NCBI GenBank assembly: GCA_050942765.1
Contig: JBMNNY010000001.1
Coordinates: 1-46,207 of the forward strand
Source: Bacillota bacterium
Lineage (GTDB): Bacteria > Bacillota > UBA4882
Reading direction: 5' to 3'
Length of the DNA stretch: 46,207 nucleotides
Shown here: piece by piece, positions 1 through 46,207 of the stretch
How the letters are laid out: the number at the start of each line of letters is the position of its first letter
How positions within the stretch are numbered: position 1 is the stretch's first letter
The notes under the pieces: generated by a model
Told to the model about the DNA's origin: nothing
Databases searched by the model: none
Seen by the model: the letters and a program-made list of their open reading frames with translations, nothing else
Program-made: the position numbers and the translations under genes

Positions 1-2
1 AA

Positions 3-1298
3 GTAGTGCTGCACGGAGAGTTCTTTTCAAAGGTCATTTCCGAAATACCTAATACGACCGTGCGTCTTAAAAATGGCGATCAAGTGGCAAACACGAAGTC
101 TTTTAATAACGGAGAAGATATATACTGGTTTGCCGTTGATCCCAATACAGAATGGACAATTGAGACTGATGTTCCTGAGTTGGGATATCTTAAGAGAGCC
201 GCAATTTTCATAGCTCAATCGACTGCAGTTAATATCGATTTGGATGAAAAGATCTGTATCAAGGGACGTATTACAGAAAACGACTTGATGCCTATCCCTG
301 GAGAATTTCCGGGTGGGAAAGTCCGCCTGATAACCAGGGACGGTATCACAAGAGCAGAGTGCGATATGGGGGTTGATGGTTCATTTGAAGTGTATGCTCC
401 GCCTAATCTTTACAGGGTTGAGGCAGATTCGGAGACTAGAATACAGGCAATAGAAGAGGACTGTACAGAAAAAGGAATGCCTGATGCAGTAATAAACTTT
501 ACCGAGATTGTTATTACCGGCAATATCGCTATGCGGGACGGCAGGGTTCCTCTCACTTTTCCAGCATCAGAGGTTGGTTTTCTTGAGAATGGAGAGATGA
601 AGGAGCTAATTTCTCTCCAAAAGGGAATAGGAAGTTTTAAGGCCATCATACCAGGAGGAGAGTATTCTATACGCCTTGCTTTGAATGAAACTCCCATCAC
701 TCATAATTTTCCTAAAGAAGCGATCAATAGATCCTGCAAAAAGACCCTCCACATCGACTCCCACGTCGCCCGCATCATGGGCAACATCTCAACAACTTTG
801 GGTACTCCTGAAGGACAGACTTCGATTAGTGTTTATCGGGCTGACAATGGAGCTTTAGTCCAGACCAAAAAGTATAATCCGGGTGAGTCATACGAGTTTT
901 ACCTTAATCCCAATAATTATAACATCGTTGTATCTAATCCGAACTACGTCACGATATCGAAAGAATCTGTCGCAGCTTTTGGCGATATCTTTGTTGACTT
1001 TCGTTTCACGCATGCGCCGATCACATTCAATCTCAAACTACCTAAAGAATCGGCTTTTTGGGGCTCTTACTTCATTTTGAGCAAGCACGGTGATGCCTCT
1101 AATCTGTTTGAGCTAATCCATGATCCCGCTGCTCCCCACGACTATACATATTCTATTACCTATGGAGTTGAACTTGGCCGTACACTCTATGTGTTTTTTG
1201 CAATGGAAACCCCGGATCTGTATGAGGAGTACGTAGAACGAAAAGAATACGTGTTTACCAAAGCCGCCACCGTAACTCCATTCTTGATTCCCCAATAG
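3..1298 (+). CDS. C-terminal part of a large secreted/surface protein made of repeated carboxypeptidase-regulatory-like (prealbumin-fold) beta-sandwich modules; the 5' end runs off the window
   Basis: The frame is open from the window edge, with no stop before the GTG at 6. A module signature recurs at least 3 times (IKGRITEND...GSFEVYAPPNLYRVEA; ITGNIAMRDG...GSFKAIIPGGEYSIRL; IMGNISTTLG...YEFYLNPNNYNIVV). Confidence 0.45.
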   Translation, partial: VVLHGEFFSKVISEIPNTTVRLKNGDQVANTKSFNNGEDIYWFAVDPNTEWTIETDVPELGYLKRAAIFIAQSTAVNIDLDEKICIKGRITENDLMPIPGEFPGGKVRLITRDGITRAECDMGVDGSFEVYAPPNLYRVEADSETRIQAIEEDCTEKGMPDAVINFTEIVITGNIAMRDGRVPLTFPASEVGFLENGEMKELISLQKGIGSFKAIIPGGEYSIRLALNETPITHNFPKEAINRSCKKTLHIDSHVARIMGNISTTLGTPEGQTSISVYRADNGALVQTKKYNPGESYEFYLNPNNYNIVVSNPNYVTISKESVAAFGDIFVDFRFTHAPITFNLKLPKESAFWGSYFILSKHGDASNLFELIHDPAAPHDYTYSITYGVELGRTLYVFFAMETPDLYEEYVERKEYVFTKAATVTPFLIPQ

Positions 1299-1370
1299 AT
1301 TTCGCAGCACCAATATGCGGTACTAAAAGATCCTGCACAGTCTTCCGATAATAATTAAGGCACTCCGAAA

Positions 1371-1404
1371 AGCAGGAGGTGTTCCTGAAATGGCACCTCC
1401 TGTT
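1371..1404 (+). terminator. Weak candidate stem-loop terminator after the first ORF
   Basis: AGCAGGAGGTG (1371-1381) pairs with CACCTCCTGTT (1394-1404) across a 12-nt loop. No clear T-run follows. Confidence 0.3.
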
Positions 1405-1709
1405 GCTGTATGTATTGGGCTTTACGACGCTTGCGAACCGCCAGACTTGTACTGTAATGATATCCCATTGTTCACGTTCAGACTGCTTAGAAAATTTCGC
1501 AGGAATTGATTTTAGTGTACCGAATTATAAATGGTTTAGTAATTGAAGGTGGAGGTGATTTGCTGGCATCGATTATGTTTTGCGAAAGCGCACCGCAATG
1601 CGAGAATGCGCAGTTTGCGCCGTTTAGGAAAACACACCGTAACTCCTATAGCATCTATTTTCATCAAATTTGAATCTGCAGTTTACCTGCATGCCTGGGG
1701 GGAGTGGCA

Positions 1710-2015
1710 ATGCGAATTCAGGATCACCCGATTCTGGAACTCAAGAAAGGTCCCAGGGTCAAATTCACGTTTAATGGCCAAGAAATTTACGGCTATGAAG
1801 GGGAGAGCATTTTGGCAGCCCTGCACGATGCGGGTGTCTATGTATTAAGCCATAGTCTGAAAAAGCATCGTCCCAGGGGATTGTTCTGTGCGATCGGTCA
1901 TTGCTCATCCTGTTCCATGAGGGTCAATGGTGTTCCCAATGTCAGGGTTTGCGTGGAACCTTTACGCGAAGGTATGGTTGTTGAAACCCAGGAAGGGAAG
2001 GGTGTGCTGGCATGA
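1710..2015 (+). CDS. [2Fe-2S]-binding small subunit (HcnA / SoxA N-terminal / OoxA-type)
   Basis: The ATG at 1710 lies 5 nt after GGGGGGAG. The Cys block GLFCAIGHCSSCSMRVNG and a length of about 100 aa are typical of HcnA-like 2Fe-2S proteins. The stop overlaps the next start (ATGA at 2012). Confidence 0.8.
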   Translation: MRIQDHPILELKKGPRVKFTFNGQEIYGYEGESILAALHDAGVYVLSHSLKKHRPRGLFCAIGHCSSCSMRVNGVPNVRVCVEPLREGMVVETQEGKGVLA

Positions 2016-3124
2016 AAAAGACCGAAATTGCCATTGTCGGTGGAGGCCCGGCCGGACTGGGAGCAGCACTGAGCGCTGCATCAATGGGTGCCCAAGTAGT
2101 GTTGTTTGATCGTCAATATTCTCTTGGTGGACAACTGGTGAAGCAAACTCACAAATTCTTTGGATCAAAGGCTCAATTCGCGGGAGAACGCGGAATTAAG
2201 ATTGCGGAGGATCTGGCTGCCAAAGTGGCCGCCCATCCAAATATTAAGGTTATGCTGAACAGCACCGTCCTTGGCTATTACAATGATAAGGAACTCTTGT
2301 TCCAGCAGGGACGTCATGATTTGGATATTATTAAAGCCGATCAGATTGTGGTGGCAGCAGGAGCATCTGAAAAGATGTTGGCTTTTCCAAATAACGATTT
2401 GCCCGGCATTGTCGGTGCCGGGGCCATTCAAACCCTGATGCATATTGACGGGGTGCTGCCCGGCAGCAACGTCCTTGTAGTCGGATCAGGGAATATTGGC
2501 CTAATCGTAACATATCAATTATTGCAGGCTGGCGTGCATGTCGCAGCCATTGTAGAAGCAGCGCCGCGCATCGGAGGTTATCTGGTGCATGCTTCCAAGG
2601 TCCGTCGGCTCGGTGTTCCGATTCTGACCAAACACTCCATTAAGACCGCCATTGGTACCGACCGGGTCGAAAAGGCTGTGATCTGGCAGCTTGATTCGCA
2701 ATGGCAGGGTATCGAAGGTACGGAGCAAACGTTCGAAGTTGATACCATTGCGTTGGCAGTCGGTTTATCACCGTGTGCCGAACTCCTGTGGCAGGCTGAT
2801 TGCGCGATGGTTGATGTACCAGAATTAGGTGGTTTTGTTGCTTATCATAATGATCGTTATGAGACGACCACCCCTGGAATCCTGGTGGCCGGAGACGCCG
2901 CCGGTATTGAAGAGGCATCCGCAGCACTGCTCGAAGGAGAACTGGCTGGCATATTTGCCGCTCAGAATCTTGGTCATAGTTTTGAAGGTGTTGAAGCGAT
3001 CATTGCCAAGAAACGCGCCGAACTGGCGTCTTTACGCATCGGCCCGACCGGTGAAAAGATTCGCGCAGGAATGGCCCGGCTGGCAGAACGGGGGGATCAT
3101 CAGTGCTTGAGCAAACTGGGATAG
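2012..3124 (+). CDS. FAD/NAD(P)-binding pyridine nucleotide-disulfide-type oxidoreductase subunit (HcnB/OoxA-like)
   Basis: There are two Rossmann signatures, IAIVGGGPAGLGAAL and VLVVGSGNIGLIV, and a C-terminal GDAAG motif. The ORF is translationally coupled on both sides. Confidence 0.8.
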   Translation: MKKTEIAIVGGGPAGLGAALSAASMGAQVVLFDRQYSLGGQLVKQTHKFFGSKAQFAGERGIKIAEDLAAKVAAHPNIKVMLNSTVLGYYNDKELLFQQGRHDLDIIKADQIVVAAGASEKMLAFPNNDLPGIVGAGAIQTLMHIDGVLPGSNVLVVGSGNIGLIVTYQLLQAGVHVAAIVEAAPRIGGYLVHASKVRRLGVPILTKHSIKTAIGTDRVEKAVIWQLDSQWQGIEGTEQTFEVDTIALAVGLSPCAELLWQADCAMVDVPELGGFVAYHNDRYETTTPGILVAGDAAGIEEASAALLEGELAGIFAAQNLGHSFEGVEAIIAKKRAELASLRIGPTGEKIRAGMARLAERGDHQCLSKLG

Positions 3125-3621
3125 CAGAACAAGAGCAGATTAAAGCGATCATGCCTTCCGAAGAAAGGCTGAAAAAAGGACCGGTCGCCATATTCGAATG
3201 CTTCCAGAAGATACCGTGCAATCCGTGTACCGAAGCATGTGCACGTAAGGCGCCCAGGCCGATGAATGACATTAATGATCTGCCCAGCGTGGACTATGAT
3301 CAATGTAATGGTTGCGGATTATGCATCAGCGCCTGTCCGGGACTGGCCATCTTTGTCGTTGACATGACCCAGGGCCCGCATTCCGCGCTGGTTAAACTGC
3401 CCTATGAGTTCCGTCCCTTGCCTGAAAAGGACAGCATGGTCACCTTGCTGAACCGGGAAGGACGCGCCGTGGGACATGGTCGGGTACAGGCTGTGGACAA
3501 CAGGCCTAATCAGAACAAGACTGCCGTGATATCGGTTGTTGTGCCGAAAGAACTCGCCATGGACGTACGTGCGATTACACTTATGACTCATAATTTAGAA
3601 TCTCAAGAGGATAGGGGGTAA
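3103..3621 (+). CDS. 4Fe-4S ferredoxin-type subunit (about 19 kDa)
   Basis: Motifs CNPCTEAC and CNGCGLCISACP are present. The GTG at 3103 lies 6 nt after GGGGGGAT and overlaps the upstream stop at 3124. The start could alternatively be the ATG at 3151. Confidence 0.65.
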   Translation: MLEQTGIAEQEQIKAIMPSEERLKKGPVAIFECFQKIPCNPCTEACARKAPRPMNDINDLPSVDYDQCNGCGLCISACPGLAIFVVDMTQGPHSALVKLPYEFRPLPEKDSMVTLLNREGRAVGHGRVQAVDNRPNQNKTAVISVVVPKELAMDVRAITLMTHNLESQEDRG

Positions 3622-3626
3622 CGGGC

Positions 3627-3920
3627 ATGGATGATAACACCATCATCTGCAGATGCGAAGACCTTACCCTCGGCGAACTGCGTCGTCGCATCCAGGAAGG
3701 TTATACCAGCTGGGAAGAATTGAAGCGGCTTACCCGCTGCGGGATGGGTTCATGTCAGGGAAAGACCTGCCGGAACCTTATACTTCGTGAATTAGCCTTG
3801 GCCGGCTATAAAGAGCCATTTACACCGAATAGTTTCAGACAGCCCATTGCCCCGGTAACTTTGGAAGACCTAAAGCAGGCCGGTGGCGGCGAGCTTGCCG
3901 GAGGTGGCAAACATGAATGA
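3627..3920 (+). CDS. BFD-like [2Fe-2S]-binding small subunit
   Basis: CRCEDLTLGEL...CGMGSCQGKTC is the BFD-like 2Fe-2S signature. Confidence 0.75.
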   Translation: MDDNTIICRCEDLTLGELRRRIQEGYTSWEELKRLTRCGMGSCQGKTCRNLILRELALAGYKEPFTPNSFRQPIAPVTLEDLKQAGGGELAGGGKHE

Positions 3921-5064
3921 ACATGCCGATATCGTCATCATTGGCGGAGGCATCGTGGGATGTTCCACAGCTTATCATCTGGCTAAGATGGGCGGAGCCG
4001 GGCGGATCATTCTGTTAGAAAAAGACTTTATCTGCAGTGGTTCGACAGGGCGTTGCGGTGCCGGTATTCGTCAGCAATGGGGAACGGAGACCAACTGCGC
4101 ATTGTCAATCCGTAGCATAGAGATGTTCGAGAACTTACAGGAAGAATTGGATTATCCGGAAGATATGGAGTTCAAGCAGGGCGGCTATCTGATGCTGGCG
4201 CATACCGAACACATGCTTGAACAGTTCCGCAAAAATGTGGAATTGCAGCGCCGCCTGGGTGTAGACGTCAGTCTGATTACACCTGAGGAAGCCCGCGAGA
4301 TTGTACCGATGCTCAATACCGAAGGCATGCTGGGCGCAACTTTCTGCCAGCGCGACGGGCATCTCAACCCGTTTAGAGTAACTGATGCCTATGCGCGTGC
4401 CGCCAAACGCCTCGGAGTCGAGATCCGTCTCCGGACTCAAGTGACAGGACTGGAACGCCAGGGCGATCGTATTACTGCTGTTAACACGAAGGCGGGACGC
4501 ATTACAGCTGGCAAAGTCATCAACTGCTCCGGAGCCTGGGCTGGTGAGCTGTGCCGTATGGCCGGAGTCGAAACCCCATTTTACGCCGAAAAACACCAGA
4601 TTCTTGTCACGGAACCGGTTGAGCCTTGCGTGAAACCAATGGTCATCTCGCTCTACCACGGCTTGTATTGTCAGCAATCGCCGCACGGCAGCTTCATAAT
4701 GGGTATTGGTCATCCCAATGAACCACGCGGCTTTGAAGTTAAGGCTGACTGGCGTTTCGCCACTGAGATGGCGAGCAAGGTAATTTACTTGCTTCCGCGG
4801 CTTAAAGATCTGCATGTTGTCAGACAATGGGCTGGTCTTTATGATATGACTCCTGATGCTCAGCCGGTTTACGGCCTGGTGCCGCCGCTCTCCAACTTCT
4901 ATGTGGCGGCCGGATTCAGCGGTCATGGCTTTATGCTTGGTCCGATTACCGGCGTTCTGATGAGCGAGATCGTCAACGGCCTTCCGACCAGCGTCGACGT
5001 TTCGATGCTGGATATGGGCCGTTTTGAGCGCGGCGAGCTGTTCATTGAACCGTCTGTAGTCTGA
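3913..5064 (+). CDS. FAD-dependent oxidoreductase, DAO family (SoxB / HcnC / OoxB / proline dehydrogenase beta-like)
   Basis: The N-terminal motif is DIVIIGGGIVGCSTAYHLA. DAO-family length and the C-terminal GFSGHGFMLGP fit the family. GGAGG lies 8 nt upstream, and the start overlaps the previous stop (ATGAATGA). Confidence 0.85.
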   Translation: MNEHADIVIIGGGIVGCSTAYHLAKMGGAGRIILLEKDFICSGSTGRCGAGIRQQWGTETNCALSIRSIEMFENLQEELDYPEDMEFKQGGYLMLAHTEHMLEQFRKNVELQRRLGVDVSLITPEEAREIVPMLNTEGMLGATFCQRDGHLNPFRVTDAYARAAKRLGVEIRLRTQVTGLERQGDRITAVNTKAGRITAGKVINCSGAWAGELCRMAGVETPFYAEKHQILVTEPVEPCVKPMVISLYHGLYCQQSPHGSFIMGIGHPNEPRGFEVKADWRFATEMASKVIYLLPRLKDLHVVRQWAGLYDMTPDAQPVYGLVPPLSNFYVAAGFSGHGFMLGPITGVLMSEIVNGLPTSVDVSMLDMGRFERGELFIEPSVV

Positions 5065-5106
5065 TGATTTGCGGGATTAGAAACCGGAACAAAAGGGGGC
5101 GATCTT

Positions 5107-5514
5107 TTGAAACTAGAAGTCCGTGAAAAAGCATGTTCGGGATGTCGTACCTGTGAAGTGGCCTGCGCGCTGAAGAATTACAAAGAAAATAACCCTAAAA
5201 AATCAGCACTGCGCATCACAGGCGAATTTCCAACCCCCGGAGGGTATCAGATCGCTTACTGCAACCAGTGCGGTACCTGCGCGGAAGTTTGTCCGACCGG
5301 TGCGATCAGCCTTGTTGACGGAGCGTATATCATCGATCAGGAAACCTGCATCGGGTGCTATGTCTGCGTAGAGTCCTGCCCGAATAAGGCGATGTTTATC
5401 CATAAGACTGAGAAAGCACCTATCAAATGCACCAATTGCGGGGCGTGCGTGCAGTACTGCCCGCGGGAAGCAGTCTACGATGCAGAAGTCGGCATCAAGG
5501 GGAGGGTCGGCTGA
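5107..5514 (+). CDS. Polyferredoxin with four 4Fe-4S motifs (AorA-like electron-transfer subunit)
   Basis: Four Cys motifs are present: CSGCRTCEVAC, CNQCGTCAEVCP, CIGCYVCVESCP and CTNCGACVQYCP. The TTG start follows AAAGGGGG. Confidence 0.85.
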   Translation: MKLEVREKACSGCRTCEVACALKNYKENNPKKSALRITGEFPTPGGYQIAYCNQCGTCAEVCPTGAISLVDGAYIIDQETCIGCYVCVESCPNKAMFIHKTEKAPIKCTNCGACVQYCPREAVYDAEVGIKGRVG

Positions 5515-5515
5515 A

Positions 5516-7366
5516 ATGTTGTATGGCTATGCCGGGAAAATCTTGCGTGTTAACCTGACAACCGGAAATATTAAGGCAGAACCTCTCTCGGAGGAGATGG
5601 CCCGCGATTACATCGGCGGCCGCGGATTTGCTGCGAATATTCTGTATCGCGAGATTCCAGCGGGAACGGATCCGCTGTCTCCAGCGAATAAAGTGGTCGT
5701 GGCTGCCGGCCCATTGAGCGGTTTGTTTTTGCCGGGCAGCGGCAAAATTACGTTTGCCTCCAAATCGCCAGCCACCGGCGGTTACGGCGACAGCAACATG
5801 GGCGGCCATATGGCCAGCGAGCTGAAGTATGCCGGTTATGATGCCATTATCATTGAGGGAGCCGCTCAGAAACCGTCTTACCTGTATATTGATGATGATC
5901 ATGTTGAAATTCGGGATGCCTCCAAGTACTGGGGCAAAGGCGCCATGATCAGCGAGCGCATGATCCTTGATGATCTGGGCGAAGACTTCCGGGTGGCGAC
6001 GATCGGCCCGGCTGGTGAAAATCTGGTCAAATATGCGTGCGTCTCGCACGATTTTGGTCGTCAGAGCGGGCGCACCGGCATCGCGGCTGTGTTGGGATCC
6101 AAGAAGGTCAAGGCCATCGCCATTCGTGGCACTCAAACTATTCCGGTGCCGGATCCTGAAAAGATGTTTGAAGTTGGCGGGCGGATGTATGAAATCTGCT
6201 TCGCCAAGCCGGGATTTAAAGAATGGACACCGGATGGCACGGCGGGCGTGACGGATTGGGTCAATCAGATTGGGGCTTTCCCGACTAAGAATTTCTGGAC
6301 CGGCTACTTTGAAGAGCACAAGAACATCAATGGCCAGTCTTTGAGCAGCAGGATCAAAGTGCTTGACAAAGGCTGCTTCGGATGCCCGATTCCGTGCGGT
6401 AAATATGCCAAAGTCGATATGGGTGGCCAGTCGGTGAATGTGGAAGGTCCCGAGTATGAGACCATTGCACTGCTAGGCGGCAACCTGATGCTGGACAGCA
6501 TTGAAAAAGTGGCTTATGCCAACTATGTTTGCGACGAGCTGGGGCTCGATACGATTTCTGCCGGTAATGTCATTGCCTTTGCCATGGAGTGTCTTGAAAA
6601 AGGCGTCATTACCCGGGAGCAGGTCGGGCAGGAGCTGCGCTGGGGCAGCATCGATGATGCTGTCAAGATGATGCATGCTATCGCTAACCGCGAAGGAATT
6701 GGTGATGTGCTGGCGGAGGGCGTGCGTTATGCGGCCGAGAAATTTGGTGGCGGCTCCGAGAAATATGCGATTCATGTCAAGGGTCTGGAATGGAGCGGTT
6801 ACGAAGCCCGTTATGCTCCTTCGATGATGCTTGCCTACATTACTTGCGATCTGGGTGGCCACCACAACCGGGCCTGGGCGATTACGCATGACGTAGCCAC
6901 CGGGCGCGATAGCCTGGTGGGCAAGGCTGATAAGGTTATTGAACTGCAGCATGTACGGCCGATGTTCGATAATTTGGGTGCGTGCCGTCTGCAGTGGGTT
7001 GAAATCGGATTCGAACTGGATCATTATATCGAACTGATCGAAACCGCTACCGGTTACCATTATTCCTGGGAAGATCTGATGAAGGTCTCCGAGAGAGTGT
7101 GGAATCTGACGCGTTCGTTCAGTCTGCGTGAGATTGGCGACTTCGGGAGAAAATATGATTATCCGCCGGCCAGATTTATGGAAGAGCCGATGCCGACCGG
7201 TCCGGCCAAGGGTAAGTATATTCCTCGCGAACAGATTGACACGCTGCTCGATGAATACTATGACAAACGCGGCTGGAATCGGGAAGGGAAACCGAAACGG
7301 GAGACCCTTGATTCCCTGAAGCTTGGATTTGTAGCGGATGAGCTAGCCTCACTCGGGAGGTTGTGA
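5516..7366 (+). CDS. aor: Aldehyde:ferredoxin oxidoreductase (tungstopterin AOR family)
   Basis: The N-terminus MLYGYAGKILRVNLTTG...YIGGRGF is typical of the family, as are the roughly 616-aa length and the internal AOR-family blocks (GPEYETI, DxxGxC-type region). The ATG lies 1 nt after the ferredoxin stop. Confidence 0.9.
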   Translation: MLYGYAGKILRVNLTTGNIKAEPLSEEMARDYIGGRGFAANILYREIPAGTDPLSPANKVVVAAGPLSGLFLPGSGKITFASKSPATGGYGDSNMGGHMASELKYAGYDAIIIEGAAQKPSYLYIDDDHVEIRDASKYWGKGAMISERMILDDLGEDFRVATIGPAGENLVKYACVSHDFGRQSGRTGIAAVLGSKKVKAIAIRGTQTIPVPDPEKMFEVGGRMYEICFAKPGFKEWTPDGTAGVTDWVNQIGAFPTKNFWTGYFEEHKNINGQSLSSRIKVLDKGCFGCPIPCGKYAKVDMGGQSVNVEGPEYETIALLGGNLMLDSIEKVAYANYVCDELGLDTISAGNVIAFAMECLEKGVITREQVGQELRWGSIDDAVKMMHAIANREGIGDVLAEGVRYAAEKFGGGSEKYAIHVKGLEWSGYEARYAPSMMLAYITCDLGGHHNRAWAITHDVATGRDSLVGKADKVIELQHVRPMFDNLGACRLQWVEIGFELDHYIELIETATGYHYSWEDLMKVSERVWNLTRSFSLREIGDFGRKYDYPPARFMEEPMPTGPAKGKYIPREQIDTLLDEYYDKRGWNREGKPKRETLDSLKLGFVADELASLGRL

Positions 7367-7369
7367 GCG

Positions 7370-7609
7370 ATGCTGCGGATCACGCTCCAGACACGGGGGT
7401 ATTTGCAGCAAGTTTTCCCGGATAAGAAAGATACCGTTGTGGTCGAAGTTGAAAGGCCCGAGGCCGTACGCGCCTTAATTGCCAGACTGAATATTCACCC
7501 CGATCTGGTGATGGTGGTGCTATCAGGTGACGGGCAGCGCCGGGACCTGGATTATGTGCCAGGGGACGGTGAGGTTGTCACGATTCTGCCGCCAATTTCC
7601 GGGGGATGA
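7370..7609 (+). CDS. MoaD/ThiS-family small sulfur-carrier-like protein
   Basis: The protein is 79 aa and ends ...ILPPISGG (C-terminal Gly-Gly). It begins 3 nt after the AOR stop. Confidence 0.75.
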   Translation: MLRITLQTRGYLQQVFPDKKDTVVVEVERPEAVRALIARLNIHPDLVMVVLSGDGQRRDLDYVPGDGEVVTILPPISGG

Positions 7610-7703
7610 GGGTTTCCGGCGCTGCTGGCACTAGCGGAGGAAGCCGGAATTCTGAATCCGGAGTGGAGTGCCGGAATGAAAAATGGTGATATGAAATGAG
7701 AAA

Positions 7704-7750
7704 GAGCCCGGAGCTTATTCAGTTGGTATAAGCTCCAGGCTCTTTGCTTT
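7704..7750. terminator. Bidirectional rho-independent terminator between the AOR operon (+) and rseP (-)
   Basis: GAGCCCGGAGCTTA (7704-7717) pairs with TAAGCTCCAGGCTC (7729-7742) with 1 mismatch. TTTGCTTT follows it and an A-rich run precedes it. Confidence 0.8.
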
Positions 7751-7860
7751 GTGAGGCGATGCATGGTAGCGGCTATAGCAGGCGGTGGCGGCCGGGCTGG
7801 GATAGGATGTAGGCCGGCCGGATCCAGGCCTAATGGGCTGAATCACAGTCAGAGTATGGA

Positions 7861-8892
7861 TCAACTGACGAACTTCAGCACATCTTTGACAGTGACGAAG
7901 ATGATCAGTAAAAAGATTGCGGCGAAGCCTACTAAATGTATCACGACTTGCTTTTTTTCACTCAGGCGCAAGCCGAAGAGTCCTTCCAGAGCCAGCAATA
8001 TCAAACGTCCTCCGTCGAGCGCCGGGAACGGGAACAGGTTAAACCAGCCGAGGTTGATGCTGATCAGGGCGAGCACAGTAAGGAAGTTGGACCAACCAGT
8101 GGCGGCAGTGGCAGCCACATCCGATACCATGCCGATAGGACCGGAGAATTGACTCAAGCCGGTCTTGCCGGTGAACAGCGCTGCAAAAGCCCGGATAACA
8201 GCGGTTGACATTTCATGCATTGCGGCGCCGGTATGCAAAATTATTGCGCCAATTGTGGCGGAGGAATGACTGTAAACAACATTTTCACGCATTGTAACGC
8301 CAATGCGCCCGGAGCGTGGCGTGACTTCTGCTGTAAAGATGTTATTATCGCGTCGGATTTGCATTTGCATGGTACTGCCTGAAGGATCCTGACGCACAAA
8401 TTCCCCTAAGGCGGAAGACGAGTTCAAGGGCTGGCCGTTGACATCAATGATTATATCTCCGGGGAGCAGACCAGACGCTTCGGCAGCAGAACCCTGCTCG
8501 ATGTTGGAAATTACTACTTCACTGCCGACTGGAAGACCTTGCACAGCTGCTATTGAGAAGATGAGCAGCGCGGCCAGGACAAAGTTCAGCAAAGGACCGC
8601 CAATTGTAAACAAAACTCGCGCCCACACCGGGCGGTTTTGCATTTTACGCGGGTCAGCACATTCTTCCGGATCATCCGGATTTTCGATGCCATCGACCAT
8701 GGCGTATCCCCCGAATGGCACCAGATTTACACGGTAATCAGTGCCGTTTCTTTTGATGCCAAACAGACGCTTACCAAAACCAAGAGCCAACTGACGAACG
8801 CGCATTCCGCCGAGCTTTGCTCCGATGAAATGCCCCAGCTCATGGATGAACATAACCAGGCTTAGTCCAATTATGGCCGCCAAAATGTTCAT
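7861..8892 (-). CDS. rseP: RIP site-2 metalloprotease RseP (M50 family)
   Basis: HELGH lies in the first TM segment, the PDZ core is GLLPGDIIIDVNGQ, and the C-terminal motif is NLFPFPALDGGR. The start is taken at MNILAAI; an upstream ATG at 8910 has no RBS. Confidence 0.85.
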   Translation of the reverse strand: MNILAAIIGLSLVMFIHELGHFIGAKLGGMRVRQLALGFGKRLFGIKRNGTDYRVNLVPFGGYAMVDGIENPDDPEECADPRKMQNRPVWARVLFTIGGPLLNFVLAALLIFSIAAVQGLPVGSEVVISNIEQGSAAEASGLLPGDIIIDVNGQPLNSSSALGEFVRQDPSGSTMQMQIRRDNNIFTAEVTPRSGRIGVTMRENVVYSHSSATIGAIILHTGAAMHEMSTAVIRAFAALFTGKTGLSQFSGPIGMVSDVAATAATGWSNFLTVLALISINLGWFNLFPFPALDGGRLILLALEGLFGLRLSEKKQVVIHLVGFAAIFLLIIFVTVKDVLKFVS

Positions 8893-9030
8893 AAAAACCC
8901 AGCCTTTCATTTATCAAATATCAAATTCACCGCTCCGCTGGAAGTCGTGCCACCATCATCTATCATAATCTATATTCCAGTATGATATAAATAACGTCGC
9001 AAGCTCTTCGAAGTTCCGGCATGTTCCATT

Positions 9031-9172
9031 TTGGGGACAGGTTTGTTCCATCTGGGGACAGGTTTATTTGGATCGTTTTGGCCTATTTAAACCAGTCCCC
9101 AAAAGGTTCAAAACGATCCAAATAAACCTGTCCCCAATCGGGTCAAAATGAGCCAAACAAACCTGTCCCCAA
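9031..9172. repeat. Nested inverted-repeat element of the CTGTCCCCAAT family (REP/MITE-like)
   Basis: The inner arms are a perfect 27-nt inverted repeat, 9054-9080 (GGGGACAGGTTTATTTGGATCGTTTTG) against 9109-9135. The outer 17-nt arms, 9031-9047 and 9156-9172, are also perfect reverse complements. Confidence 0.85.
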
Positions 9173-9191
9173 TCGATCGCTCATCGCGCAC

Positions 9192-9220
9192 AAAAAAGGA
9201 AGCGCCCTATAATCGGGCGC
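9192..9220 (-). terminator. Rho-independent terminator of the 9253-10002 membrane protein gene
   Basis: GCGCCC (9202-9207) pairs with GGGCGC (9215-9220). On the minus strand a T-run follows (plus-strand A6 at 9192-9197). Confidence 0.6.
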
Positions 9221-9252
9221 GTCCATGAAATTTAGCTTATTTTGTAATGTGA

Positions 9253-10002
9253 TTACATTGAGTCTGGCGGATATTCCGGCGGAACATTGGAATGGGAGTC
9301 GGTCTCTTCTGGAGATTTGGCGGCTGGTTTTTCATTTTTTCGCCATCCGAAAAGCAGTCCTATGCCGGATGCAATCAAGGCGCAAGGCAAAAATGCTTTG
9401 CGTAGAATTATGGCAACTGTATTGTTGTATGATGAAAGTCCAAGTGAAATCAATATAATTGCGAAAAGCGCCAATCCGGCGGCGGGGTAAAGGGTCCAGG
9501 ATCCAACTTTAAATAGATAAAGCGATCCAAATCCGATGGCTACCATTAAAAAGAATAGACCGCCAACAATGGATCCATCCACTCTGCTCAGAGGACCTTC
9601 TGTCAAAAAGATAAAACTGGCGAAGATTAAAATCAAGGTTCCCACCATTAACGGCCACCGGCGCCGCAATCCCAGCAAGTACATTGTGAAGAAAGCAAGG
9701 GCCTGGGAAAGGAAAAACATCGTTCCTTCCATGTCGAAGAGAAACCGCAGCTCATAAGGGGTTCTGGCAGGCGCACGCAAAAAGGTATAGGCGATAAATA
9801 AGCCCATGAAAAGGCAGTTACAGGCCGGGATGAGAAAACCGATTTTCGATGTCTGAAAATAGGCCACAAAGAGAATGGCAGCCGCTACCACAAAAACACC
9901 TACTCCGATCCAATCGCTGCTAGCATTGTAAACGCTGGCAATGGTCGAAAATATTCCTATCAGAATCAGAATAACTCCAATGTAAATGCGCGCATTTTTC
10001 AT
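9253..10002 (-). CDS. Polytopic integral membrane protein, function unknown
   Basis: About 7 hydrophobic segments are followed by a short charged, Pro-rich tail. GGAGG lies 8 nt upstream of the ATG at 10002. Confidence 0.6.
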   Translation of the reverse strand: MKNARIYIGVILILIGIFSTIASVYNASSDWIGVGVFVVAAAILFVAYFQTSKIGFLIPACNCLFMGLFIAYTFLRAPARTPYELRFLFDMEGTMFFLSQALAFFTMYLLGLRRRWPLMVGTLILIFASFIFLTEGPLSRVDGSIVGGLFFLMVAIGFGSLYLFKVGSWTLYPAAGLALFAIILISLGLSSYNNTVAIILRKAFLPCALIASGIGLLFGWRKNEKPAAKSPEETDSHSNVPPEYPPDSM

Positions 10003-10200
10003 CAAAAATAACCTCCAATCATTCTAATAATATCATATGCGTGCAAGTTAATCGGCAATGGCTATGACACGCCGAAAAAGACTTCAACCGGCCCGAAACT
10101 GCTCTGCGCAAACGTTCGACATTGTTTGCTGAAGTACCTGTTATATGATGGATGATTTTTGCCAAATGAACAACGATTTGTCAGATGCGGACTGAAACAT

Positions 10201-10229
10201 TTGGCCGGATGAATCCGTATCAATATGAT
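10201..10229 (+). promoter_or_regulatory. Candidate sigma-A promoter for the 10290 gene
   Basis: The pattern is TTGGCC (10201-10206), a 17-nt spacer, then TATGAT (10224-10229). Confidence 0.35.
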
Positions 10230-10289
10230 AAACTATGAATCATTTTATCTTTGGCCAGTCTGTTACTTGGTGCTACGGAGGAGTTAGCG

Positions 10290-11315
10290 ATGACTCAGGT
10301 ATACTATCCATCGAAAAAAACCGGCTTTATCTGGGGGATTATCCTGCTTGTTTTAGCGTCAGTGCCATTAATCGTCCTATTGATAACCTTGGATAAGGCA
10401 CAATTTGATAGCGCTGATAAGGCGATTTTATCAATCATCCTGATTGTTATCCTGTTTTTAATTGCCTTGTTCATTTACTTTCTTTATGCCCTGAAAACGT
10501 TGAGTTATCAAATAGATGCAGATTCCGTCAAGTTGAAATGGGGAAGCGCGTGCTTTAATATTCCAATGAGTGCAATCTTAGATGCTCGCAAGATTACGGG
10601 ACCAATGGTTGGATTTCGTACTTTTGGAGGCAGCTGGCCAGGATGCCATTTTGGATTTTTCCGTTTTCGTGATTATGGGCAGGTCGAGGTGTATTCCACC
10701 AGACTCACAGGAGACCTGGTTCTGTTGCGGACTACGACTCAGACATATTTAATCTCACCGGAGGATGTGGACGGTTTTCTGGCACTGATGCACGAGAGGA
10801 TGGAGCAGGTAGCGCATCAAATGGCGGACTATCTGGCGGACGGCCAAGAAGGTAAAGATGCGGTTGGATTTGCAGGAACTACAGCGGCGGCATCAGCCGC
10901 AGCAACGAATACAAAAGCAGACTCAAGTCCGGGAGCAGCGACCGCTAAGACTACTGGGTTCAACCAGCCGGTATCCTTTTTCAGGGACCCTATAGCGATT
11001 GTATTAGTAGCGGCAAACATTGCGCTATTGGCGGCGGTTTTTATCTATCTAATTCGTCTGGTACCGACACTGCCAGAGAAAATTCCGGCGCATTGGGATT
11101 TAGCCGGAAATATCAATCGCTATGGCAACCGGGAAGAACTCTACATGATGCCAGCAGTTGGCGCATTAACGGCTGCCTTGCCATTGGTAATGGGATTTTC
11201 ACAGCGTGGCAAAAACCGCAAAATATTATATATCTCCGCGGTCTTAGGTCTCTTACTGCAGGTTTTGTTTATCAGCATTTTGGGCGGATGGATTGAAAAG
11301 CTTAATCTAATGTAA
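10290..11315 (+). CDS. Membrane protein with a bacterial PH-like domain and a C-terminal DUF1648/SdpI-like region
   Basis: Two N-terminal TM segments are followed by a YdbT-like PH-type block (YQIDADSVKLKWG...LISPEDVDGFL), an Ala/Thr-rich linker, and then IPAHWDLAGNINRYGNRE, which is typical of DUF1648. GGAGGAG lies 6 nt before the ATG. Confidence 0.55.
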   Translation: MTQVYYPSKKTGFIWGIILLVLASVPLIVLLITLDKAQFDSADKAILSIILIVILFLIALFIYFLYALKTLSYQIDADSVKLKWGSACFNIPMSAILDARKITGPMVGFRTFGGSWPGCHFGFFRFRDYGQVEVYSTRLTGDLVLLRTTTQTYLISPEDVDGFLALMHERMEQVAHQMADYLADGQEGKDAVGFAGTTAAASAAATNTKADSSPGAATAKTTGFNQPVSFFRDPIAIVLVAANIALLAAVFIYLIRLVPTLPEKIPAHWDLAGNINRYGNREELYMMPAVGALTAALPLVMGFSQRGKNRKILYISAVLGLLLQVLFISILGGWIEKLNLM

Positions 11316-11384
11316 CAGCGGATTTAAAAAAGGCGCATCGGACTAAGTCCGACTATGGCCGGCTATGGCCCGTTTTACTACGAA

Positions 11385-11407
11385 AGCACCCGAAAGGGTG
11401 CTTTTTT
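11385..11407 (+). terminator. Rho-independent terminator
   Basis: The hairpin is AGCACCC-GAAA-GGGTGCT, followed by TTTTTT. Confidence 0.75.
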
Positions 11408-11514
11408 AAAACTGCCGCCCACGTCCAAGCCACTTCTTTTTTCAATGCCTGAAACATATTTATCCATTGGGAGATCCGGCGCACTACCCAATCAGTGGAG
11501 GTGTTCCAGACATA

Positions 11515-11937
11515 ATGCGTATTACAAAGTCGATGCTCGTGATCAGAGATCACGCACTTAAGAAAAAGCGCGAAAAAGCACGCTGGGGATGGGCGATGGT
11601 AGCCTGCATATCAATAGGGATACTGAGTCTGTGGGTTGCTATAGAGCAGATGTTTGGGGTGCCAACTGCAACAGAATCATTATTCACGCCATTTTATGGT
11701 CCTGCACTGGCAATAGGTATTACGGCTTCATCAGCAGGCTTGGTAGTGGCAACCTGGTATAAGAAGGCGAAAGACGATTATGATCGGTTGCGCCTATGGA
11801 TGATGACAAGAAGTGGCGAACAGGTTTGCGAGTGCATCGGGTTTGGATCCAGTCGTAGATCCGGCTGCAATTGCCGTGAGGAGTTCCTTAAAGAGTGCAA
11901 AGAAAAGTATGATCTGAATCTCTACTATTACAAATAA
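11515..11937 (+). CDS. Hypothetical small membrane protein with a Cys-rich C-terminus
   Basis: There are two hydrophobic segments followed by CECIGFGSSRRSGCNC. The start is uncertain: the ATG at 11515 is about 14 nt after GGAGG, and the ORF is open from 11467. Confidence 0.4.
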   Translation: MRITKSMLVIRDHALKKKREKARWGWAMVACISIGILSLWVAIEQMFGVPTATESLFTPFYGPALAIGITASSAGLVVATWYKKAKDDYDRLRLWMMTRSGEQVCECIGFGSSRRSGCNCREEFLKECKEKYDLNLYYYK

Positions 11938-12032
11938 GCGCACCTATAAATAAGCACGCCAATAACTAGGCACACAAATAAATTATCACACACAAACCCG
12001 ACCGCGCATCTACCGTCCCGGTGCCTCAGCCT

Positions 12033-14369
12033 CTACGGAGAAAAAATCCGGCGCAAAGGTGACTTTTCTTTGCCATCCGACTCTTTGTTACCAAAGAAGT
12101 CATCGTCATTGTGTTCAGTTTCACTGTCGCGCCTTCGCACTCCGCCTCCATCTCCGCTTCTTTGGCCGCCACCATCACCAGACTCCGACTTGGATTCCGA
12201 TTTTCCAGTCAGCCAATCCCAGAAATTATTCCAGAGGGTACACTTGCGGCACTTTCCAGTTGGCAGGTGCTCCGCATCATAAATTCTGACCTCAGTATCT
12301 CTACAATTCGAGCCAGCTGGCAGCCCGCTCTTGCGGCAAATTGTCACGTGATATTCGCGATGGACCCGGCAGAATACTGTTGGATCGGTACCGGCTATGA
12401 AATATTCATTATGATTTGGACAGACCGCAGTGGAGAGTAATCCTGTTTCATTGCAAACTGCCCGTTCAACCAGACCTGCCGGTTTCTCAAAATCAACAAC
12501 CGGCACCCCCATCAGCGCCTTTTCCATGAAAGTCGCCCACACCGGAGCCGCCAAAGCACCGGCCCCGGCCGGTAAGCCCTTCTGGCCGCGGTCCGGTCCA
12601 AGATACACAAGCCCAACCAAATTCGCCGTATATCCCACAAACCAGGCATCTTTATTGTTCTGGGAAGTGCCAGTCTTTCCGGCAGCCGGACGTCCCGGCC
12701 GGCCATTTAGGTGACCGGCGGTACCATTACCTTTGATGACATCGCGTAGCATATCAGTCACGATATAGGCAATGCGCGCGTCTAATACCTGTTCGCGTTT
12801 AGGTTTTTGCTCAGCCAGCACTTGGCCATCGAGAGTTTCAATGCGAGTCACGCAGTAAGGCTGCACTTTTGCGCCGCCATTGGCAAAAGCGGCGTAGGCC
12901 GCCGCCAGTTCCAGTGGGGTAATTTCAGATGTTCCCAAAGGCAGCGATAAGTTGGGTTCCAGTTCGGTAGTAATCCCAAGACGGGCTGCGAAAGAAGCCA
13001 CACTTTCCGGACCCAGCCGGTATCCCAGCTCGACAGCGACCACATTGCTTGAACAGGCCAAAGCTTCTCTTGCAGTTAGCATCGCGCTGTCAAACTTCTG
13101 GGAATCCGTTGGTGTATATACTTCACTGCCGTTTTGATAACTCTTGGGCTCAATCGACATCAGGGTGGCAGCAGTCAGTCCGTTTTCAAGCGCTGTTCCA
13201 TATACAAAGGGTTTAAAGGCTGAACCCGGTTGGCGCTTGGCAGAAGTAATCCGGTTAAACTGGGTTTCCTGATAATTCAGGCCTCCGACCATTGCTTTAA
13301 TGGCACCACTGTTTGGCTCAAGCGCCACAATTGCTCCCTGAGGCTGAGTGACCCCGTTATCTTGCCATTGCTTTGTCTTATAGCCGGTCTTCAATGCGTA
13401 TTCGGCAGCCTGTTGCGTCTGTGGGTCAAGCGTGGTGTAAATTTTAAGGCCGCCCTGTTGCAGCCAGGTCTTGCCGTCCGGGAAGCGCGCCACAATCTCC
13501 TGATAAACGTAGTCCATGAAATAGGGGGCCGGGCGGCCCGGCGCCTTCATTCCGGCCAGCTTAATGGGCTCTTGTTTGGCCTGCTCCGCTTCTTCCGGAG
13601 TAATCCGTTTGAGTTCAACCATCCGATTCAAAATTAGGTTGCGCCGCCAGGTGGCATCCTCCATATTGCGGTATGGCGAGTAAATTTCCGGGCCCGGCAA
13701 AATGCCCGCCAGCAACGCCGATTCCGATAAAGTCAGATCCGCAGGCTTTTTGCCAAAGTAGAAATTGGCAGCCGCACCAATGCCATAAGTCCCATGACCA
13801 AAGAAAACCCGGTTCAGATACATCTCCAGAATTTCATCTTTGGAATAAACGCGTTCCAGTTTCAGAGCATAAAACATCTCGGTAAGTTTACGGATAATCG
13901 TCTTATCAAAAGGCAGATACAGGTTTTTCGCCACTTGCATCGTGATTGTGCTGCCACCCTGCCCAAGGCTCTGGTTTCGGATATCATACCACAAGGCACG
14001 GAACAAGGCGCGCAGATCGATACCGATATGATCATAGAAGCGATCATCTTCGGCAGAAATTATCGCGTTGATAAAGGTTTCCGGAATATCGGAAATGTCA
14101 ACTGGCTGGTAAATTTCCGTTCCGAGCTTGGCATAGAATTGACCATTCTGATCAAACACCTGGCTGCTTCCGGGATAATATGGCGTTGGCAGTGAAAACA
14201 GCGTTAATGCTACGAAAAAGATAAAGATAAGCAGCCCTGGAATAGCTGCCAGCAAATAGGGCCAGTTCTTGCGTAAAAATGCAAAGGTTTTGGCCGGCGC
14301 AGGCCGGCTTTCGCCAAAATCATGATCATGTCCGCCATTATCATGAGAATTTCCAGTCTGAGAATCCAT
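12033..14369 (-). CDS. Class A penicillin-binding protein (bifunctional glycosyltransferase/transpeptidase, PBP1A family)
   Basis: GT51 motifs AEDDRFYDHIGID and GGSTITMQ are present, as are the transpeptidase motifs SAFK, SSN and KTGT. There is an N-terminal TM segment. GGGAGGA lies 7 nt upstream of the ATG. The C-terminal tail is low-complexity (KSESKSESGDGGGQRSGDGGG). Confidence 0.9.
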   Translation of the reverse strand: MDSQTGNSHDNGGHDHDFGESRPAPAKTFAFLRKNWPYLLAAIPGLLIFIFFVALTLFSLPTPYYPGSSQVFDQNGQFYAKLGTEIYQPVDISDIPETFINAIISAEDDRFYDHIGIDLRALFRALWYDIRNQSLGQGGSTITMQVAKNLYLPFDKTIIRKLTEMFYALKLERVYSKDEILEMYLNRVFFGHGTYGIGAAANFYFGKKPADLTLSESALLAGILPGPEIYSPYRNMEDATWRRNLILNRMVELKRITPEEAEQAKQEPIKLAGMKAPGRPAPYFMDYVYQEIVARFPDGKTWLQQGGLKIYTTLDPQTQQAAEYALKTGYKTKQWQDNGVTQPQGAIVALEPNSGAIKAMVGGLNYQETQFNRITSAKRQPGSAFKPFVYGTALENGLTAATLMSIEPKSYQNGSEVYTPTDSQKFDSAMLTAREALACSSNVVAVELGYRLGPESVASFAARLGITTELEPNLSLPLGTSEITPLELAAAYAAFANGGAKVQPYCVTRIETLDGQVLAEQKPKREQVLDARIAYIVTDMLRDVIKGNGTAGHLNGRPGRPAAGKTGTSQNNKDAWFVGYTANLVGLVYLGPDRGQKGLPAGAGALAAPVWATFMEKALMGVPVVDFEKPAGLVERAVCNETGLLSTAVCPNHNEYFIAGTDPTVFCRVHREYHVTICRKSGLPAGSNCRDTEVRIYDAEHLPTGKCRKCTLWNNFWDWLTGKSESKSESGDGGGQRSGDGGGVRRRDSETEHNDDDFFGNKESDGKEKSPLRRIFSP

Positions 14370-14678
14370 GATCTGATCCTCCCTAAATACGATGCAGCAT
14401 CAATAACAACGTTACCTTAAAAAGAGTAATTTTGTCCCCCATAATTCTTATTACCATTTTACCCTGAACGTTCCTTTTCCTTGCTCAAAACAATCTAGAA
14501 AAACAATCTGGTAAAAAACATTGATCTTTCCGCCGATTAATTTAATATATATTGAAAGAGTGGAACGAGTGGTTTTTGATGGTGGAACGGGGCATTGATA
14601 CCCAATCTGACGCCATTTTCTTGCAGGAATCCCCTGGAATACGTCGAAAAAAGGCTGAATGAAGTGTAAATTCCAGAA

Positions 14679-14714
14679 ATGACGCTATGTTGCCATATGA
14701 CGCTATGTTGCCAT
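14679..14714. repeat. Perfect 18-bp tandem duplication (ATGACGCTATGTTGCCAT x2)
   Basis: Read directly from the sequence: 14679-14696 is identical to 14697-14714. It lies in the PBP / ftsE intergenic region. Confidence 0.95.
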
Positions 14715-14840
14715 GCGCTATACCGCATCGGCGCCAGCCGCCGTACCACTACGCGACAGTTTTGGCGCCATATCATATACATCCTATATTGATTATTGAT
14801 CACCTGGATGCAAAATTGGAGGCAAGAAGTTTTGAATGCT

Positions 14841-15527
14841 ATGCTGCGCATGAGAAATGTGTCCAAAGTTTATCACAATGGCACAGTTGCATTAACAAGT
14901 ATCAATTTGACAGTCGATAAGGGCGAGATGGTTTTCATCGTTGGCCAGAGCGGGGCCGGAAAATCAACTCTGTTTAAATTGATCAACCGCAAGGAATTAC
15001 CGACGACTGGTGAAGTGTGGGTCGGCCGCAAGAGCGTGCCTGATCTCAAAAAAAGCGAGATACCAATTTTCCGCCGCAATGTCGGCATGATTTATCAGGA
15101 TTTTAAGCTGTTGCCCAACAAAACTACTTTCGATAATATTGCCTTCGCACTGGAAGTTATCGAGGCTTCCCGCCGGGAAATCCTGCGTCAGGTACCGGCT
15201 GTGCTCGAACTGGTCGGCCTGCGTGATAAAGGAAAAGCCTATCCACATGAACTATCTGGCGGCGAGCAGCAGCGTGTATCCTTGGCCAGGGCGATAGTGA
15301 ACCGCCCGATCGTATTAATGGCTGATGAACCCACCGGGAACCTCGACCCGGAGACTTCCTGGGGCATTATGGATCTGCTGGTTGAAATCAATCGCCGTGG
15401 CACCACGGTATTGATGGCCACCCATAACAAAGATATTGTCAATCGCATGCGTCGCCGCGTGATCGCGTTGGAAGACGGAAAAATTATCCGGGATGAACAG
15501 AGAGGGGCATATGACATTGAAAGCTAA
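14841..15527 (+). CDS. ftsE: Cell division ATP-binding protein FtsE
   Basis: Walker A GQSGAGKST, ABC signature LSGGEQQR and Walker B VLMADEPTGNLD are present. The N-terminus MLRMRNVSKVY matches the family. A TTG at 14832 (9 nt after GGAGG) is an alternative start. Confidence 0.9.
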   Translation: MLRMRNVSKVYHNGTVALTSINLTVDKGEMVFIVGQSGAGKSTLFKLINRKELPTTGEVWVGRKSVPDLKKSEIPIFRRNVGMIYQDFKLLPNKTTFDNIAFALEVIEASRREILRQVPAVLELVGLRDKGKAYPHELSGGEQQRVSLARAIVNRPIVLMADEPTGNLDPETSWGIMDLLVEINRRGTTVLMATHNKDIVNRMRRRVIALEDGKIIRDEQRGAYDIES

Positions 15528-16404
15528 AACTCTGATGCATTGCTTCAAGGAAGGCTGGAGCAATTTGGCGCGCAACAGTCTGATGAGTTTGGCATCAATC
15601 GGCACTGTGCTGGTATCTCTGCTAGTCCTGGGAGGCATTTCCCTGCTGGCCTTGAATCTCAATCACATGGCGGAAATGGCTTTGCAGAGCGCCGAGATTC
15701 GTGTACTGCTCAAGGAAGATGTTAACTTCGATGCCACCGAACTAGTCCGCTCCTGGTTACAGAGACAGGAAGGGGTGGAAAGCTACGAGTTCATTTCCAA
15801 AGAGGAAAGCTTAATGCGCCTGGTAGGCATGTTTGGCATAGAGGAAGGTACTTTCCGGGATGGGGATGAAGAGTTTCTCCCGGATCAATTCGAAGTCAGG
15901 CTGAACAGCGATGCTGATCCCGAAAAAATCGTGGCCGGACTACAGAGCCTTTCCAGCGTGAGCGAAGTCCTCTATGGGAAGGAATTTTACTCGAAAGTGC
16001 GAACTGTATCCCGAATAGCCTTTTTTGGCGGAATTATTATCCTTTCGCTGGTGGCTTTCGCAACGCTGATCATTATCACCAATACGATTCGGCTGACCGT
16101 TTTTGCCCGCCGACGCGAAATCGAAATTATGAGCCTTGTCGGGGCTACAGATTGGTATATTCGCTGGCCTTACATTTTTGAAGGCCTGTTGATTGGCTTA
16201 ATCGGTTCATTAATGGCAGCACTGCTACTTTCGCGGGGCTATTATTTTCTGCAGCGTAAATTGGCCAGTGCAGCCTCTTTTCTGAGCTTAATCTCTTACG
16301 ACAGCGTTCAGGTCCATCTGACATGGACGTTAATCGGTGTGGGCGCTGCCTTTGGATTAGTTGGGAGCCTGATCTCATTGAAACGGTTCTTAAAGGCTTC
16401 TTAG
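15511..16404 (+). CDS. ftsX: Cell division permease-like protein FtsX
   Basis: It directly follows and overlaps ftsE. The layout is TM1, a large extracytoplasmic loop, then 3 C-terminal TM segments, as in FtsX. Confidence 0.85.
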
Positions 16405-16417
16405 GGGGTTAGGGGTT

Positions 16418-17662
16418 ATGAATGTGCGAGTAAGGATGCGACTGAAACCGCAGGCGCATGAGCAGCTGCATGGACAAACGGGGACGCGGATGCGGACCAA
16501 AAAGCCTGTGTGGATGCAGATCTTGCTGATCATCCTGCTGGCAGCAGGACTTCTGATTGCCTGGTGGCCTGCCGAGCGCAGCCTGGCTGCCGGCGACGAC
16601 TTGAGCACTATTAATCGCAAAATAGATGAAACTGAAACCAAGTTAAAGAACGTCAAGAAGCAGGAAAGCAGTACACTTCAAAAGCTCACCAACACTCAGA
16701 AACAGCTCCAGAAAACGCAGAACAACCTGGCTAATCTTACTAACCAGCTCAAATCGACGCAATTAAACTATGATAAAGTTATGAAAATGCTGAACGAGGC
16801 TGAAGCAGAACTGGCCAACATCAGCCAAAACCTGGAGACGGTCCGGACAACGTTGCAGAATCGGTTAAAGGCGGTTTATCTTTATGGTCCGACCTCCTAT
16901 TTGGAGATGCTATTCTCAGCCACGGACTTTGGGGATTTTGTGTCACGCTTTGAACTGATGAATTACTTAATCAATCGTGACGTTGAGAATAAGAAGGCTT
17001 TTGAAAAGGCTCAGGCCGAGATGGAAAAGAAGAAGGCTGAAATAGCCGGACATAAGGAGACGCTAGAGAGGGAAGCGGAGCGTATAGCCACCCTCAAGAA
17101 GCGTACGCAGCAGGAAGAAGCCAAAGTTGCCGTCATGGTTGATCAGACAAAACGCGACTTGAATAAAATCCAGCAAGACCGGCGCGAGTTGGAAAAGGCA
17201 CTGGATGAGCTGGAGGAAACCTCCAAAAAACTCGAAGCCGAGCTGAAAAAGCGCGGCAGCGGAGCCCAAATCGGTACAGGAAAATTCATTATGCCGGTAC
17301 AGGCTAGAATATCTTCGCCATTTGGCTGGCGCATGCATCCGATCCTTGGTAAGGAGAAATTCCATTCAGGTATTGACCTGGCGGCTCCCAGAGGGACCTC
17401 GGTCCTGGCAGCTGACGATGGTGTGGTAATTTCAGCCGGATGGCAAGGCGGTTATGGCAATACTGTAATTATTGATCATGGTGCGGGCTTTACCACGCTC
17501 TATGCTCATAATGATAAGCTGCTGGTCAAAGCGAAGGATAAGGTGGTCAAGGGGCAGACGATTTCCAAAGTTGGCAGCACAGGCCTTAGCACCGGACCGC
17601 ATTTGCACTTTGAGGTCCGCATTGACGGAACACCTGTCGATCCGACGAAATATGCCAAGTAA
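16418..17662 (+). CDS. M23/LytM-family peptidoglycan hydrolase or activator with a long coiled coil (EnvC/PcsB-like)
   Basis: An N-terminal TM segment is followed by roughly 230 aa of heptad-rich coiled coil and a C-terminal LytM domain (HSGIDLAAP ... GPHLHFEV). Confidence 0.85.
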
Positions 17663-17811
17663 TGTGGCGCATGATCTTTTTAAAGCAAAATGTGGCAAGT
17701 GGCGCATAAATTCCGTGGAATGAAATATGCGAAATACGCCAGGTAGCGAATGATCTTTGAGGAATGGGAATATAACTGTGAAGTAAGTAAACCGGAGGCG
17801 GGGGTTTTAAT

Positions 17812-18993
17812 TTGAAGCTCGGCACAAAAAGGAATGTGCTTATCGGCCTGCTGATTTTGGTCGTCGTGGCAGCAGGTGCAGTCTTTTTGGCGTTGCGCGT
17901 TTATGGCGCGCATCTCGAAAATGTCCCGACCGCTCTCGAAATAATGGCGCTCGTAAAAATGAAGTACGTTGATCCGGTCAGTATTACCGATTTGGCAAGA
18001 GCGTATACCAAAGATGGAACAATTGCCGGTATGTTGGAGCTTCTTGAAGATCCCTACACACGGTATATGAATAAGTCGGATTTCGCTGCTTTTGAGGAAA
18101 GCACCGAAGGATCATTTGCAGGAATCGGGGTTTCGGTTGATATCAAGGATGACTATGTTGTCGTAGTTCAGCCTTACAAGGGTACTCCGGGATATCGCGC
18201 CGGGCTGAAACCTGGCGATTTGATTACCGCCGTTGATGGCAAAAGCACTAAGAACATGGCTCTGGATGCGGCCGTTTCAATGATTCGCGGGCCGGCAGGT
18301 ACTACAGTGGTGCTGACTGTTGAGCGGGAAACGGACGGCCAGAAACAGGTATTAGAATTCAGAATAACCAGGGCCATAATTCATATCCCGACTGTGGAAT
18401 ACAAGGTTATTAAGGATTCGAGCAGCAAGGGGCCCATTGGCTATCTCTACATCAGCCAGTTTACGCGTGGTACCAGCAACGAAGTTATGGAAGCGCTAAA
18501 CGAAATGAAGGCTGAAGGGATTAAAGGCCTGCTTATGGATCTGCGCTTTAATCCGGGCGGCCTGCTGGACGAAGTAGTGAATATTTGTGCCCAGTTTATG
18601 CAGAGACAGCCGGTATTATATGTCGTTGAGCGTGATCAAAAGCGGCAGCCGATCTTTGCCAAGAGTTATCAACCACTGGGATTGCCGATGGTGGTGCTGG
18701 TCAATGAATGGAGTGCCAGCGCTTCCGAAATTGCGGCTGGTGCAATGAAGGATCTCAAAATAGCTACGATTGTTGGGAAAACAACTTTTGGCAAGGGCGT
18801 AGTACAGACGATTTATCCGCTGACAAGTGGCGGGGGCATGACGCTGACCACTTCGCGCTATTTGACCGCTGGCGGCAATTCGATTCATAAGATTGGTATC
18901 AAACCAGATGTCGAAGTCGATTTGCCGGAGGACAGTACGGAAGACGTGCAGTACAATGCGGCCCTGAAGCTGTTGCGGGAGAAGATTAAGTAG
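17812..18993 (+). CDS. S41 C-terminal processing peptidase (Ctp family)
   Basis: The PDZ block is GLKPGDLITAVDGKS and the catalytic region is VLVNEWSASASEI...GKTTFGKG. The TTG start follows GGAGGCGGGGG. Confidence 0.9.
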   Translation: MKLGTKRNVLIGLLILVVVAAGAVFLALRVYGAHLENVPTALEIMALVKMKYVDPVSITDLARAYTKDGTIAGMLELLEDPYTRYMNKSDFAAFEESTEGSFAGIGVSVDIKDDYVVVVQPYKGTPGYRAGLKPGDLITAVDGKSTKNMALDAAVSMIRGPAGTTVVLTVERETDGQKQVLEFRITRAIIHIPTVEYKVIKDSSSKGPIGYLYISQFTRGTSNEVMEALNEMKAEGIKGLLMDLRFNPGGLLDEVVNICAQFMQRQPVLYVVERDQKRQPIFAKSYQPLGLPMVVLVNEWSASASEIAAGAMKDLKIATIVGKTTFGKGVVQTIYPLTSGGGMTLTTSRYLTAGGNSIHKIGIKPDVEVDLPEDSTEDVQYNAALKLLREKIK

Positions 18994-19125
18994 GGAAGCG
19001 CGGGGGCGCATGGGGGCATGGCATGGGGGTGCGGGGGTGCGCATGAGCGTGGGAGCGCGTGCGCGGTTGGCGCGAAGGTGCGTGCGCGGCAGATGCGGGT
19101 GCGGCTGCAATTGGGAGTTTGAATT
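18994..19125. repeat. G-rich cryptically simple tract directly after the ctp stop, containing a four-run G5 motif
   Basis: Reiterated words are GCGCATG, GGGGGTGCG and GTGCGCG. G5 runs occur at 19002-06, 19012-16, 19025-29 and 19033-37. Confidence 0.85.
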
Positions 19126-19242
19126 TTGCGGGGATGCCTGGGAAACCCAGGCGATCCCCGTTTTGTTTTTGGTTTTGAAAGAGGGTTTTGCCGCCTGTGG
19201 TTGATCAATAAAAAGGAATGTTTACAGGCGGAGGGATGTACA

Positions 19243-20559
19243 TTGCCGGTGGGACCAACGCTGCGCATGATTTTTGCAGAATACGGAGAGCTGTTTTTTG
19301 GCCGGGGGCTGCCGGCATTTCTGTTGGTAATTTGCCTGACAGCTTGGGTTATTTCCCGTAACCGCATTTTGGAGCGCCAGATGATTGGACTAAACCGCCG
19401 AAGTTTGATGGCCGAAGTGCTTGAAAATTTGGCGGCTGGATCGATTGGCGGTTTTCTGGGAGCGCTGGTGTTTGTTTTTCTTGGGATTAGTGTCGATCTG
19501 ACTTCCTCGGCAATCACGGCACTCTGGGCGGCCGTGATCATCCTGGTCATGGTTGATCTGCGTTTTGTATGCGTTTCATATGCCGGGGGAATTGTGGCGC
19601 TGCTGCACTTACTCACCGGTTGGCCGCAGGTGAATGTGGCGGGGCTAATGGCACTGGTGGCGGTGCTGCATGGCGTTGAAGCGCTCCTCATTATACTTTC
19701 CGGCGCCAGAGGCGCAATCCCCATCTATCTGAAACAGCAGAATCAAGAGCAGCTGATTGGCGGATTTTCATTGCACAAGATCTGGCCGATCGCGGCGGTG
19801 ATCATTATGGGTCAGCGCAGCGCAGGTCCGGGATTGCTGGCCGCGCCAGCGCCGGGATGGTGGCCGCTGATCAAAAGTGATCTCGTACCGGCACCGGGCA
19901 ATGCCCTTACTTATATGATGCTGCCGCTCATGGTGGTCTTGGCTTATAGCGACTTAACCGTTACGATGCGACCGGGCGCAAAAGCGCGCCGTTCAGGGGG
20001 ATTACTGGCCCTTTACAGTGCAATTTTGCTGGCCATTTCAATTTTAGCCGGGGTAAGCAAGAGTATGGGGACGTTTTTCTCTTTTCTGGCTGCCATTTTC
20101 GGAACACTTGGGCATGAGTGGGTTATGGTGGTTTCGCGCCGCTTTGAAACGGAACGCCAGCCAATTTATCAGGCAAGCTCAGCGGGGCTGGCGGTTTTGG
20201 ATGTCATTGACGGCTCTCCGGCGGACAAAATGTGCATCACCAGCGGCGATGTTCTGACCAGCATAAACGGGCGGCTGGTGCGGACCCGACAGGACTTGGC
20301 TGAAGTCCTGGCACAAAAACCGCTATTGTTACACGTTTCGTTAATTGGTAAAGGTGGAGAGGAACGTCATGGAGAATATAGCGGATCATTCAATTATTTT
20401 GGGATTATCCCGGTACCAGGCCCCGGTGATCAGGTTTTTGTTGAAATTCGCCGGGGTGGTCTGTTGCGCAAGCTGGTCGATTGGCTGCGGGAAGGGAAAG
20501 GCGCAGGCGGGGGGCTGGCGGCAAAGGGGGAAGAAGATTGTCCTTCTGGCAAAGAATAA
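19243..20559 (+). CDS. Polytopic membrane protein with a C-terminal PDZ domain (possibly MinJ-like)
   Basis: There are several TM segments and then a PDZ block (VLDVIDGSPADKMCITSGDVLTSINGR). The TTG at 19243 is 7 nt after GGAGGG, and the ATG at 19267 is an alternative start. Its position after ftsEX-ctp resembles B. subtilis minJ (recalled from memory). Confidence 0.55.
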   Translation: MPVGPTLRMIFAEYGELFFGRGLPAFLLVICLTAWVISRNRILERQMIGLNRRSLMAEVLENLAAGSIGGFLGALVFVFLGISVDLTSSAITALWAAVIILVMVDLRFVCVSYAGGIVALLHLLTGWPQVNVAGLMALVAVLHGVEALLIILSGARGAIPIYLKQQNQEQLIGGFSLHKIWPIAAVIIMGQRSAGPGLLAAPAPGWWPLIKSDLVPAPGNALTYMMLPLMVVLAYSDLTVTMRPGAKARRSGGLLALYSAILLAISILAGVSKSMGTFFSFLAAIFGTLGHEWVMVVSRRFETERQPIYQASSAGLAVLDVIDGSPADKMCITSGDVLTSINGRLVRTRQDLAEVLAQKPLLLHVSLIGKGGEERHGEYSGSFNYFGIIPVPGPGDQVFVEIRRGGLLRKLVDWLREGKGAGGGLAAKGEEDCPSGKE

Positions 20560-22316
20560 AGCACTATTGGCAGCAATTGGATCATCAGTTGCGCCAAGCC
20601 GCTATCATTTATCTTGTTTTTGCAATTTGTGTGATTATGCTTCAGATATTTTTCAATATTGGCGAGATCGCCGGGTCGGGTGCGGATGTGGCTGAGGCCT
20701 TTGCAGTGCCAGGGGTGTCGGGTGTGCTTGGTGCGCCGGGGGCGTATGGTGCGTCGAGGTTGTATGGTGAGCCGGGGACGCCGGGTGTGCCTGGCGCGGA
20801 GAACGGAGAGGGGTTAGGGGTCAGAGAGCACCTGGGACGTGAAAAGGGCTTGGAGGCTGAGGGGCGGACCGAGGCCGGAGCTACGCACAAAGTGGATCTG
20901 ACCGACTTATCTCTCGCATTGGATCAAGAAATAGTTGCTAAGCTGGGCCTGGATAGGCGCGATCCGGGGGTGGCGATTATCCCCGCCCGTCATTCCTGGC
21001 AAATTGCTGTCAGACGGACCGGGAAAGTGGAATGGCATTGGGCGGAGTCTAGTCATCAATATGATCTGTCTGAGACTTTTGATCAGAAGGTTTCTGCCAA
21101 TCAGGTGAATTCTCTTAATCAGGAGAATTCTGCCGCCGGAAGAAGCATTGAGAATCTGCGAGCATCTGTACAGGCAGTTACAGATCACTGGGCGGATGGC
21201 AGCGGCAGAGAAGTAGCCGGGCACATAAACAAAGAAAACGGTATGATGATTCTAAATTTGGAACTTAAGCTGAAACCGGCTGAAGAAGAAGGCGCGCCAC
21301 TGCTGACCATGAGTAAATTGCAGATCAGGTTGCGTGAAACTCCAGCGGCGGTGGCAGCAATGACGGCAGTGATTGAAGGGGCGGCGGCGGACGGTATTGC
21401 GGGTGACGCAGACGGTGCAGGAGGCGCCGCCAGCACAAACGTCGCAAACCCGGGTTCCAAAACCGAGGATGGTGCCGGAGTAAAGTCCGATATTGGAAAC
21501 GTACCCGGGGCACACGATACGTCAGCAGGCTCAGGCACATCAGGAGCACCAGCATCAGGAGTGCCAGATGCATCAGGCGCGTGGGGAACGCCTGGAAAGA
21601 TTCCCATTCCAGGGGGCAGTGTTGGTGATCAGCCAGGAAGGTCGGCCCGGCCTAAAATATGCATTATCTTAGATGATGGAGGAGAAGCAGCACCTGATGT
21701 GGCAGAAGAGTTTTGGAAGCTTGGTTCTAAATGGCCTCTGGCGTTGGCAGTTTTGCCATATGCTCCATACAGTCGCGAACAGGCTGAGACGGCTAAAAGC
21801 CTCGGATTTGTAGTAATGCTGCACTTGCCGATGGAACCAATTGGCACCGAGAACCCGGGCGCAGGAGCGATTTTTTCGGAGCTTTCGGATGCAGAAATTC
21901 GCGAGCGCGTGCAAGAGGCTCTGGCAGCAGTCCCACAGGCGATCGGGGTAAATAATCATATGGGTTCCAAAGCCACATCTGATTCACGGGTAATGAAACT
22001 GGTCCTGTCGGAAGTCAAGCGCAATAATTTATTTTTCTTGGACAGCGTAACGATTGCCAGTTCGGTGGGTTATCAGGAAGCGCTGCGCATGGGCGTGCCG
22101 ACAGCCAAAAGACACGTCTTTCTGGACAATGTGGCGAGCGTCGAAGCCGTGCTGAAGCAGCTAGAGGAGCTCGTCCGTGTGGCACGTAACAAGGGAACGG
22201 CAATCGGCATTGGTCATATAAACAGGATCGCCACTGCGCAGGCGTTGGCAATTTTCCTGCCGCGACTTGAGGAGTTGGGGATCGATCTGGTTCCGCTGAC
22301 GGAGATTATTAAGTAG
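20538..22316 (+). CDS. Divergent polysaccharide deacetylase family protein (YibQ-like) with a TM anchor and a long low-complexity linker
   Basis: C-terminal blocks are ICIILDDGG, MLHLPMEP, GVNNHMGS, FFLDS and AIGIGH. The TTG at 20538 is 7 nt after AAGGGGG, and the ORF is open from 20481. Confidence 0.7.
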   Translation: MSFWQRIKHYWQQLDHQLRQAAIIYLVFAICVIMLQIFFNIGEIAGSGADVAEAFAVPGVSGVLGAPGAYGASRLYGEPGTPGVPGAENGEGLGVREHLGREKGLEAEGRTEAGATHKVDLTDLSLALDQEIVAKLGLDRRDPGVAIIPARHSWQIAVRRTGKVEWHWAESSHQYDLSETFDQKVSANQVNSLNQENSAAGRSIENLRASVQAVTDHWADGSGREVAGHINKENGMMILNLELKLKPAEEEGAPLLTMSKLQIRLRETPAAVAAMTAVIEGAAADGIAGDADGAGGAASTNVANPGSKTEDGAGVKSDIGNVPGAHDTSAGSGTSGAPASGVPDASGAWGTPGKIPIPGGSVGDQPGRSARPKICIILDDGGEAAPDVAEEFWKLGSKWPLALAVLPYAPYSREQAETAKSLGFVVMLHLPMEPIGTENPGAGAIFSELSDAEIRERVQEALAAVPQAIGVNNHMGSKATSDSRVMKLVLSEVKRNNLFFLDSVTIASSVGYQEALRMGVPTAKRHVFLDNVASVEAVLKQLEELVRVARNKGTAIGIGHINRIATAQALAIFLPRLEELGIDLVPLTEIIK

Positions 22317-22516
22317 GTCGTGCACATACCTGTGAGAAACTGTGCACAACCTGTTAATTCTGTGGATAAAAATCGGATATTTTGCGGATAAACCACGCTT
22401 GAACTGGGGAATATCTGTTTGTAAAACCGGTGGGACAAGCTAATTAAAGCGCTTTAGACATTCGGCTTGTTGATCCTTGAAGTTTCACTTTATTTCCGAT
22501 AGGATATAAAGGTGGA

Positions 22517-22569
22517 ATTAGAGTCCAGAATTTAGAACCCAGAATTAGGGTCCAGAATGAGAGTTCAAT
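22517..22569. repeat. Degenerate ~13-nt tandem repeat (ATTAGrGTCCAGA-like, 3-4 units) just upstream of tktA
   Basis: The units are attagagtccaga / atttagaacccaga / attagggtccaga / atgagagttcaat. Confidence 0.8.
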
Positions 22570-22582
22570 AGTTACATACAGG

Positions 22583-23431
22583 ATGGTGAAGAACATGCTA
22601 ACTTGTGAAAACGAAAAGGAACTGGCGCTGCGGGCTCGGAATATGCGTTGCCATATTATCCGAATGCTTGAGGCAGCGGGTTCTGGCCATACCGGCGGGT
22701 CGTTATCAATAGTTGAAATCATGACATTGCTTTATTTTAAACATATGAATGTCAGGCCGCAGGAGCCACACTGGCCGGATCGGGATCGCTTTGTATTGAG
22801 CAAAGGGCATGCAGCGCCGGGGCTTTATGCTGCTCTGTGCGAGGCAGGCTTTTTCCCGAAAGAGGAGCTCCTGACACTGCGCAAAATGGGGGCGCGTTTG
22901 CAGGGCCATCCGGACAGCAAAAAGGTTCCGGGCGTTGATATGTCGACCGGCTCTTTGGGACAAGGGTTGTCGGTAGCAAATGGCATGGCGCTGGGGCTGC
23001 GTCTAAGCGGCAAAGCGGCCAGGGTATATACCATTCTGGGTGACGGCGAAAGCGAAGAAGGTCAGATTTGGGAGGCGGTTATGACCGCCGCGCATTATAA
23101 GCTGGACAACCTGACCGCATTTCTGGATTATAATGGGCTGCAGATTGATGGCGAGGTCACCAGAGTCAAATCTGTGCTTAATCCGGGAGCGCGATTCCAG
23201 GCGTTTGGCTGGAATGTGCTTTATGCGGATGGTCATAATCTGAGACAATTGGATGCTGCCATTGAACTGGCTAAGCAGACCAAAGGTGTCCCGACAATTA
23301 TCATCGCCAAAACGATTAAGGGCAAAGGCGTGTCATTTGCCGAGGACAAGGCGGAATGGCACGGAGTGGCACCGAAACCGGATGAAGCGGCGAAGGCACT
23401 AGAAGAAATCATGGCCGGGGGGTGCAAATAA
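22583..23431 (+). CDS. Transketolase, N-terminal (thiamine-diphosphate-binding) subunit
   Basis: Motifs GSGHTGGSLS, DRFVLSKGHA and ILGDGESEEGQIWEA are present, and the ~280-aa length is typical of the split form. Confidence 0.9.
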   Translation: MVKNMLTCENEKELALRARNMRCHIIRMLEAAGSGHTGGSLSIVEIMTLLYFKHMNVRPQEPHWPDRDRFVLSKGHAAPGLYAALCEAGFFPKEELLTLRKMGARLQGHPDSKKVPGVDMSTGSLGQGLSVANGMALGLRLSGKAARVYTILGDGESEEGQIWEAVMTAAHYKLDNLTAFLDYNGLQIDGEVTRVKSVLNPGARFQAFGWNVLYADGHNLRQLDAAIELAKQTKGVPTIIIAKTIKGKGVSFAEDKAEWHGVAPKPDEAAKALEEIMAGGCK

Positions 23432-24471
23432 TGGCGGAGAAAATCGCAACCCGTGACGCATATGGTAAAGCTTTGGTAGCGCTGGGCGCCAAGAATAATG
23501 ATGTTGTAGTATTGGATGCCGATTTATCGAAATCGACGAAGACGGCCAAGTTTGGCGAAACATATCCGGAGCGCTTTTTCCAGATGGGTATCGCGGAGCA
23601 GGATTTGATGTCTACTGCGGCGGGATTGGCAACAGTCGGCAAGATTCCTTTTGCCAGCACTTTTGCGATATTTGCAACCGGACGAGCCTTTGAGCAGATT
23701 CGTAACAGTATTGCTTATCCGCATCTCAATGTTAAAGTGGCTGCCACGCATGCCGGTATTACTGTTGGCGAAGATGGCGGATCACACCAGTCGATTGAAG
23801 ATATTGCCCTGATGCGGGTATTGCCGGGCATGACCGTGATCGTGCCGGCGGATGGTCCGGAGGCAGAACAGGCAGTTTTCGCGGCGGCCCAACATGATGG
23901 TCCGGTATATTTGCGCTTCGGGCGCGGTGGCGTGCCGGTGATTCATGGAGCGGACTATAAGTTTGAAATAGGTAAGGCGGAAGTGCTGCGCGATGGTGGC
24001 GCCGGCGGTGCTGGTAGTGGAAGTTGCGGTTGCGGATGCAGTTGCGGCAGTGGATGCGGGACTGGCAACGACGGTGGCGCTGGCAGCGATGTGACAATTA
24101 TTGCCTGCGGCGTAATGGTGGAGGCGGCGTTGGCTGCAGCCGATACGTTGGCAGCGGAACACGGTATTGCAGCGCGGGTTATCAATATGGCGACCATCAA
24201 ACCGCTTGATGTAGCGGCAGTTAAGGCGGCAGCCTTGCAGACCGGCGCGATCGTCACTGCTGAAGAACACTCGGTAATCGGCGGTTTAGGCGCAGCGGTG
24301 GCGGAATATGTCGTCGGTGAGGGCGACTGTCCGGTACCGGTTGAGATGGTTGGCGTGAAGGACGTCTTCGGACAATCGGGCACCCCGGCCGAGTTGATGA
24401 AAGCATACGGGCTGACGGCGGCCGATATTGTTGCCGCGGCGAAGCGTGCGGTGGAGAGGAAGAGAAAGTAG
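23431..24471 (+). CDS. Transketolase, C-terminal (pyrimidine-binding) subunit, carrying a Gly/Cys-rich insertion
   Basis: Family motifs RDAYGKAL, FQMGIAEQDL and EDGGSHQSIEDIA are present. The start ATG overlaps the tktA stop (TAATG). An atypical 31-codon segment at 23995-24087 is discussed in the findings. Confidence 0.9.
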   Translation: MAEKIATRDAYGKALVALGAKNNDVVVLDADLSKSTKTAKFGETYPERFFQMGIAEQDLMSTAAGLATVGKIPFASTFAIFATGRAFEQIRNSIAYPHLNVKVAATHAGITVGEDGGSHQSIEDIALMRVLPGMTVIVPADGPEAEQAVFAAAQHDGPVYLRFGRGGVPVIHGADYKFEIGKAEVLRDGGAGGAGSGSCGCGCSCGSGCGTGNDGGAGSDVTIIACGVMVEAALAAADTLAAEHGIAARVINMATIKPLDVAAVKAAALQTGAIVTAEEHSVIGGLGAAVAEYVVGEGDCPVPVEMVGVKDVFGQSGTPAELMKAYGLTAADIVAAAKRAVERKRK

Positions 24472-24486
24472 GAAGTTCGGACATTA

Positions 24487-24514
24487 GCCAGGGTGCAGAA
24501 GCCCTGGCTTTTTT
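24487..24514 (+). terminator. Rho-independent terminator of the transketolase operon
   Basis: GCCAGGG pairs with CCCTGGC, followed by TTTTTT. Confidence 0.8.
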
Positions 24515-24574
24515 CGTACTTGCGGGTCTACTAAAGGTGCTTGTGACTTAGCTGAAGCGGAAAATTGTATTGAG

Positions 24575-24600
24575 CCCCGTCAAAGACGGGGTTTATTTTT
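24575..24600 (+). terminator. Second plus-strand terminator-like hairpin
   Basis: The hairpin is CCCCGTC-AAA-GACGGGG, followed by TTTATTTTT. Confidence 0.6.
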
Positions 24601-24623
24601 CGAGGGCATCGTCGTTGGTGAGC

Positions 24624-25424
24624 TTATTTTTTCGGCGAAGCACCTGCTCCGGCAAATAACCCGGAAAGAGTAGCATTGGATGCTAAAAAAGCTTGATGGA
24701 ATTTCATCGGATGTGAGCCAGGCAGCCCCACGACCGCCTTGGTGCGCGGCGAAAGCAGGGCAGCATCTTTCAGTAAGTGTGCACCTATGCCAGCCCATAA
24801 AGCTGCAATAGCCAAATGGCTATTTCTAACAATGAAACTGTGCATCTTATCCCAGATACTGTGATGAGGAGTCGAAAGGCGATCGTAAGACAACAAAATC
24901 AACTCGGTTATGAGACGTAAAGTGAACTCAGTGCCTAATCCCAAAAGGATAGAGTGGGAGAAGATATTGCGATGGCCTCCGATTCCGGCTTTAATGTCCA
25001 AATCCGGCAATCCCCCCTCAAGGTCAGATCCTCCGGCGGAGAAATAAAAAATCAGACAAGTCATTGATAAAGAAATTACTTGCTCAATTCGCTTTTCCCG
25101 TGGCAGGGCCATAAATGCCCCAATCTGCTGGCGAGCCTTTTCTGGAAGATCATGAATACCGGAAAGAATTCTTTGACAATCCTCGGAAACCGACTTGCTG
25201 AAGCCATTTTTGGCATAGCGTTTGGCGGTTCCTGTTGCGGAAACCACAAAACGACTAATAGCTTCTATTTTCGTTTTGGCTGTGGCGTAGCCGGCTTTTC
25301 TAAGCGCCCTGAGCAACAAACACATCCATTCCCGGGATGATAATTGCTGACAGGCCTGCAATAGCTCGCTGGCAATTTTCCTTAGCATTAGCACATTTTG
25401 GGCTGACAAAGTGACTCCGGTCAT
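24624..25424 (-). CDS. Hypothetical protein with a YdjM/DUF457-like metal-dependent hydrolase motif
   Basis: GLPDLDIKAGIGGHRNIFSHSILLG resembles the LPDIDH...GHRGFTHSLL motif of E. coli YdjM, which I recalled from memory. GAAGGTG lies 7 nt upstream of the ATG. Confidence 0.4.
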   Translation of the reverse strand: MTGVTLSAQNVLMLRKIASELLQACQQLSSREWMCLLLRALRKAGYATAKTKIEAISRFVVSATGTAKRYAKNGFSKSVSEDCQRILSGIHDLPEKARQQIGAFMALPREKRIEQVISLSMTCLIFYFSAGGSDLEGGLPDLDIKAGIGGHRNIFSHSILLGLGTEFTLRLITELILLSYDRLSTPHHSIWDKMHSFIVRNSHLAIAALWAGIGAHLLKDAALLSPRTKAVVGLPGSHPMKFHQAFLASNATLSGLFAGAGASPKK

Positions 25425-25686
25425 TGGGATTGCACCTTCTTTGTGGAGGCATAGAAGCGTTTCCGCAATAGCGGAAAGGGCTCAAGAGTATTATAAAATG
25501 TTAAAAGTATTCGCGGTTTTGGCGAAATTTCCTGCTTCTGGGAAGTCTTCATCAATTCGCGCACAAGAAATGAATATGGCGCCTGCTAATGGATGGCGAC
25601 TGCCATGTTACTTCAACACATCACAATGGCACGCTTTTTGCTCATAAAAAAGTTGTGATAAGATGCAGGAAAAGGTCGTCGTTAAT

Positions 25687-25700
25687 CGAATATATGTTCG
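25687..25700. promoter_or_regulatory. Candidate LexA operator (Cheo box) within a possible uvrB promoter
   Basis: CGAATATATGTTCG matches the Firmicute consensus CGAAC-N4-GTTCG at 13 of 14 positions. It lies between TTAATC (25682-87) and TAAAAT (25704-09), 117 nt upstream of uvrB. Confidence 0.5.
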
Positions 25701-25816
25701 ATGTAAAATGTGCGGATGTGCGCGCAGGATATTCTGGACATGATATAATGAAAATCCGGAAGAGGTACACGGGCATATAGTCTCCACGTCGAGAACGTTT
25801 GGGAGGTTGTGAGGAT

Positions 25817-28009
25817 ATGCCGCAATTTCAGCTGGTAGCGCCATATGAGCCGCGTGGCGACCAGCCCGAAGCTATTGAACAGCTTTGTGAAGGGCTCAAA
25901 AAAGGATACAAACATCAGGTGCTGCTGGGCGTGACCGGGTCCGGTAAGACATTTACCATGGCCAACGTTATTCAGAAGATTCAAAAACCTACGCTGGTAC
26001 TGGCGCACAATAAGACGCTGGCCGCACAGCTTTACAGCGAGTTTAAGGAGTTTTTCCCGCATAACGCGGTCGAGTATTTTGTCAGCTATTACGATTATTA
26101 TCAGCCGGAGGCGTACATCCCTCAGACTGATACCTATATTGAAAAAGACGCCACTATTAATGAAGAAATTGATCGTCTGCGTCACGCAGCCACTTCATCA
26201 CTATTTGAGCGGCGTGATGTCATTATTGTAGCCAGTGTTTCATGTATCTACGGCCTCGGTTCGCCGGAAGATTACAATGCTCTGACTCTGTCGCTTAAAT
26301 ATGGCGACTTCAGAGATCGGGACAAAATTTTGCGCAAACTGGTGGGCATTCAATATACCAGGAACGATCTCGGATTCGGCCGCGGCACGTTCAGGGTGCG
26401 CGGGGATGTTATTGAGATCATTCCGGTTTACGGTGAGAATATCATCCGAATTGAGTTATTTGGAGACGAAGTTGATCGAATCGTGGAAGTTGATCCGCTG
26501 ACCGGCGAAATTCTGCGTAAGCTGGACGAAGTCAAGATCTATCCGGCCAGCCATTATATTACGAGTGAAGAAAAGAAGAAGCGGGCGCTGGAGACGATTG
26601 AGGCGGAGCTGGAGGAGCAGCTGGCTTACTTTAATAGTCAGGGAAAGCTGCTGGAAGCGCAACGGCTGGAGATGCGCACCCGGCATGATCTGGAAATGAT
26701 TGCCGAGGTTGGTACGTGCAGTGGTATCGAAAACTATTCCAGGCATTTGACCGGGCGTGCTCCGGGAGAAGCGCCGGCTACTTTATTGGATTATTTCAAT
26801 GATGATTTTCTGTTATTCATAGATGAATCGCACGTTTCGGTGCCGCAGGTGGCGGCGATGTTCGGGGGCGACCGTTCACGTAAGTTGAATCTAGTCGAGC
26901 ACGGGTTTCGGCTGCCGTCTGCCCTCGATAACCGCCCGCTGACACTGGGTGAGTTTGAAAAGCGTATTAACCAGGTAGTTTATGTTTCTGCAACGCCAGC
27001 ACCGTATGAAATGTCGCGCGCTGAACAAGTCTGCGAGCAAATCATCCGACCGACCGGATTGGTTGATCCGGCGGTGGAGGTGCGGCCTGTACAAGGGCAG
27101 ATCGATGACTTGATTGCTGAAATCAAAGTGCGCGCGGAACGCAATGAACGCGTACTGGTTACCACCCTTACCAAGAAGATGGCGGAGGATTTGACCGATT
27201 ATCTTCAGGAAGCAGGTATCAGGGTGCGCTATATGCACTCTGAGATCGAAACCCTCGATCGGGTGGTCATTATTCGGGATTTGCGCCTTGGCAAGTTCGA
27301 TGTGCTGGTCGGAATCAATTTGTTACGTGAGGGACTTGACCTGCCGGAAGTGTCATTGGTGGCCATTTTGGATGCTGACCGAGAAGGATTTCTGCGCTCG
27401 GAGACGTCCCTGATTCAGACGATCGGCAGAGCAGCCCGTAATGTTCAGGGCCTTGTAATAATGTATGCCGACAATATTACGGATTCGATGCATAAGGCTA
27501 TTAATGAGACCGAGCGCCGGCGGCGCAAGCAGATGGAGTTCAATGAAAAGCACGGCATAACTCCTGAGACTATTCATAAGGAAGTACGTGCTATTATCCA
27601 GGCAGCGGAAGCCGCTGAAGAGAAAGTGGCATATCAGGTGACTTCTAAACCTGGTATGACCTGGGAAGAGATTGAAGTGGTCGCCAATAGGCTGGAAGAG
27701 GAGATGTTGGCGGCCGCCAAGGACCTGGATTTTGAGCGTGCAGCCAAGCTACGCGACGAAATGCTGGAATGGCGGAAACTGCTTCCGTCCACGGATGAGA
27801 AGATTCGTCCGGCAGGTGGCGGCAGGGGTGCTGGACGTGCCGCGGCGGGTGTCGGGAGTACTGGAAGCGCCGGTGGCGCCGGTGGTGCCGGCGGTGTTGG
27901 TGCTGGTGGCGTTGGTGGTGCTACGGGCACAGCGGACACAGCGGACTCAGAGCGTAGGCGCGGGTATGGACGCGGACGCAGTGGCGGTCGCGGACGCGGC
28001 CGGAAATAG
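25817..28009 (+). CDS. uvrB: Excinuclease ABC subunit B with an atypical Gly/Arg-rich C-terminal extension
   Basis: Motifs [25 protein letters not shown] and the UVR domain ([11 protein letters not shown]) are present. GGGAGG lies upstream of the ATG at 25817. Confidence 0.95.
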
Positions 28010-28232
28010 GTGGAGCATGTACACACAGGCTACACAGAAGACCCACAAGAGATGCACAAAAGGTGCGCATAGCGTGCACATATGATACACATTAGGTGCA
28101 CATGAGAAGCGCATAAGGTGCGCATATGATCTTCCGGGAGCTCGCCACAGGTTCACAAGGATAGCAATAGATAACAGATAACAGCAGATACACAAGGGCT
28201 GCACGGATGGTGCACAGGTAATTCACAGGTAG
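28010..28232. repeat. Cryptically simple tract (GTGCGCATA / TGCACA / CACAG words) between uvrB and uvrA
   Basis: Examples are ...ggtgcgcatagcgtgcacatatgatacacattaggtgcacatgagaagcgcataaggtgcgcatatga..., and later ...gatagcaatagataacagataacagcagatacac... Confidence 0.8.
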
Positions 28233-28284
28233 CGTGATGCAATGGATCACCGTTCAGTGGAGACGTTGGAGGTTAAGTTTTTGT

Positions 28285-31200
28285 ATGAATAAAGACAAAA
28301 TTGTTCTGCACGGGGCACGCGAGCATAATCTTAAAAATATTGATATTGAGATACCACGCGATAAAATGGTCGTCATCACAGGCCTTTCCGGGTCTGGAAA
28401 ATCATCTTTGGCATTTGACACAATCTATGCCGAAGGTCAGCGGCGCTATATTGAATCCTTGTCATCATATGCACGGCAATTTTTAGGACAGATGGACAAG
28501 CCGGATGTGGATTACATCTCCGGTCTTTCGCCATCGATTGCCATTAATCAGAAGACGACCAGCAACAACCCGCGCTCCACTGTCGGAACGGTGACCGAAA
28601 TCTATGACTATCTAAGGCTGTTATATGCACGGATCGGGATTCCGCATTGTCCGGAATGCGGGAAGGAAATACGTTCGCAGACAGTAGAGCAGATGGTGGA
28701 TCAGGTTATCACCATGCCGGAAGGCACCAGAATACAGGTGCTGGCACCGGTAGTACGTGGTCGCAAGGGTGAATATCAAAAGCTATTTGAAGATTTGCGC
28801 AAAGATGGCTATGTGCGTGCCATCGTCAATGGCGAAATGCATGAGTTGACTGATGAGATCAAGCTGGAAAAGCAAAAGAAACATGAGATCGATGTTGTAA
28901 TCGATCGCCTGGTTGTCAGACCGGATATTGCCTCGCGTTTGGCGGATTCTCTGGAAACAGCGCTACGCCTGGCCAAGGGTATTGTAGTGATTGATGTCCT
29001 TGGTGATAAAGAAGGCAAGGGCGGTTCGCAAATTATTTTCTCGGAAAACTTTGCCTGTCCAGATTGCGGCGTGAGTTTCGAGGAAATCACACCACGCATG
29101 TTTTCATTTAATAGCCCGTATGGCGCTTGTCCTTCCTGCGCAGGTCTGGGCTTCAAAATGGAAATCGACCCGGAACGCGTGATCAATCCCGAACGCTCCA
29201 TTGAAGACGGCGGTATTCTGCCGTGGAGTTCGGATCCGGGTTCCTTTTCGCTACAAATTCTGCAGGCAGTTTGCGTTCACTGTGGCATCGATTCGTCGAA
29301 ACCGCTTGGCGAGTATACCATGGAGCAACTGCAGCCGATTCTCTATGGCACCGGGAAAGATAAGGTGCATGTGGTTTACGAGAATGACGGGCGCAGATGG
29401 GAGCAGAACAACCGGTTTGAAGGGGTCATTCCAAATCTGGAGCGTCGTTATCACCAGACACAGTCGGAGTGGATGAAAGCCGAAATCGAGAAGTATATGT
29501 CCACCAAGCCCTGTCAGGAATGCGGTGGCGCGCGGTTGCGTCCGGAGAGCCTGGCGGTAAAGATTGGCGGTTTGTCAATCCGGGATGTCAGCACGTTATC
29601 GATTATAAAGTGTAAGGAATTTTTCGCAGGGCTGGAGCTGAGCGAACGCGAACGTTTCATTGCCCGCCAGATTTTGAAGGAAATCAATGAGCGACTGGGC
29701 TTCCTTATCAATGTGGGACTTGATTATCTGACACTGGACCGCATGGCAGGCACATTGTCGGGTGGCGAGGCGCAGCGTATCAGGCTGGCAACGCAGATCG
29801 GTTCCAGTCTGGTCGGTGTGTTATATATTCTGGATGAGCCAAGCATCGGACTGCATCAGCGCGACAATATCCGCCTGATCAATGCATTACATGGCTTGCG
29901 AGATTTGGGCAATACCGTAATCGTGGTCGAACATGATCAGGAGACAATGGAGTATTCGGACTATATCATCGATATTGGGCCGGGAGCCGGTACCCATGGC
30001 GGTGAAGTGGTGGTGGCCGGGACAATCGACGAGATTAAAGCCTGTGAAGCTTCCATTACGGGGCAGTACTTGTCCGGAAAGCGCAGTATTCCGGTGCCTT
30101 CGCAGCGCCGGGCCGTGGAAAAGGGCTATTTGGAGATCAAGGGTGCGCGTGAGCATAACCTGAAGAATATTGACGTCAAGATTCCACTCGGTGTTATGAC
30201 TTGTGTGACCGGAGTTTCAGGTTCCGGCAAGAGTACCTTGATTAACGGGATTCTTTATCAGAGGCTGGCGCGAGATTTGAACCGCGCGAATACTAAACCC
30301 GGCGACCACGATGATTTGATCGGCTGGAAGAATCTTGACAAGGTGATTGAAATTGATCAGTCACCGATTGGCAGGACACCGCGTTCCAATCCGGCCACTT
30401 ATACCGGGGTGTTTGATAACATTCGCGAAGTTTTCGCCCAGACGGTAGAGGCAAAGGCGCGCGGGTATACGGCCAGCCGTTTCAGCTTTAATGTCAAGGG
30501 CGGACGCTGTGAGGCCTGTCATGGAGACGGCATCAATAAGATTGAGATGCATTTCCTGCCGGACGTATATGTTCCCTGTGATGTATGCAAAGGCAAGCGG
30601 TATAACCGCGAAACACTGGAAGTCAAGTATAAGGGGAAAAACATTGCGGACGTTTTGGAAATGAGAGTGGAAGAGGCTCTGGAGTTTTTTCAGAACGTGC
30701 CGAAAATTCATCGGAAGATTCAGACCCTTTTTGATGTAGGTCTGGGCTATGTGCAGCTGGGTCAGCCTGCTACGACGCTTTCGGGTGGCGAGGCGCAGCG
30801 TGTCAAACTGGCTACTGAGTTGTCGCGACGCAGCAATGGCGGCACGATTTATATTCTCGATGAACCCACTACGGGATTGCATTTCGCAGATGTCCATAAG
30901 TTGCTGGATGTTTTGCAGGCTTTGGTGGACGCCGGCTCAACAATGGTGATTATTGAGCACAATCTCGACGTCATTAAGCAAGCCGACTATATCATCGATC
31001 TCGGCCCGGAGGGCGGCGAGCGGGGCGGTACGGTGATTGCCTGCGGGACTCCGGAGGAAGTGGCGCAGGTGGAAGCTTCGCATACCGGACGCTTTTTGCG
31101 TAAGGTGCTGCCCGACTGGGAGAGGGCGGCAGCGAAGGGGACAGCGGCTGTGCCGGCGGTGGCGAAGACAAAGGCGACAACAACTGCGACAAAAGCGGCG

Positions 31201-31326
31201 GCGACAGCGAAGGAGACGGCTGCCGCGAAGACGACAAAAGCGACCAAGAAAGAAAAGGCAACAAAAACGACCAAGACAACGAAGACGAGCGCAACAGCAG
31301 GTGCCGCGACGGGAGCGGCTAAATAG
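28285..31326 (+). CDS. uvrA: Excinuclease ABC subunit A with an atypical Ala/Thr/Lys-rich C-terminal extension
   Basis: The N-terminus is [19 protein letters not shown]. There are two ABC modules ([18 protein letters not shown]; LSGGEAQR twice) and CxxC zinc modules. Confidence 0.95.
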
Positions 31327-31361
31327 CCCCTTGATATTCGATATTTATGAACGTGAACGTG

Positions 31362-31389
31362 CGAGCGCATAGCAATGCGCTCGTTTTTT
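31362..31389 (+). terminator. Rho-independent terminator after uvrA
   Basis: The hairpin is CGAGCGCAT-AGCA-ATGCGCTCG, followed by TTTTTT. Confidence 0.85.
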
Positions 31390-31443
31390 GTGCGCCTAAA
31401 AAGGAATGGGAACGCTAAAAAAGAATGAGTGATAAAAGCAAGT

Positions 31444-31600
31444 CTGTCCCCAAACGGATCAAAATAAGCTGATTGGGGACAGTCCCCAATCGTTCAAAAT
31501 GATCCATTTGGGGACTGTCCCCAATCGGGTCAAATCGGTCCAAATAAACCTGTCCCCAATGGATGTCCCCAATGGATCGACTGTCCCCAATGGATCGATC
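31444..31600. repeat. Cluster of CTGTCCCCAAT-family palindromic repeats (second locus)
   Basis: There are eight copies of the GTCCCC/GGGGAC core in about 150 nt. Two ATTGGGGAC-(0-1 nt)-GTCCCCAAT palindromes occur near 31481 and 31515. A direct repeat GTCCCCAATGGATCGA occurs twice. The segment 31515-31560 closely matches 9128-9173. Confidence 0.85.
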
Positions 31601-31616
31601 GGTGGAGGTTGAGGCG

Positions 31617-33461
31617 ATGGTTACACAAGAAGAGCTTAGTAAGATTCCGGCGAAGCCGGGGGTCTACCTGATGAAGAATGCGGAAGGCCGCATCATTTAC
31701 GTTGGCAAGGCGGTCTCTTTGCGCAACCGTGTGCGGCAGTATTTTCAGGCGTCGCGTAACCCTGGAAAGCGCATTGAGTCGATGATTGCGCAGATTGAAT
31801 CGTTGGAATACATCGTTACGGACAGCGAAGTCGAAGCCCTAATTCTTGAGAATAACCTCATTAAGAAGCATCGTCCGCGCTATAATGTTCGTTTGCGTGA
31901 TGATAAGCAGTATCCGTTTATCCGGATCTCGATGGAGGAAGAGTATCCCAGGATTATGATTGTCCGTCGGGCCAAAAAGGATGGTTCGCGCTATTTCGGA
32001 CCCTACACCGATTCGCAAGCTGTCAGAGATACCATTGCGCTGATTCGCCGCATTTTCCCGATTCGAAATTGCGGCAGAGATATTAATCCCGGAGCGGAGG
32101 AACGTGCCTGCCTGAATTACCACATCAACCGCTGTCTGGCACCCTGTATCGGTGCTGTAACGAAGGAAGCTTACCGCGACATGATTCATCAGATTATCAT
32201 GTTCCTGGAAGGTCGCCAGGAAGAAGTGGAGCAAAAACTGGAGAAAGCGATGAACGAGGCGTCGGAAGAGCTTGCGTTTGAGCGCGCTGCCGCCTATCGC
32301 GACAGGCTGCAGGCAGTGCGTAAAGTCATTGAGAAGCAAAAAATCGTCTCAACCGTAATGGAAGACATGGATGTAATCGCATCCGCCTCGGAAAGGACAT
32401 TCAGTATCGTCCAGGTGTTCCAAATCAGGGGCGGAAAACTGATCGGGCGGGAGCATTTCTTAATGACGGAAGGGACAGAGACAACCCAGGAAGAGTTGAT
32501 CCAGGCCTTTATTAGCCAGTATTATTCCGAAGTAGCCCTCATTCCCAAAACTATTCTGACTCCTTGCCATATTGATGGTGAGGAGACAGTTACAGAGTGG
32601 CTACGGACGCTCAGAAAAGGAGCAGTCAATTTGAGTGTCCCGCAGCGCGGCGAGAAAAAAGAATTGATGCATCTGGCAGAGGAAAATGCCACCGAGCTGC
32701 TCCGACAGGCGCGCATCCAGCGTGAACAGCAGGAACGTGAAAAAGGAACAGCTCTCAGTGATTTGCAGCAAATGCTGGGCCTGGGAGTACTGCCGGATCG
32801 TATTGAAGCCTACGATATCTCCAACTTCCAGGGGAACGAGACAGTGGCTTCAATGGTTGTCTTTGAGGATGGCATCGCGCGCCCCGACCAGTATCGGAAA
32901 TTCCGGATTCGTACGGTGGAAGGACCAAATGATTTTGCATCCATGCAGGAAGTGATCCGGCGTCGTTTCAAACGCGGCCTTGAAGAAAGAAATGATGCCG
33001 TGCTGGCGCGGGAGGGCAAGTTTGCCCGCTTTCCGAGCCTGGTCTTGATTGACGGCGGCGTGGGTCAGCTGAATGCAGCCCGCGAAGTGATGGAGGAACT
33101 GGGACTGGGTCACCTGGAAACTATTGGCCTGGCTAAAAGAGAAGAAGAAGTATTTCGTCCCGGGAACCCAACTCCATTTATTCTGCCGCGCGATTCGGCG
33201 GCACTGCATCTGCTGCAGCAAGTGCGTGACGAAGCGCACCGTTTTGCGATTACTTATCACCGAAAGTTGCGTGACAAACGTACCACCCAGTCGCTGCTGG
33301 ATTCAGTGCCTGGTATCGGGCCGACCCGCAAAAAGGCGCTTATTAAGAAATTCGGCTCTTTGCGAGGAGTGCGGCTGGCAACCATTGAGGAGCTGCAGGA
33401 AGTTCCGGGCATTAGCCGTGAACTGGCAGAGGCCATTAAAGATATTGTCGGGTCCATGTAA
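31617..33461 (+). CDS. uvrC: Excinuclease ABC subunit C
   Basis: It has a GIY-YIG N-terminus (PGVYLMKN...IIYVGKA), a UVR domain (FERAAAYRDRL) and a C-terminal helix-hairpin-helix pair. GGTGGAGG lies upstream of the ATG at 31617. Confidence 0.95.
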   Translation: MVTQEELSKIPAKPGVYLMKNAEGRIIYVGKAVSLRNRVRQYFQASRNPGKRIESMIAQIESLEYIVTDSEVEALILENNLIKKHRPRYNVRLRDDKQYPFIRISMEEEYPRIMIVRRAKKDGSRYFGPYTDSQAVRDTIALIRRIFPIRNCGRDINPGAEERACLNYHINRCLAPCIGAVTKEAYRDMIHQIIMFLEGRQEEVEQKLEKAMNEASEELAFERAAAYRDRLQAVRKVIEKQKIVSTVMEDMDVIASASERTFSIVQVFQIRGGKLIGREHFLMTEGTETTQEELIQAFISQYYSEVALIPKTILTPCHIDGEETVTEWLRTLRKGAVNLSVPQRGEKKELMHLAEENATELLRQARIQREQQEREKGTALSDLQQMLGLGVLPDRIEAYDISNFQGNETVASMVVFEDGIARPDQYRKFRIRTVEGPNDFASMQEVIRRRFKRGLEERNDAVLAREGKFARFPSLVLIDGGVGQLNAAREVMEELGLGHLETIGLAKREEEVFRPGNPTPFILPRDSAALHLLQQVRDEAHRFAITYHRKLRDKRTTQSLLDSVPGIGPTRKKALIKKFGSLRGVRLATIEELQEVPGISRELAEAIKDIVGSM

Positions 33462-33534
33462 TGTCGTGTCTGGATTAGGAAGAAGCTCTGCATCAAAAAA
33501 ATTAATGCGCATATTAAATTTATTAATTATAATG

Positions 33535-33563
33535 TTGACATGTAATAACATCTTTTTTATAAT
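33535..33563 (+). promoter_or_regulatory. Consensus sigma-A-type promoter for the DUF2089 / LiaX-like cluster
   Basis: The pattern is TTGACA (33535-40), exactly 17 nt, then TATAAT (33558-63). It lies 60 nt upstream of the ATG at 33624. Confidence 0.75.
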
Positions 33564-33623
33564 GAAGCCATGGAACCTTAATTTCCATCTGCGGGGTATG
33601 CAGCAAAGGAAGGAGGTTTTTGG

Positions 33624-34007
33624 ATGCAAACCAAAATGGTGGGACGCTGCCCGATTTGTAACAATCCTTTGAAAATCACCAAGCTGGGCTGCGATAGATG
33701 CGGGATCACCCTGGAGGGCCAGTTTACCGGGTGCCGCTTCTGCCAACTGAGCAGCGAGCAGCGGACATTTGCTGAAGTGTTTATTAAATGCCGCGGCAGT
33801 ATTAAAGATGTAGAAAAAGAACTGGGGATCTCTTATCCTACGGTGCGTGGGCGGCTCGATAACCTGATCGAAGCATTGGGCTATAAAGTCGAACATGTAG
33901 TTGATGATGATGAAGTGGCTAAGAAACGCAGACAAGTTCTGGACTCCTTGTCCAAAGGCGAGATGACGCCGGAAGAAGCCATTCAATTGCTTAAAAACCG
34001 GGAATAG
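33624..34007 (+). CDS. DUF2089-family zinc-ribbon plus HTH protein (putative regulator)
   Basis: The zinc ribbon is CPICNNPL...CDRCG, followed by SSEQRTFAEVFIKCRGSIKDVEKELGISYPTVR. Confidence 0.8.
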   Translation: MQTKMVGRCPICNNPLKITKLGCDRCGITLEGQFTGCRFCQLSSEQRTFAEVFIKCRGSIKDVEKELGISYPTVRGRLDNLIEALGYKVEHVVDDDEVAKKRRQVLDSLSKGEMTPEEAIQLLKNRE

Positions 34008-34130
34008 CATGCGATGCGCATATGGCATAGTGCGCAAGGCGTACCGCATAGCGCATAAGTCATAGCAAATAGCGCATAACGCACAACGCACACCGCATAG
34101 CGCATAGCGCGCAAAGCGCATGACTGAAAT
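34005..34130. repeat. Cryptically simple CGCATAG-type tract starting at the stop codon
   Basis: The tract reads tagcatgcgatgcgcatatggcatagtgcgcaaggcgtaccgcatagcgcataagtcatagcaaatagcgcataacgcacaacgcacaccgcatagcgcatagcgcgcaaagcgcatga. Confidence 0.85.
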
Positions 34131-34171
34131 AACGTGCGATTAGTCCAATACTTATCGAAGGAGGGAACGGC

Positions 34172-35311
34172 GTGGAAGAAGAACGCCTTATGATCCTAAA
34201 GATGCTGGAAGAAGGCAAAATTACCAGCGAAGAGGCTGCTGCTTTATTTGATGCTTTGGATGATCATGCAGAAAGAGTAGTCACAATCATTCCTCCTCAG
34301 GTACATGTGCACACCGATGACGAGAACAGTGGCGAGTGTTGCGAATGCGACGCAGAAGACGCCTGGGATGAATTCAGCCGCCGCATGGAGGATTTCGGCG
34401 AAAGAGTTGGCAAAGCTGCCGAAGAATTGAGCGAAAGACTAAGCGACAAATTTTCGCGGTTGGGCGAAGAATTAGGAGAGCGTGCCTATGGCTTTTCTTT
34501 TGGGAACTGGCTGTTTGGTGCGAACTACCGATTTGATGATACCATTTCCTCCGATACGTTCGGCACTCAGGAAGGTTGCCTGGAAGTGGAATTGAGGGGC
34601 GTTAATGGCAACCTTACCATCTCCACCTGGGATGGAACCGGGATGCTGGCTGAAATACGCAAGTCGTTGCGAGCTGGCAGTGAGGAAGAGGCCATCGAAC
34701 ACAGCAAAAAAATGATTATATCCGAGATCACTCCCCAGCGTTGCTGTTTGGTGGCTCGCGATCAGCACAACGCCTCGGCCAGCATCAAGTTACATGTGCC
34801 AAAGAATCGGCAGTATAAGCTGGTAATCAGAACAACCAATGGTAACATTCGCATTAACGACATTGAGGCTCTGACAGGCGACATCGTGACAACGAACGGA
34901 AAAATTCTGTTTGGGGATTTCAAAGGTGAGACTTTGCGTTTCCACTCGACCAATGGCCGGATTAGCGGTGATTTGAGTGCAGAAGGCTGCGAGGCTACTA
35001 CCGTCAATGGTCGCATTGAAATCGAGCTTGACGGTACGCCAGGAGGCAATTATCAGCTCAGAACGACAAACGGCCGTATCGAGCTTGGTGTTCCCAGTGC
35101 ATGGCCATGTATGATCGAAGCCAGAAGCAACTGGGGTTCAATTGATATCGACCTCGACAACTTGACATATCATGAACGGACGACATCTTCCGCCGGAGGA
35201 AATAAGCGCATCAGAGCCAGCCGCACCGGTCAGGGGAATGCTTCCGAACTAAGGCTGCTAACTTCGAATGGCTCGATCAAAATTAGGAAGCGTGGTGTAT
35301 CACATGAATGA
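34172..35311 (+). CDS. LiaX/YvlB-like protein: N-terminal SHOCT-like helical domain plus DUF4097 beta-strand repeat domain
   Basis: The N-terminus is EERLMILKMLEEGKITSEEAAALFDAL. The C-terminal half has reiterated TNGxI / NGxI strands (TTNGNIRIND, TNGKILFGD, STNGRISGD, TVNGRIEIE, TTNGRIELG, SNGSIKIR). The GTG start is 6 nt after AAGGAGGG. Confidence 0.75.
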   Translation: MEEERLMILKMLEEGKITSEEAAALFDALDDHAERVVTIIPPQVHVHTDDENSGECCECDAEDAWDEFSRRMEDFGERVGKAAEELSERLSDKFSRLGEELGERAYGFSFGNWLFGANYRFDDTISSDTFGTQEGCLEVELRGVNGNLTISTWDGTGMLAEIRKSLRAGSEEEAIEHSKKMIISEITPQRCCLVARDQHNASASIKLHVPKNRQYKLVIRTTNGNIRINDIEALTGDIVTTNGKILFGDFKGETLRFHSTNGRISGDLSAEGCEATTVNGRIEIELDGTPGGNYQLRTTNGRIELGVPSAWPCMIEARSNWGSIDIDLDNLTYHERTTSSAGGNKRIRASRTGQGNASELRLLTSNGSIKIRKRGVSHE

Positions 35312-35759
35312 AGAGCGACTGAAAATTTTGGAAATGGTTAGCGCCGGCCAGATTTCCAGTGAAGAAGGAATGCGGCTTTTGGAAGCTTTGGACAGCGCTC
35401 AGGAAGCCGAAGCCGGAAAGTCAACGAGCAGAGCACTTAATGCTTACAATACGAATTCCGATAACACCCGGCCAGCAGGCGGCTCCGGCAGGGCTGGACG
35501 CATGCTGCGGATACGGATTGAGGAAGTGGATGGCTCCAAAGTTAACGTGAATGTTCCGCTTGGCCTGCTGAGGAGTCTAGGCAAACTCACCAGTCTGGTA
35601 CCGAATAATGTCAATGAAAAGCTCATTGATCAGGGGATTGATCTGGCGAATCTTGATATTGACGCAATCCTGGAGGCCATAAGCAGCGGTGTCAGTGACG
35701 GACATCTGGTCGATATTAGTGAAGCGGAAGGCAACAAGGTTTCAATTTACATCGACTAA
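35304..35759 (+). CDS. Small protein with the same SHOCT-like N-terminal domain
   Basis: MNEERLKILEMVSAGQISSEEGMRLLEAL is paralogous to the N-terminus of the preceding ORF. The start overlaps the upstream stop (ATGAATGA). Confidence 0.65.
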   Translation: MNEERLKILEMVSAGQISSEEGMRLLEALDSAQEAEAGKSTSRALNAYNTNSDNTRPAGGSGRAGRMLRIRIEEVDGSKVNVNVPLGLLRSLGKLTSLVPNNVNEKLIDQGIDLANLDIDAILEAISSGVSDGHLVDISEAEGNKVSIYID

Positions 35760-35782
35760 TCACGTAATCATGCACTGACGGA

Positions 35783-36094
35783 GTGATGGCAATGCGTCGC
35801 AATCTATTTATGATCATTGACATCAGAGACTCAGATTCGCAGAAGGGGTTCAAAATGCCGATTCCCATTTTTGTATTGGGGAATGCCCTTGAAGCAGCCG
35901 ATGATCTGATTAATTTGCTGAGCCTGTTTTTGCCGCACAAAATGAAAAAGCTGCTGAACATACATGGGCTGGAAATCCCCAATCTGGTGGGAGCGGCCTT
36001 TGCAGCCATAGAAGAAATTCGTGAATGTGGCAGTTTTATGCTGGTTGAGGTGCAGGATGCGAATGGCGCAGGTGTTCGCATTCGGCTAATTTGA
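35783..36094 (+). CDS. Hypothetical protein
   Basis: It is an ORF in operon context with an ambiguous start (GTG 35783, ATG 35786 or ATG 35792). I recognise no motif. Confidence 0.4.
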   Translation: MMAMRRNLFMIIDIRDSDSQKGFKMPIPIFVLGNALEAADDLINLLSLFLPHKMKKLLNIHGLEIPNLVGAAFAAIEEIRECGSFMLVEVQDANGAGVRIRLI

Positions 36095-36207
36095 TCACAT
36101 TTGAATCGCGACAACAATCGTAATTACAATCGCAATTGGAAATACAATCAGAATTTATTTGAATCAATTTTAGCCTAATTACGTACTATTATTGGGAGGT
36201 TGTTGAC

Positions 36208-36363
36208 ATGGCTTTACGGAAGCGATTTGGCGGGGCATTGGTGCTGATTTCGCTGGGCGTCTTTTTCTTGCTGATCAATTTTAATGTGATTCCGTGGGAC
36301 CTCAAGAAACTCTGGCCGATCATTTTAATCGTACTAGGAATTGCGGACCTATTTGGACGCTAA
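36208..36363 (+). CDS. 51-aa two-TM membrane protein (LiaF/LiaI-like TM region, DUF5668-like); absent from the supplied ORF track
   Basis: The ATG at 36208 is 8 nt after GGGAGG. The product is MALRKRFGGALVLISLGVFFLLINFNVIPWDLKKLWPIILIVLGIADLFGR, ending at TAA 36361-36363. Confidence 0.6.
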   Translation: MALRKRFGGALVLISLGVFFLLINFNVIPWDLKKLWPIILIVLGIADLFGR

Positions 36364-36393
36364 AATATTATTGTTAGAAAGGGGGGCCGCGAA

Positions 36394-36762
36394 ATGGTGT
36401 TAAGAAGATGGATCATACGCTGGGTGGGCTATTTGCTTGGCTTACTAGTTGTTGCCAATGTAGCCCCGGAGGTGGTGCGTTTTGCGGAACCCAGTTTGGT
36501 AGTACCGGCGGCACTGATTATGATGCTAGTCGATGTTACGCTTAAGCCGTTACTATATCTGATTGCACTACCTTTTAGCCTGATTACCATGGGAGTCTTT
36601 TCGATTTGCATTAATGCATGGATGCTGATGCTCAGCGCCGGCTTATTGCCCGGATTCGAAATTTCGAGTTTCTGGGGTGCGCTGCTGGCCTCCCTGCTGA
36701 TCTTGCTGATCAGTCGTATTGTTCGGTCCTTGTTCCGGTTGGAAAAGATCGAAGTCAGCTAA
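36394..36762 (+). CDS. Holin-4_2 / DUF360 family membrane protein (YvlD/LiaZ-like)
   Basis: It is 122 aa with 4 hydrophobic segments, follows a YvlB-like gene, and has AAGGGGGG upstream. Confidence 0.65.
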   Translation: MVLRRWIIRWVGYLLGLLVVANVAPEVVRFAEPSLVVPAALIMMLVDVTLKPLLYLIALPFSLITMGVFSICINAWMLMLSAGLLPGFEISSFWGALLASLLILLISRIVRSLFRLEKIEVS

Positions 36763-36783
36763 TACCGGGCTCCTGCTTAATTC

Positions 36784-36825
36784 CTCCCCTCTTACTGGGC
36801 CGTAAGGGGGGAGGGTTATTATTTC
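36784..36825 (+). terminator. Rho-independent terminator of the LiaX-like cluster
   Basis: CCTCCCCTCTTAC pairs with GTAAGGGGGGAGG (13 bp with one G-T wobble), followed by GTTATTATTT. Confidence 0.75.
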
Positions 36826-36889
36826 TGGAGGAGAATTACTTATGAGATCGAAATAGTACCTATAGGGTAGAAAATAGCAGTATGTGGCA

Positions 36890-36930
36890 CGCATAGACGA
36901 AACAGATCGTGATGCGCATAGACGAAACAG
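36890..36930. repeat. 16-nt direct repeat CGCATAGACGAAACAG x2 (25-nt period), followed by ACGTGGC(G)CAC x2
   Basis: Read directly from the sequence: 36890-36905 is identical to 36915-36930. Confidence 0.9.
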
Positions 36931-36994
36931 GACGTGGCGCACAACGTGGCACACGTAGAACGAATTAAAGCAAGACACGCAACGGAGGGGCAGT

Positions 36995-37801
36995 ATGCCG
37001 TTCTATCAACTCGTGGCAATGGATCTGGACGGAACTTTATTGACAAGTGACACCAAAATAACTCCGCGCACCCGGAAAGCTTTGCAGGACTGTGCGGACT
37101 CCGGGGTCAAAGTTGTCTTTGCTTCGGGCAGAATGCTCGGCTCAATTGCCAAAGTCGCTGATCAGGCATCATATTTGTCAGGAGTCATTGCCTATAATGG
37201 CGCGTTGATTGCGGAATGGCCCTCCAGAAGTATTGTGCGCGAGACACCAATTCCCGGCATCTTGGCGCGCCGTCTAGTGACGGATTTGAAAAAGAGCGGC
37301 GTGCATATCAATGTTTATCTTAATGACACCCTCTATATTGAAGAGCTTAATGAAGCAGCCCGTAATTATTGTAGAAATACAGCTGTTGAACCTTCCATAG
37401 CCAACTTCGATGAACTGCTCAACCGCAGAGCAGCGAATCCCACGAAAATTCTTATTATCGGAAAGCCGGAAGAGCTCGATGTTATGGCAGAAGAATATCG
37501 CGCAGGCTATCCGGAATTGCATGTTACCAAATCACGGCCTCATTTTCTGGAATTCACGGTTTCAGGTATCAACAAAGGAACAGCCCTTAAAGAGCTTGCA
37601 GAACTGCTGGGGATCGCTCGCGAGCGAGTTGTCGCTATCGGAGATGCCCCAAATGATCTGGATATGATCAAGTATGCTGGCATGGGGGTCGCGGTCGGCA
37701 ACTCTTTTGAACAGGTGAAAGCAGAAGCTGATCTTATAGCTCCTTCCAATGATGAGGAAGGTGTAGCCTGGGTGATTGAGCGATATATTCAGAGAGGGTG
37801 A
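36995..37801 (+). CDS. Cof-type HAD-IIB family hydrolase (sugar phosphatase-like)
   Basis: Motif I is VAMDLDGTLL, the C-terminal motif is GDAPNDLDM, and the ~268-aa length is typical. Confidence 0.85.
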   Translation: MPFYQLVAMDLDGTLLTSDTKITPRTRKALQDCADSGVKVVFASGRMLGSIAKVADQASYLSGVIAYNGALIAEWPSRSIVRETPIPGILARRLVTDLKKSGVHINVYLNDTLYIEELNEAARNYCRNTAVEPSIANFDELLNRRAANPTKILIIGKPEELDVMAEEYRAGYPELHVTKSRPHFLEFTVSGINKGTALKELAELLGIARERVVAIGDAPNDLDMIKYAGMGVAVGNSFEQVKAEADLIAPSNDEEGVAWVIERYIQRG

Positions 37802-37808
37802 CCAAGCC

Positions 37809-38762
37809 GTGATTGTCACTGTTGGATTTAACTTAGGAATCGAAAGCAAGTACACTGTTGAAAGCCTCGGGCGGAGTGCGGGCGCTGGCGGTCCCATTCC
37901 AGCTTTGGCAACAGAACATGGCGCTTTTGGTGGCGCAATTGCAGCAACCCGTGTGGCTGTTGAGTTGGGGGAAGAGACTATTGTCACCGGAATAGCTGGC
38001 GGAATGACTGGCAAGTGGCTTTGTGAGATACTGACCAAGGATCGCATTACACATGACTTTTGGCAGATTGATGAAAATACGCCCCAAAACCTGATTATTG
38101 TTGATCAAGAAACGCAGTGTTCTTACCGGATCAATCAGCATGGGCTGAATTTAGATCCGGGCGTTGCGAGTGCAGTGGTTGACGGAGTATCAGATAAGAT
38201 CAGGAGCTTATCAGAAACAGGTGGAGTGACAATCTTTTCCGGAGCGCTGCCTTCCGGTTTGACTACTGATTTATACAGCGGCTTAATACGAAAGGTAGCC
38301 CAGCATAGGGCGACTACGGTGCTTAATACCGAGGGCGTGAACCTTCGGGAAATGCAGTCAGCGCGTCCTTATCTGCTCGTAGTCTCGCGTGCGAAATTGG
38401 AAGCCTGGCTTGGCATGCAGAATTGCGCTTTGGATCAGCTGCTGGAAGGTGTCATTCAATTATCGCTGGCTGGCAGTGAAATAGTAGCGCTGTCTTTAGG
38501 GACTGATGGGGCTGTGGTGGCCTGGGGCAAGGACGTATATCTGGCACAGCCGCCGAATGTTAATGCCGCTAATTATGAAGGATGCGAAGATACTCTGACG
38601 GCCGGTTTTGCCGTAGGGCTGGCCCGGCGCTGGGGTGCTCAGGAAACCATCCGCACGGCCATGGCCGCAGTGATCGCCAATGAGATCGCTCCCAAGCCCG
38701 GACGACTTAGATTGCTGGACGTGGAAGCATTATGGGAGCAGGTACAGGTGAGCAGGATCTGA
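37809..38762 (+). CDS. PfkB/ribokinase-family carbohydrate kinase-like protein with divergent active-site motifs
   Basis: The N-terminus VIVTVGFNLGIESKY matches the 1-phosphofructokinase-type start. The C-terminal EGCEDTLTAGF sits where the DTxGAGDxFxAGF motif is expected. The GTG at 37809 follows GAGGG, and the ORF is open from 37776. Confidence 0.6.
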   Translation: MIVTVGFNLGIESKYTVESLGRSAGAGGPIPALATEHGAFGGAIAATRVAVELGEETIVTGIAGGMTGKWLCEILTKDRITHDFWQIDENTPQNLIIVDQETQCSYRINQHGLNLDPGVASAVVDGVSDKIRSLSETGGVTIFSGALPSGLTTDLYSGLIRKVAQHRATTVLNTEGVNLREMQSARPYLLVVSRAKLEAWLGMQNCALDQLLEGVIQLSLAGSEIVALSLGTDGAVVAWGKDVYLAQPPNVNAANYEGCEDTLTAGFAVGLARRWGAQETIRTAMAAVIANEIAPKPGRLRLLDVEALWEQVQVSRI

Positions 38763-38831
38763 TGAAGCGCTGAGGGTCTGAGAGGCGTGAGGGGCGAGTG
38801 GGGCGAGTGGGGCGAGTGGCGCGTGCGGGAA
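38760..38831. repeat. Eight-unit degenerate 9-nt tandem array beginning at the stop codon
   Basis: The units are tgatgaagc / gctgagggt / ctgagaggc / gtgaggggc / gagtggggc / gagtggggc / gagtggcgc / gtgcgggaa. Confidence 0.9.
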
Positions 38832-38913
38832 ATGAAGCACGGGGCGGCATACCCATAGCCCCGCACTGAGTAATGGGTAATGGGTTGGAATACTAGATGG
38901 ATGGAAGCAGCGC

Positions 38914-38939
38914 CGCTGAGGCAATCAGCGGTTTTTTTA
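38914..38939 (+). terminator. Rho-independent terminator after the PfkB-like gene
   Basis: The hairpin is CCGCTGA-GGCAA-TCAGCGG, followed by TTTTTTT. Confidence 0.85.
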
Positions 38940-39330
38940 TTTGCTGGGCGGTGCAATATGGAAAAAATGGCGGTAGTTCGCAGCAGGAATCGCAAAAGCG
39001 ATTTCGAATTTAGTATCCCGAGTTATGTAAACGATATTATGTTAACTATAATCGAGAATTATGACCGCCGATCTGTCAATTCGATACCATCGTGATGTAG
39101 TGGAAAATAGTGATTCACATGGTATAAGATACCGGGAACTTGACAGAAGGAAATAAAGTTTAGGGGCAGAATTAGTTAACATAACATCGGCGATCAGATT
39201 CATCGCAACACATTATTGCATAATAGCAGCGCATAACAACAGCGCAAATCATCAACGCAATTTATCAATGCAATTTATCCACGCAACTTTATGATTAAGT
39301 TTACCGTTCCGCACAGGCGGGCTTACGGCA

Positions 39331-39345
39331 GAAAGGAGGTGAACC
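39331..39345 (+). promoter_or_regulatory. Extended Shine-Dalgarno-like element in the porin leader (STAB-SD-like, or the RBS of a 20-codon leader ORF at 39347-39409)
   Basis: AGAAAGGAGGTGAAC matches 14 of 15 positions of the expected complement of the 16S 3' tail (AGAAAGGAGGTGATC). It lies 220 nt upstream of the porin start and is followed by TTG and 19 more sense codons (20 in all) before TAG. Confidence 0.45.
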
Positions 39346-39564
39346 TTGGTAAACCGTTTGTCAGCCACCGGAAGGGTAATTAAAAGACGCAGCACAAATC
39401 AAGCTTAGACGCAGCAAACTACGCAGCAATAATCACGGCAATTATGACAGCCGGAGGAAGAAATAGAGGTAACTTGGAGACTTTATTCCTCCTCCAGACA
39501 CAGCAGCAAACTTCAGGCAAATGCACTCTAAACACACTACTAGATCTACCAAGGAGGAACAACA

Positions 39565-40671
39565 ATGAAAAAACTAATCCCTGTTCTCGTTGCAGCATTG
39601 ATCCTGATGTTGGCTTCTCCGGTCTTTGCGGCCGAAGTCAAAGTCACTGGTTCCGTTTCAGGTATTACAGGGTATGAAGGCGGACTGTTCTACGAGGGTG
39701 GCGCTACGATAGGCGCTGAAGCTCAGATCACTGATAACATCAAAGCCGGTATCGGCTTCAACTTCAGCAATGGTCTGACTGACACCATCCAGAACGGTAT
39801 GTCATGGTCGGATTTCGCAGCGATGGTTGACAAAGCGTATATTGAAACCAGCGGCGCTTTGGTAACCGGTCTGCCCAGCATGACCACCCGTCTTGGTACT
39901 CAGGAAATCGGTTACTCGATTTTCAATGCCTACAACATCAAAGGCGAAGGTATCGGTATTAGAGACCTTGCAATTGGCCCCGTAGCCCTCGCCGGATTCC
40001 AGTCCTGGAATCCTGCTGAGCAGGTTCGTGGTGGTCAGATTAGCGTCAATCCGCTCGAAGGACTGAGCGTTGCCGCTAACGTAATTCACGCCGGCGCCGA
40101 TGATACCCAGCAGCTTTCCGCTGCTCTCGAGGCCGCTGTGCAGCCGATCGAGCCGCTGACAATCAACGCTGCTATGGGTTATATGCATGATGCTGATGAT
40201 CCGGCATTTGCATTCGCAGGTGGCGCTGAGTATCAGGTGCTCCCGTACCTCGGTGTGCACGCTGGCGCTCGTAAAATCGATACCAACTACGCTCCGCGTT
40301 ATATGTACTCCAAGCTCTCCAACAATGAAATCGGCTTCAACGGTGGTGTAACCGTTTCTGCTTTCGGCGCAACCCTGGATACCAACGTCGACTACGCTAA
40401 GGCAATCGAAGTAGTCGGTGAGATGGACGAAGTCGTCTACACTGGTGAGATGACCCTTGAGCGTCCGTTCTCAGTTGCTGGTATGAACTTCACTCCGTCT
40501 TATGCTCTGACCCTGAGCAAGGCCGACGAAGGCGAAATCGGTATCACTGAGCATGTACTTTCACTCGGTTACGAAGCCCCGAACAGCCTCACTATCACCG
40601 GTGGCGTCGACATTACCGATCTGGAAGACATCAAACCGTTCGTAAACGCTGCGATGGAAGTGGAATTCTAA
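39565..40671 (+). CDS. Outer-membrane beta-barrel porin-like protein
   Basis: The signal peptide is MKKLIPVLVAALILMLASPVFA/AE. Alternating amphipathic strands run throughout and are rich in Gly and aromatic residues. The C-terminus ...AAMEVEF ends in Phe. A strong AAGGAGG RBS is present. Confidence 0.75.
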   Translation: MKKLIPVLVAALILMLASPVFAAEVKVTGSVSGITGYEGGLFYEGGATIGAEAQITDNIKAGIGFNFSNGLTDTIQNGMSWSDFAAMVDKAYIETSGALVTGLPSMTTRLGTQEIGYSIFNAYNIKGEGIGIRDLAIGPVALAGFQSWNPAEQVRGGQISVNPLEGLSVAANVIHAGADDTQQLSAALEAAVQPIEPLTINAAMGYMHDADDPAFAFAGGAEYQVLPYLGVHAGARKIDTNYAPRYMYSKLSNNEIGFNGGVTVSAFGATLDTNVDYAKAIEVVGEMDEVVYTGEMTLERPFSVAGMNFTPSYALTLSKADEGEIGITEHVLSLGYEAPNSLTITGGVDITDLEDIKPFVNAAMEVEF

Positions 40672-40771
40672 GCCTAGCTTAGAGTTCAGTGGGTTCTGTG
40701 TGAGCCCCGCCCAGAAGGAGCTCAACTGAACCAAGGGTATCTAATCGAATCTGAATCAGAATAGCTTCAGG

Positions 40772-40808
40772 AACAGGCCGGCTCAATAAAAGAGTCGGCC
40801 TGTTTTGT
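40772..40808 (+). terminator. Rho-independent terminator after the porin gene
   Basis: AACAGGCCGGCTC pairs with GAGTCGGCCTGTT (1 mismatch), followed by TTG/T-rich sequence. Confidence 0.75.
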
Positions 40809-40810
40809 CG

Positions 40811-41075
40811 CGGTGTTTTGCAGGCGGTGTTTTGCGTAACGGTGTTTTGGGAGCGGTTGCGGCGGGTGGTTGCGGGAGTGGTTGCGGCGGGTGGTTGCGG
40901 GAGCGGTTGCGGCGAGCGGTTGCGGCGGGAGGTTGCGGGAGCGGTTGCAGCGGGTGGTTGCGGGAGCGGTTGCGGCGAGCGGTGCGTTGCGAGTGGTGCG
41001 CGACGCACCGTGCGCGGTGTGCGATACGCGGTGTACGGCGTGCGGTGCGCGACGCGTGCAAGCGCCGGTGCAGGT
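40811..41075. repeat. Composite minisatellite: GGTGTTTTG x3, then about 5.5 copies of a 25-nt unit GGGAGCGGTTGCGGCGGGTGGTTGC (40849-40985), then GTGCGCGACGC-type words
   Basis: Units were read directly at 40849-73, 40874-98, 40899-923, 40924-36 (half unit), 40937-61 and 40962-85. Confidence 0.95.
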
Positions 41076-41305
41076 TTAGATTTGATAAATCGCAGGATAA
41101 TATAGAAGCGGCGCTTTGTCAGCGACAGCTCCTTATCGGCGATGGCAATGATATTTGCGACGGCGAAGGTATTTGCAGCGGCAACGGTGACAGCACTCTG
41201 CCAATGACAGCTCCTTATCAAAGAAGGAAGAAAAAGCCACAGGTAGAAAACTAAAATTGAAAGAATGACGAGAGTGAAAATAATCAAATTGTAATGGGGG
41301 TTAAT

Positions 41306-42376
41306 ATGGTGATAAATTTGGATGATCAAAATGCCATTACAGCACTGGATCCAGGTGGCATGGGAAAAGCCATTTCCGCGTTTGCCGATCAATGCCGGAA
41401 GGCTCGCCAAATTGGGAAAGCAGCTGAAATACCGGATAATTATCGGGATGTAGATAATATTGTCGTGCTGGGTATGGGAGGTTCCGCAATCGGAGGGGAC
41501 TTAATCCGATCGCTGTTTGAAGGGGAACTCACCAAGCCTTTCCAAGTCAACAGAGATTATGATATACCGGCGTTTGTGGGGCCGCAGACACTGGTGGCGG
41601 CTTGCAGCTATTCTGGCAATACTGAGGAAACGCTTTCGGGATATGCGGAAGCCCGGCGTAAGGGAGCCAAGATTATCGCGTTTTGCACGGGTGGTAAGTT
41701 GAAGGAGCTTGCCGAGGCCGACGGCTATCCGTTGGTTTTGATCCCAGGAGGGCTTTCCCCGCGGGCGGCGCTGGGATACTCGTTTCATCCAATTATGGCA
41801 GTCCTGGAAAAGCTGGGGTTCCTGTCGCCCAAGGATCGCGAGTTTGATGAGATGCTGACCGTGGTGGAGCAGATTCAGGTGCGTATGGATGTGGCAGTGC
41901 CCGAGACTGAGAATTTCGCCAAACAGCTGGCGCGCAAAGTATTTGGCAAGCTGCCGGTGATTTATGGGGCCGGTGGTTGGCGCACTACAGTGGCGGCCCG
42001 CTGGAAGGGTCAGTTCAATGAGAACGCCAAGAACATAGCATACTGGAACGCATTCCCGGAACTTAATCATAATGAGACGGTCGGGTGGGAAGCGCCAGCA
42101 GAAGTTAATGTTTTGGCGCATGTCATCATTTTACGAGATCGCGAGGAGCCGCCACGTCTGGCCAAGCGCGTGGAAGTCACGCGCGAGCTGATGTCCTCTG
42201 CAGTGGCGGGCTTTACGGAGATCAGGGCTGAAGGGACGTCCGCGTTGGCGAGAATGTTTTCACTGGTATATGTCGGTGATTTCGTAAGCTATTACCTGAG
42301 CGCTCTGAATGGCATTGATCCATCGCCAGTGCGGGTGATTGATAAGCTTAAGGCCGAGTTGGCGAAGCTGGGCTGA
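41306..42376 (+). CDS. Bifunctional phosphoglucose/phosphomannose isomerase family protein (SIS domains)
   Basis: Family blocks are VVLGMGGSAIGGDL, SYSGNTEETL and NHNE. The start is ambiguous (ATG 41294 or ATG 41306). Confidence 0.75.
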   Translation: MVINLDDQNAITALDPGGMGKAISAFADQCRKARQIGKAAEIPDNYRDVDNIVVLGMGGSAIGGDLIRSLFEGELTKPFQVNRDYDIPAFVGPQTLVAACSYSGNTEETLSGYAEARRKGAKIIAFCTGGKLKELAEADGYPLVLIPGGLSPRAALGYSFHPIMAVLEKLGFLSPKDREFDEMLTVVEQIQVRMDVAVPETENFAKQLARKVFGKLPVIYGAGGWRTTVAARWKGQFNENAKNIAYWNAFPELNHNETVGWEAPAEVNVLAHVIILRDREEPPRLAKRVEVTRELMSSAVAGFTEIRAEGTSALARMFSLVYVGDFVSYYLSALNGIDPSPVRVIDKLKAELAKLG

Positions 42377-42388
42377 GCCGGAGAAGGG

Positions 42389-42430
42389 CTGGGATAGGCT
42401 TGGATAGGCCTGGATAGGCCTGGATAGGCT
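42389..42430. repeat. 10-nt tandem repeat TGGATAGGCY x4 just after the pgi-like stop
   Basis: The tract reads ctgggataggc ttggataggcc tggataggcc tggataggct. Confidence 0.9.
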
Positions 42431-42461
42431 GGGAACTGGCGGGCTGGGGGTGACCTTTGAT

Positions 42462-43571
42462 ATGACAACTCTGGATGTGGCGCGCGCGGGAGATCGCGGG
42501 CAGCCGCTTGATGCGCCGCGCAATGAAGATCACAACAGGCGTAAGAAAGAGCGATGGGCAATTGGAGTGGATCTGGGAGGCACAAAAGTTGCTGTGGCGG
42601 CGGTGTCCAGTACCGGGCATCTGGTGGGGCGCCACCAATCCCGCACATTGAAGGGCGTCCCGCCGGAAGAGTCTTTAGCCGCGATTGTGCAGTTAGTGGA
42701 ACAAGCCATACGCGACGGTGGCATTGATCGCGCCGTCATAGACGGTATTGGAGTGGGAGCGCCTGGTCCGCTAAATTCTGCCACGGGAGTGATCCATTTC
42801 GCGCCGAATCTGGGATGGGAGAATGTCGCAGCCGGCCCGTACTTTACCCAAAGCTTCCCGGGTATCCCGGTAAAGCTTGAAAATGATGCGAACGCGGCAG
42901 CATTAGGAGAGTATCGCTTTGGGGCCGGCCGCGGCGTGCGTCATATGGCTTATGTAACTGTCAGCACCGGAGTGGGGGGCGGCTTTATTCTGGACGGGAA
43001 GCTCTACACCGGCGCCACCGGCGGAGCTGGCGAAATTGGTCATATGACTGTGCAGCGGGAAGGTGGGCCGCGTTGCGGTTGCGGGAGGTATGGCTGTCTG
43101 GAAGCGGTTTCGTCCGGGACAGCGATTGCCCGCATGGCGCGGGAACATGTTGAGTCGGGTGGCGGGGGACTGCTGGCGAAGATGGCGGCCGTAAATATCG
43201 CCGCCGCTGGAGCAGTTGATGGAAAAGCCCCCTCTGAAACCATGGTGACCACTCAGGAACTTAAACCTATACGTCTTGACGCGACCGCAGTTGGTATTGC
43301 CGCGCGACAAGGAGATCATGCCGCCTGCAAGATTTTAGAAACAGCTTTTACATATTTGGGCCAGGGTCTGGCGACAGCGGCGAATTTGCTTGATCTGGAA
43401 CTGATTATCATTGGCGGCGGTGTTTCGGCTCTTTGGGATCTGATGCTGCCTCATATCCAAAGAGAGCTCATTTCAGGGCGCATTCCGGGACTTCAAAACG
43501 ATGTGCAAATTCGACGCGCCGAACTAGGTGCGGATGTTGGAATTTATGGCGCGGCAGCATTATTCGTGTGA
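42462..43571 (+). CDS. ROK-family glucokinase
   Basis: Motifs IGVDLGGTKVAV, ENDANAAALGE and the ROK zinc motif GHMTV...CGCGRYGCLE are present. The start is uncertain (GTG 42450 or ATG 42462). Confidence 0.85.
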   Translation: MTTLDVARAGDRGQPLDAPRNEDHNRRKKERWAIGVDLGGTKVAVAAVSSTGHLVGRHQSRTLKGVPPEESLAAIVQLVEQAIRDGGIDRAVIDGIGVGAPGPLNSATGVIHFAPNLGWENVAAGPYFTQSFPGIPVKLENDANAAALGEYRFGAGRGVRHMAYVTVSTGVGGGFILDGKLYTGATGGAGEIGHMTVQREGGPRCGCGRYGCLEAVSSGTAIARMAREHVESGGGGLLAKMAAVNIAAAGAVDGKAPSETMVTTQELKPIRLDATAVGIAARQGDHAACKILETAFTYLGQGLATAANLLDLELIIIGGGVSALWDLMLPHIQRELISGRIPGLQNDVQIRRAELGADVGIYGAAALFV

Positions 43572-43629
43572 TTCATACCAGATGCGGGGCCGCGCCTGAT
43601 GTGAATAGTGTCAGAAAGGATGGTTCGAC

Positions 43630-44661
43630 ATGCCGCTGAATATTGTTCAGAATAACATCGTCAATATGAAAGTGGATGCGATTGTCAATGCTGCCAATAT
43701 GGCTCTACAAAGAGGCGGGGGTGTCTGTGGTGCCATTTTTGCTGCCGCAGGAGTTGAGCAGCTGCAGGCGGCATGTGATCGCATTGGCGGATGCGCGGTC
43801 GGAGAGGCTGTCATTACCAATGGGTTTAATCTTCCGGCTAAGTACATTATTCATACGGTAGGGCCAGTGTGGCGGGGCGGTGGCGAAGGCGAAGCTGTTC
43901 TGCTGCGCAAATGCTATATCAATTCATTGACGCTGGCCGTGCAGCATGATTGTGAATCTGTCGCTTTTCCATTAATATCGGCCGGGATTTTTGGTTATCC
44001 CAAAGATCAGGCTTTGCAGGTTGCAGTGGCCGCAATCAGAGACTTTCTGGCAGATCATGATATTGACATTTATCTGGTAATCTATGATAAGGAAGATTTC
44101 TTGCCGGACACCAGACTAGGTGCGGCAGTTAACAGCTATCTGGCAGAGAATCTCGCTCCGGATCATTCCAGAGATTATAATATTGTCAGGAACGTACCTG
44201 CCGCAGAAACAGAAGAGGCAGAAGAAAGGTATCAAGCCCTTACGGTAGGTGAAGTTTTTGGCGCGCCAATTCCTTCTCAGAGCAAGAGCCAGGCAGAAAA
44301 GCGCATCGGCGAATTGGAGCTCGATGAGACTTTTTCGGAAAAGCTTTTGCGCCTGATTGATGCCAAGGGTATGACTGATGTCGAGACCTACAAGAGAGCA
44401 AATATCGACCGCAAACTGTTTTCCAAGATACGCAGCAACAAAGAGTACAACCCGAGTAAGCCGACGGCCATAGCTTTTGCCATTGCCCTCCGGCTAAATC
44501 TTGATGAAACGCTCGATTTGCTTGGCAAAGCCGGTTATACTTTGTCGCCCAGCTTGCGCTCGGATGTGATTATTCGGTTCTTTATCGATAAAGGCATCTA
44601 TGATATCCATCAGATCAATCTGTATTTATTTGAACATGATCAGGCGCTGCTGGGGGCTTAA
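43630..44661 (+). CDS. Macro-domain (ADP-ribose-binding/hydrolase) protein fused to a C-terminal helix-turn-helix-like domain
   Basis: Macro-domain blocks are VDAIVNAAN, GGGVCGAIFAAAG, YIIHTVGPVW and SVAFPLISAGIFGYP. The C-terminal region LLRLIDAKGMTDVETYKRANIDRKLFSKIRS resembles an XRE-type HTH. Confidence 0.8.
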   Translation: MPLNIVQNNIVNMKVDAIVNAANMALQRGGGVCGAIFAAAGVEQLQAACDRIGGCAVGEAVITNGFNLPAKYIIHTVGPVWRGGGEGEAVLLRKCYINSLTLAVQHDCESVAFPLISAGIFGYPKDQALQVAVAAIRDFLADHDIDIYLVIYDKEDFLPDTRLGAAVNSYLAENLAPDHSRDYNIVRNVPAAETEEAEERYQALTVGEVFGAPIPSQSKSQAEKRIGELELDETFSEKLLRLIDAKGMTDVETYKRANIDRKLFSKIRSNKEYNPSKPTAIAFAIALRLNLDETLDLLGKAGYTLSPSLRSDVIIRFFIDKGIYDIHQINLYLFEHDQALLGA

Positions 44662-44748
44662 AAAACTATTTGTCGCTTCGAAAGCGACCTTCGGGCTGGT
44701 TGGATTTGTTATCCTCTAATTGATCAATCAAGAACAAGGGGGATAACG

Positions 44749-45426
44749 ATGAGAGCCAAAATTACCGAGTTAGTGTTTATCCTGGACAGAAGCGGATCGA
44801 TGTCTGGACTTGAGGGCGACACAATCGGCGGTTTTAACTCTATGCTGGCCAAACAGAAGGAAGAATCGGGCGAGGCTATCGTAACTACTGTGTTATTTAA
44901 TGATCGTTACGAGCTTCTGCATGACAGAACCGATATTAAGGGTGTTCGGCCTATTACTGAAAAAGAGTATTTTGTCGGCGGAAACACCGCCCTGCTCGAC
45001 GCGATTGGGAAGACGATCAACAAAATCAGCAACGCTCAGAAACATATTTGTGATGAGCAGCGTGCTAACAAAGTTCTGTTCGTGATAATTACGGACGGGA
45101 TGGAAAACTCCAGCCGCGAATTTAGTTACGACAAGATAAAGGGAATGATTGAGACTCAGAAGAAAGCACATGACTGGGAGTTCCTTTTTCTGGGGGCCAA
45201 TATTGACGCCATTTCTGAGGCGGCGAAGATTGGTATAGGGGCGAACAGAGCTGTCAATTACCATGCTGACAGTCAAGGTACAATGCAAAACTTCAAAACA
45301 CTTTCGAATGTCGTGACCTGTATGCAAGTGAGTAACGGCATTCCTGATGACTGGAAAAAGGACATTGAGGACGACTTTGAAAACCGTATTAATCGCAATA
45401 GCGATAAGCGCGGCAATCGGCAATAA
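44749..45426 (+). CDS. Small cytoplasmic von Willebrand factor A (vWA) domain protein
   Basis: The MIDAS motif is FILDRSGSMSG, with downstream GGNTALLDAIG and FVIITDGMENSS. AGGGGGA RBS is present. Confidence 0.8.
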   Translation: MRAKITELVFILDRSGSMSGLEGDTIGGFNSMLAKQKEESGEAIVTTVLFNDRYELLHDRTDIKGVRPITEKEYFVGGNTALLDAIGKTINKISNAQKHICDEQRANKVLFVIITDGMENSSREFSYDKIKGMIETQKKAHDWEFLFLGANIDAISEAAKIGIGANRAVNYHADSQGTMQNFKTLSNVVTCMQVSNGIPDDWKKDIEDDFENRINRNSDKRGNRQ

Positions 45427-45543
45427 TCGCGATAATCGATAATAAACGCGACAATCGGTAATAACCGCAAAAACCGCAATAACCTCGATAGCCGCAACAA
45501 CCGCGACAACTTCAATAACCGCAACAACCGCGATAACTGCAGT
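45388..45543. repeat. Cryptically simple AATCGC/AACCGC tract running through the vWA stop codon; its last part is nine consecutive 9-nt units (45463-45543)
   Basis: The units are aaccgcaaa / aaccgcaat / aacctcgat / agccgcaac / aaccgcgac / aacttcaat / aaccgcaac / aaccgcgat / aactgcagt, in phase with the vWA reading frame. Confidence 0.9.
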
Positions 45544-45572
45544 TAAAAAGGAAGCAAACTAATGGCGACCAA

Positions 45573-45600
45573 AAAGCCATCACCGCAAGGTGGTGGCTTT
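45573..45600. terminator. Bidirectional terminator between the convergent vWA gene and the 45604-46176 gene
   Basis: The hairpin is AAAGCCATCACC-GCAA-GGTGGTGGCTTT, flanked by A5 upstream and TTTAATTTATTT downstream. Confidence 0.75.
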
Positions 45601-45603
45601 AAT

Positions 45604-46176
45604 TTATTTCCCGGTAATCCGATCCCATAAAGATTTCGTTTTGGGATGGCGGTGGCGGGTATCTCCCCAGCCCTTAATGATCTCCTGAGTGTCGAGAGTC
45701 TCGATCTCGGGCGGCGCCTGCGGATCAGTAATTCCTTTGCGCAACTGCTCATTTTCCCAGGAAAGGCGGCGTAATTCACTTTTGAGAAGCGCGTTTTCCT
45801 CCAGAATAGCACCGCGCGCTCTTTCAAGCAAAGTTGCCTTTTCATAAGATTCGCGGTATTTCTGAGTAATCGATGCTAATTCGGTTTCCGCTTTCATAAG
45901 CTCCTGTAATATAGTTTCACGATTAGTAAGATCCGGCAGGGTGGACGTTTTGGCTCCGGCATCAGCTTCAGTCCCGGCTATGGCGCAGCCATCCCCGGCA
46001 GCCGTGACGGCGGCGGTACTGACTTGAGAGGTTGTCCGGCGTTTCAGCGATAAAAGATAAACTTTCAACTGCTCCGGAGTAACCGGACAGGCAAACCCGT
46101 AATAATCAACCAACTGCTGGAACTCGGCGGGCGTAAAACTCATGCGAATCATAGCCAATAGCATCAATCCTCCCAC
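45604..46176 (-). CDS. Hypothetical coiled-coil protein
   Basis: The central region is heptad-rich (ILQELMKAETELASITQKYRESYEKATLLERARGAILEENALLKSELRRLSWENEQLRKG). The start is ambiguous, with several in-frame start codons (GTG at 46176 and downstream ATGs) near GGGAGG. I recognise no family. Confidence 0.45.
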   Translation of the reverse strand: MGGLMLLAMIRMSFTPAEFQQLVDYYGFACPVTPEQLKVYLLSLKRRTTSQVSTAAVTAAGDGCAIAGTEADAGAKTSTLPDLTNRETILQELMKAETELASITQKYRESYEKATLLERARGAILEENALLKSELRRLSWENEQLRKGITDPQAPPEIETLDTQEIIKGWGDTRHRHPKTKSLWDRITGK

Positions 46177-46207
46177 AGTTTTGGTTGAAGGAATATATCA
46201 CCATTAT

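Follow-up and report, generated by a model that had tools for sequence, protein, structure and literature searches.

We describe a cluster of eight co-directional genes (g1 to g8; positions 1710-7609, plus strand) from an uncultured anaerobic Bacillota bacterium, which we read, with a probability of roughly 0.6, as one operon for the anaerobic conversion of L-proline via pyrroline-5-carboxylate (P5C)/glutamate semialdehyde to L-glutamate, the second step being assigned to a ferredoxin-linked, tungsten-type enzyme. The window, that is, the whole stretch of DNA analyzed, spans 46,207 nucleotides. The sequence data show the gene structure, the protein families, the conserved catalytic residues, the conserved linkage of the genes, and the presence of P5C dehydrogenase in the position of the tungsten-type enzyme in sister operons; the substrates, direction, electron acceptor, and metal of this pathway are inferred. 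In the proposed scheme, g1-g5 would assemble into a heteromeric Fe-S flavoprotein like the L-proline dehydrogenases of Thermococcales, and its FAD-containing β subunit, g5, would oxidize L-proline to P5C, which would open spontaneously to glutamate γ-semialdehyde; the electrons from proline would exit through the [2Fe-2S]/[4Fe-4S] subunits g4, g1, and g3 and the second flavoprotein, g2. A tungsten or molybdenum pterin enzyme resembling formaldehyde:ferredoxin oxidoreductase (FOR), g7, would then oxidize the semialdehyde to glutamate in place of the usual NAD-dependent P5C dehydrogenase, and its low-potential electrons would pass from its own [4Fe-4S] cluster through the four clusters of the polyferredoxin g6, either to ferredoxin or back to the flavoprotein, with g8 aiding maturation of the pterin cofactor. 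Our literature search found no paper linking a proline dehydrogenase and a tungsten aldehyde oxidoreductase (AOR) in one operon.

The genes overlap or nearly abut throughout, and all junctions given in a preliminary description of this DNA were confirmed, with every open reading frame on the plus strand. The stop codon of g1 overlaps the ATG of g2 at 2012 (ATGA); g3 starts with a GTG at 3103, 22 nt ahead of the g2 stop, and the alignment of its orthologues begins at residue 1; the ATG of g5 at 3913 lies within ATGAATGA and gives an 8-nt overlap with the g4 stop (searches used a start at 3916 or 3883, which moves the N terminus by only 1 to 10 residues). The longest gap, 42 nt between g5 and g6 (positions 5065-5106), precedes a TTG start codon, and the gaps between g6 and g7 and between g7 and g8 are 1 nt and 3 nt. 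An internal promoter or terminator in the g5-g6 gap had been named as a finding that would undermine the proposed coupling; no such signal was seen there, with no significant structure in the gap (z, −0.16) and, in a consensus scan, promoter- and terminator-like sites no commoner inside the cluster than in shuffled sequence. Downstream, the single strong intrinsic terminator consists of a long hairpin with a U-rich tail behind it at 7701-7757 on the plus strand (fold, −29 kcal/mol; z, −4.3), which may be bidirectional, since rseP converges on it from the minus strand. The upstream intergenic region and leader (1299-1709, plus strand) holds a hairpin at ∼1335-1400, just after the upstream gene, an AT-rich block at ∼1460-1540 that is conserved in a same-genus relative (alignment with loci L015/L066), and the ribosome-binding site GGGGGGAG ahead of g1; across this region we found no Rfam family match and no σ54 consensus.

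Every family assignment proposed beforehand (Fer2_4, Pyr_redox_2, Fer4, Fer2_BFD, DAO, AFOR_N/AFOR_C, and ThiS) was recovered by Pfam models, and the placement of g1-g5 in the HcnABC/opine/proline dehydrogenase superfamily could be narrowed, the closest solved relative being the L-proline dehydrogenase of Pyrococcus horikoshii (PDB 1Y56). By homology, the five genes are predicted to specify an Fe-S flavoprotein of five subunits that resembles the archaeal proline dehydrogenase, with the α subunit split over three genes that tile 1Y56_A. The 101-amino-acid [2Fe-2S] protein g1 (1710-2015, plus strand; Fer2_4, E = 1.6e-30), with cysteines at 60, 65, 68, and 81, corresponds to the N-terminal ∼90 residues and matches residues 9-88; the 370-amino-acid flavoprotein g2 (2012-3124, plus strand; Pyr_redox_2, E = 4e-32) corresponds to the central part and matches residues 110-380, its two dinucleotide folds offering an FAD site and another GxGxxG site, the latter for NAD(H) or ATP; and the 97-amino-acid BFD-like [2Fe-2S] protein g4 (3627-3920, plus strand; Fer2_BFD, 1.8e-11; SO_alpha_A3, 6e-8) is δ-like, corresponds to the C-terminal ∼90 residues, and matches residues 412-454. 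The 172-amino-acid ferredoxin-like subunit g3 (3103-3621, plus strand; Fer4, 2.5e-7, and cysteine motifs) occurs in some organisms as a fusion with g4 and has eight cysteines that are invariant among 21 orthologues, from which two [4Fe-4S] clusters are predicted; it lacks a counterpart in the solved α4β4 enzyme of P. horikoshii and is likely the equivalent of the γ subunit in the αβγδ type.

The predicted L-proline-oxidizing site lies in g5, a DAO-family FAD subunit of 383 amino acids (3913-5064, plus strand; DAO, E = 3e-83), whose best solved relative is the β subunit 1Y56_B (E = 1.3e-87, 297 bits, ∼45% identity over the full length). Because g5 also matches SoxB (193 bits), and g1, g2, and g4 each align with a section of the soxA-family model (g2 at positions 169-486), one may ask whether the flavoprotein is instead a sarcosine-type dehydrogenase of N-methyl amino acids, which, lacking a folate domain, would release free formaldehyde for oxidation to formate by an enzyme whose closest solved relative does bear the name formaldehyde:ferredoxin oxidoreductase. 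We regard this as quite improbable: g5 is much nearer to the proline dehydrogenase β subunit, its score against the sarcosine oxidase β (soxB) model, 225 bits, is far under the cutoff of 529, neither glycine nor one-carbon genes lie next to the cluster, and sister operons with interleaving β subunits (see below) fill the AOR slot with equivalog-level glutamate-semialdehyde dehydrogenases rather than formaldehyde-handling enzymes.

The second module begins with g6 (5107-5514, plus strand; Fer4 families), a 135-amino-acid polyferredoxin of the AorA/WorS small-subunit type with four CxxCxxCxxxC motifs (4 × [4Fe-4S]), all 16 cysteines of which are invariant among 22 orthologues. It is followed by g7, an AOR/WOR-family pterin enzyme of 616 amino acids (5516-7366, plus strand; AFOR_N, 1.6e-79; AFOR_C, 1.3e-127), which matches Pyrococcus furiosus FOR end to end (1B25, 537 bits), ahead of AOR (1AOR, 462 bits) and the Aromatoleum aromaticum enzyme (8C0Z, 358 bits). 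The earlier comparison with AorA/AorB/AorD thus fits the layout of g6-g8, but there is no AorC, and g7 is nearer to FOR than to AOR. The second-shell catalytic residues Glu308, Tyr416, His437, and Thr240 (FOR numbering) and the four cluster cysteines are kept in g7, and every one of the 50 members of the AOR clade has Arg481 and Arg492 (FOR numbering). We predict from homology and gene context that g7 is a glutamate-γ-semialdehyde:ferredoxin oxidoreductase. The activity for which FOR is named is on C1-C3 aldehydes, which counts against this assignment. The lowest Km of FOR, on the other hand, is for glutaric dialdehyde, and glutarate was found in its crystal (review PMC12096430). Glutarate is the carbon skeleton of glutamate. 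The last gene, g8 (7370-7609, plus strand; ThiS, E = 3e-5), encodes a 79-amino-acid MoaD/ThiS-like protein with a Gly-Gly C terminus and a weak match to the TIGR01687 moaD_arch model; a g8-type gene comes after the AOR in most related loci, and the protein is likely an AorD-like sulfur carrier for maturation of the pterin cofactor. A search for WtpA found none.

The linkage of the two modules recurs well beyond this genome, both across loci and in a census, so that the co-conservation on which the preliminary description had staked its idea is present. A search with the AOR recovered 50 loci, each from a different species, and in 20 of these the dehydrogenase and AOR genes occur together, in two gene orders: a collinear g1-g7 cluster in 18, with g8 next in 12 of these, and a permuted order, polyferredoxin-AOR and then g1-g5, in 2. 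The species with linked modules include Desulforamulus putei DSM 12395 and D. aeronauticus DSM 10349. In 400 genomes evenly drawn from the phylum, a g5 orthologue was present in 99, a g7-type AOR in 46, and both in 39 (odds ratio of 27, uncorrected for phylogeny), and in 19 of these 39, from at least nine families, the AOR is the immediate downstream neighbor of g5.

These counts bear on whether the modules are merely adjacent and share no pathway, with the AOR, polyferredoxin, and MoaD-like protein forming an enzyme of general use in scavenging aldehydes or reducing acids. Roughly one in two AOR orthologues is located away from the dehydrogenase module, next to unrelated genes such as those for a β-eliminating lyase, lactate/malate dehydrogenase, or the cell wall; g1-g5 mostly stand alone in the phylum sample (∼22 of the 29 best loci); seven AOR-positive genomes of the census lack the module; and a CarboxypepD_reg-like gene upstream of our cluster shows synteny with loci that have the AOR alone, suggesting that the modules were joined by insertion. 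We nonetheless give chance adjacency little credence, as it recurs in at least nine families and two gene orders, the module is found in 85% of AOR-positive genomes (39/46) compared to 25% overall, unlinked copies of AOR and module share a genome in three of five genomes tested, the 42-nt gap between g5 and g6 carries no terminator, and a second, different AOR clade occupies the same slot. Together with the lack of a promoter or terminator signal in that gap, this co-conservation supports the coupling of amine to aldehyde to acid put forward earlier.

An indication of the aldehyde itself comes from what replaces the AOR. A reverse query with g5 showed that the five genes form a unit of their own, directly followed by a polyferredoxin and a g7-type AOR, by a polyferredoxin and an AOR of a second clade (713 amino acids, only 28% identical to the g7 type), or by an L-glutamate γ-semialdehyde dehydrogenase of one of two subfamilies. 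These dehydrogenases exceed the NCBIfam equivalog cutoffs (TIGR01236, 779 versus 614 bits; TIGR01237, 781 versus 660 bits), and because sister operons place them in the AOR position, proline is favored among the substrates suggested earlier. P5C dehydrogenase and AOR partners interleave in the β-subunit tree, where a single clade (100% support, branches of <0.08) unites five P5C dehydrogenase-linked operons with four linked to the second AOR. Among g5-positive genomes, 32 have only the AOR, 29 only the P5C dehydrogenase, and 7 both, an anticorrelation (odds ratio of 0.23) that is likewise uncorrected for phylogeny. The coupled route from proline to glutamate is therefore supported, but the claim that it proceeds without an NAD-dependent P5C dehydrogenase does not hold for the genome as a whole: a stand-alone NAD-type enzyme is encoded on another contig (C41; TIGR01236, 752 bits), so that the AOR is dispensable for completing the pathway in this host, and 7 of the 39 sampled genomes with AOR and module also encode such an enzyme. 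The host genome, which is 95% complete, yielded no Pro_dh domain of the PutA type. Neighboring genes in relatives, namely, Liv-type amino acid ABC importers, σ54/PAS activators, and GntR regulators, fit catabolism.

The same replacements weigh on two further readings. We consider it unlikely that the substrate is another imino acid (4-hydroxyproline, D-proline after racemization, or pipecolate) handled by the same architecture, with the AOR oxidizing hydroxy-glutamate, α-ketoglutarate, or aminoadipate semialdehyde. Related heteromeric enzymes do act on D-hydroxyproline and opines (PMC4575208), FOR-like active sites take C4-C6 acid aldehydes, and the two permuted loci (L038 and L044) have, close by, a gene of the proline racemase/hydroxyproline epimerase family and a further dehydrogenase set that is paralogous; this racemase gene, however, adjoins the paralogous set, which lacks a Fer4 subunit, and not the g1-g5 orthologues, racemase and deaminase genes are absent from the window and most loci, and the equivalog cutoffs that the displaced enzymes pass are those of glutamate-semialdehyde dehydrogenase rather than those of KGSA or AASA dehydrogenases. 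A biosynthetic direction, in which the AOR, using reduced ferredoxin but no ATP, would convert glutamate to the semialdehyde and the flavoprotein would reduce P5C to proline, strikes us as highly improbable; AOR-family enzymes can reduce acids given low-potential donors, and P5C reduction is thermodynamically easy, but the NAD-dependent P5C dehydrogenase that can fill the slot instead is in effect irreversible (PMC12041015), and the neighbors are importers and catabolic-type activators.

Compared to the heteromeric, dye-linked L-proline dehydrogenases known from Thermococcales (P. horikoshii α4β4, 1Y56; Thermococcus profundus αβγδ), the present system has a β subunit that is ∼45% identical, all α regions (N-terminal 2Fe-2S-like, central two-Rossmann flavoprotein, and C-terminal BFD-like), and a small ferredoxin-like subunit as in the four-subunit type, but it is bacterial, is predicted to be divided into five polypeptides with α in three genes, and shares its operon with an aldehyde oxidoreductase. 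Whereas P. furiosus FOR (1B25/1B4N) consists solely of its large subunit, assembled as a homotetramer, g7 is accompanied by a four-cluster polyferredoxin and a MoaD-like gene. The physiological role of FOR is still unknown (PMC12318220); the gene context here points to glutamate semialdehyde as the substrate of the FOR-like enzyme, and the operon thereby offers a testable natural job for FOR-type tungsten enzymes. A. aromaticum AorABC(DE) and the two-subunit WorSL-type enzymes share the order polyferredoxin, catalytic subunit, and MoaD-like gene, as well as a small subunit with 4 × [4Fe-4S], but the AorC-type FAD/NAD subunit of the former is missing here. Relative to PutA, or PruA/RocA with a separate dehydrogenase, the predicted chemistry is the same, and sister operons combine the same five-gene dehydrogenase with PruA/RocA-type enzymes; neither step here uses a PutA-type Pro_dh domain, however, and in the second a pterin/Fe-S enzyme would yield low-potential electrons in place of NADH. 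Although its substrate differs and DAO and BFD parts are separate genes here, another known flavoprotein system shows, by analogy only, the same cofactor logic: a flavoprotein of the DAO family that carries a BFD-type [2Fe-2S] cluster oxidizes a high-potential donor alongside an Hcn/opine-family Pyr_redox_2 flavoprotein and a small [4Fe-4S] subunit.

We propose that the eight genes at 1710-7609 (+) encode a two-step route from proline to glutamate, in which proline would be oxidized at the flavin of g5 to P5C, opening to glutamate semialdehyde, and the semialdehyde would be oxidized to glutamate at the pterin site of g7, an AOR-family enzyme whose electrons would exit via five [4Fe-4S] clusters. 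The pathway and the enzyme families are known; what is new is the predicted enzyme assignment for the second step, and our full-text searches found no literature linking proline dehydrogenase with an AOR-family enzyme or with tungsten. The host genome is metagenome assembled (2.16 Mb, 231 contigs, 95% complete), and its nearest named relative in a one-genome-per-species query with the AOR is 'Firmicutes bacterium UBA4882'. The eight ORFs, g1 to g8, are co-directional, with the junctions listed in the preliminary description, that is, overlaps at 2012, 3103-3124, and 3913-3920 and remaining intergenic gaps of 5, 42, 1, and 3 nt; a purine-rich ribosome-binding site precedes each of them, and Pfam recovered all the domains that had been predicted. 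The earlier view that no terminator interrupts the cluster also held up, since promoter and terminator consensus sites were no commoner in it than in shuffled sequence and the fold of the 42-nt gap 5' of the polyferredoxin gene (g6) is not significant (z −0.16). The operon ends 3' of the last gene at a hairpin of 45 nt that leads into a U-rich tail (7701-7757; −29 kcal/mol, z −4.3), and the rest of the window has housekeeping functions (rseP, uvrABC, and genes for cell-wall enzymes).

The assignment of the first step comes from the flavoprotein module, g1 to g5. The best solved relative of g5, a DAO-family beta subunit, is 1Y56_B (PH1364), the beta chain of the L-proline dehydrogenase from Pyrococcus horikoshii (E = 1.3e-87, 297 bits, ∼45% identity); residues 2-375 of g5 align end to end with its residues 4-374, whereas sarcosine oxidase beta subunits score clearly weaker (193 bits). 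The products of g1 (2Fe-2S), g2 (Pyr_redox_2), and g4 (BFD-like) match residues 9-88, 110-380, and 412-454 of 1Y56_A, respectively. Because they tile consecutive parts of this chain, the alpha subunit of the Thermococcales L-proline dehydrogenase, which has the same 2Fe-2S-like, central dinucleotide-binding flavoprotein, and BFD-like regions, is split into three separate genes here. The Fer4 protein g3 differs in having no counterpart in 1Y56; it bears two Cys cluster motifs whose eight Cys are invariant in 21 orthologues, its best 120 homologues are all bacterial, and it is probably equivalent to gamma, the ferredoxin-like subunit of the alpha-beta-gamma-delta enzyme of Thermococcus, which has four subunits. 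Several bacteria have single proteins of 254-275 aa that combine g3 and g4, with Fer4, Fer2_BFD, and SO_alpha_A3 domains (P0012, P0013, P0021, P0041, and others), which suggests that both belong to one complex. To our knowledge, the use of the archaeal-type proline dehydrogenase in bacteria is uncharacterized, and no Pro_dh domain of the PutA type was found in the host genome.

Archaeal proline dehydrogenases form one heteromeric family with D-hydroxyproline dehydrogenase, opine dehydrogenase, and HCN synthase (PMC4575208). We set aside HcnABC and opine oxidase, both named in the preliminary description, since those three-subunit enzymes lack the extra Fer4 subunit and the relative that scores best, also among solved structures, is a proline dehydrogenase. 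A sarcosine oxidase of the SoxABDG type, a heterotetramer whose alpha subunit bears a folate-binding domain at its C terminus, was likewise rejected: matches to the soxA model cover only positions 16-100, 169-486, and 522-598 of 996, g5 reaches 225 bits against NCBIfam soxB, far under the cut-off of 529, and SoxG and SoxD are absent.

The second half of the operon, g6 to g8, has the AorA-AorB-AorD layout (described in the review PMC12096430), as had been suggested from the sequence, with a polyferredoxin carrying four complete CxxCxxCxxxC motifs (g6), the AOR (g7; AFOR_N and AFOR_C, Pfam E = 1.6e-79 and 1.3e-127), and a small ThiS/MoaD-family protein with a C-terminal Gly-Gly (g8). AorABC-type enzymes have in addition an FAD-containing, NAD-reducing AorC, for which there is no gene within or downstream of the g6-g8 set. 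By bit scores against solved structures, g7 is nearer to formaldehyde:ferredoxin oxidoreductase (FOR; 1B25, 537) than to the other characterized clades, represented by AOR (1AOR, 462), 9MQX (405), Aromatoleum aromaticum AorB (8C0Z, 358), and WOR5 (292). The Pyrococcus furiosus FOR is a homotetramer of the large subunit alone, whereas here a polyferredoxin gene precedes the AOR gene, with a gap of 1 nt in this operon and in almost all relatives. In FOR numbering, g7 keeps the second-shell residues Glu308, Tyr416, His437, and Thr240 and the four Cys of the [4Fe-4S] cluster, and these residues are invariant across the 50-member clade except for His437, which is present in 49 of 50. FOR is named for its activity on small aldehydes, and a crystal with glutarate bound reportedly dates from 1999. 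Every one of the 50 members of the clade also keeps Arg481 and Arg492 of FOR, which we take to be the residues that hold glutarate by its distal carboxylate; the independent AOR2 clade, discussed below, has Arg and Lys at these positions, and the pair of basic residues was not found in other paralogues. FOR has its lowest Km for glutaric dialdehyde and contains glutarate in the crystal (PMC12096430), and its function was still called unknown in 2025 (PMC12318220). As for the wider tungsten-enzyme background, the host genome has two MoeA genes, and a search of it for the tungstate-binding protein WtpA found none. It also encodes two more AOR-family paralogues, on contigs C94 (5076-6998) and C132 (1145-3237), each ∼30% identical to g7, the latter likewise preceded by a polyferredoxin gene.

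The identity of the aldehyde is indicated by what else occupies the position of the AOR. A reverse query of metagenome contigs with g5 showed that g1 to g5 are a conserved five-gene unit by themselves, followed by (i) polyferredoxin and this AOR at three loci where the AOR can be read (a fourth, L065, is truncated after the polyferredoxin); (ii) polyferredoxin and AOR2, a different 713-aa AOR-family protein (28% identical, nearest to AOR sensu stricto), at four loci; or (iii) an NAD-type L-glutamate gamma-semialdehyde (P5C) dehydrogenase at seven loci. The last scores above the NCBIfam equivalog cut-offs in both of the subfamilies seen, TIGR01236 (type 1; 779 bits, cut-off 614) and TIGR01237 (type 2; 781 bits, cut-off 660). 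In the tree of beta subunits, the partners interleave: one fully supported clade, with terminal branches of <0.08, comprises five operons linked to P5C dehydrogenase and four linked to AOR2, and the AOR-linked group of Desulforamulus is sister to operons linked to P5C dehydrogenase. The same predicted dehydrogenase is thus partnered by any of three aldehyde-oxidizing enzymes that are unrelated to each other or share only distant ancestry. Such interchangeable partners point to non-orthologous displacement, and the predicted aldehyde would thereby be glutamate semialdehyde.

The linkage itself is recurrent. With the AOR as query against a single genome from each species, we recovered 50 loci (50-94% identity), of which 18 are collinear from g1 to g7, with g8 next in 12 of those; two have the order polyferredoxin-AOR and then g1 to g5, about 24 carry polyferredoxin-AOR(-MoaD) only, and six end too near the AOR to judge. 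Since the linkage is found in two strains that are in culture, Desulforamulus putei DSM 12395 and D. aeronauticus DSM 10349, the idea is directly testable. In the AOR tree, linked loci lie on basal branches and are scattered over the clade, and eight changes between linked and unlinked labels are needed, of which well-supported branches impose at least four; this implies an old link that was lost on several occasions. Three of five tested genomes with an unlinked AOR have a complete five-gene module elsewhere.

A census of 400 genomes drawn evenly from the phylum of the window puts these loci into a broader perspective. Orthologues of g5 (E ≤ 1e-90) occur in 99 genomes and this AOR (E ≤ 1e-170) in 46, with both in 39; in 19 of the genomes, from at least nine families, the two share a contig, with the AOR immediately after g5. 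P5C dehydrogenase of type 1 was found in 18 genomes and of type 2 in 48. Among the 99 genomes with g5, 32 have the AOR only, 29 P5C dehydrogenase only, seven both, and 31 neither, whereas among the 301 lacking g5, the AOR occurs in seven and P5C dehydrogenase in 30. The raw odds ratio of g5 with the AOR is 27, and among the genomes that have g5, the AOR is negatively associated with P5C dehydrogenase (odds ratio, 0.23), both values being descriptive and ignoring shared ancestry. Modules standing alone account for about 22 of the 29 best loci of this sample, so the AOR link is a recurrent minority arrangement.

The host genome has a stand-alone type-1 P5C dehydrogenase (contig C41, 8398-10029 (−); locus L086), with long non-coding flanks and unrelated genes around it, and hence the AOR is not the sole possible second step here. 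The AOR may be a ferredoxin-yielding alternative to this enzyme, and the NAD enzyme may serve arginine or ornithine breakdown. No other AOR-positive genome of the 400-genome sample has a type-1 P5C dehydrogenase. If our assignment is correct, a large tungsten-type enzyme clade, found in 46/400 sampled genomes of the phylum, would gain its first physiological role, namely, oxidation of glutamate semialdehyde with the low potential of the aldehyde kept as reduced ferredoxin rather than spent on NAD, and the P. furiosus FOR would gain a concrete candidate substrate.

We know of no obvious outlet for the high-potential electrons of proline oxidation in strict anaerobes without a respiratory chain. 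The P5C/proline couple lies at about −120 mV. Acid/aldehyde couples, in turn, lie at about −0.59 V (PMC12041015), so that the AOR and polyferredoxin could supply the low-potential electrons that make proline-dependent NAD+ reduction feasible. By analogy, all eight proteins might form one wired redox machine for electron confurcation, a proposal that we regard as unlikely. High-potential proline electrons would enter at g5, very low-potential semialdehyde electrons would enter at the putative tungsten site and reach the flavoprotein via the polyferredoxin and the clusters of g3, and both streams would converge at the flavin of g2, where NAD+ would be reduced. Overall, this would amount to proline + 2 NAD+ → glutamate + 2 NADH, with quinone and external ferredoxin dispensable. 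The analogy is with the electron-bifurcating FngABC family, reported in 2026, in which two flavoproteins, one of the DAO/BFD and one of the Pyr_redox_2 type, together with a [4Fe-4S] subunit merge the electrons of a high-potential donor and reduced ferredoxin to reduce NAD+ (PMC13689815). This cofactor logic is common to g1 to g5, but g3 does not match the DUF1667 of FngABC, and the Gln-Cys-Ile-His motif of FngB was not found in g2. If confurcation did occur, the complex would be related in logic to FngABC, and the natural substrate of the archaeal FOR would be glutamate semialdehyde.

The surroundings of the operon vary. In relatives, the genes 5' of it encode amino-acid ABC importers of the Liv type, GntR/FCD regulators, or sigma-54 activators equipped with a PAS or CBS sensor, which is consistent with an inducible catabolic operon; in the window, none of these adjoins it. 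The 410-nt leader aligns with that of a same-genus relative, and a permissive Rfam search of 1-9000 gave no riboswitch in it and only two chance-level matches. No sigma-54 consensus was found upstream of g1, even though genes for sigma-54 activators adjoin the operon in relatives; a perfect match to TGGCAC-N5-TTGC lies at 25627-25642 (+), ∼160 nt upstream of the uvrB ORF, possibly by chance. The upstream protein at 3-1298 (+) has weak CarboxypepD_reg-like repeats, and in the related AOR-only loci L055-L058 and L064, a CarboxypepD_reg gene lies directly 5' of the polyferredoxin-AOR pair, beside a beta-eliminating lyase gene. This synteny suggests that g1 to g5 were inserted before the polyferredoxin gene here or deleted elsewhere.

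Among the other loci, permuted L038 (17358-21814) and L044 (17452-21667) have a second, paralogous set of g1-, g2-, g4-, and g5-like genes (26-49% identity) with no Fer4 subunit, adjoining genes for a proline racemase/hydroxyproline epimerase-family protein, a DUF885 protein, and a GntR regulator; through this set, D-proline or hydroxyproline may be channelled to the same AOR. Bacillota-like clusters also occur in bins labelled Chloroflexota, Ignavibacteriales, Pseudomonadota, and 'Mycobacterium leprae' (L017, L018, L034, and L060), probably through mis-binning and less likely through horizontal transfer. Lastly, a ThiF/MoeB-family adenylyltransferase gene lies directly 5' of the five-gene module in L071 (4820-5608) and L072 (4730-5542), and in L074 and L083, it lies 5' of the module with a sigma-54 activator gene between; it is present both where P5C dehydrogenase follows the module and where an AOR does.

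Follow-up and report, generated by a model that had tools for sequence, protein, structure and literature searches.

Bacterial VNTR and minisatellite loci are used for MLVA typing, and 'cryptic simplicity' is a notion used here as by Tautz, Trick and Dover (1986). The mycobacterial interspersed repetitive units (MIRU) of Supply and colleagues (1997) are said to form one dispersed family with units of 40-100 bp and small ORFs in phase with their neighbours. Heptameric repeats of Xanthomonas and Nostoc, in turn, have relatives in the STRR heptamers of the cyanobacterium Calothrix. It is these intergenic, G-rich simple sequence repeats, GGGAATC in Xanthomonas and GGGGA(C/T)T in Nostoc/Anabaena, that offer the closest precedent for the locus described here (Rehm et al. 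2015, PLoS One, PMC4692102). Between 89 and 93% of them are intergenic, they prefer gaps between co-oriented ORFs and are under-represented between divergent ones, and they mostly lie 0-50 bp from a stop codon or overlap it; their length and sequence are very variable among close relatives, and the study, which identified no function for them, proposed that they arise by slippage (PMC4692102).

The window, i.e. the entire stretch of 46,207 nt analysed here, belongs to a Bacillota species that lives uncultured in anaerobic digesters. An initial annotation had listed nine short-period degenerate repeat tracts at gene 3' flanks, and all nine are present, the interval given as 45388-43 being a typing error for 45388-45543. 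The non-coding features, including two additional tracts of which the one at 11932 lies beyond the range of that list, are:

Tract 1, 18994-19125, + strand: GCGCATG/GGGGGTGCG stutter, G-rich (69 G in 132 nt), occupying the whole spacer from the stop of a CtpB-like protease to a PDZ-protein gene, with four G5 runs constituting a G-quadruplex-type motif on the sense strand
Tract 2, 28010-28232, + strand: degenerate 11/22-nt units (GTGCGCATA / GTGCACA) filling the uvrB-uvrA spacer from the stop codon on, with high purine-pyrimidine alternation
Tract 3, 34005-34130, + strand: about 11 degenerate 7-nt units (CGCATAG) in an operon-internal spacer, the first on the stop codon of a DUF2089 gene
Tract 4, 36880-36975, + strand: weaker stutter (GCGCATAGACGAAACAG twice, GTGGCRCAC), 3' of the terminator at 36782-36815
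Tract 5, 38760-38831, + strand: 9-nt units (GGGGCGAGT) from the pfkB stop codon on, ending ahead of the terminator at 38912-38932
Tract 6a, 39194-39295, + strand: species-specific simple insertion of about 100 nt in 13-nt units (CGCAATTTATCAA), placed by alignment within a conserved leader
ACGCAGCA motifs, 39380-39440, + strand: three to four copies, conserved in four species, inside the conserved leader of about 570 nt
Tract 7, 40811-41075, + strand: 12.5/25-nt minisatellite (GGGAGCGGTTGC GGCGGGTGGTTGC) that gives way to an alternating segment of the GTGCGCG type, between the terminator at 40772-40808 and the PGI/PMI promoter
Tract 8, 42389-42430, + strand: 10-nt units (GGCTTGGATA, 4.8 copies) in the PGI-ROK spacer, the first 12 nt past the stop
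Tract 9, 45388-45543, + strand: 9/18/27-nt units (AACCGCAAC) from 38 nt before the stop of a YegL-like vWA gene towards the terminator at 45573-45600
Additional tract, 11932-11991, + strand: 16-nt units (3.8 copies) across the stop of a DUF2663 gene, in a convergent spacer
Additional tract, 22515-22564, + strand: 13-nt units (3.8 copies) just 5' of the transketolase start, about 200 nt past the previous stop

TRF finds arrays in eight of the nine listed tracts, the exception being 39380-39440, the second half of the interval 39180-39440. This interval had been taken as a single stutter tract, which is correct for the repeat insertion at 39194-39295 but not for 39380-39440, where the leader upstream of a putative outer-membrane beta-barrel gene (39565-40671) carries the ACGCAGCA motifs; these are kept in four species and are not stutter. 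In a 5-mer self-similarity scan, 3.0% of all 80-nt windows score higher than the 99.9th percentile obtained from dinucleotide shuffles, so that tracts are about 30 times more frequent than expected, and the 24 merged hits include every listed tract. A truly dispersed 35-nt element, the TGTCCCCAAT family, is also present in the window.

With respect to their placement, several tracts had been said to start at or run through stop codons. This holds for six of the nine (18994, 28010, 34005, 38760, 42389 and 45388), which abut or cross a stop, but not for those at 36880, 39180 and 40811, each of which is separated from the preceding gene by a terminator and so belongs to the upstream region of the gene that follows. 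Tract 4, in particular, is 5' flank rather than 3' UTR, since it lies behind a terminator and directly upstream of a Cof-type HAD gene. The terminators are indeed separate from the tracts, as the annotation held: those at 31361, 36782, 38912 and 45573 were recovered by scans, and that at 40772 was read directly and is conserved in three species. In 22 co-directional spacers, no stop-side bias was found when the 50 nt after the stop were compared with the 50 nt before the ribosome-binding site (12 vs 10, Wilcoxon p = 0.45), and divergent, promoter-bearing spacers are poorer in tracts than co-directional ones (p = 0.009). A process biased to gene ends, understood as a mutational bias, is therefore not supported, given the lack of a stop-side excess, the three tracts behind terminators and the similar texture of in-frame protein tails and linkers. 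The latter are as real as the annotation had them for UvrB, UvrA, TktC, PBP1A and the YibQ-like deacetylase:

UvrB C-terminal tail, 27811-28009, + strand: in-frame simple tract (GAGGAGG...; TRF periods 6, 9, 12, 15 and 18)
UvrA C-terminal tail, 31131-31326, + strand: in-frame simple tract
Transketolase C-terminal subunit, 23981-24100, + strand: about 29 Gly-, Cys- and Ser-rich residues inserted in frame between conserved blocks
YibQ-like divergent polysaccharide deacetylase, 20538-21600, + strand: low-complexity N-terminal linker with several tracts of 18-nt period
PBP1A C-terminal tail, approximately 12090-12210, - strand: low-complexity stretch, KSESKSESGDGGGQRSGDGGGVRRRD
LiaX-like gene, 34353-34362, + strand: deletion junction, the window allele being a deletion between 10-nt direct repeats (CAGAAGACGC)

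In other strains, 117 or 132 nt of cryptically simple sequence encode an acidic linker at the junction in the LiaX-like gene, and this coding indel is bounded by the 10-nt direct repeats. Coding DNA shows a period-3 filter, as TRF periods are divisible by three in nine of 13 coding arrays vs ten of 32 non-coding arrays (p = 0.043).

Comparison of about 24 loci from the same species, covering about 33 kb, reveals that all multi-base indels among strains lie in simple sequence, with the sole exception of an in-frame CAG codon at 19735. Those in repeat tracts are unit-sized: -9 nt at 27928 in the UvrB tail (strain L083), -13 at 31551, +9 at 38790 in tract 5 (strain L100), +10 at 42421 in tract 8 (strain L102) and, within 40896-40952, the four length alleles of tract 7 (-13, a different -13, -63 and -88 nt). 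Since most of these four are not multiples of 3, ORFs called across tract 7 are spurious. The active slippage that the initial annotation had considered is thus supported by gains and losses of units, and far from being invariant among strains, the UvrB tail and tracts 5, 7 and 8 show length polymorphism. No unit-sized length variation was seen among the sampled strains in tracts 2, 3, 4, 6a and 9; tract 2 differs by six SNPs, all transitions, and one 1-nt indel, and tract 1 by a 1-nt G deletion in one strain. Substitution is fast: SNP density amounts to 13.6/kb in tracts (tract 7 excluded), 7.7/kb in other intergenic and 3.3/kb in coding DNA (p = 4e-5 vs coding). With SNPs no rarer in tracts than in other intergenic DNA and four times as dense as in coding DNA, no sequence constraint on the tracts is detectable.

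Between species, the tracts turn over. Orthologous spacers of the sister species (L091, L229) and of a third species (L232) have other units or none, some tracts occur there where the window has none, and orthologous tracts cannot be aligned between the window species and the sister species. The spacer of tract 3, with lengths of 164 / 136 / 31 nt across the species compared, measures 136 nt with different units in L091 and 31 nt without a tract in the more distant relative L094, whose spacers are short; L091 lacks tract 4 at its position and has a tract ahead of the terminator instead, while the site of tract 5 carries different G-run tracts in L091 and L232 and none in L094. Tract 6a is found neither in L091 nor in L094; in L232, about 50 nt with CACCGAAGTGT units have been inserted independently at this position. 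At the site of tract 7 there are only about 70 nt in the sister species and no tract in L232, the PGI-ROK spacer of tract 8 is repeat-free and 42 nt long in L229 but has GAGTAAGC units and 92 nt in L232, and the spacer of tract 9 measures 61 nt (L229) or 114 nt (L232), with tract 9 missing from both. Nevertheless, a high tract density is common to the window (6.8-7.1 per 10 kb) and two related species (6.3 in L232, 9.4 in L229) but not to more distant relatives (0.76 in L094, 0-1.4 in L002-L004), so that the pattern is restricted to this clade. The density had been called unusual for a bacterium; the window does exceed all 72 control uvrB loci of other bacteria (median 1.4, maximum 6.0 per 10 kb), yet lies at the top of their distribution and not far outside it (6.8 vs 6.0).

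Each locus had also been credited with its own unit. Periods and units do differ, but short words of only 4 to 7 nt are common to several tracts: CGCA/TGCG is about 5-fold enriched and found in eight of ten tract segments, GCGCATA occurs in seven different spacers and on the + strand in 13 of 14 occurrences, and purine-pyrimidine alternation amounts to 0.60-0.80 in most tracts vs 0.49 for the window. No known-family signal was found for the tracts. One could regard them as cis elements under selection, acting either in RNA (intercistronic or 3'-UTR) or in DNA, of which only a short degenerate core and the array form are conserved; they might be platforms for a multimeric RNA-binding protein or spacers prone to form G-quadruplexes or Z-DNA, or they might tune translational coupling or the stability of the mRNA. 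Besides the CGCA/TGCG core and the strand bias of GCGCATA, this is suggested by the preference for co-directional over divergent spacers, by the conserved ACGCAGCA leader motifs of the OMP-like gene, according to which a related word can be under selection, by the sense-strand G5 and G4 runs in tracts 1 and 5, by the sense-strand G-run tracts downstream of pfkB in three species, which could reflect common descent or a selected property, and by the precedent of transcribed G4 repeats adjoining stop codons in Xanthomonas and Nostoc (PMC4692102). However, some of the many tract SNPs fall in CGCA cores (28112, 28121), L232 shows only weak CGCA enrichment and an 8-kb extension beyond the window none, the tracts take up varied positions relative to terminators, and predicted RNA folding is unremarkable (z-scores -0.25 to -2.6). 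Together with the presence or absence of tracts differing by junction in sister species, their lack in more distant relatives and the like texture in frame in proteins, this makes selected elements unlikely, and the selected 3'-UTR function put forward earlier finds no support.

A specialised process other than slippage might instead seed tracts at gene ends, e.g., templated filler synthesis during end-joining or primer-template realignment that recopies a few bases about the stop codon. In line with it, the units are not clean but degenerate copies, tracts 3, 5, 8 and 9 have an excess of stop triplets (z = 2.0-3.3), and the 7-nt stop context recurs in its own tract more often than the stop contexts of 22 other genes for vWA and DUF2089 and, weakly, for uvrB and PGI. 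The same test fails for ctpB and pfkB, though, and at 10-nt stringency succeeds only where the tract itself runs physically through the stop; there is no stop codon close to tracts behind terminators or inside proteins, length changes of repeat tracts in the population are in-register gains or losses of units and hence carry the signature of slippage, and no reverse transcriptase or end-joining gene lies within the window, all of which renders such seeding quite improbable. Even less credible is a derivation of the stop-adjacent tracts from former low-complexity C-terminal tails, made non-coding by an upstream stop and now decaying. Real tails of this kind exist in UvrB, UvrA and PBP1A, the periods of tracts 5 and 9 (9, 18 and 27 nt) are all divisible by three, with the frame of the upstream gene open for 30-37 codons past the stop, and the vWA ORF extends 8-10 codons into tract 9; these last codons are tract sequence, since homologues have 215-220 aa vs 225 aa here. 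But the homologues are uniformly of that length, without a long tail, most non-coding periods are not multiples of three (7, 8, 10, 11, 13, 14, 19, 22 and 25 nt), and the scenario is impossible for tracts behind terminators. Finally, short-read assemblers can mis-build repeats, and the TGTCCCCAAT family attests to dispersed sequence in the window, but a reading as assembly artefacts or as decayed mobile element copies (REP, BIME or MITE type) is essentially refuted already. Tracts of the same species are identical or nearly so (99.2-100% identity) in about 20 independent metagenome assemblies (JGI, ENA, Logan) built by different assemblers from different samples, and are therefore real and not artefacts; no tract sequence recurs at a second locus, terminal inverted repeats are lacking, and only the 4- to 7-nt words are shared.

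The tracts are thus probably best explained by lineage-specific, slippage-driven birth and decay of minisatellites, filtered by selection. In the window species and at least two related species, short motifs would be amplified again and again into tandem arrays with periods of 6-25 nt, most likely by slipped-strand mispairing or recombination between short direct repeats, and these arrays would decay fast by point substitutions, mostly transitions, and by gain and loss of units into cryptically simple tracts. Selection would then set where tracts last by removing them from constrained DNA, leaving operon-internal spacers between a stop codon and the ribosome-binding site that follows, 3' UTRs ahead of terminators and dead space behind them, and, in coding DNA, only in-frame expansions in tolerant tails, linkers and loops. 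That many tracts begin on or just past stop codons would accordingly reflect this filter and not a targeting mechanism. Slippage may well have seeded the tracts too, at a rate presumably raised in this clade. Plain slippage of arbitrary seeds, however, does not predict the shared vocabulary of CGCA/TGCG, + strand GCGCATA and purine-pyrimidine alternation, which could point to a sequence-specific initiating process or a weak selected property.

Compared to the heptamers of Xanthomonas and Nostoc, the tracts share an intergenic location, the preference for co-oriented genes, proximity to stop codons and variability between close relatives, and tracts 1 and 5 are G-run tracts in the same style. 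There, a single unit recurs throughout the genome, at more than 100 loci and in a preferred copy number; here, by contrast, unit and period (6-25 nt) are specific to the locus with only short words in common, most tracts are not of G4 type, and they also occur behind terminators and in frame in proteins. Like MIRU, they are tandem repeats in the gene spacers of operons that often touch the flanking stop or start codons and vary in copy number among strains; unlike MIRU, they are mutually unrelated, have units of only 6-25 nt and follow no logic of small in-phase ORFs. With VNTR and minisatellite loci and with cryptic simplicity they have in common locus-specific tandem arrays, unit-sized differences in copy number among strains, coding periods in multiples of three and the degradation of arrays by point mutation to cryptically simple sequence. 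The main difference is their density of about 7 tracts per 10 kb vs a median of 1.4 in the 72 other bacterial loci, in addition to which most spacers longer than 100 nt are affected, the propensity is common to a clade, and a CGCA-containing, purine-pyrimidine-alternating vocabulary is shared. The tracts are therefore an unusually dense case of a known phenomenon and not a new kind of element.

With respect to the locus-specific repeat tracts listed in the initial annotation, the sequence is as described, and TRF detects arrays of degenerate head-to-tail unit copies (68-95% matches) in eight of the nine listed tracts, the exception being the stretch 39380-39440. The tracts lie as follows.

Repeat tracts of the window
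18994-19125, tract 1
28010-28232, tract 2
34005-34130, tract 3
36880-36975, tract 4
38760-38831, tract 5
39194-39295, tract 6a
40811-41075, tract 7
42389-42430, tract 8
45388-45543, tract 9

In a 5-mer self-similarity scan against dinucleotide shuffles, 3.0% of the 80-nt windows lie above the shuffles' 99.9th percentile, roughly 30 times as many as expected, and these merge into 24 tracts, eight in protein tails or linkers and 16 in intergenic DNA, which makes up only 13.6% of the 46 kb. That the tracts are distinct from the terminators was borne out: the hairpin plus T-run of an intrinsic terminator is absent from them, and separate terminators are confirmed at 31361, 36782, 38912, 40772 and 45573. 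Translation and profile coverage likewise confirm the same texture in frame within genes.

In-frame simple tracts
UvrB tail, 77 aa
UvrA tail, about 70 aa
23981-24100, Gly/Cys/Ser insert GAGGAGSGSCGCGCSCGSGCGTGNDGGA of the transketolase C-terminal subunit, 29 aa, between conserved blocks
PBP1A tail
YibQ-like deacetylase linker

A cysteine-rich low-complexity loop as in the transketolase subunit is unusual for a core enzyme. By exact-protein look-ups the same region was retrieved from about 20 independent assemblies (JGI, ENA, Logan) at 99.2-100% identity, and as the tracts are found in all of them, with differing samples and assemblers, they are not assembly artefacts.

The genes between 15 and 46 kb lie nearly all on the + strand. 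Along the window follow ftsEX, an M23 peptidase, a CtpB-like protease, a PDZ protein, a YibQ-like deacetylase, a split transketolase, uvrB, uvrA and uvrC, then a DUF2089/LiaX-like cluster, a Cof HAD phosphatase, pfkB and a putative outer-membrane beta-barrel protein, and finally PGI/PMI, a ROK kinase, a macro-domain protein and a YegL-like vWA protein. The strongly positive GC skew (+0.1 to +0.24) over 15000-46207 and the near-uniform orientation across 30 kb are consistent with a leading-strand segment, and the tracts match the purine excess of its + strand. Among the GTDB species genomes, the best UvrB matches are uncultured Bacillota MAGs, with UBA4882 at 93% on a 4-kb fragment, followed by UBA5486, AS23ysBPME_266 and DTU087 at 71-73%. 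The spacer comparison was made without UBA4882, the closest GTDB genome, whose 4.2-kb contig ends inside uvrB. A scan of metagenome contigs for the 14-mer AACCTGTCCCCAAT returned only single chance matches in unrelated contigs.

In a comparison of strains over about 33 kb, all multi-base indels fall in simple sequence save for one in-frame CAG codon (19735), and those in repeat tracts are unit-sized, which supports the active slippage that had been proposed.

Length alleles among strains, relative to the window
UvrB tail, -9 nt
31551, 13-nt unit of the TGTCCCCAATGGA array, -13 nt
Tract 5, +9 nt
Tract 8, +10 nt
Tract 7, four alleles: -13, another -13, -63 and -88 nt

Whole-unit length polymorphism is thus found in tracts 5, 7 and 8, the UvrB tail and the 13-nt unit, but among 8-20 strains no whole-unit change was seen in tracts 2, 3, 4, 6a and 9, which vary by SNPs or 1-nt indels only. 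In the LiaX-like gene (34172-35311) an in-frame acidic linker (DDEDDECEDDEREDDERDDYDEND...) of 117 or 132 nt differs among strains; the window allele lacks it, the junction (34353-34362) marking a deletion between 10-nt direct repeats (CAGAAGACGC). SNP density in the tracts, calculated without tract 7 because the alignment is ambiguous there, is 13.6/kb, compared to 3.3/kb for coding DNA (p = 4e-5) and 7.7/kb for the remaining intergenic DNA (p = 0.12); transitions account for 18 of the 23 tract SNPs. The tract 7 minisatellite is crossed by long ORFs (40679-41410 on the - strand, 40805-41254 on the + strand), and JGI calls a gene of 177-202 aa across it; since the alleles differ by 13 and 88 nt, ORFs called there are spurious.

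Related species were reached via homologues of the DUF2089 and vWA proteins, with amino acid identities of 85-87% for the sister species L091 and L229, 74% for a third species, L232, and 77% on DUF2089 for the more distant L094. Gene order is syntenic, and terminators, promoters and ribosome-binding sites align between the species, whereas the tracts do not. The DUF2089-LiaX spacer comprises 164 nt with CGCATAG units in the window, 136 nt with GCGAC/CAACAC units in L091 and 31 nt without any repeat in L094. In turn, the PGI-ROK spacer has 85 nt (10-nt units) in the window, 92 nt with GAGTAAGC units in L232 and 42 nt without repeat in L229. Three species carry differing G-run tracts 3' of pfkB, where L094 proceeds directly to the terminator, and the tract 7 spacer shrinks from 634 to 532 to 284 nt across species. 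At the LiaX-like/SHOCT junction L091 and L232 have a tract and the window genes overlap. Orthologous spacers thus differ in the presence and the units of their tracts, so that tracts arise, are remodelled and disappear over the time in which species diverge.

The tract listed as 39180-39440 proved to be composite. In a four-species alignment (window 38940-39564, L091 7560-8060, L232 4660-5206, L094 7800-8292), 39194-39295 proves to be simple sequence of about 100 nt inserted in the window only, within a conserved leader of about 570 nt, and L232 has an independent insertion of other units at the same point, but 39380-39440 consists of ACGCAGCA motifs conserved in all four species. The leader itself precedes the gene for the putative outer-membrane beta-barrel protein (39565-40671) and shows strong conservation in the four species. 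It contains three to four ACGCAGCA motifs, a perfect Shine-Dalgarno-like GGAGGTGA far ahead of the start, and two predicted hairpins that show several compensatory pairs; in one of the hairpins GGAGGAAG pairs with CTTCCTCC. It has no match in Rfam and possibly represents a novel cis-regulatory leader for an abundant protein of the envelope. Also conserved, in three species and in contrast to its fast-changing neighbours, is the macro-vWA spacer, with a small hairpin (GTCGCTTTCGAAGCGAC; TTGAAA in L229 and L232) and its flanks.

Macro-vWA spacer hairpin
44662-44748, window
4959-5050, L229
9911-10000, L232

Counted as separate tracts per 10 kb, tract density is 6.8 in window 15.8-38 kb, 7.1 in window 18-46 kb and 8.3 in the 8.4 kb beyond the window, and reaches 9.4 in the sister contig L229 and 6.3 in L232, compared to the more distant relatives with 0.76 in L094, 1.37 in L002, 0.48 in L003 and 0 in L004. 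In 72 control uvrB loci from other bacteria the median is 1.4 and the maximum 6.0. The density, initially called unusual for a bacterial chromosome, therefore characterises a narrow clade and ranks at the upper end of what bacteria show; it is above all controls but only moderately so (6.8 vs 6.0).

As to the proposed bias to gene ends, a stop codon is adjoined or crossed by six of the nine tracts, and tracts are scarcer in divergent spacers, though the sample is small; the tracts at 36880, 39180 and 40811 follow a terminator and precede the next gene. Across 22 co-directional spacers from the clade, each 115 nt or longer, simplicity is no greater in the first 50 nt past the stop than in the last 50 nt ahead of the ribosome-binding site (12 vs 10, Wilcoxon p = 0.45), so that within spacers no stop-side excess was found and the supposed bias is not supported. 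Median simplicity is higher in co-directional than in divergent spacers (14.5 vs 6.0, one-sided p = 0.009), and the TRF period is divisible by three for 9 of 13 coding arrays as compared to 10 of 32 non-coding ones (Fisher p = 0.043), the four coding exceptions being low-scoring matches of about two copies. Missing stop-side excess, tract-poor divergent spacers and period-three bias together fit a general repeat-generating process, the products of which would be retained only where harmless. Since a tandem duplication that includes or follows a stop codon leaves the protein unchanged, this suffices to explain tracts that begin on the stop. That units were copied from the stop context is a minor rival with partial support and not a finding: with a 10-nt context and up to two mismatches only the stop-crossing vWA tract supports it, and with 7 nt four of six do so, weakly.

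Unit and period differ at every locus, but the units are not as fully locus-specific as initially claimed, since short words are shared. The word CGCA/TGCG shows roughly 5-fold enrichment and occurs in 8 of the 10 tract segments. Purine-pyrimidine alternation amounts to 0.60-0.80 in the tracts compared to 0.49 for the window, alternating runs of at least 8 nt covering 12.8% of tract bases vs 2.1% elsewhere. GCGCATA occurs in seven spacers, with 13 of 14 copies on the + strand and 12 of 14 intergenic, but was rejected as a shared motif because its total is not above chance (8.9 ± 3.1) and only its distribution is skewed. The CGCA/alternating vocabulary recurs in the sister species, weakly in L232, and not in unrelated controls. 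If runs of alternating dinucleotides decay mainly by transitions, the alternation might possibly be maintained neutrally.

A selected 3'-UTR function, the other explanation offered initially, finds no positive evidence. Rfam 15 gives no matches in the window at gathering score, and a permissive scan of 38760-41310 yields nothing relevant, only a sub-threshold Thr_leader match on a terminator. Fold z-scores of ten tract segments range from -0.25 to -2.6, the best belonging to the palindromic 10-nt units of tract 8, and no convincing excess stability was found among them. Rut sites, being C-rich and G-poor, were rejected on composition, as G equals or exceeds C in most tracts (G/C counts e.g. 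69/24, 60/50, 43/42) and C exceeds G only in tract 9 (C/G 47/33). At least four G-runs, a candidate G-quadruplex motif judged by sequence, occur only in tracts 1 (G5, four times) and 5 (G3-4, five times). Mobile-element remnants and a CRISPR-like architecture were rejected on composition and anatomy.

The tracts are real, unusually dense and conceptually ordinary simple sequence, most likely generated by slippage, in a little-studied lineage. This neutral reading leaves the CGCA/alternating vocabulary and the G-run character downstream of pfkB unaccounted for. That the clade generates simple sequence by an unusual heritable mechanism, or puts it to some weakly selected use, we consider rather unlikely. 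A generator of this kind could be lost or altered mismatch repair, a slippage-prone replicase or templated filler synthesis preferring CGCA/alternating purine-pyrimidine seeds; a selected use could lie in CGCA arrays as platforms for RNA-binding proteins, or in G4- or Z-prone spacers uncoupling neighbouring cistrons. Bacterial genomes normally show a deletion bias and are purged of simple sequence; under either proposal spacers would, on the contrary, be actively expanded and not eroded. If neutral slippage holds, the lineage has hypervariable strain markers in its spacers, and in its tracts both a likely cause of short-read MAG fragmentation in the group and a source of spurious ORF calls such as the 202-aa 'gene' across tract 7; the low-complexity tails of UvrA, UvrB and transketolase should then not be over-interpreted.

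Amongst known classes, a dispersed element of the REP/BIME/MITE/MIRU type is rejected, since the tracts lack the defining occurrence of the same sequence at many loci: no tract sequence was found to recur elsewhere in the window or related loci. They differ in this from a repeat roughly 35 nt long (core TGTCCCCAAT, consensus AAACCTGTCCCCAATCGGGTCAAAAYGAGCCAAAC), which is dispersed over several spacers in both orientations and in clusters of 2-7 copies, is conserved across species of the clade, has a strain-polymorphic 13-nt subunit directly 5' of uvrC, and may be either REP-like or an array of binding sites.

Clusters of the 35-nt repeat
9022-9175, window
31445-31598, window
15388-15457, L095
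14413-14496, L232
1-62, L091

By contrast, the tracts form tandem arrays with whole-unit polymorphism at several loci and coding periods that are mostly multiples of three, and their behaviour matches bacterial VNTR or minisatellite loci and classic 'cryptic simplicity'. The closest documented case is that of the heptameric G-rich repeats of Xanthomonas and Nostoc, which are 89-93% intergenic, mostly between co-oriented and rarely between divergent ORFs, lie mostly within 0-50 bp of a stop codon or overlap it, and vary among near relatives; no role has been demonstrated for them (PMC4692102). However, there one unit occupies many loci, whereas here each locus has a unit and period of its own and shares with others only words of 4 to 7 nt, and the tracts extend to post-terminator DNA and into proteins.
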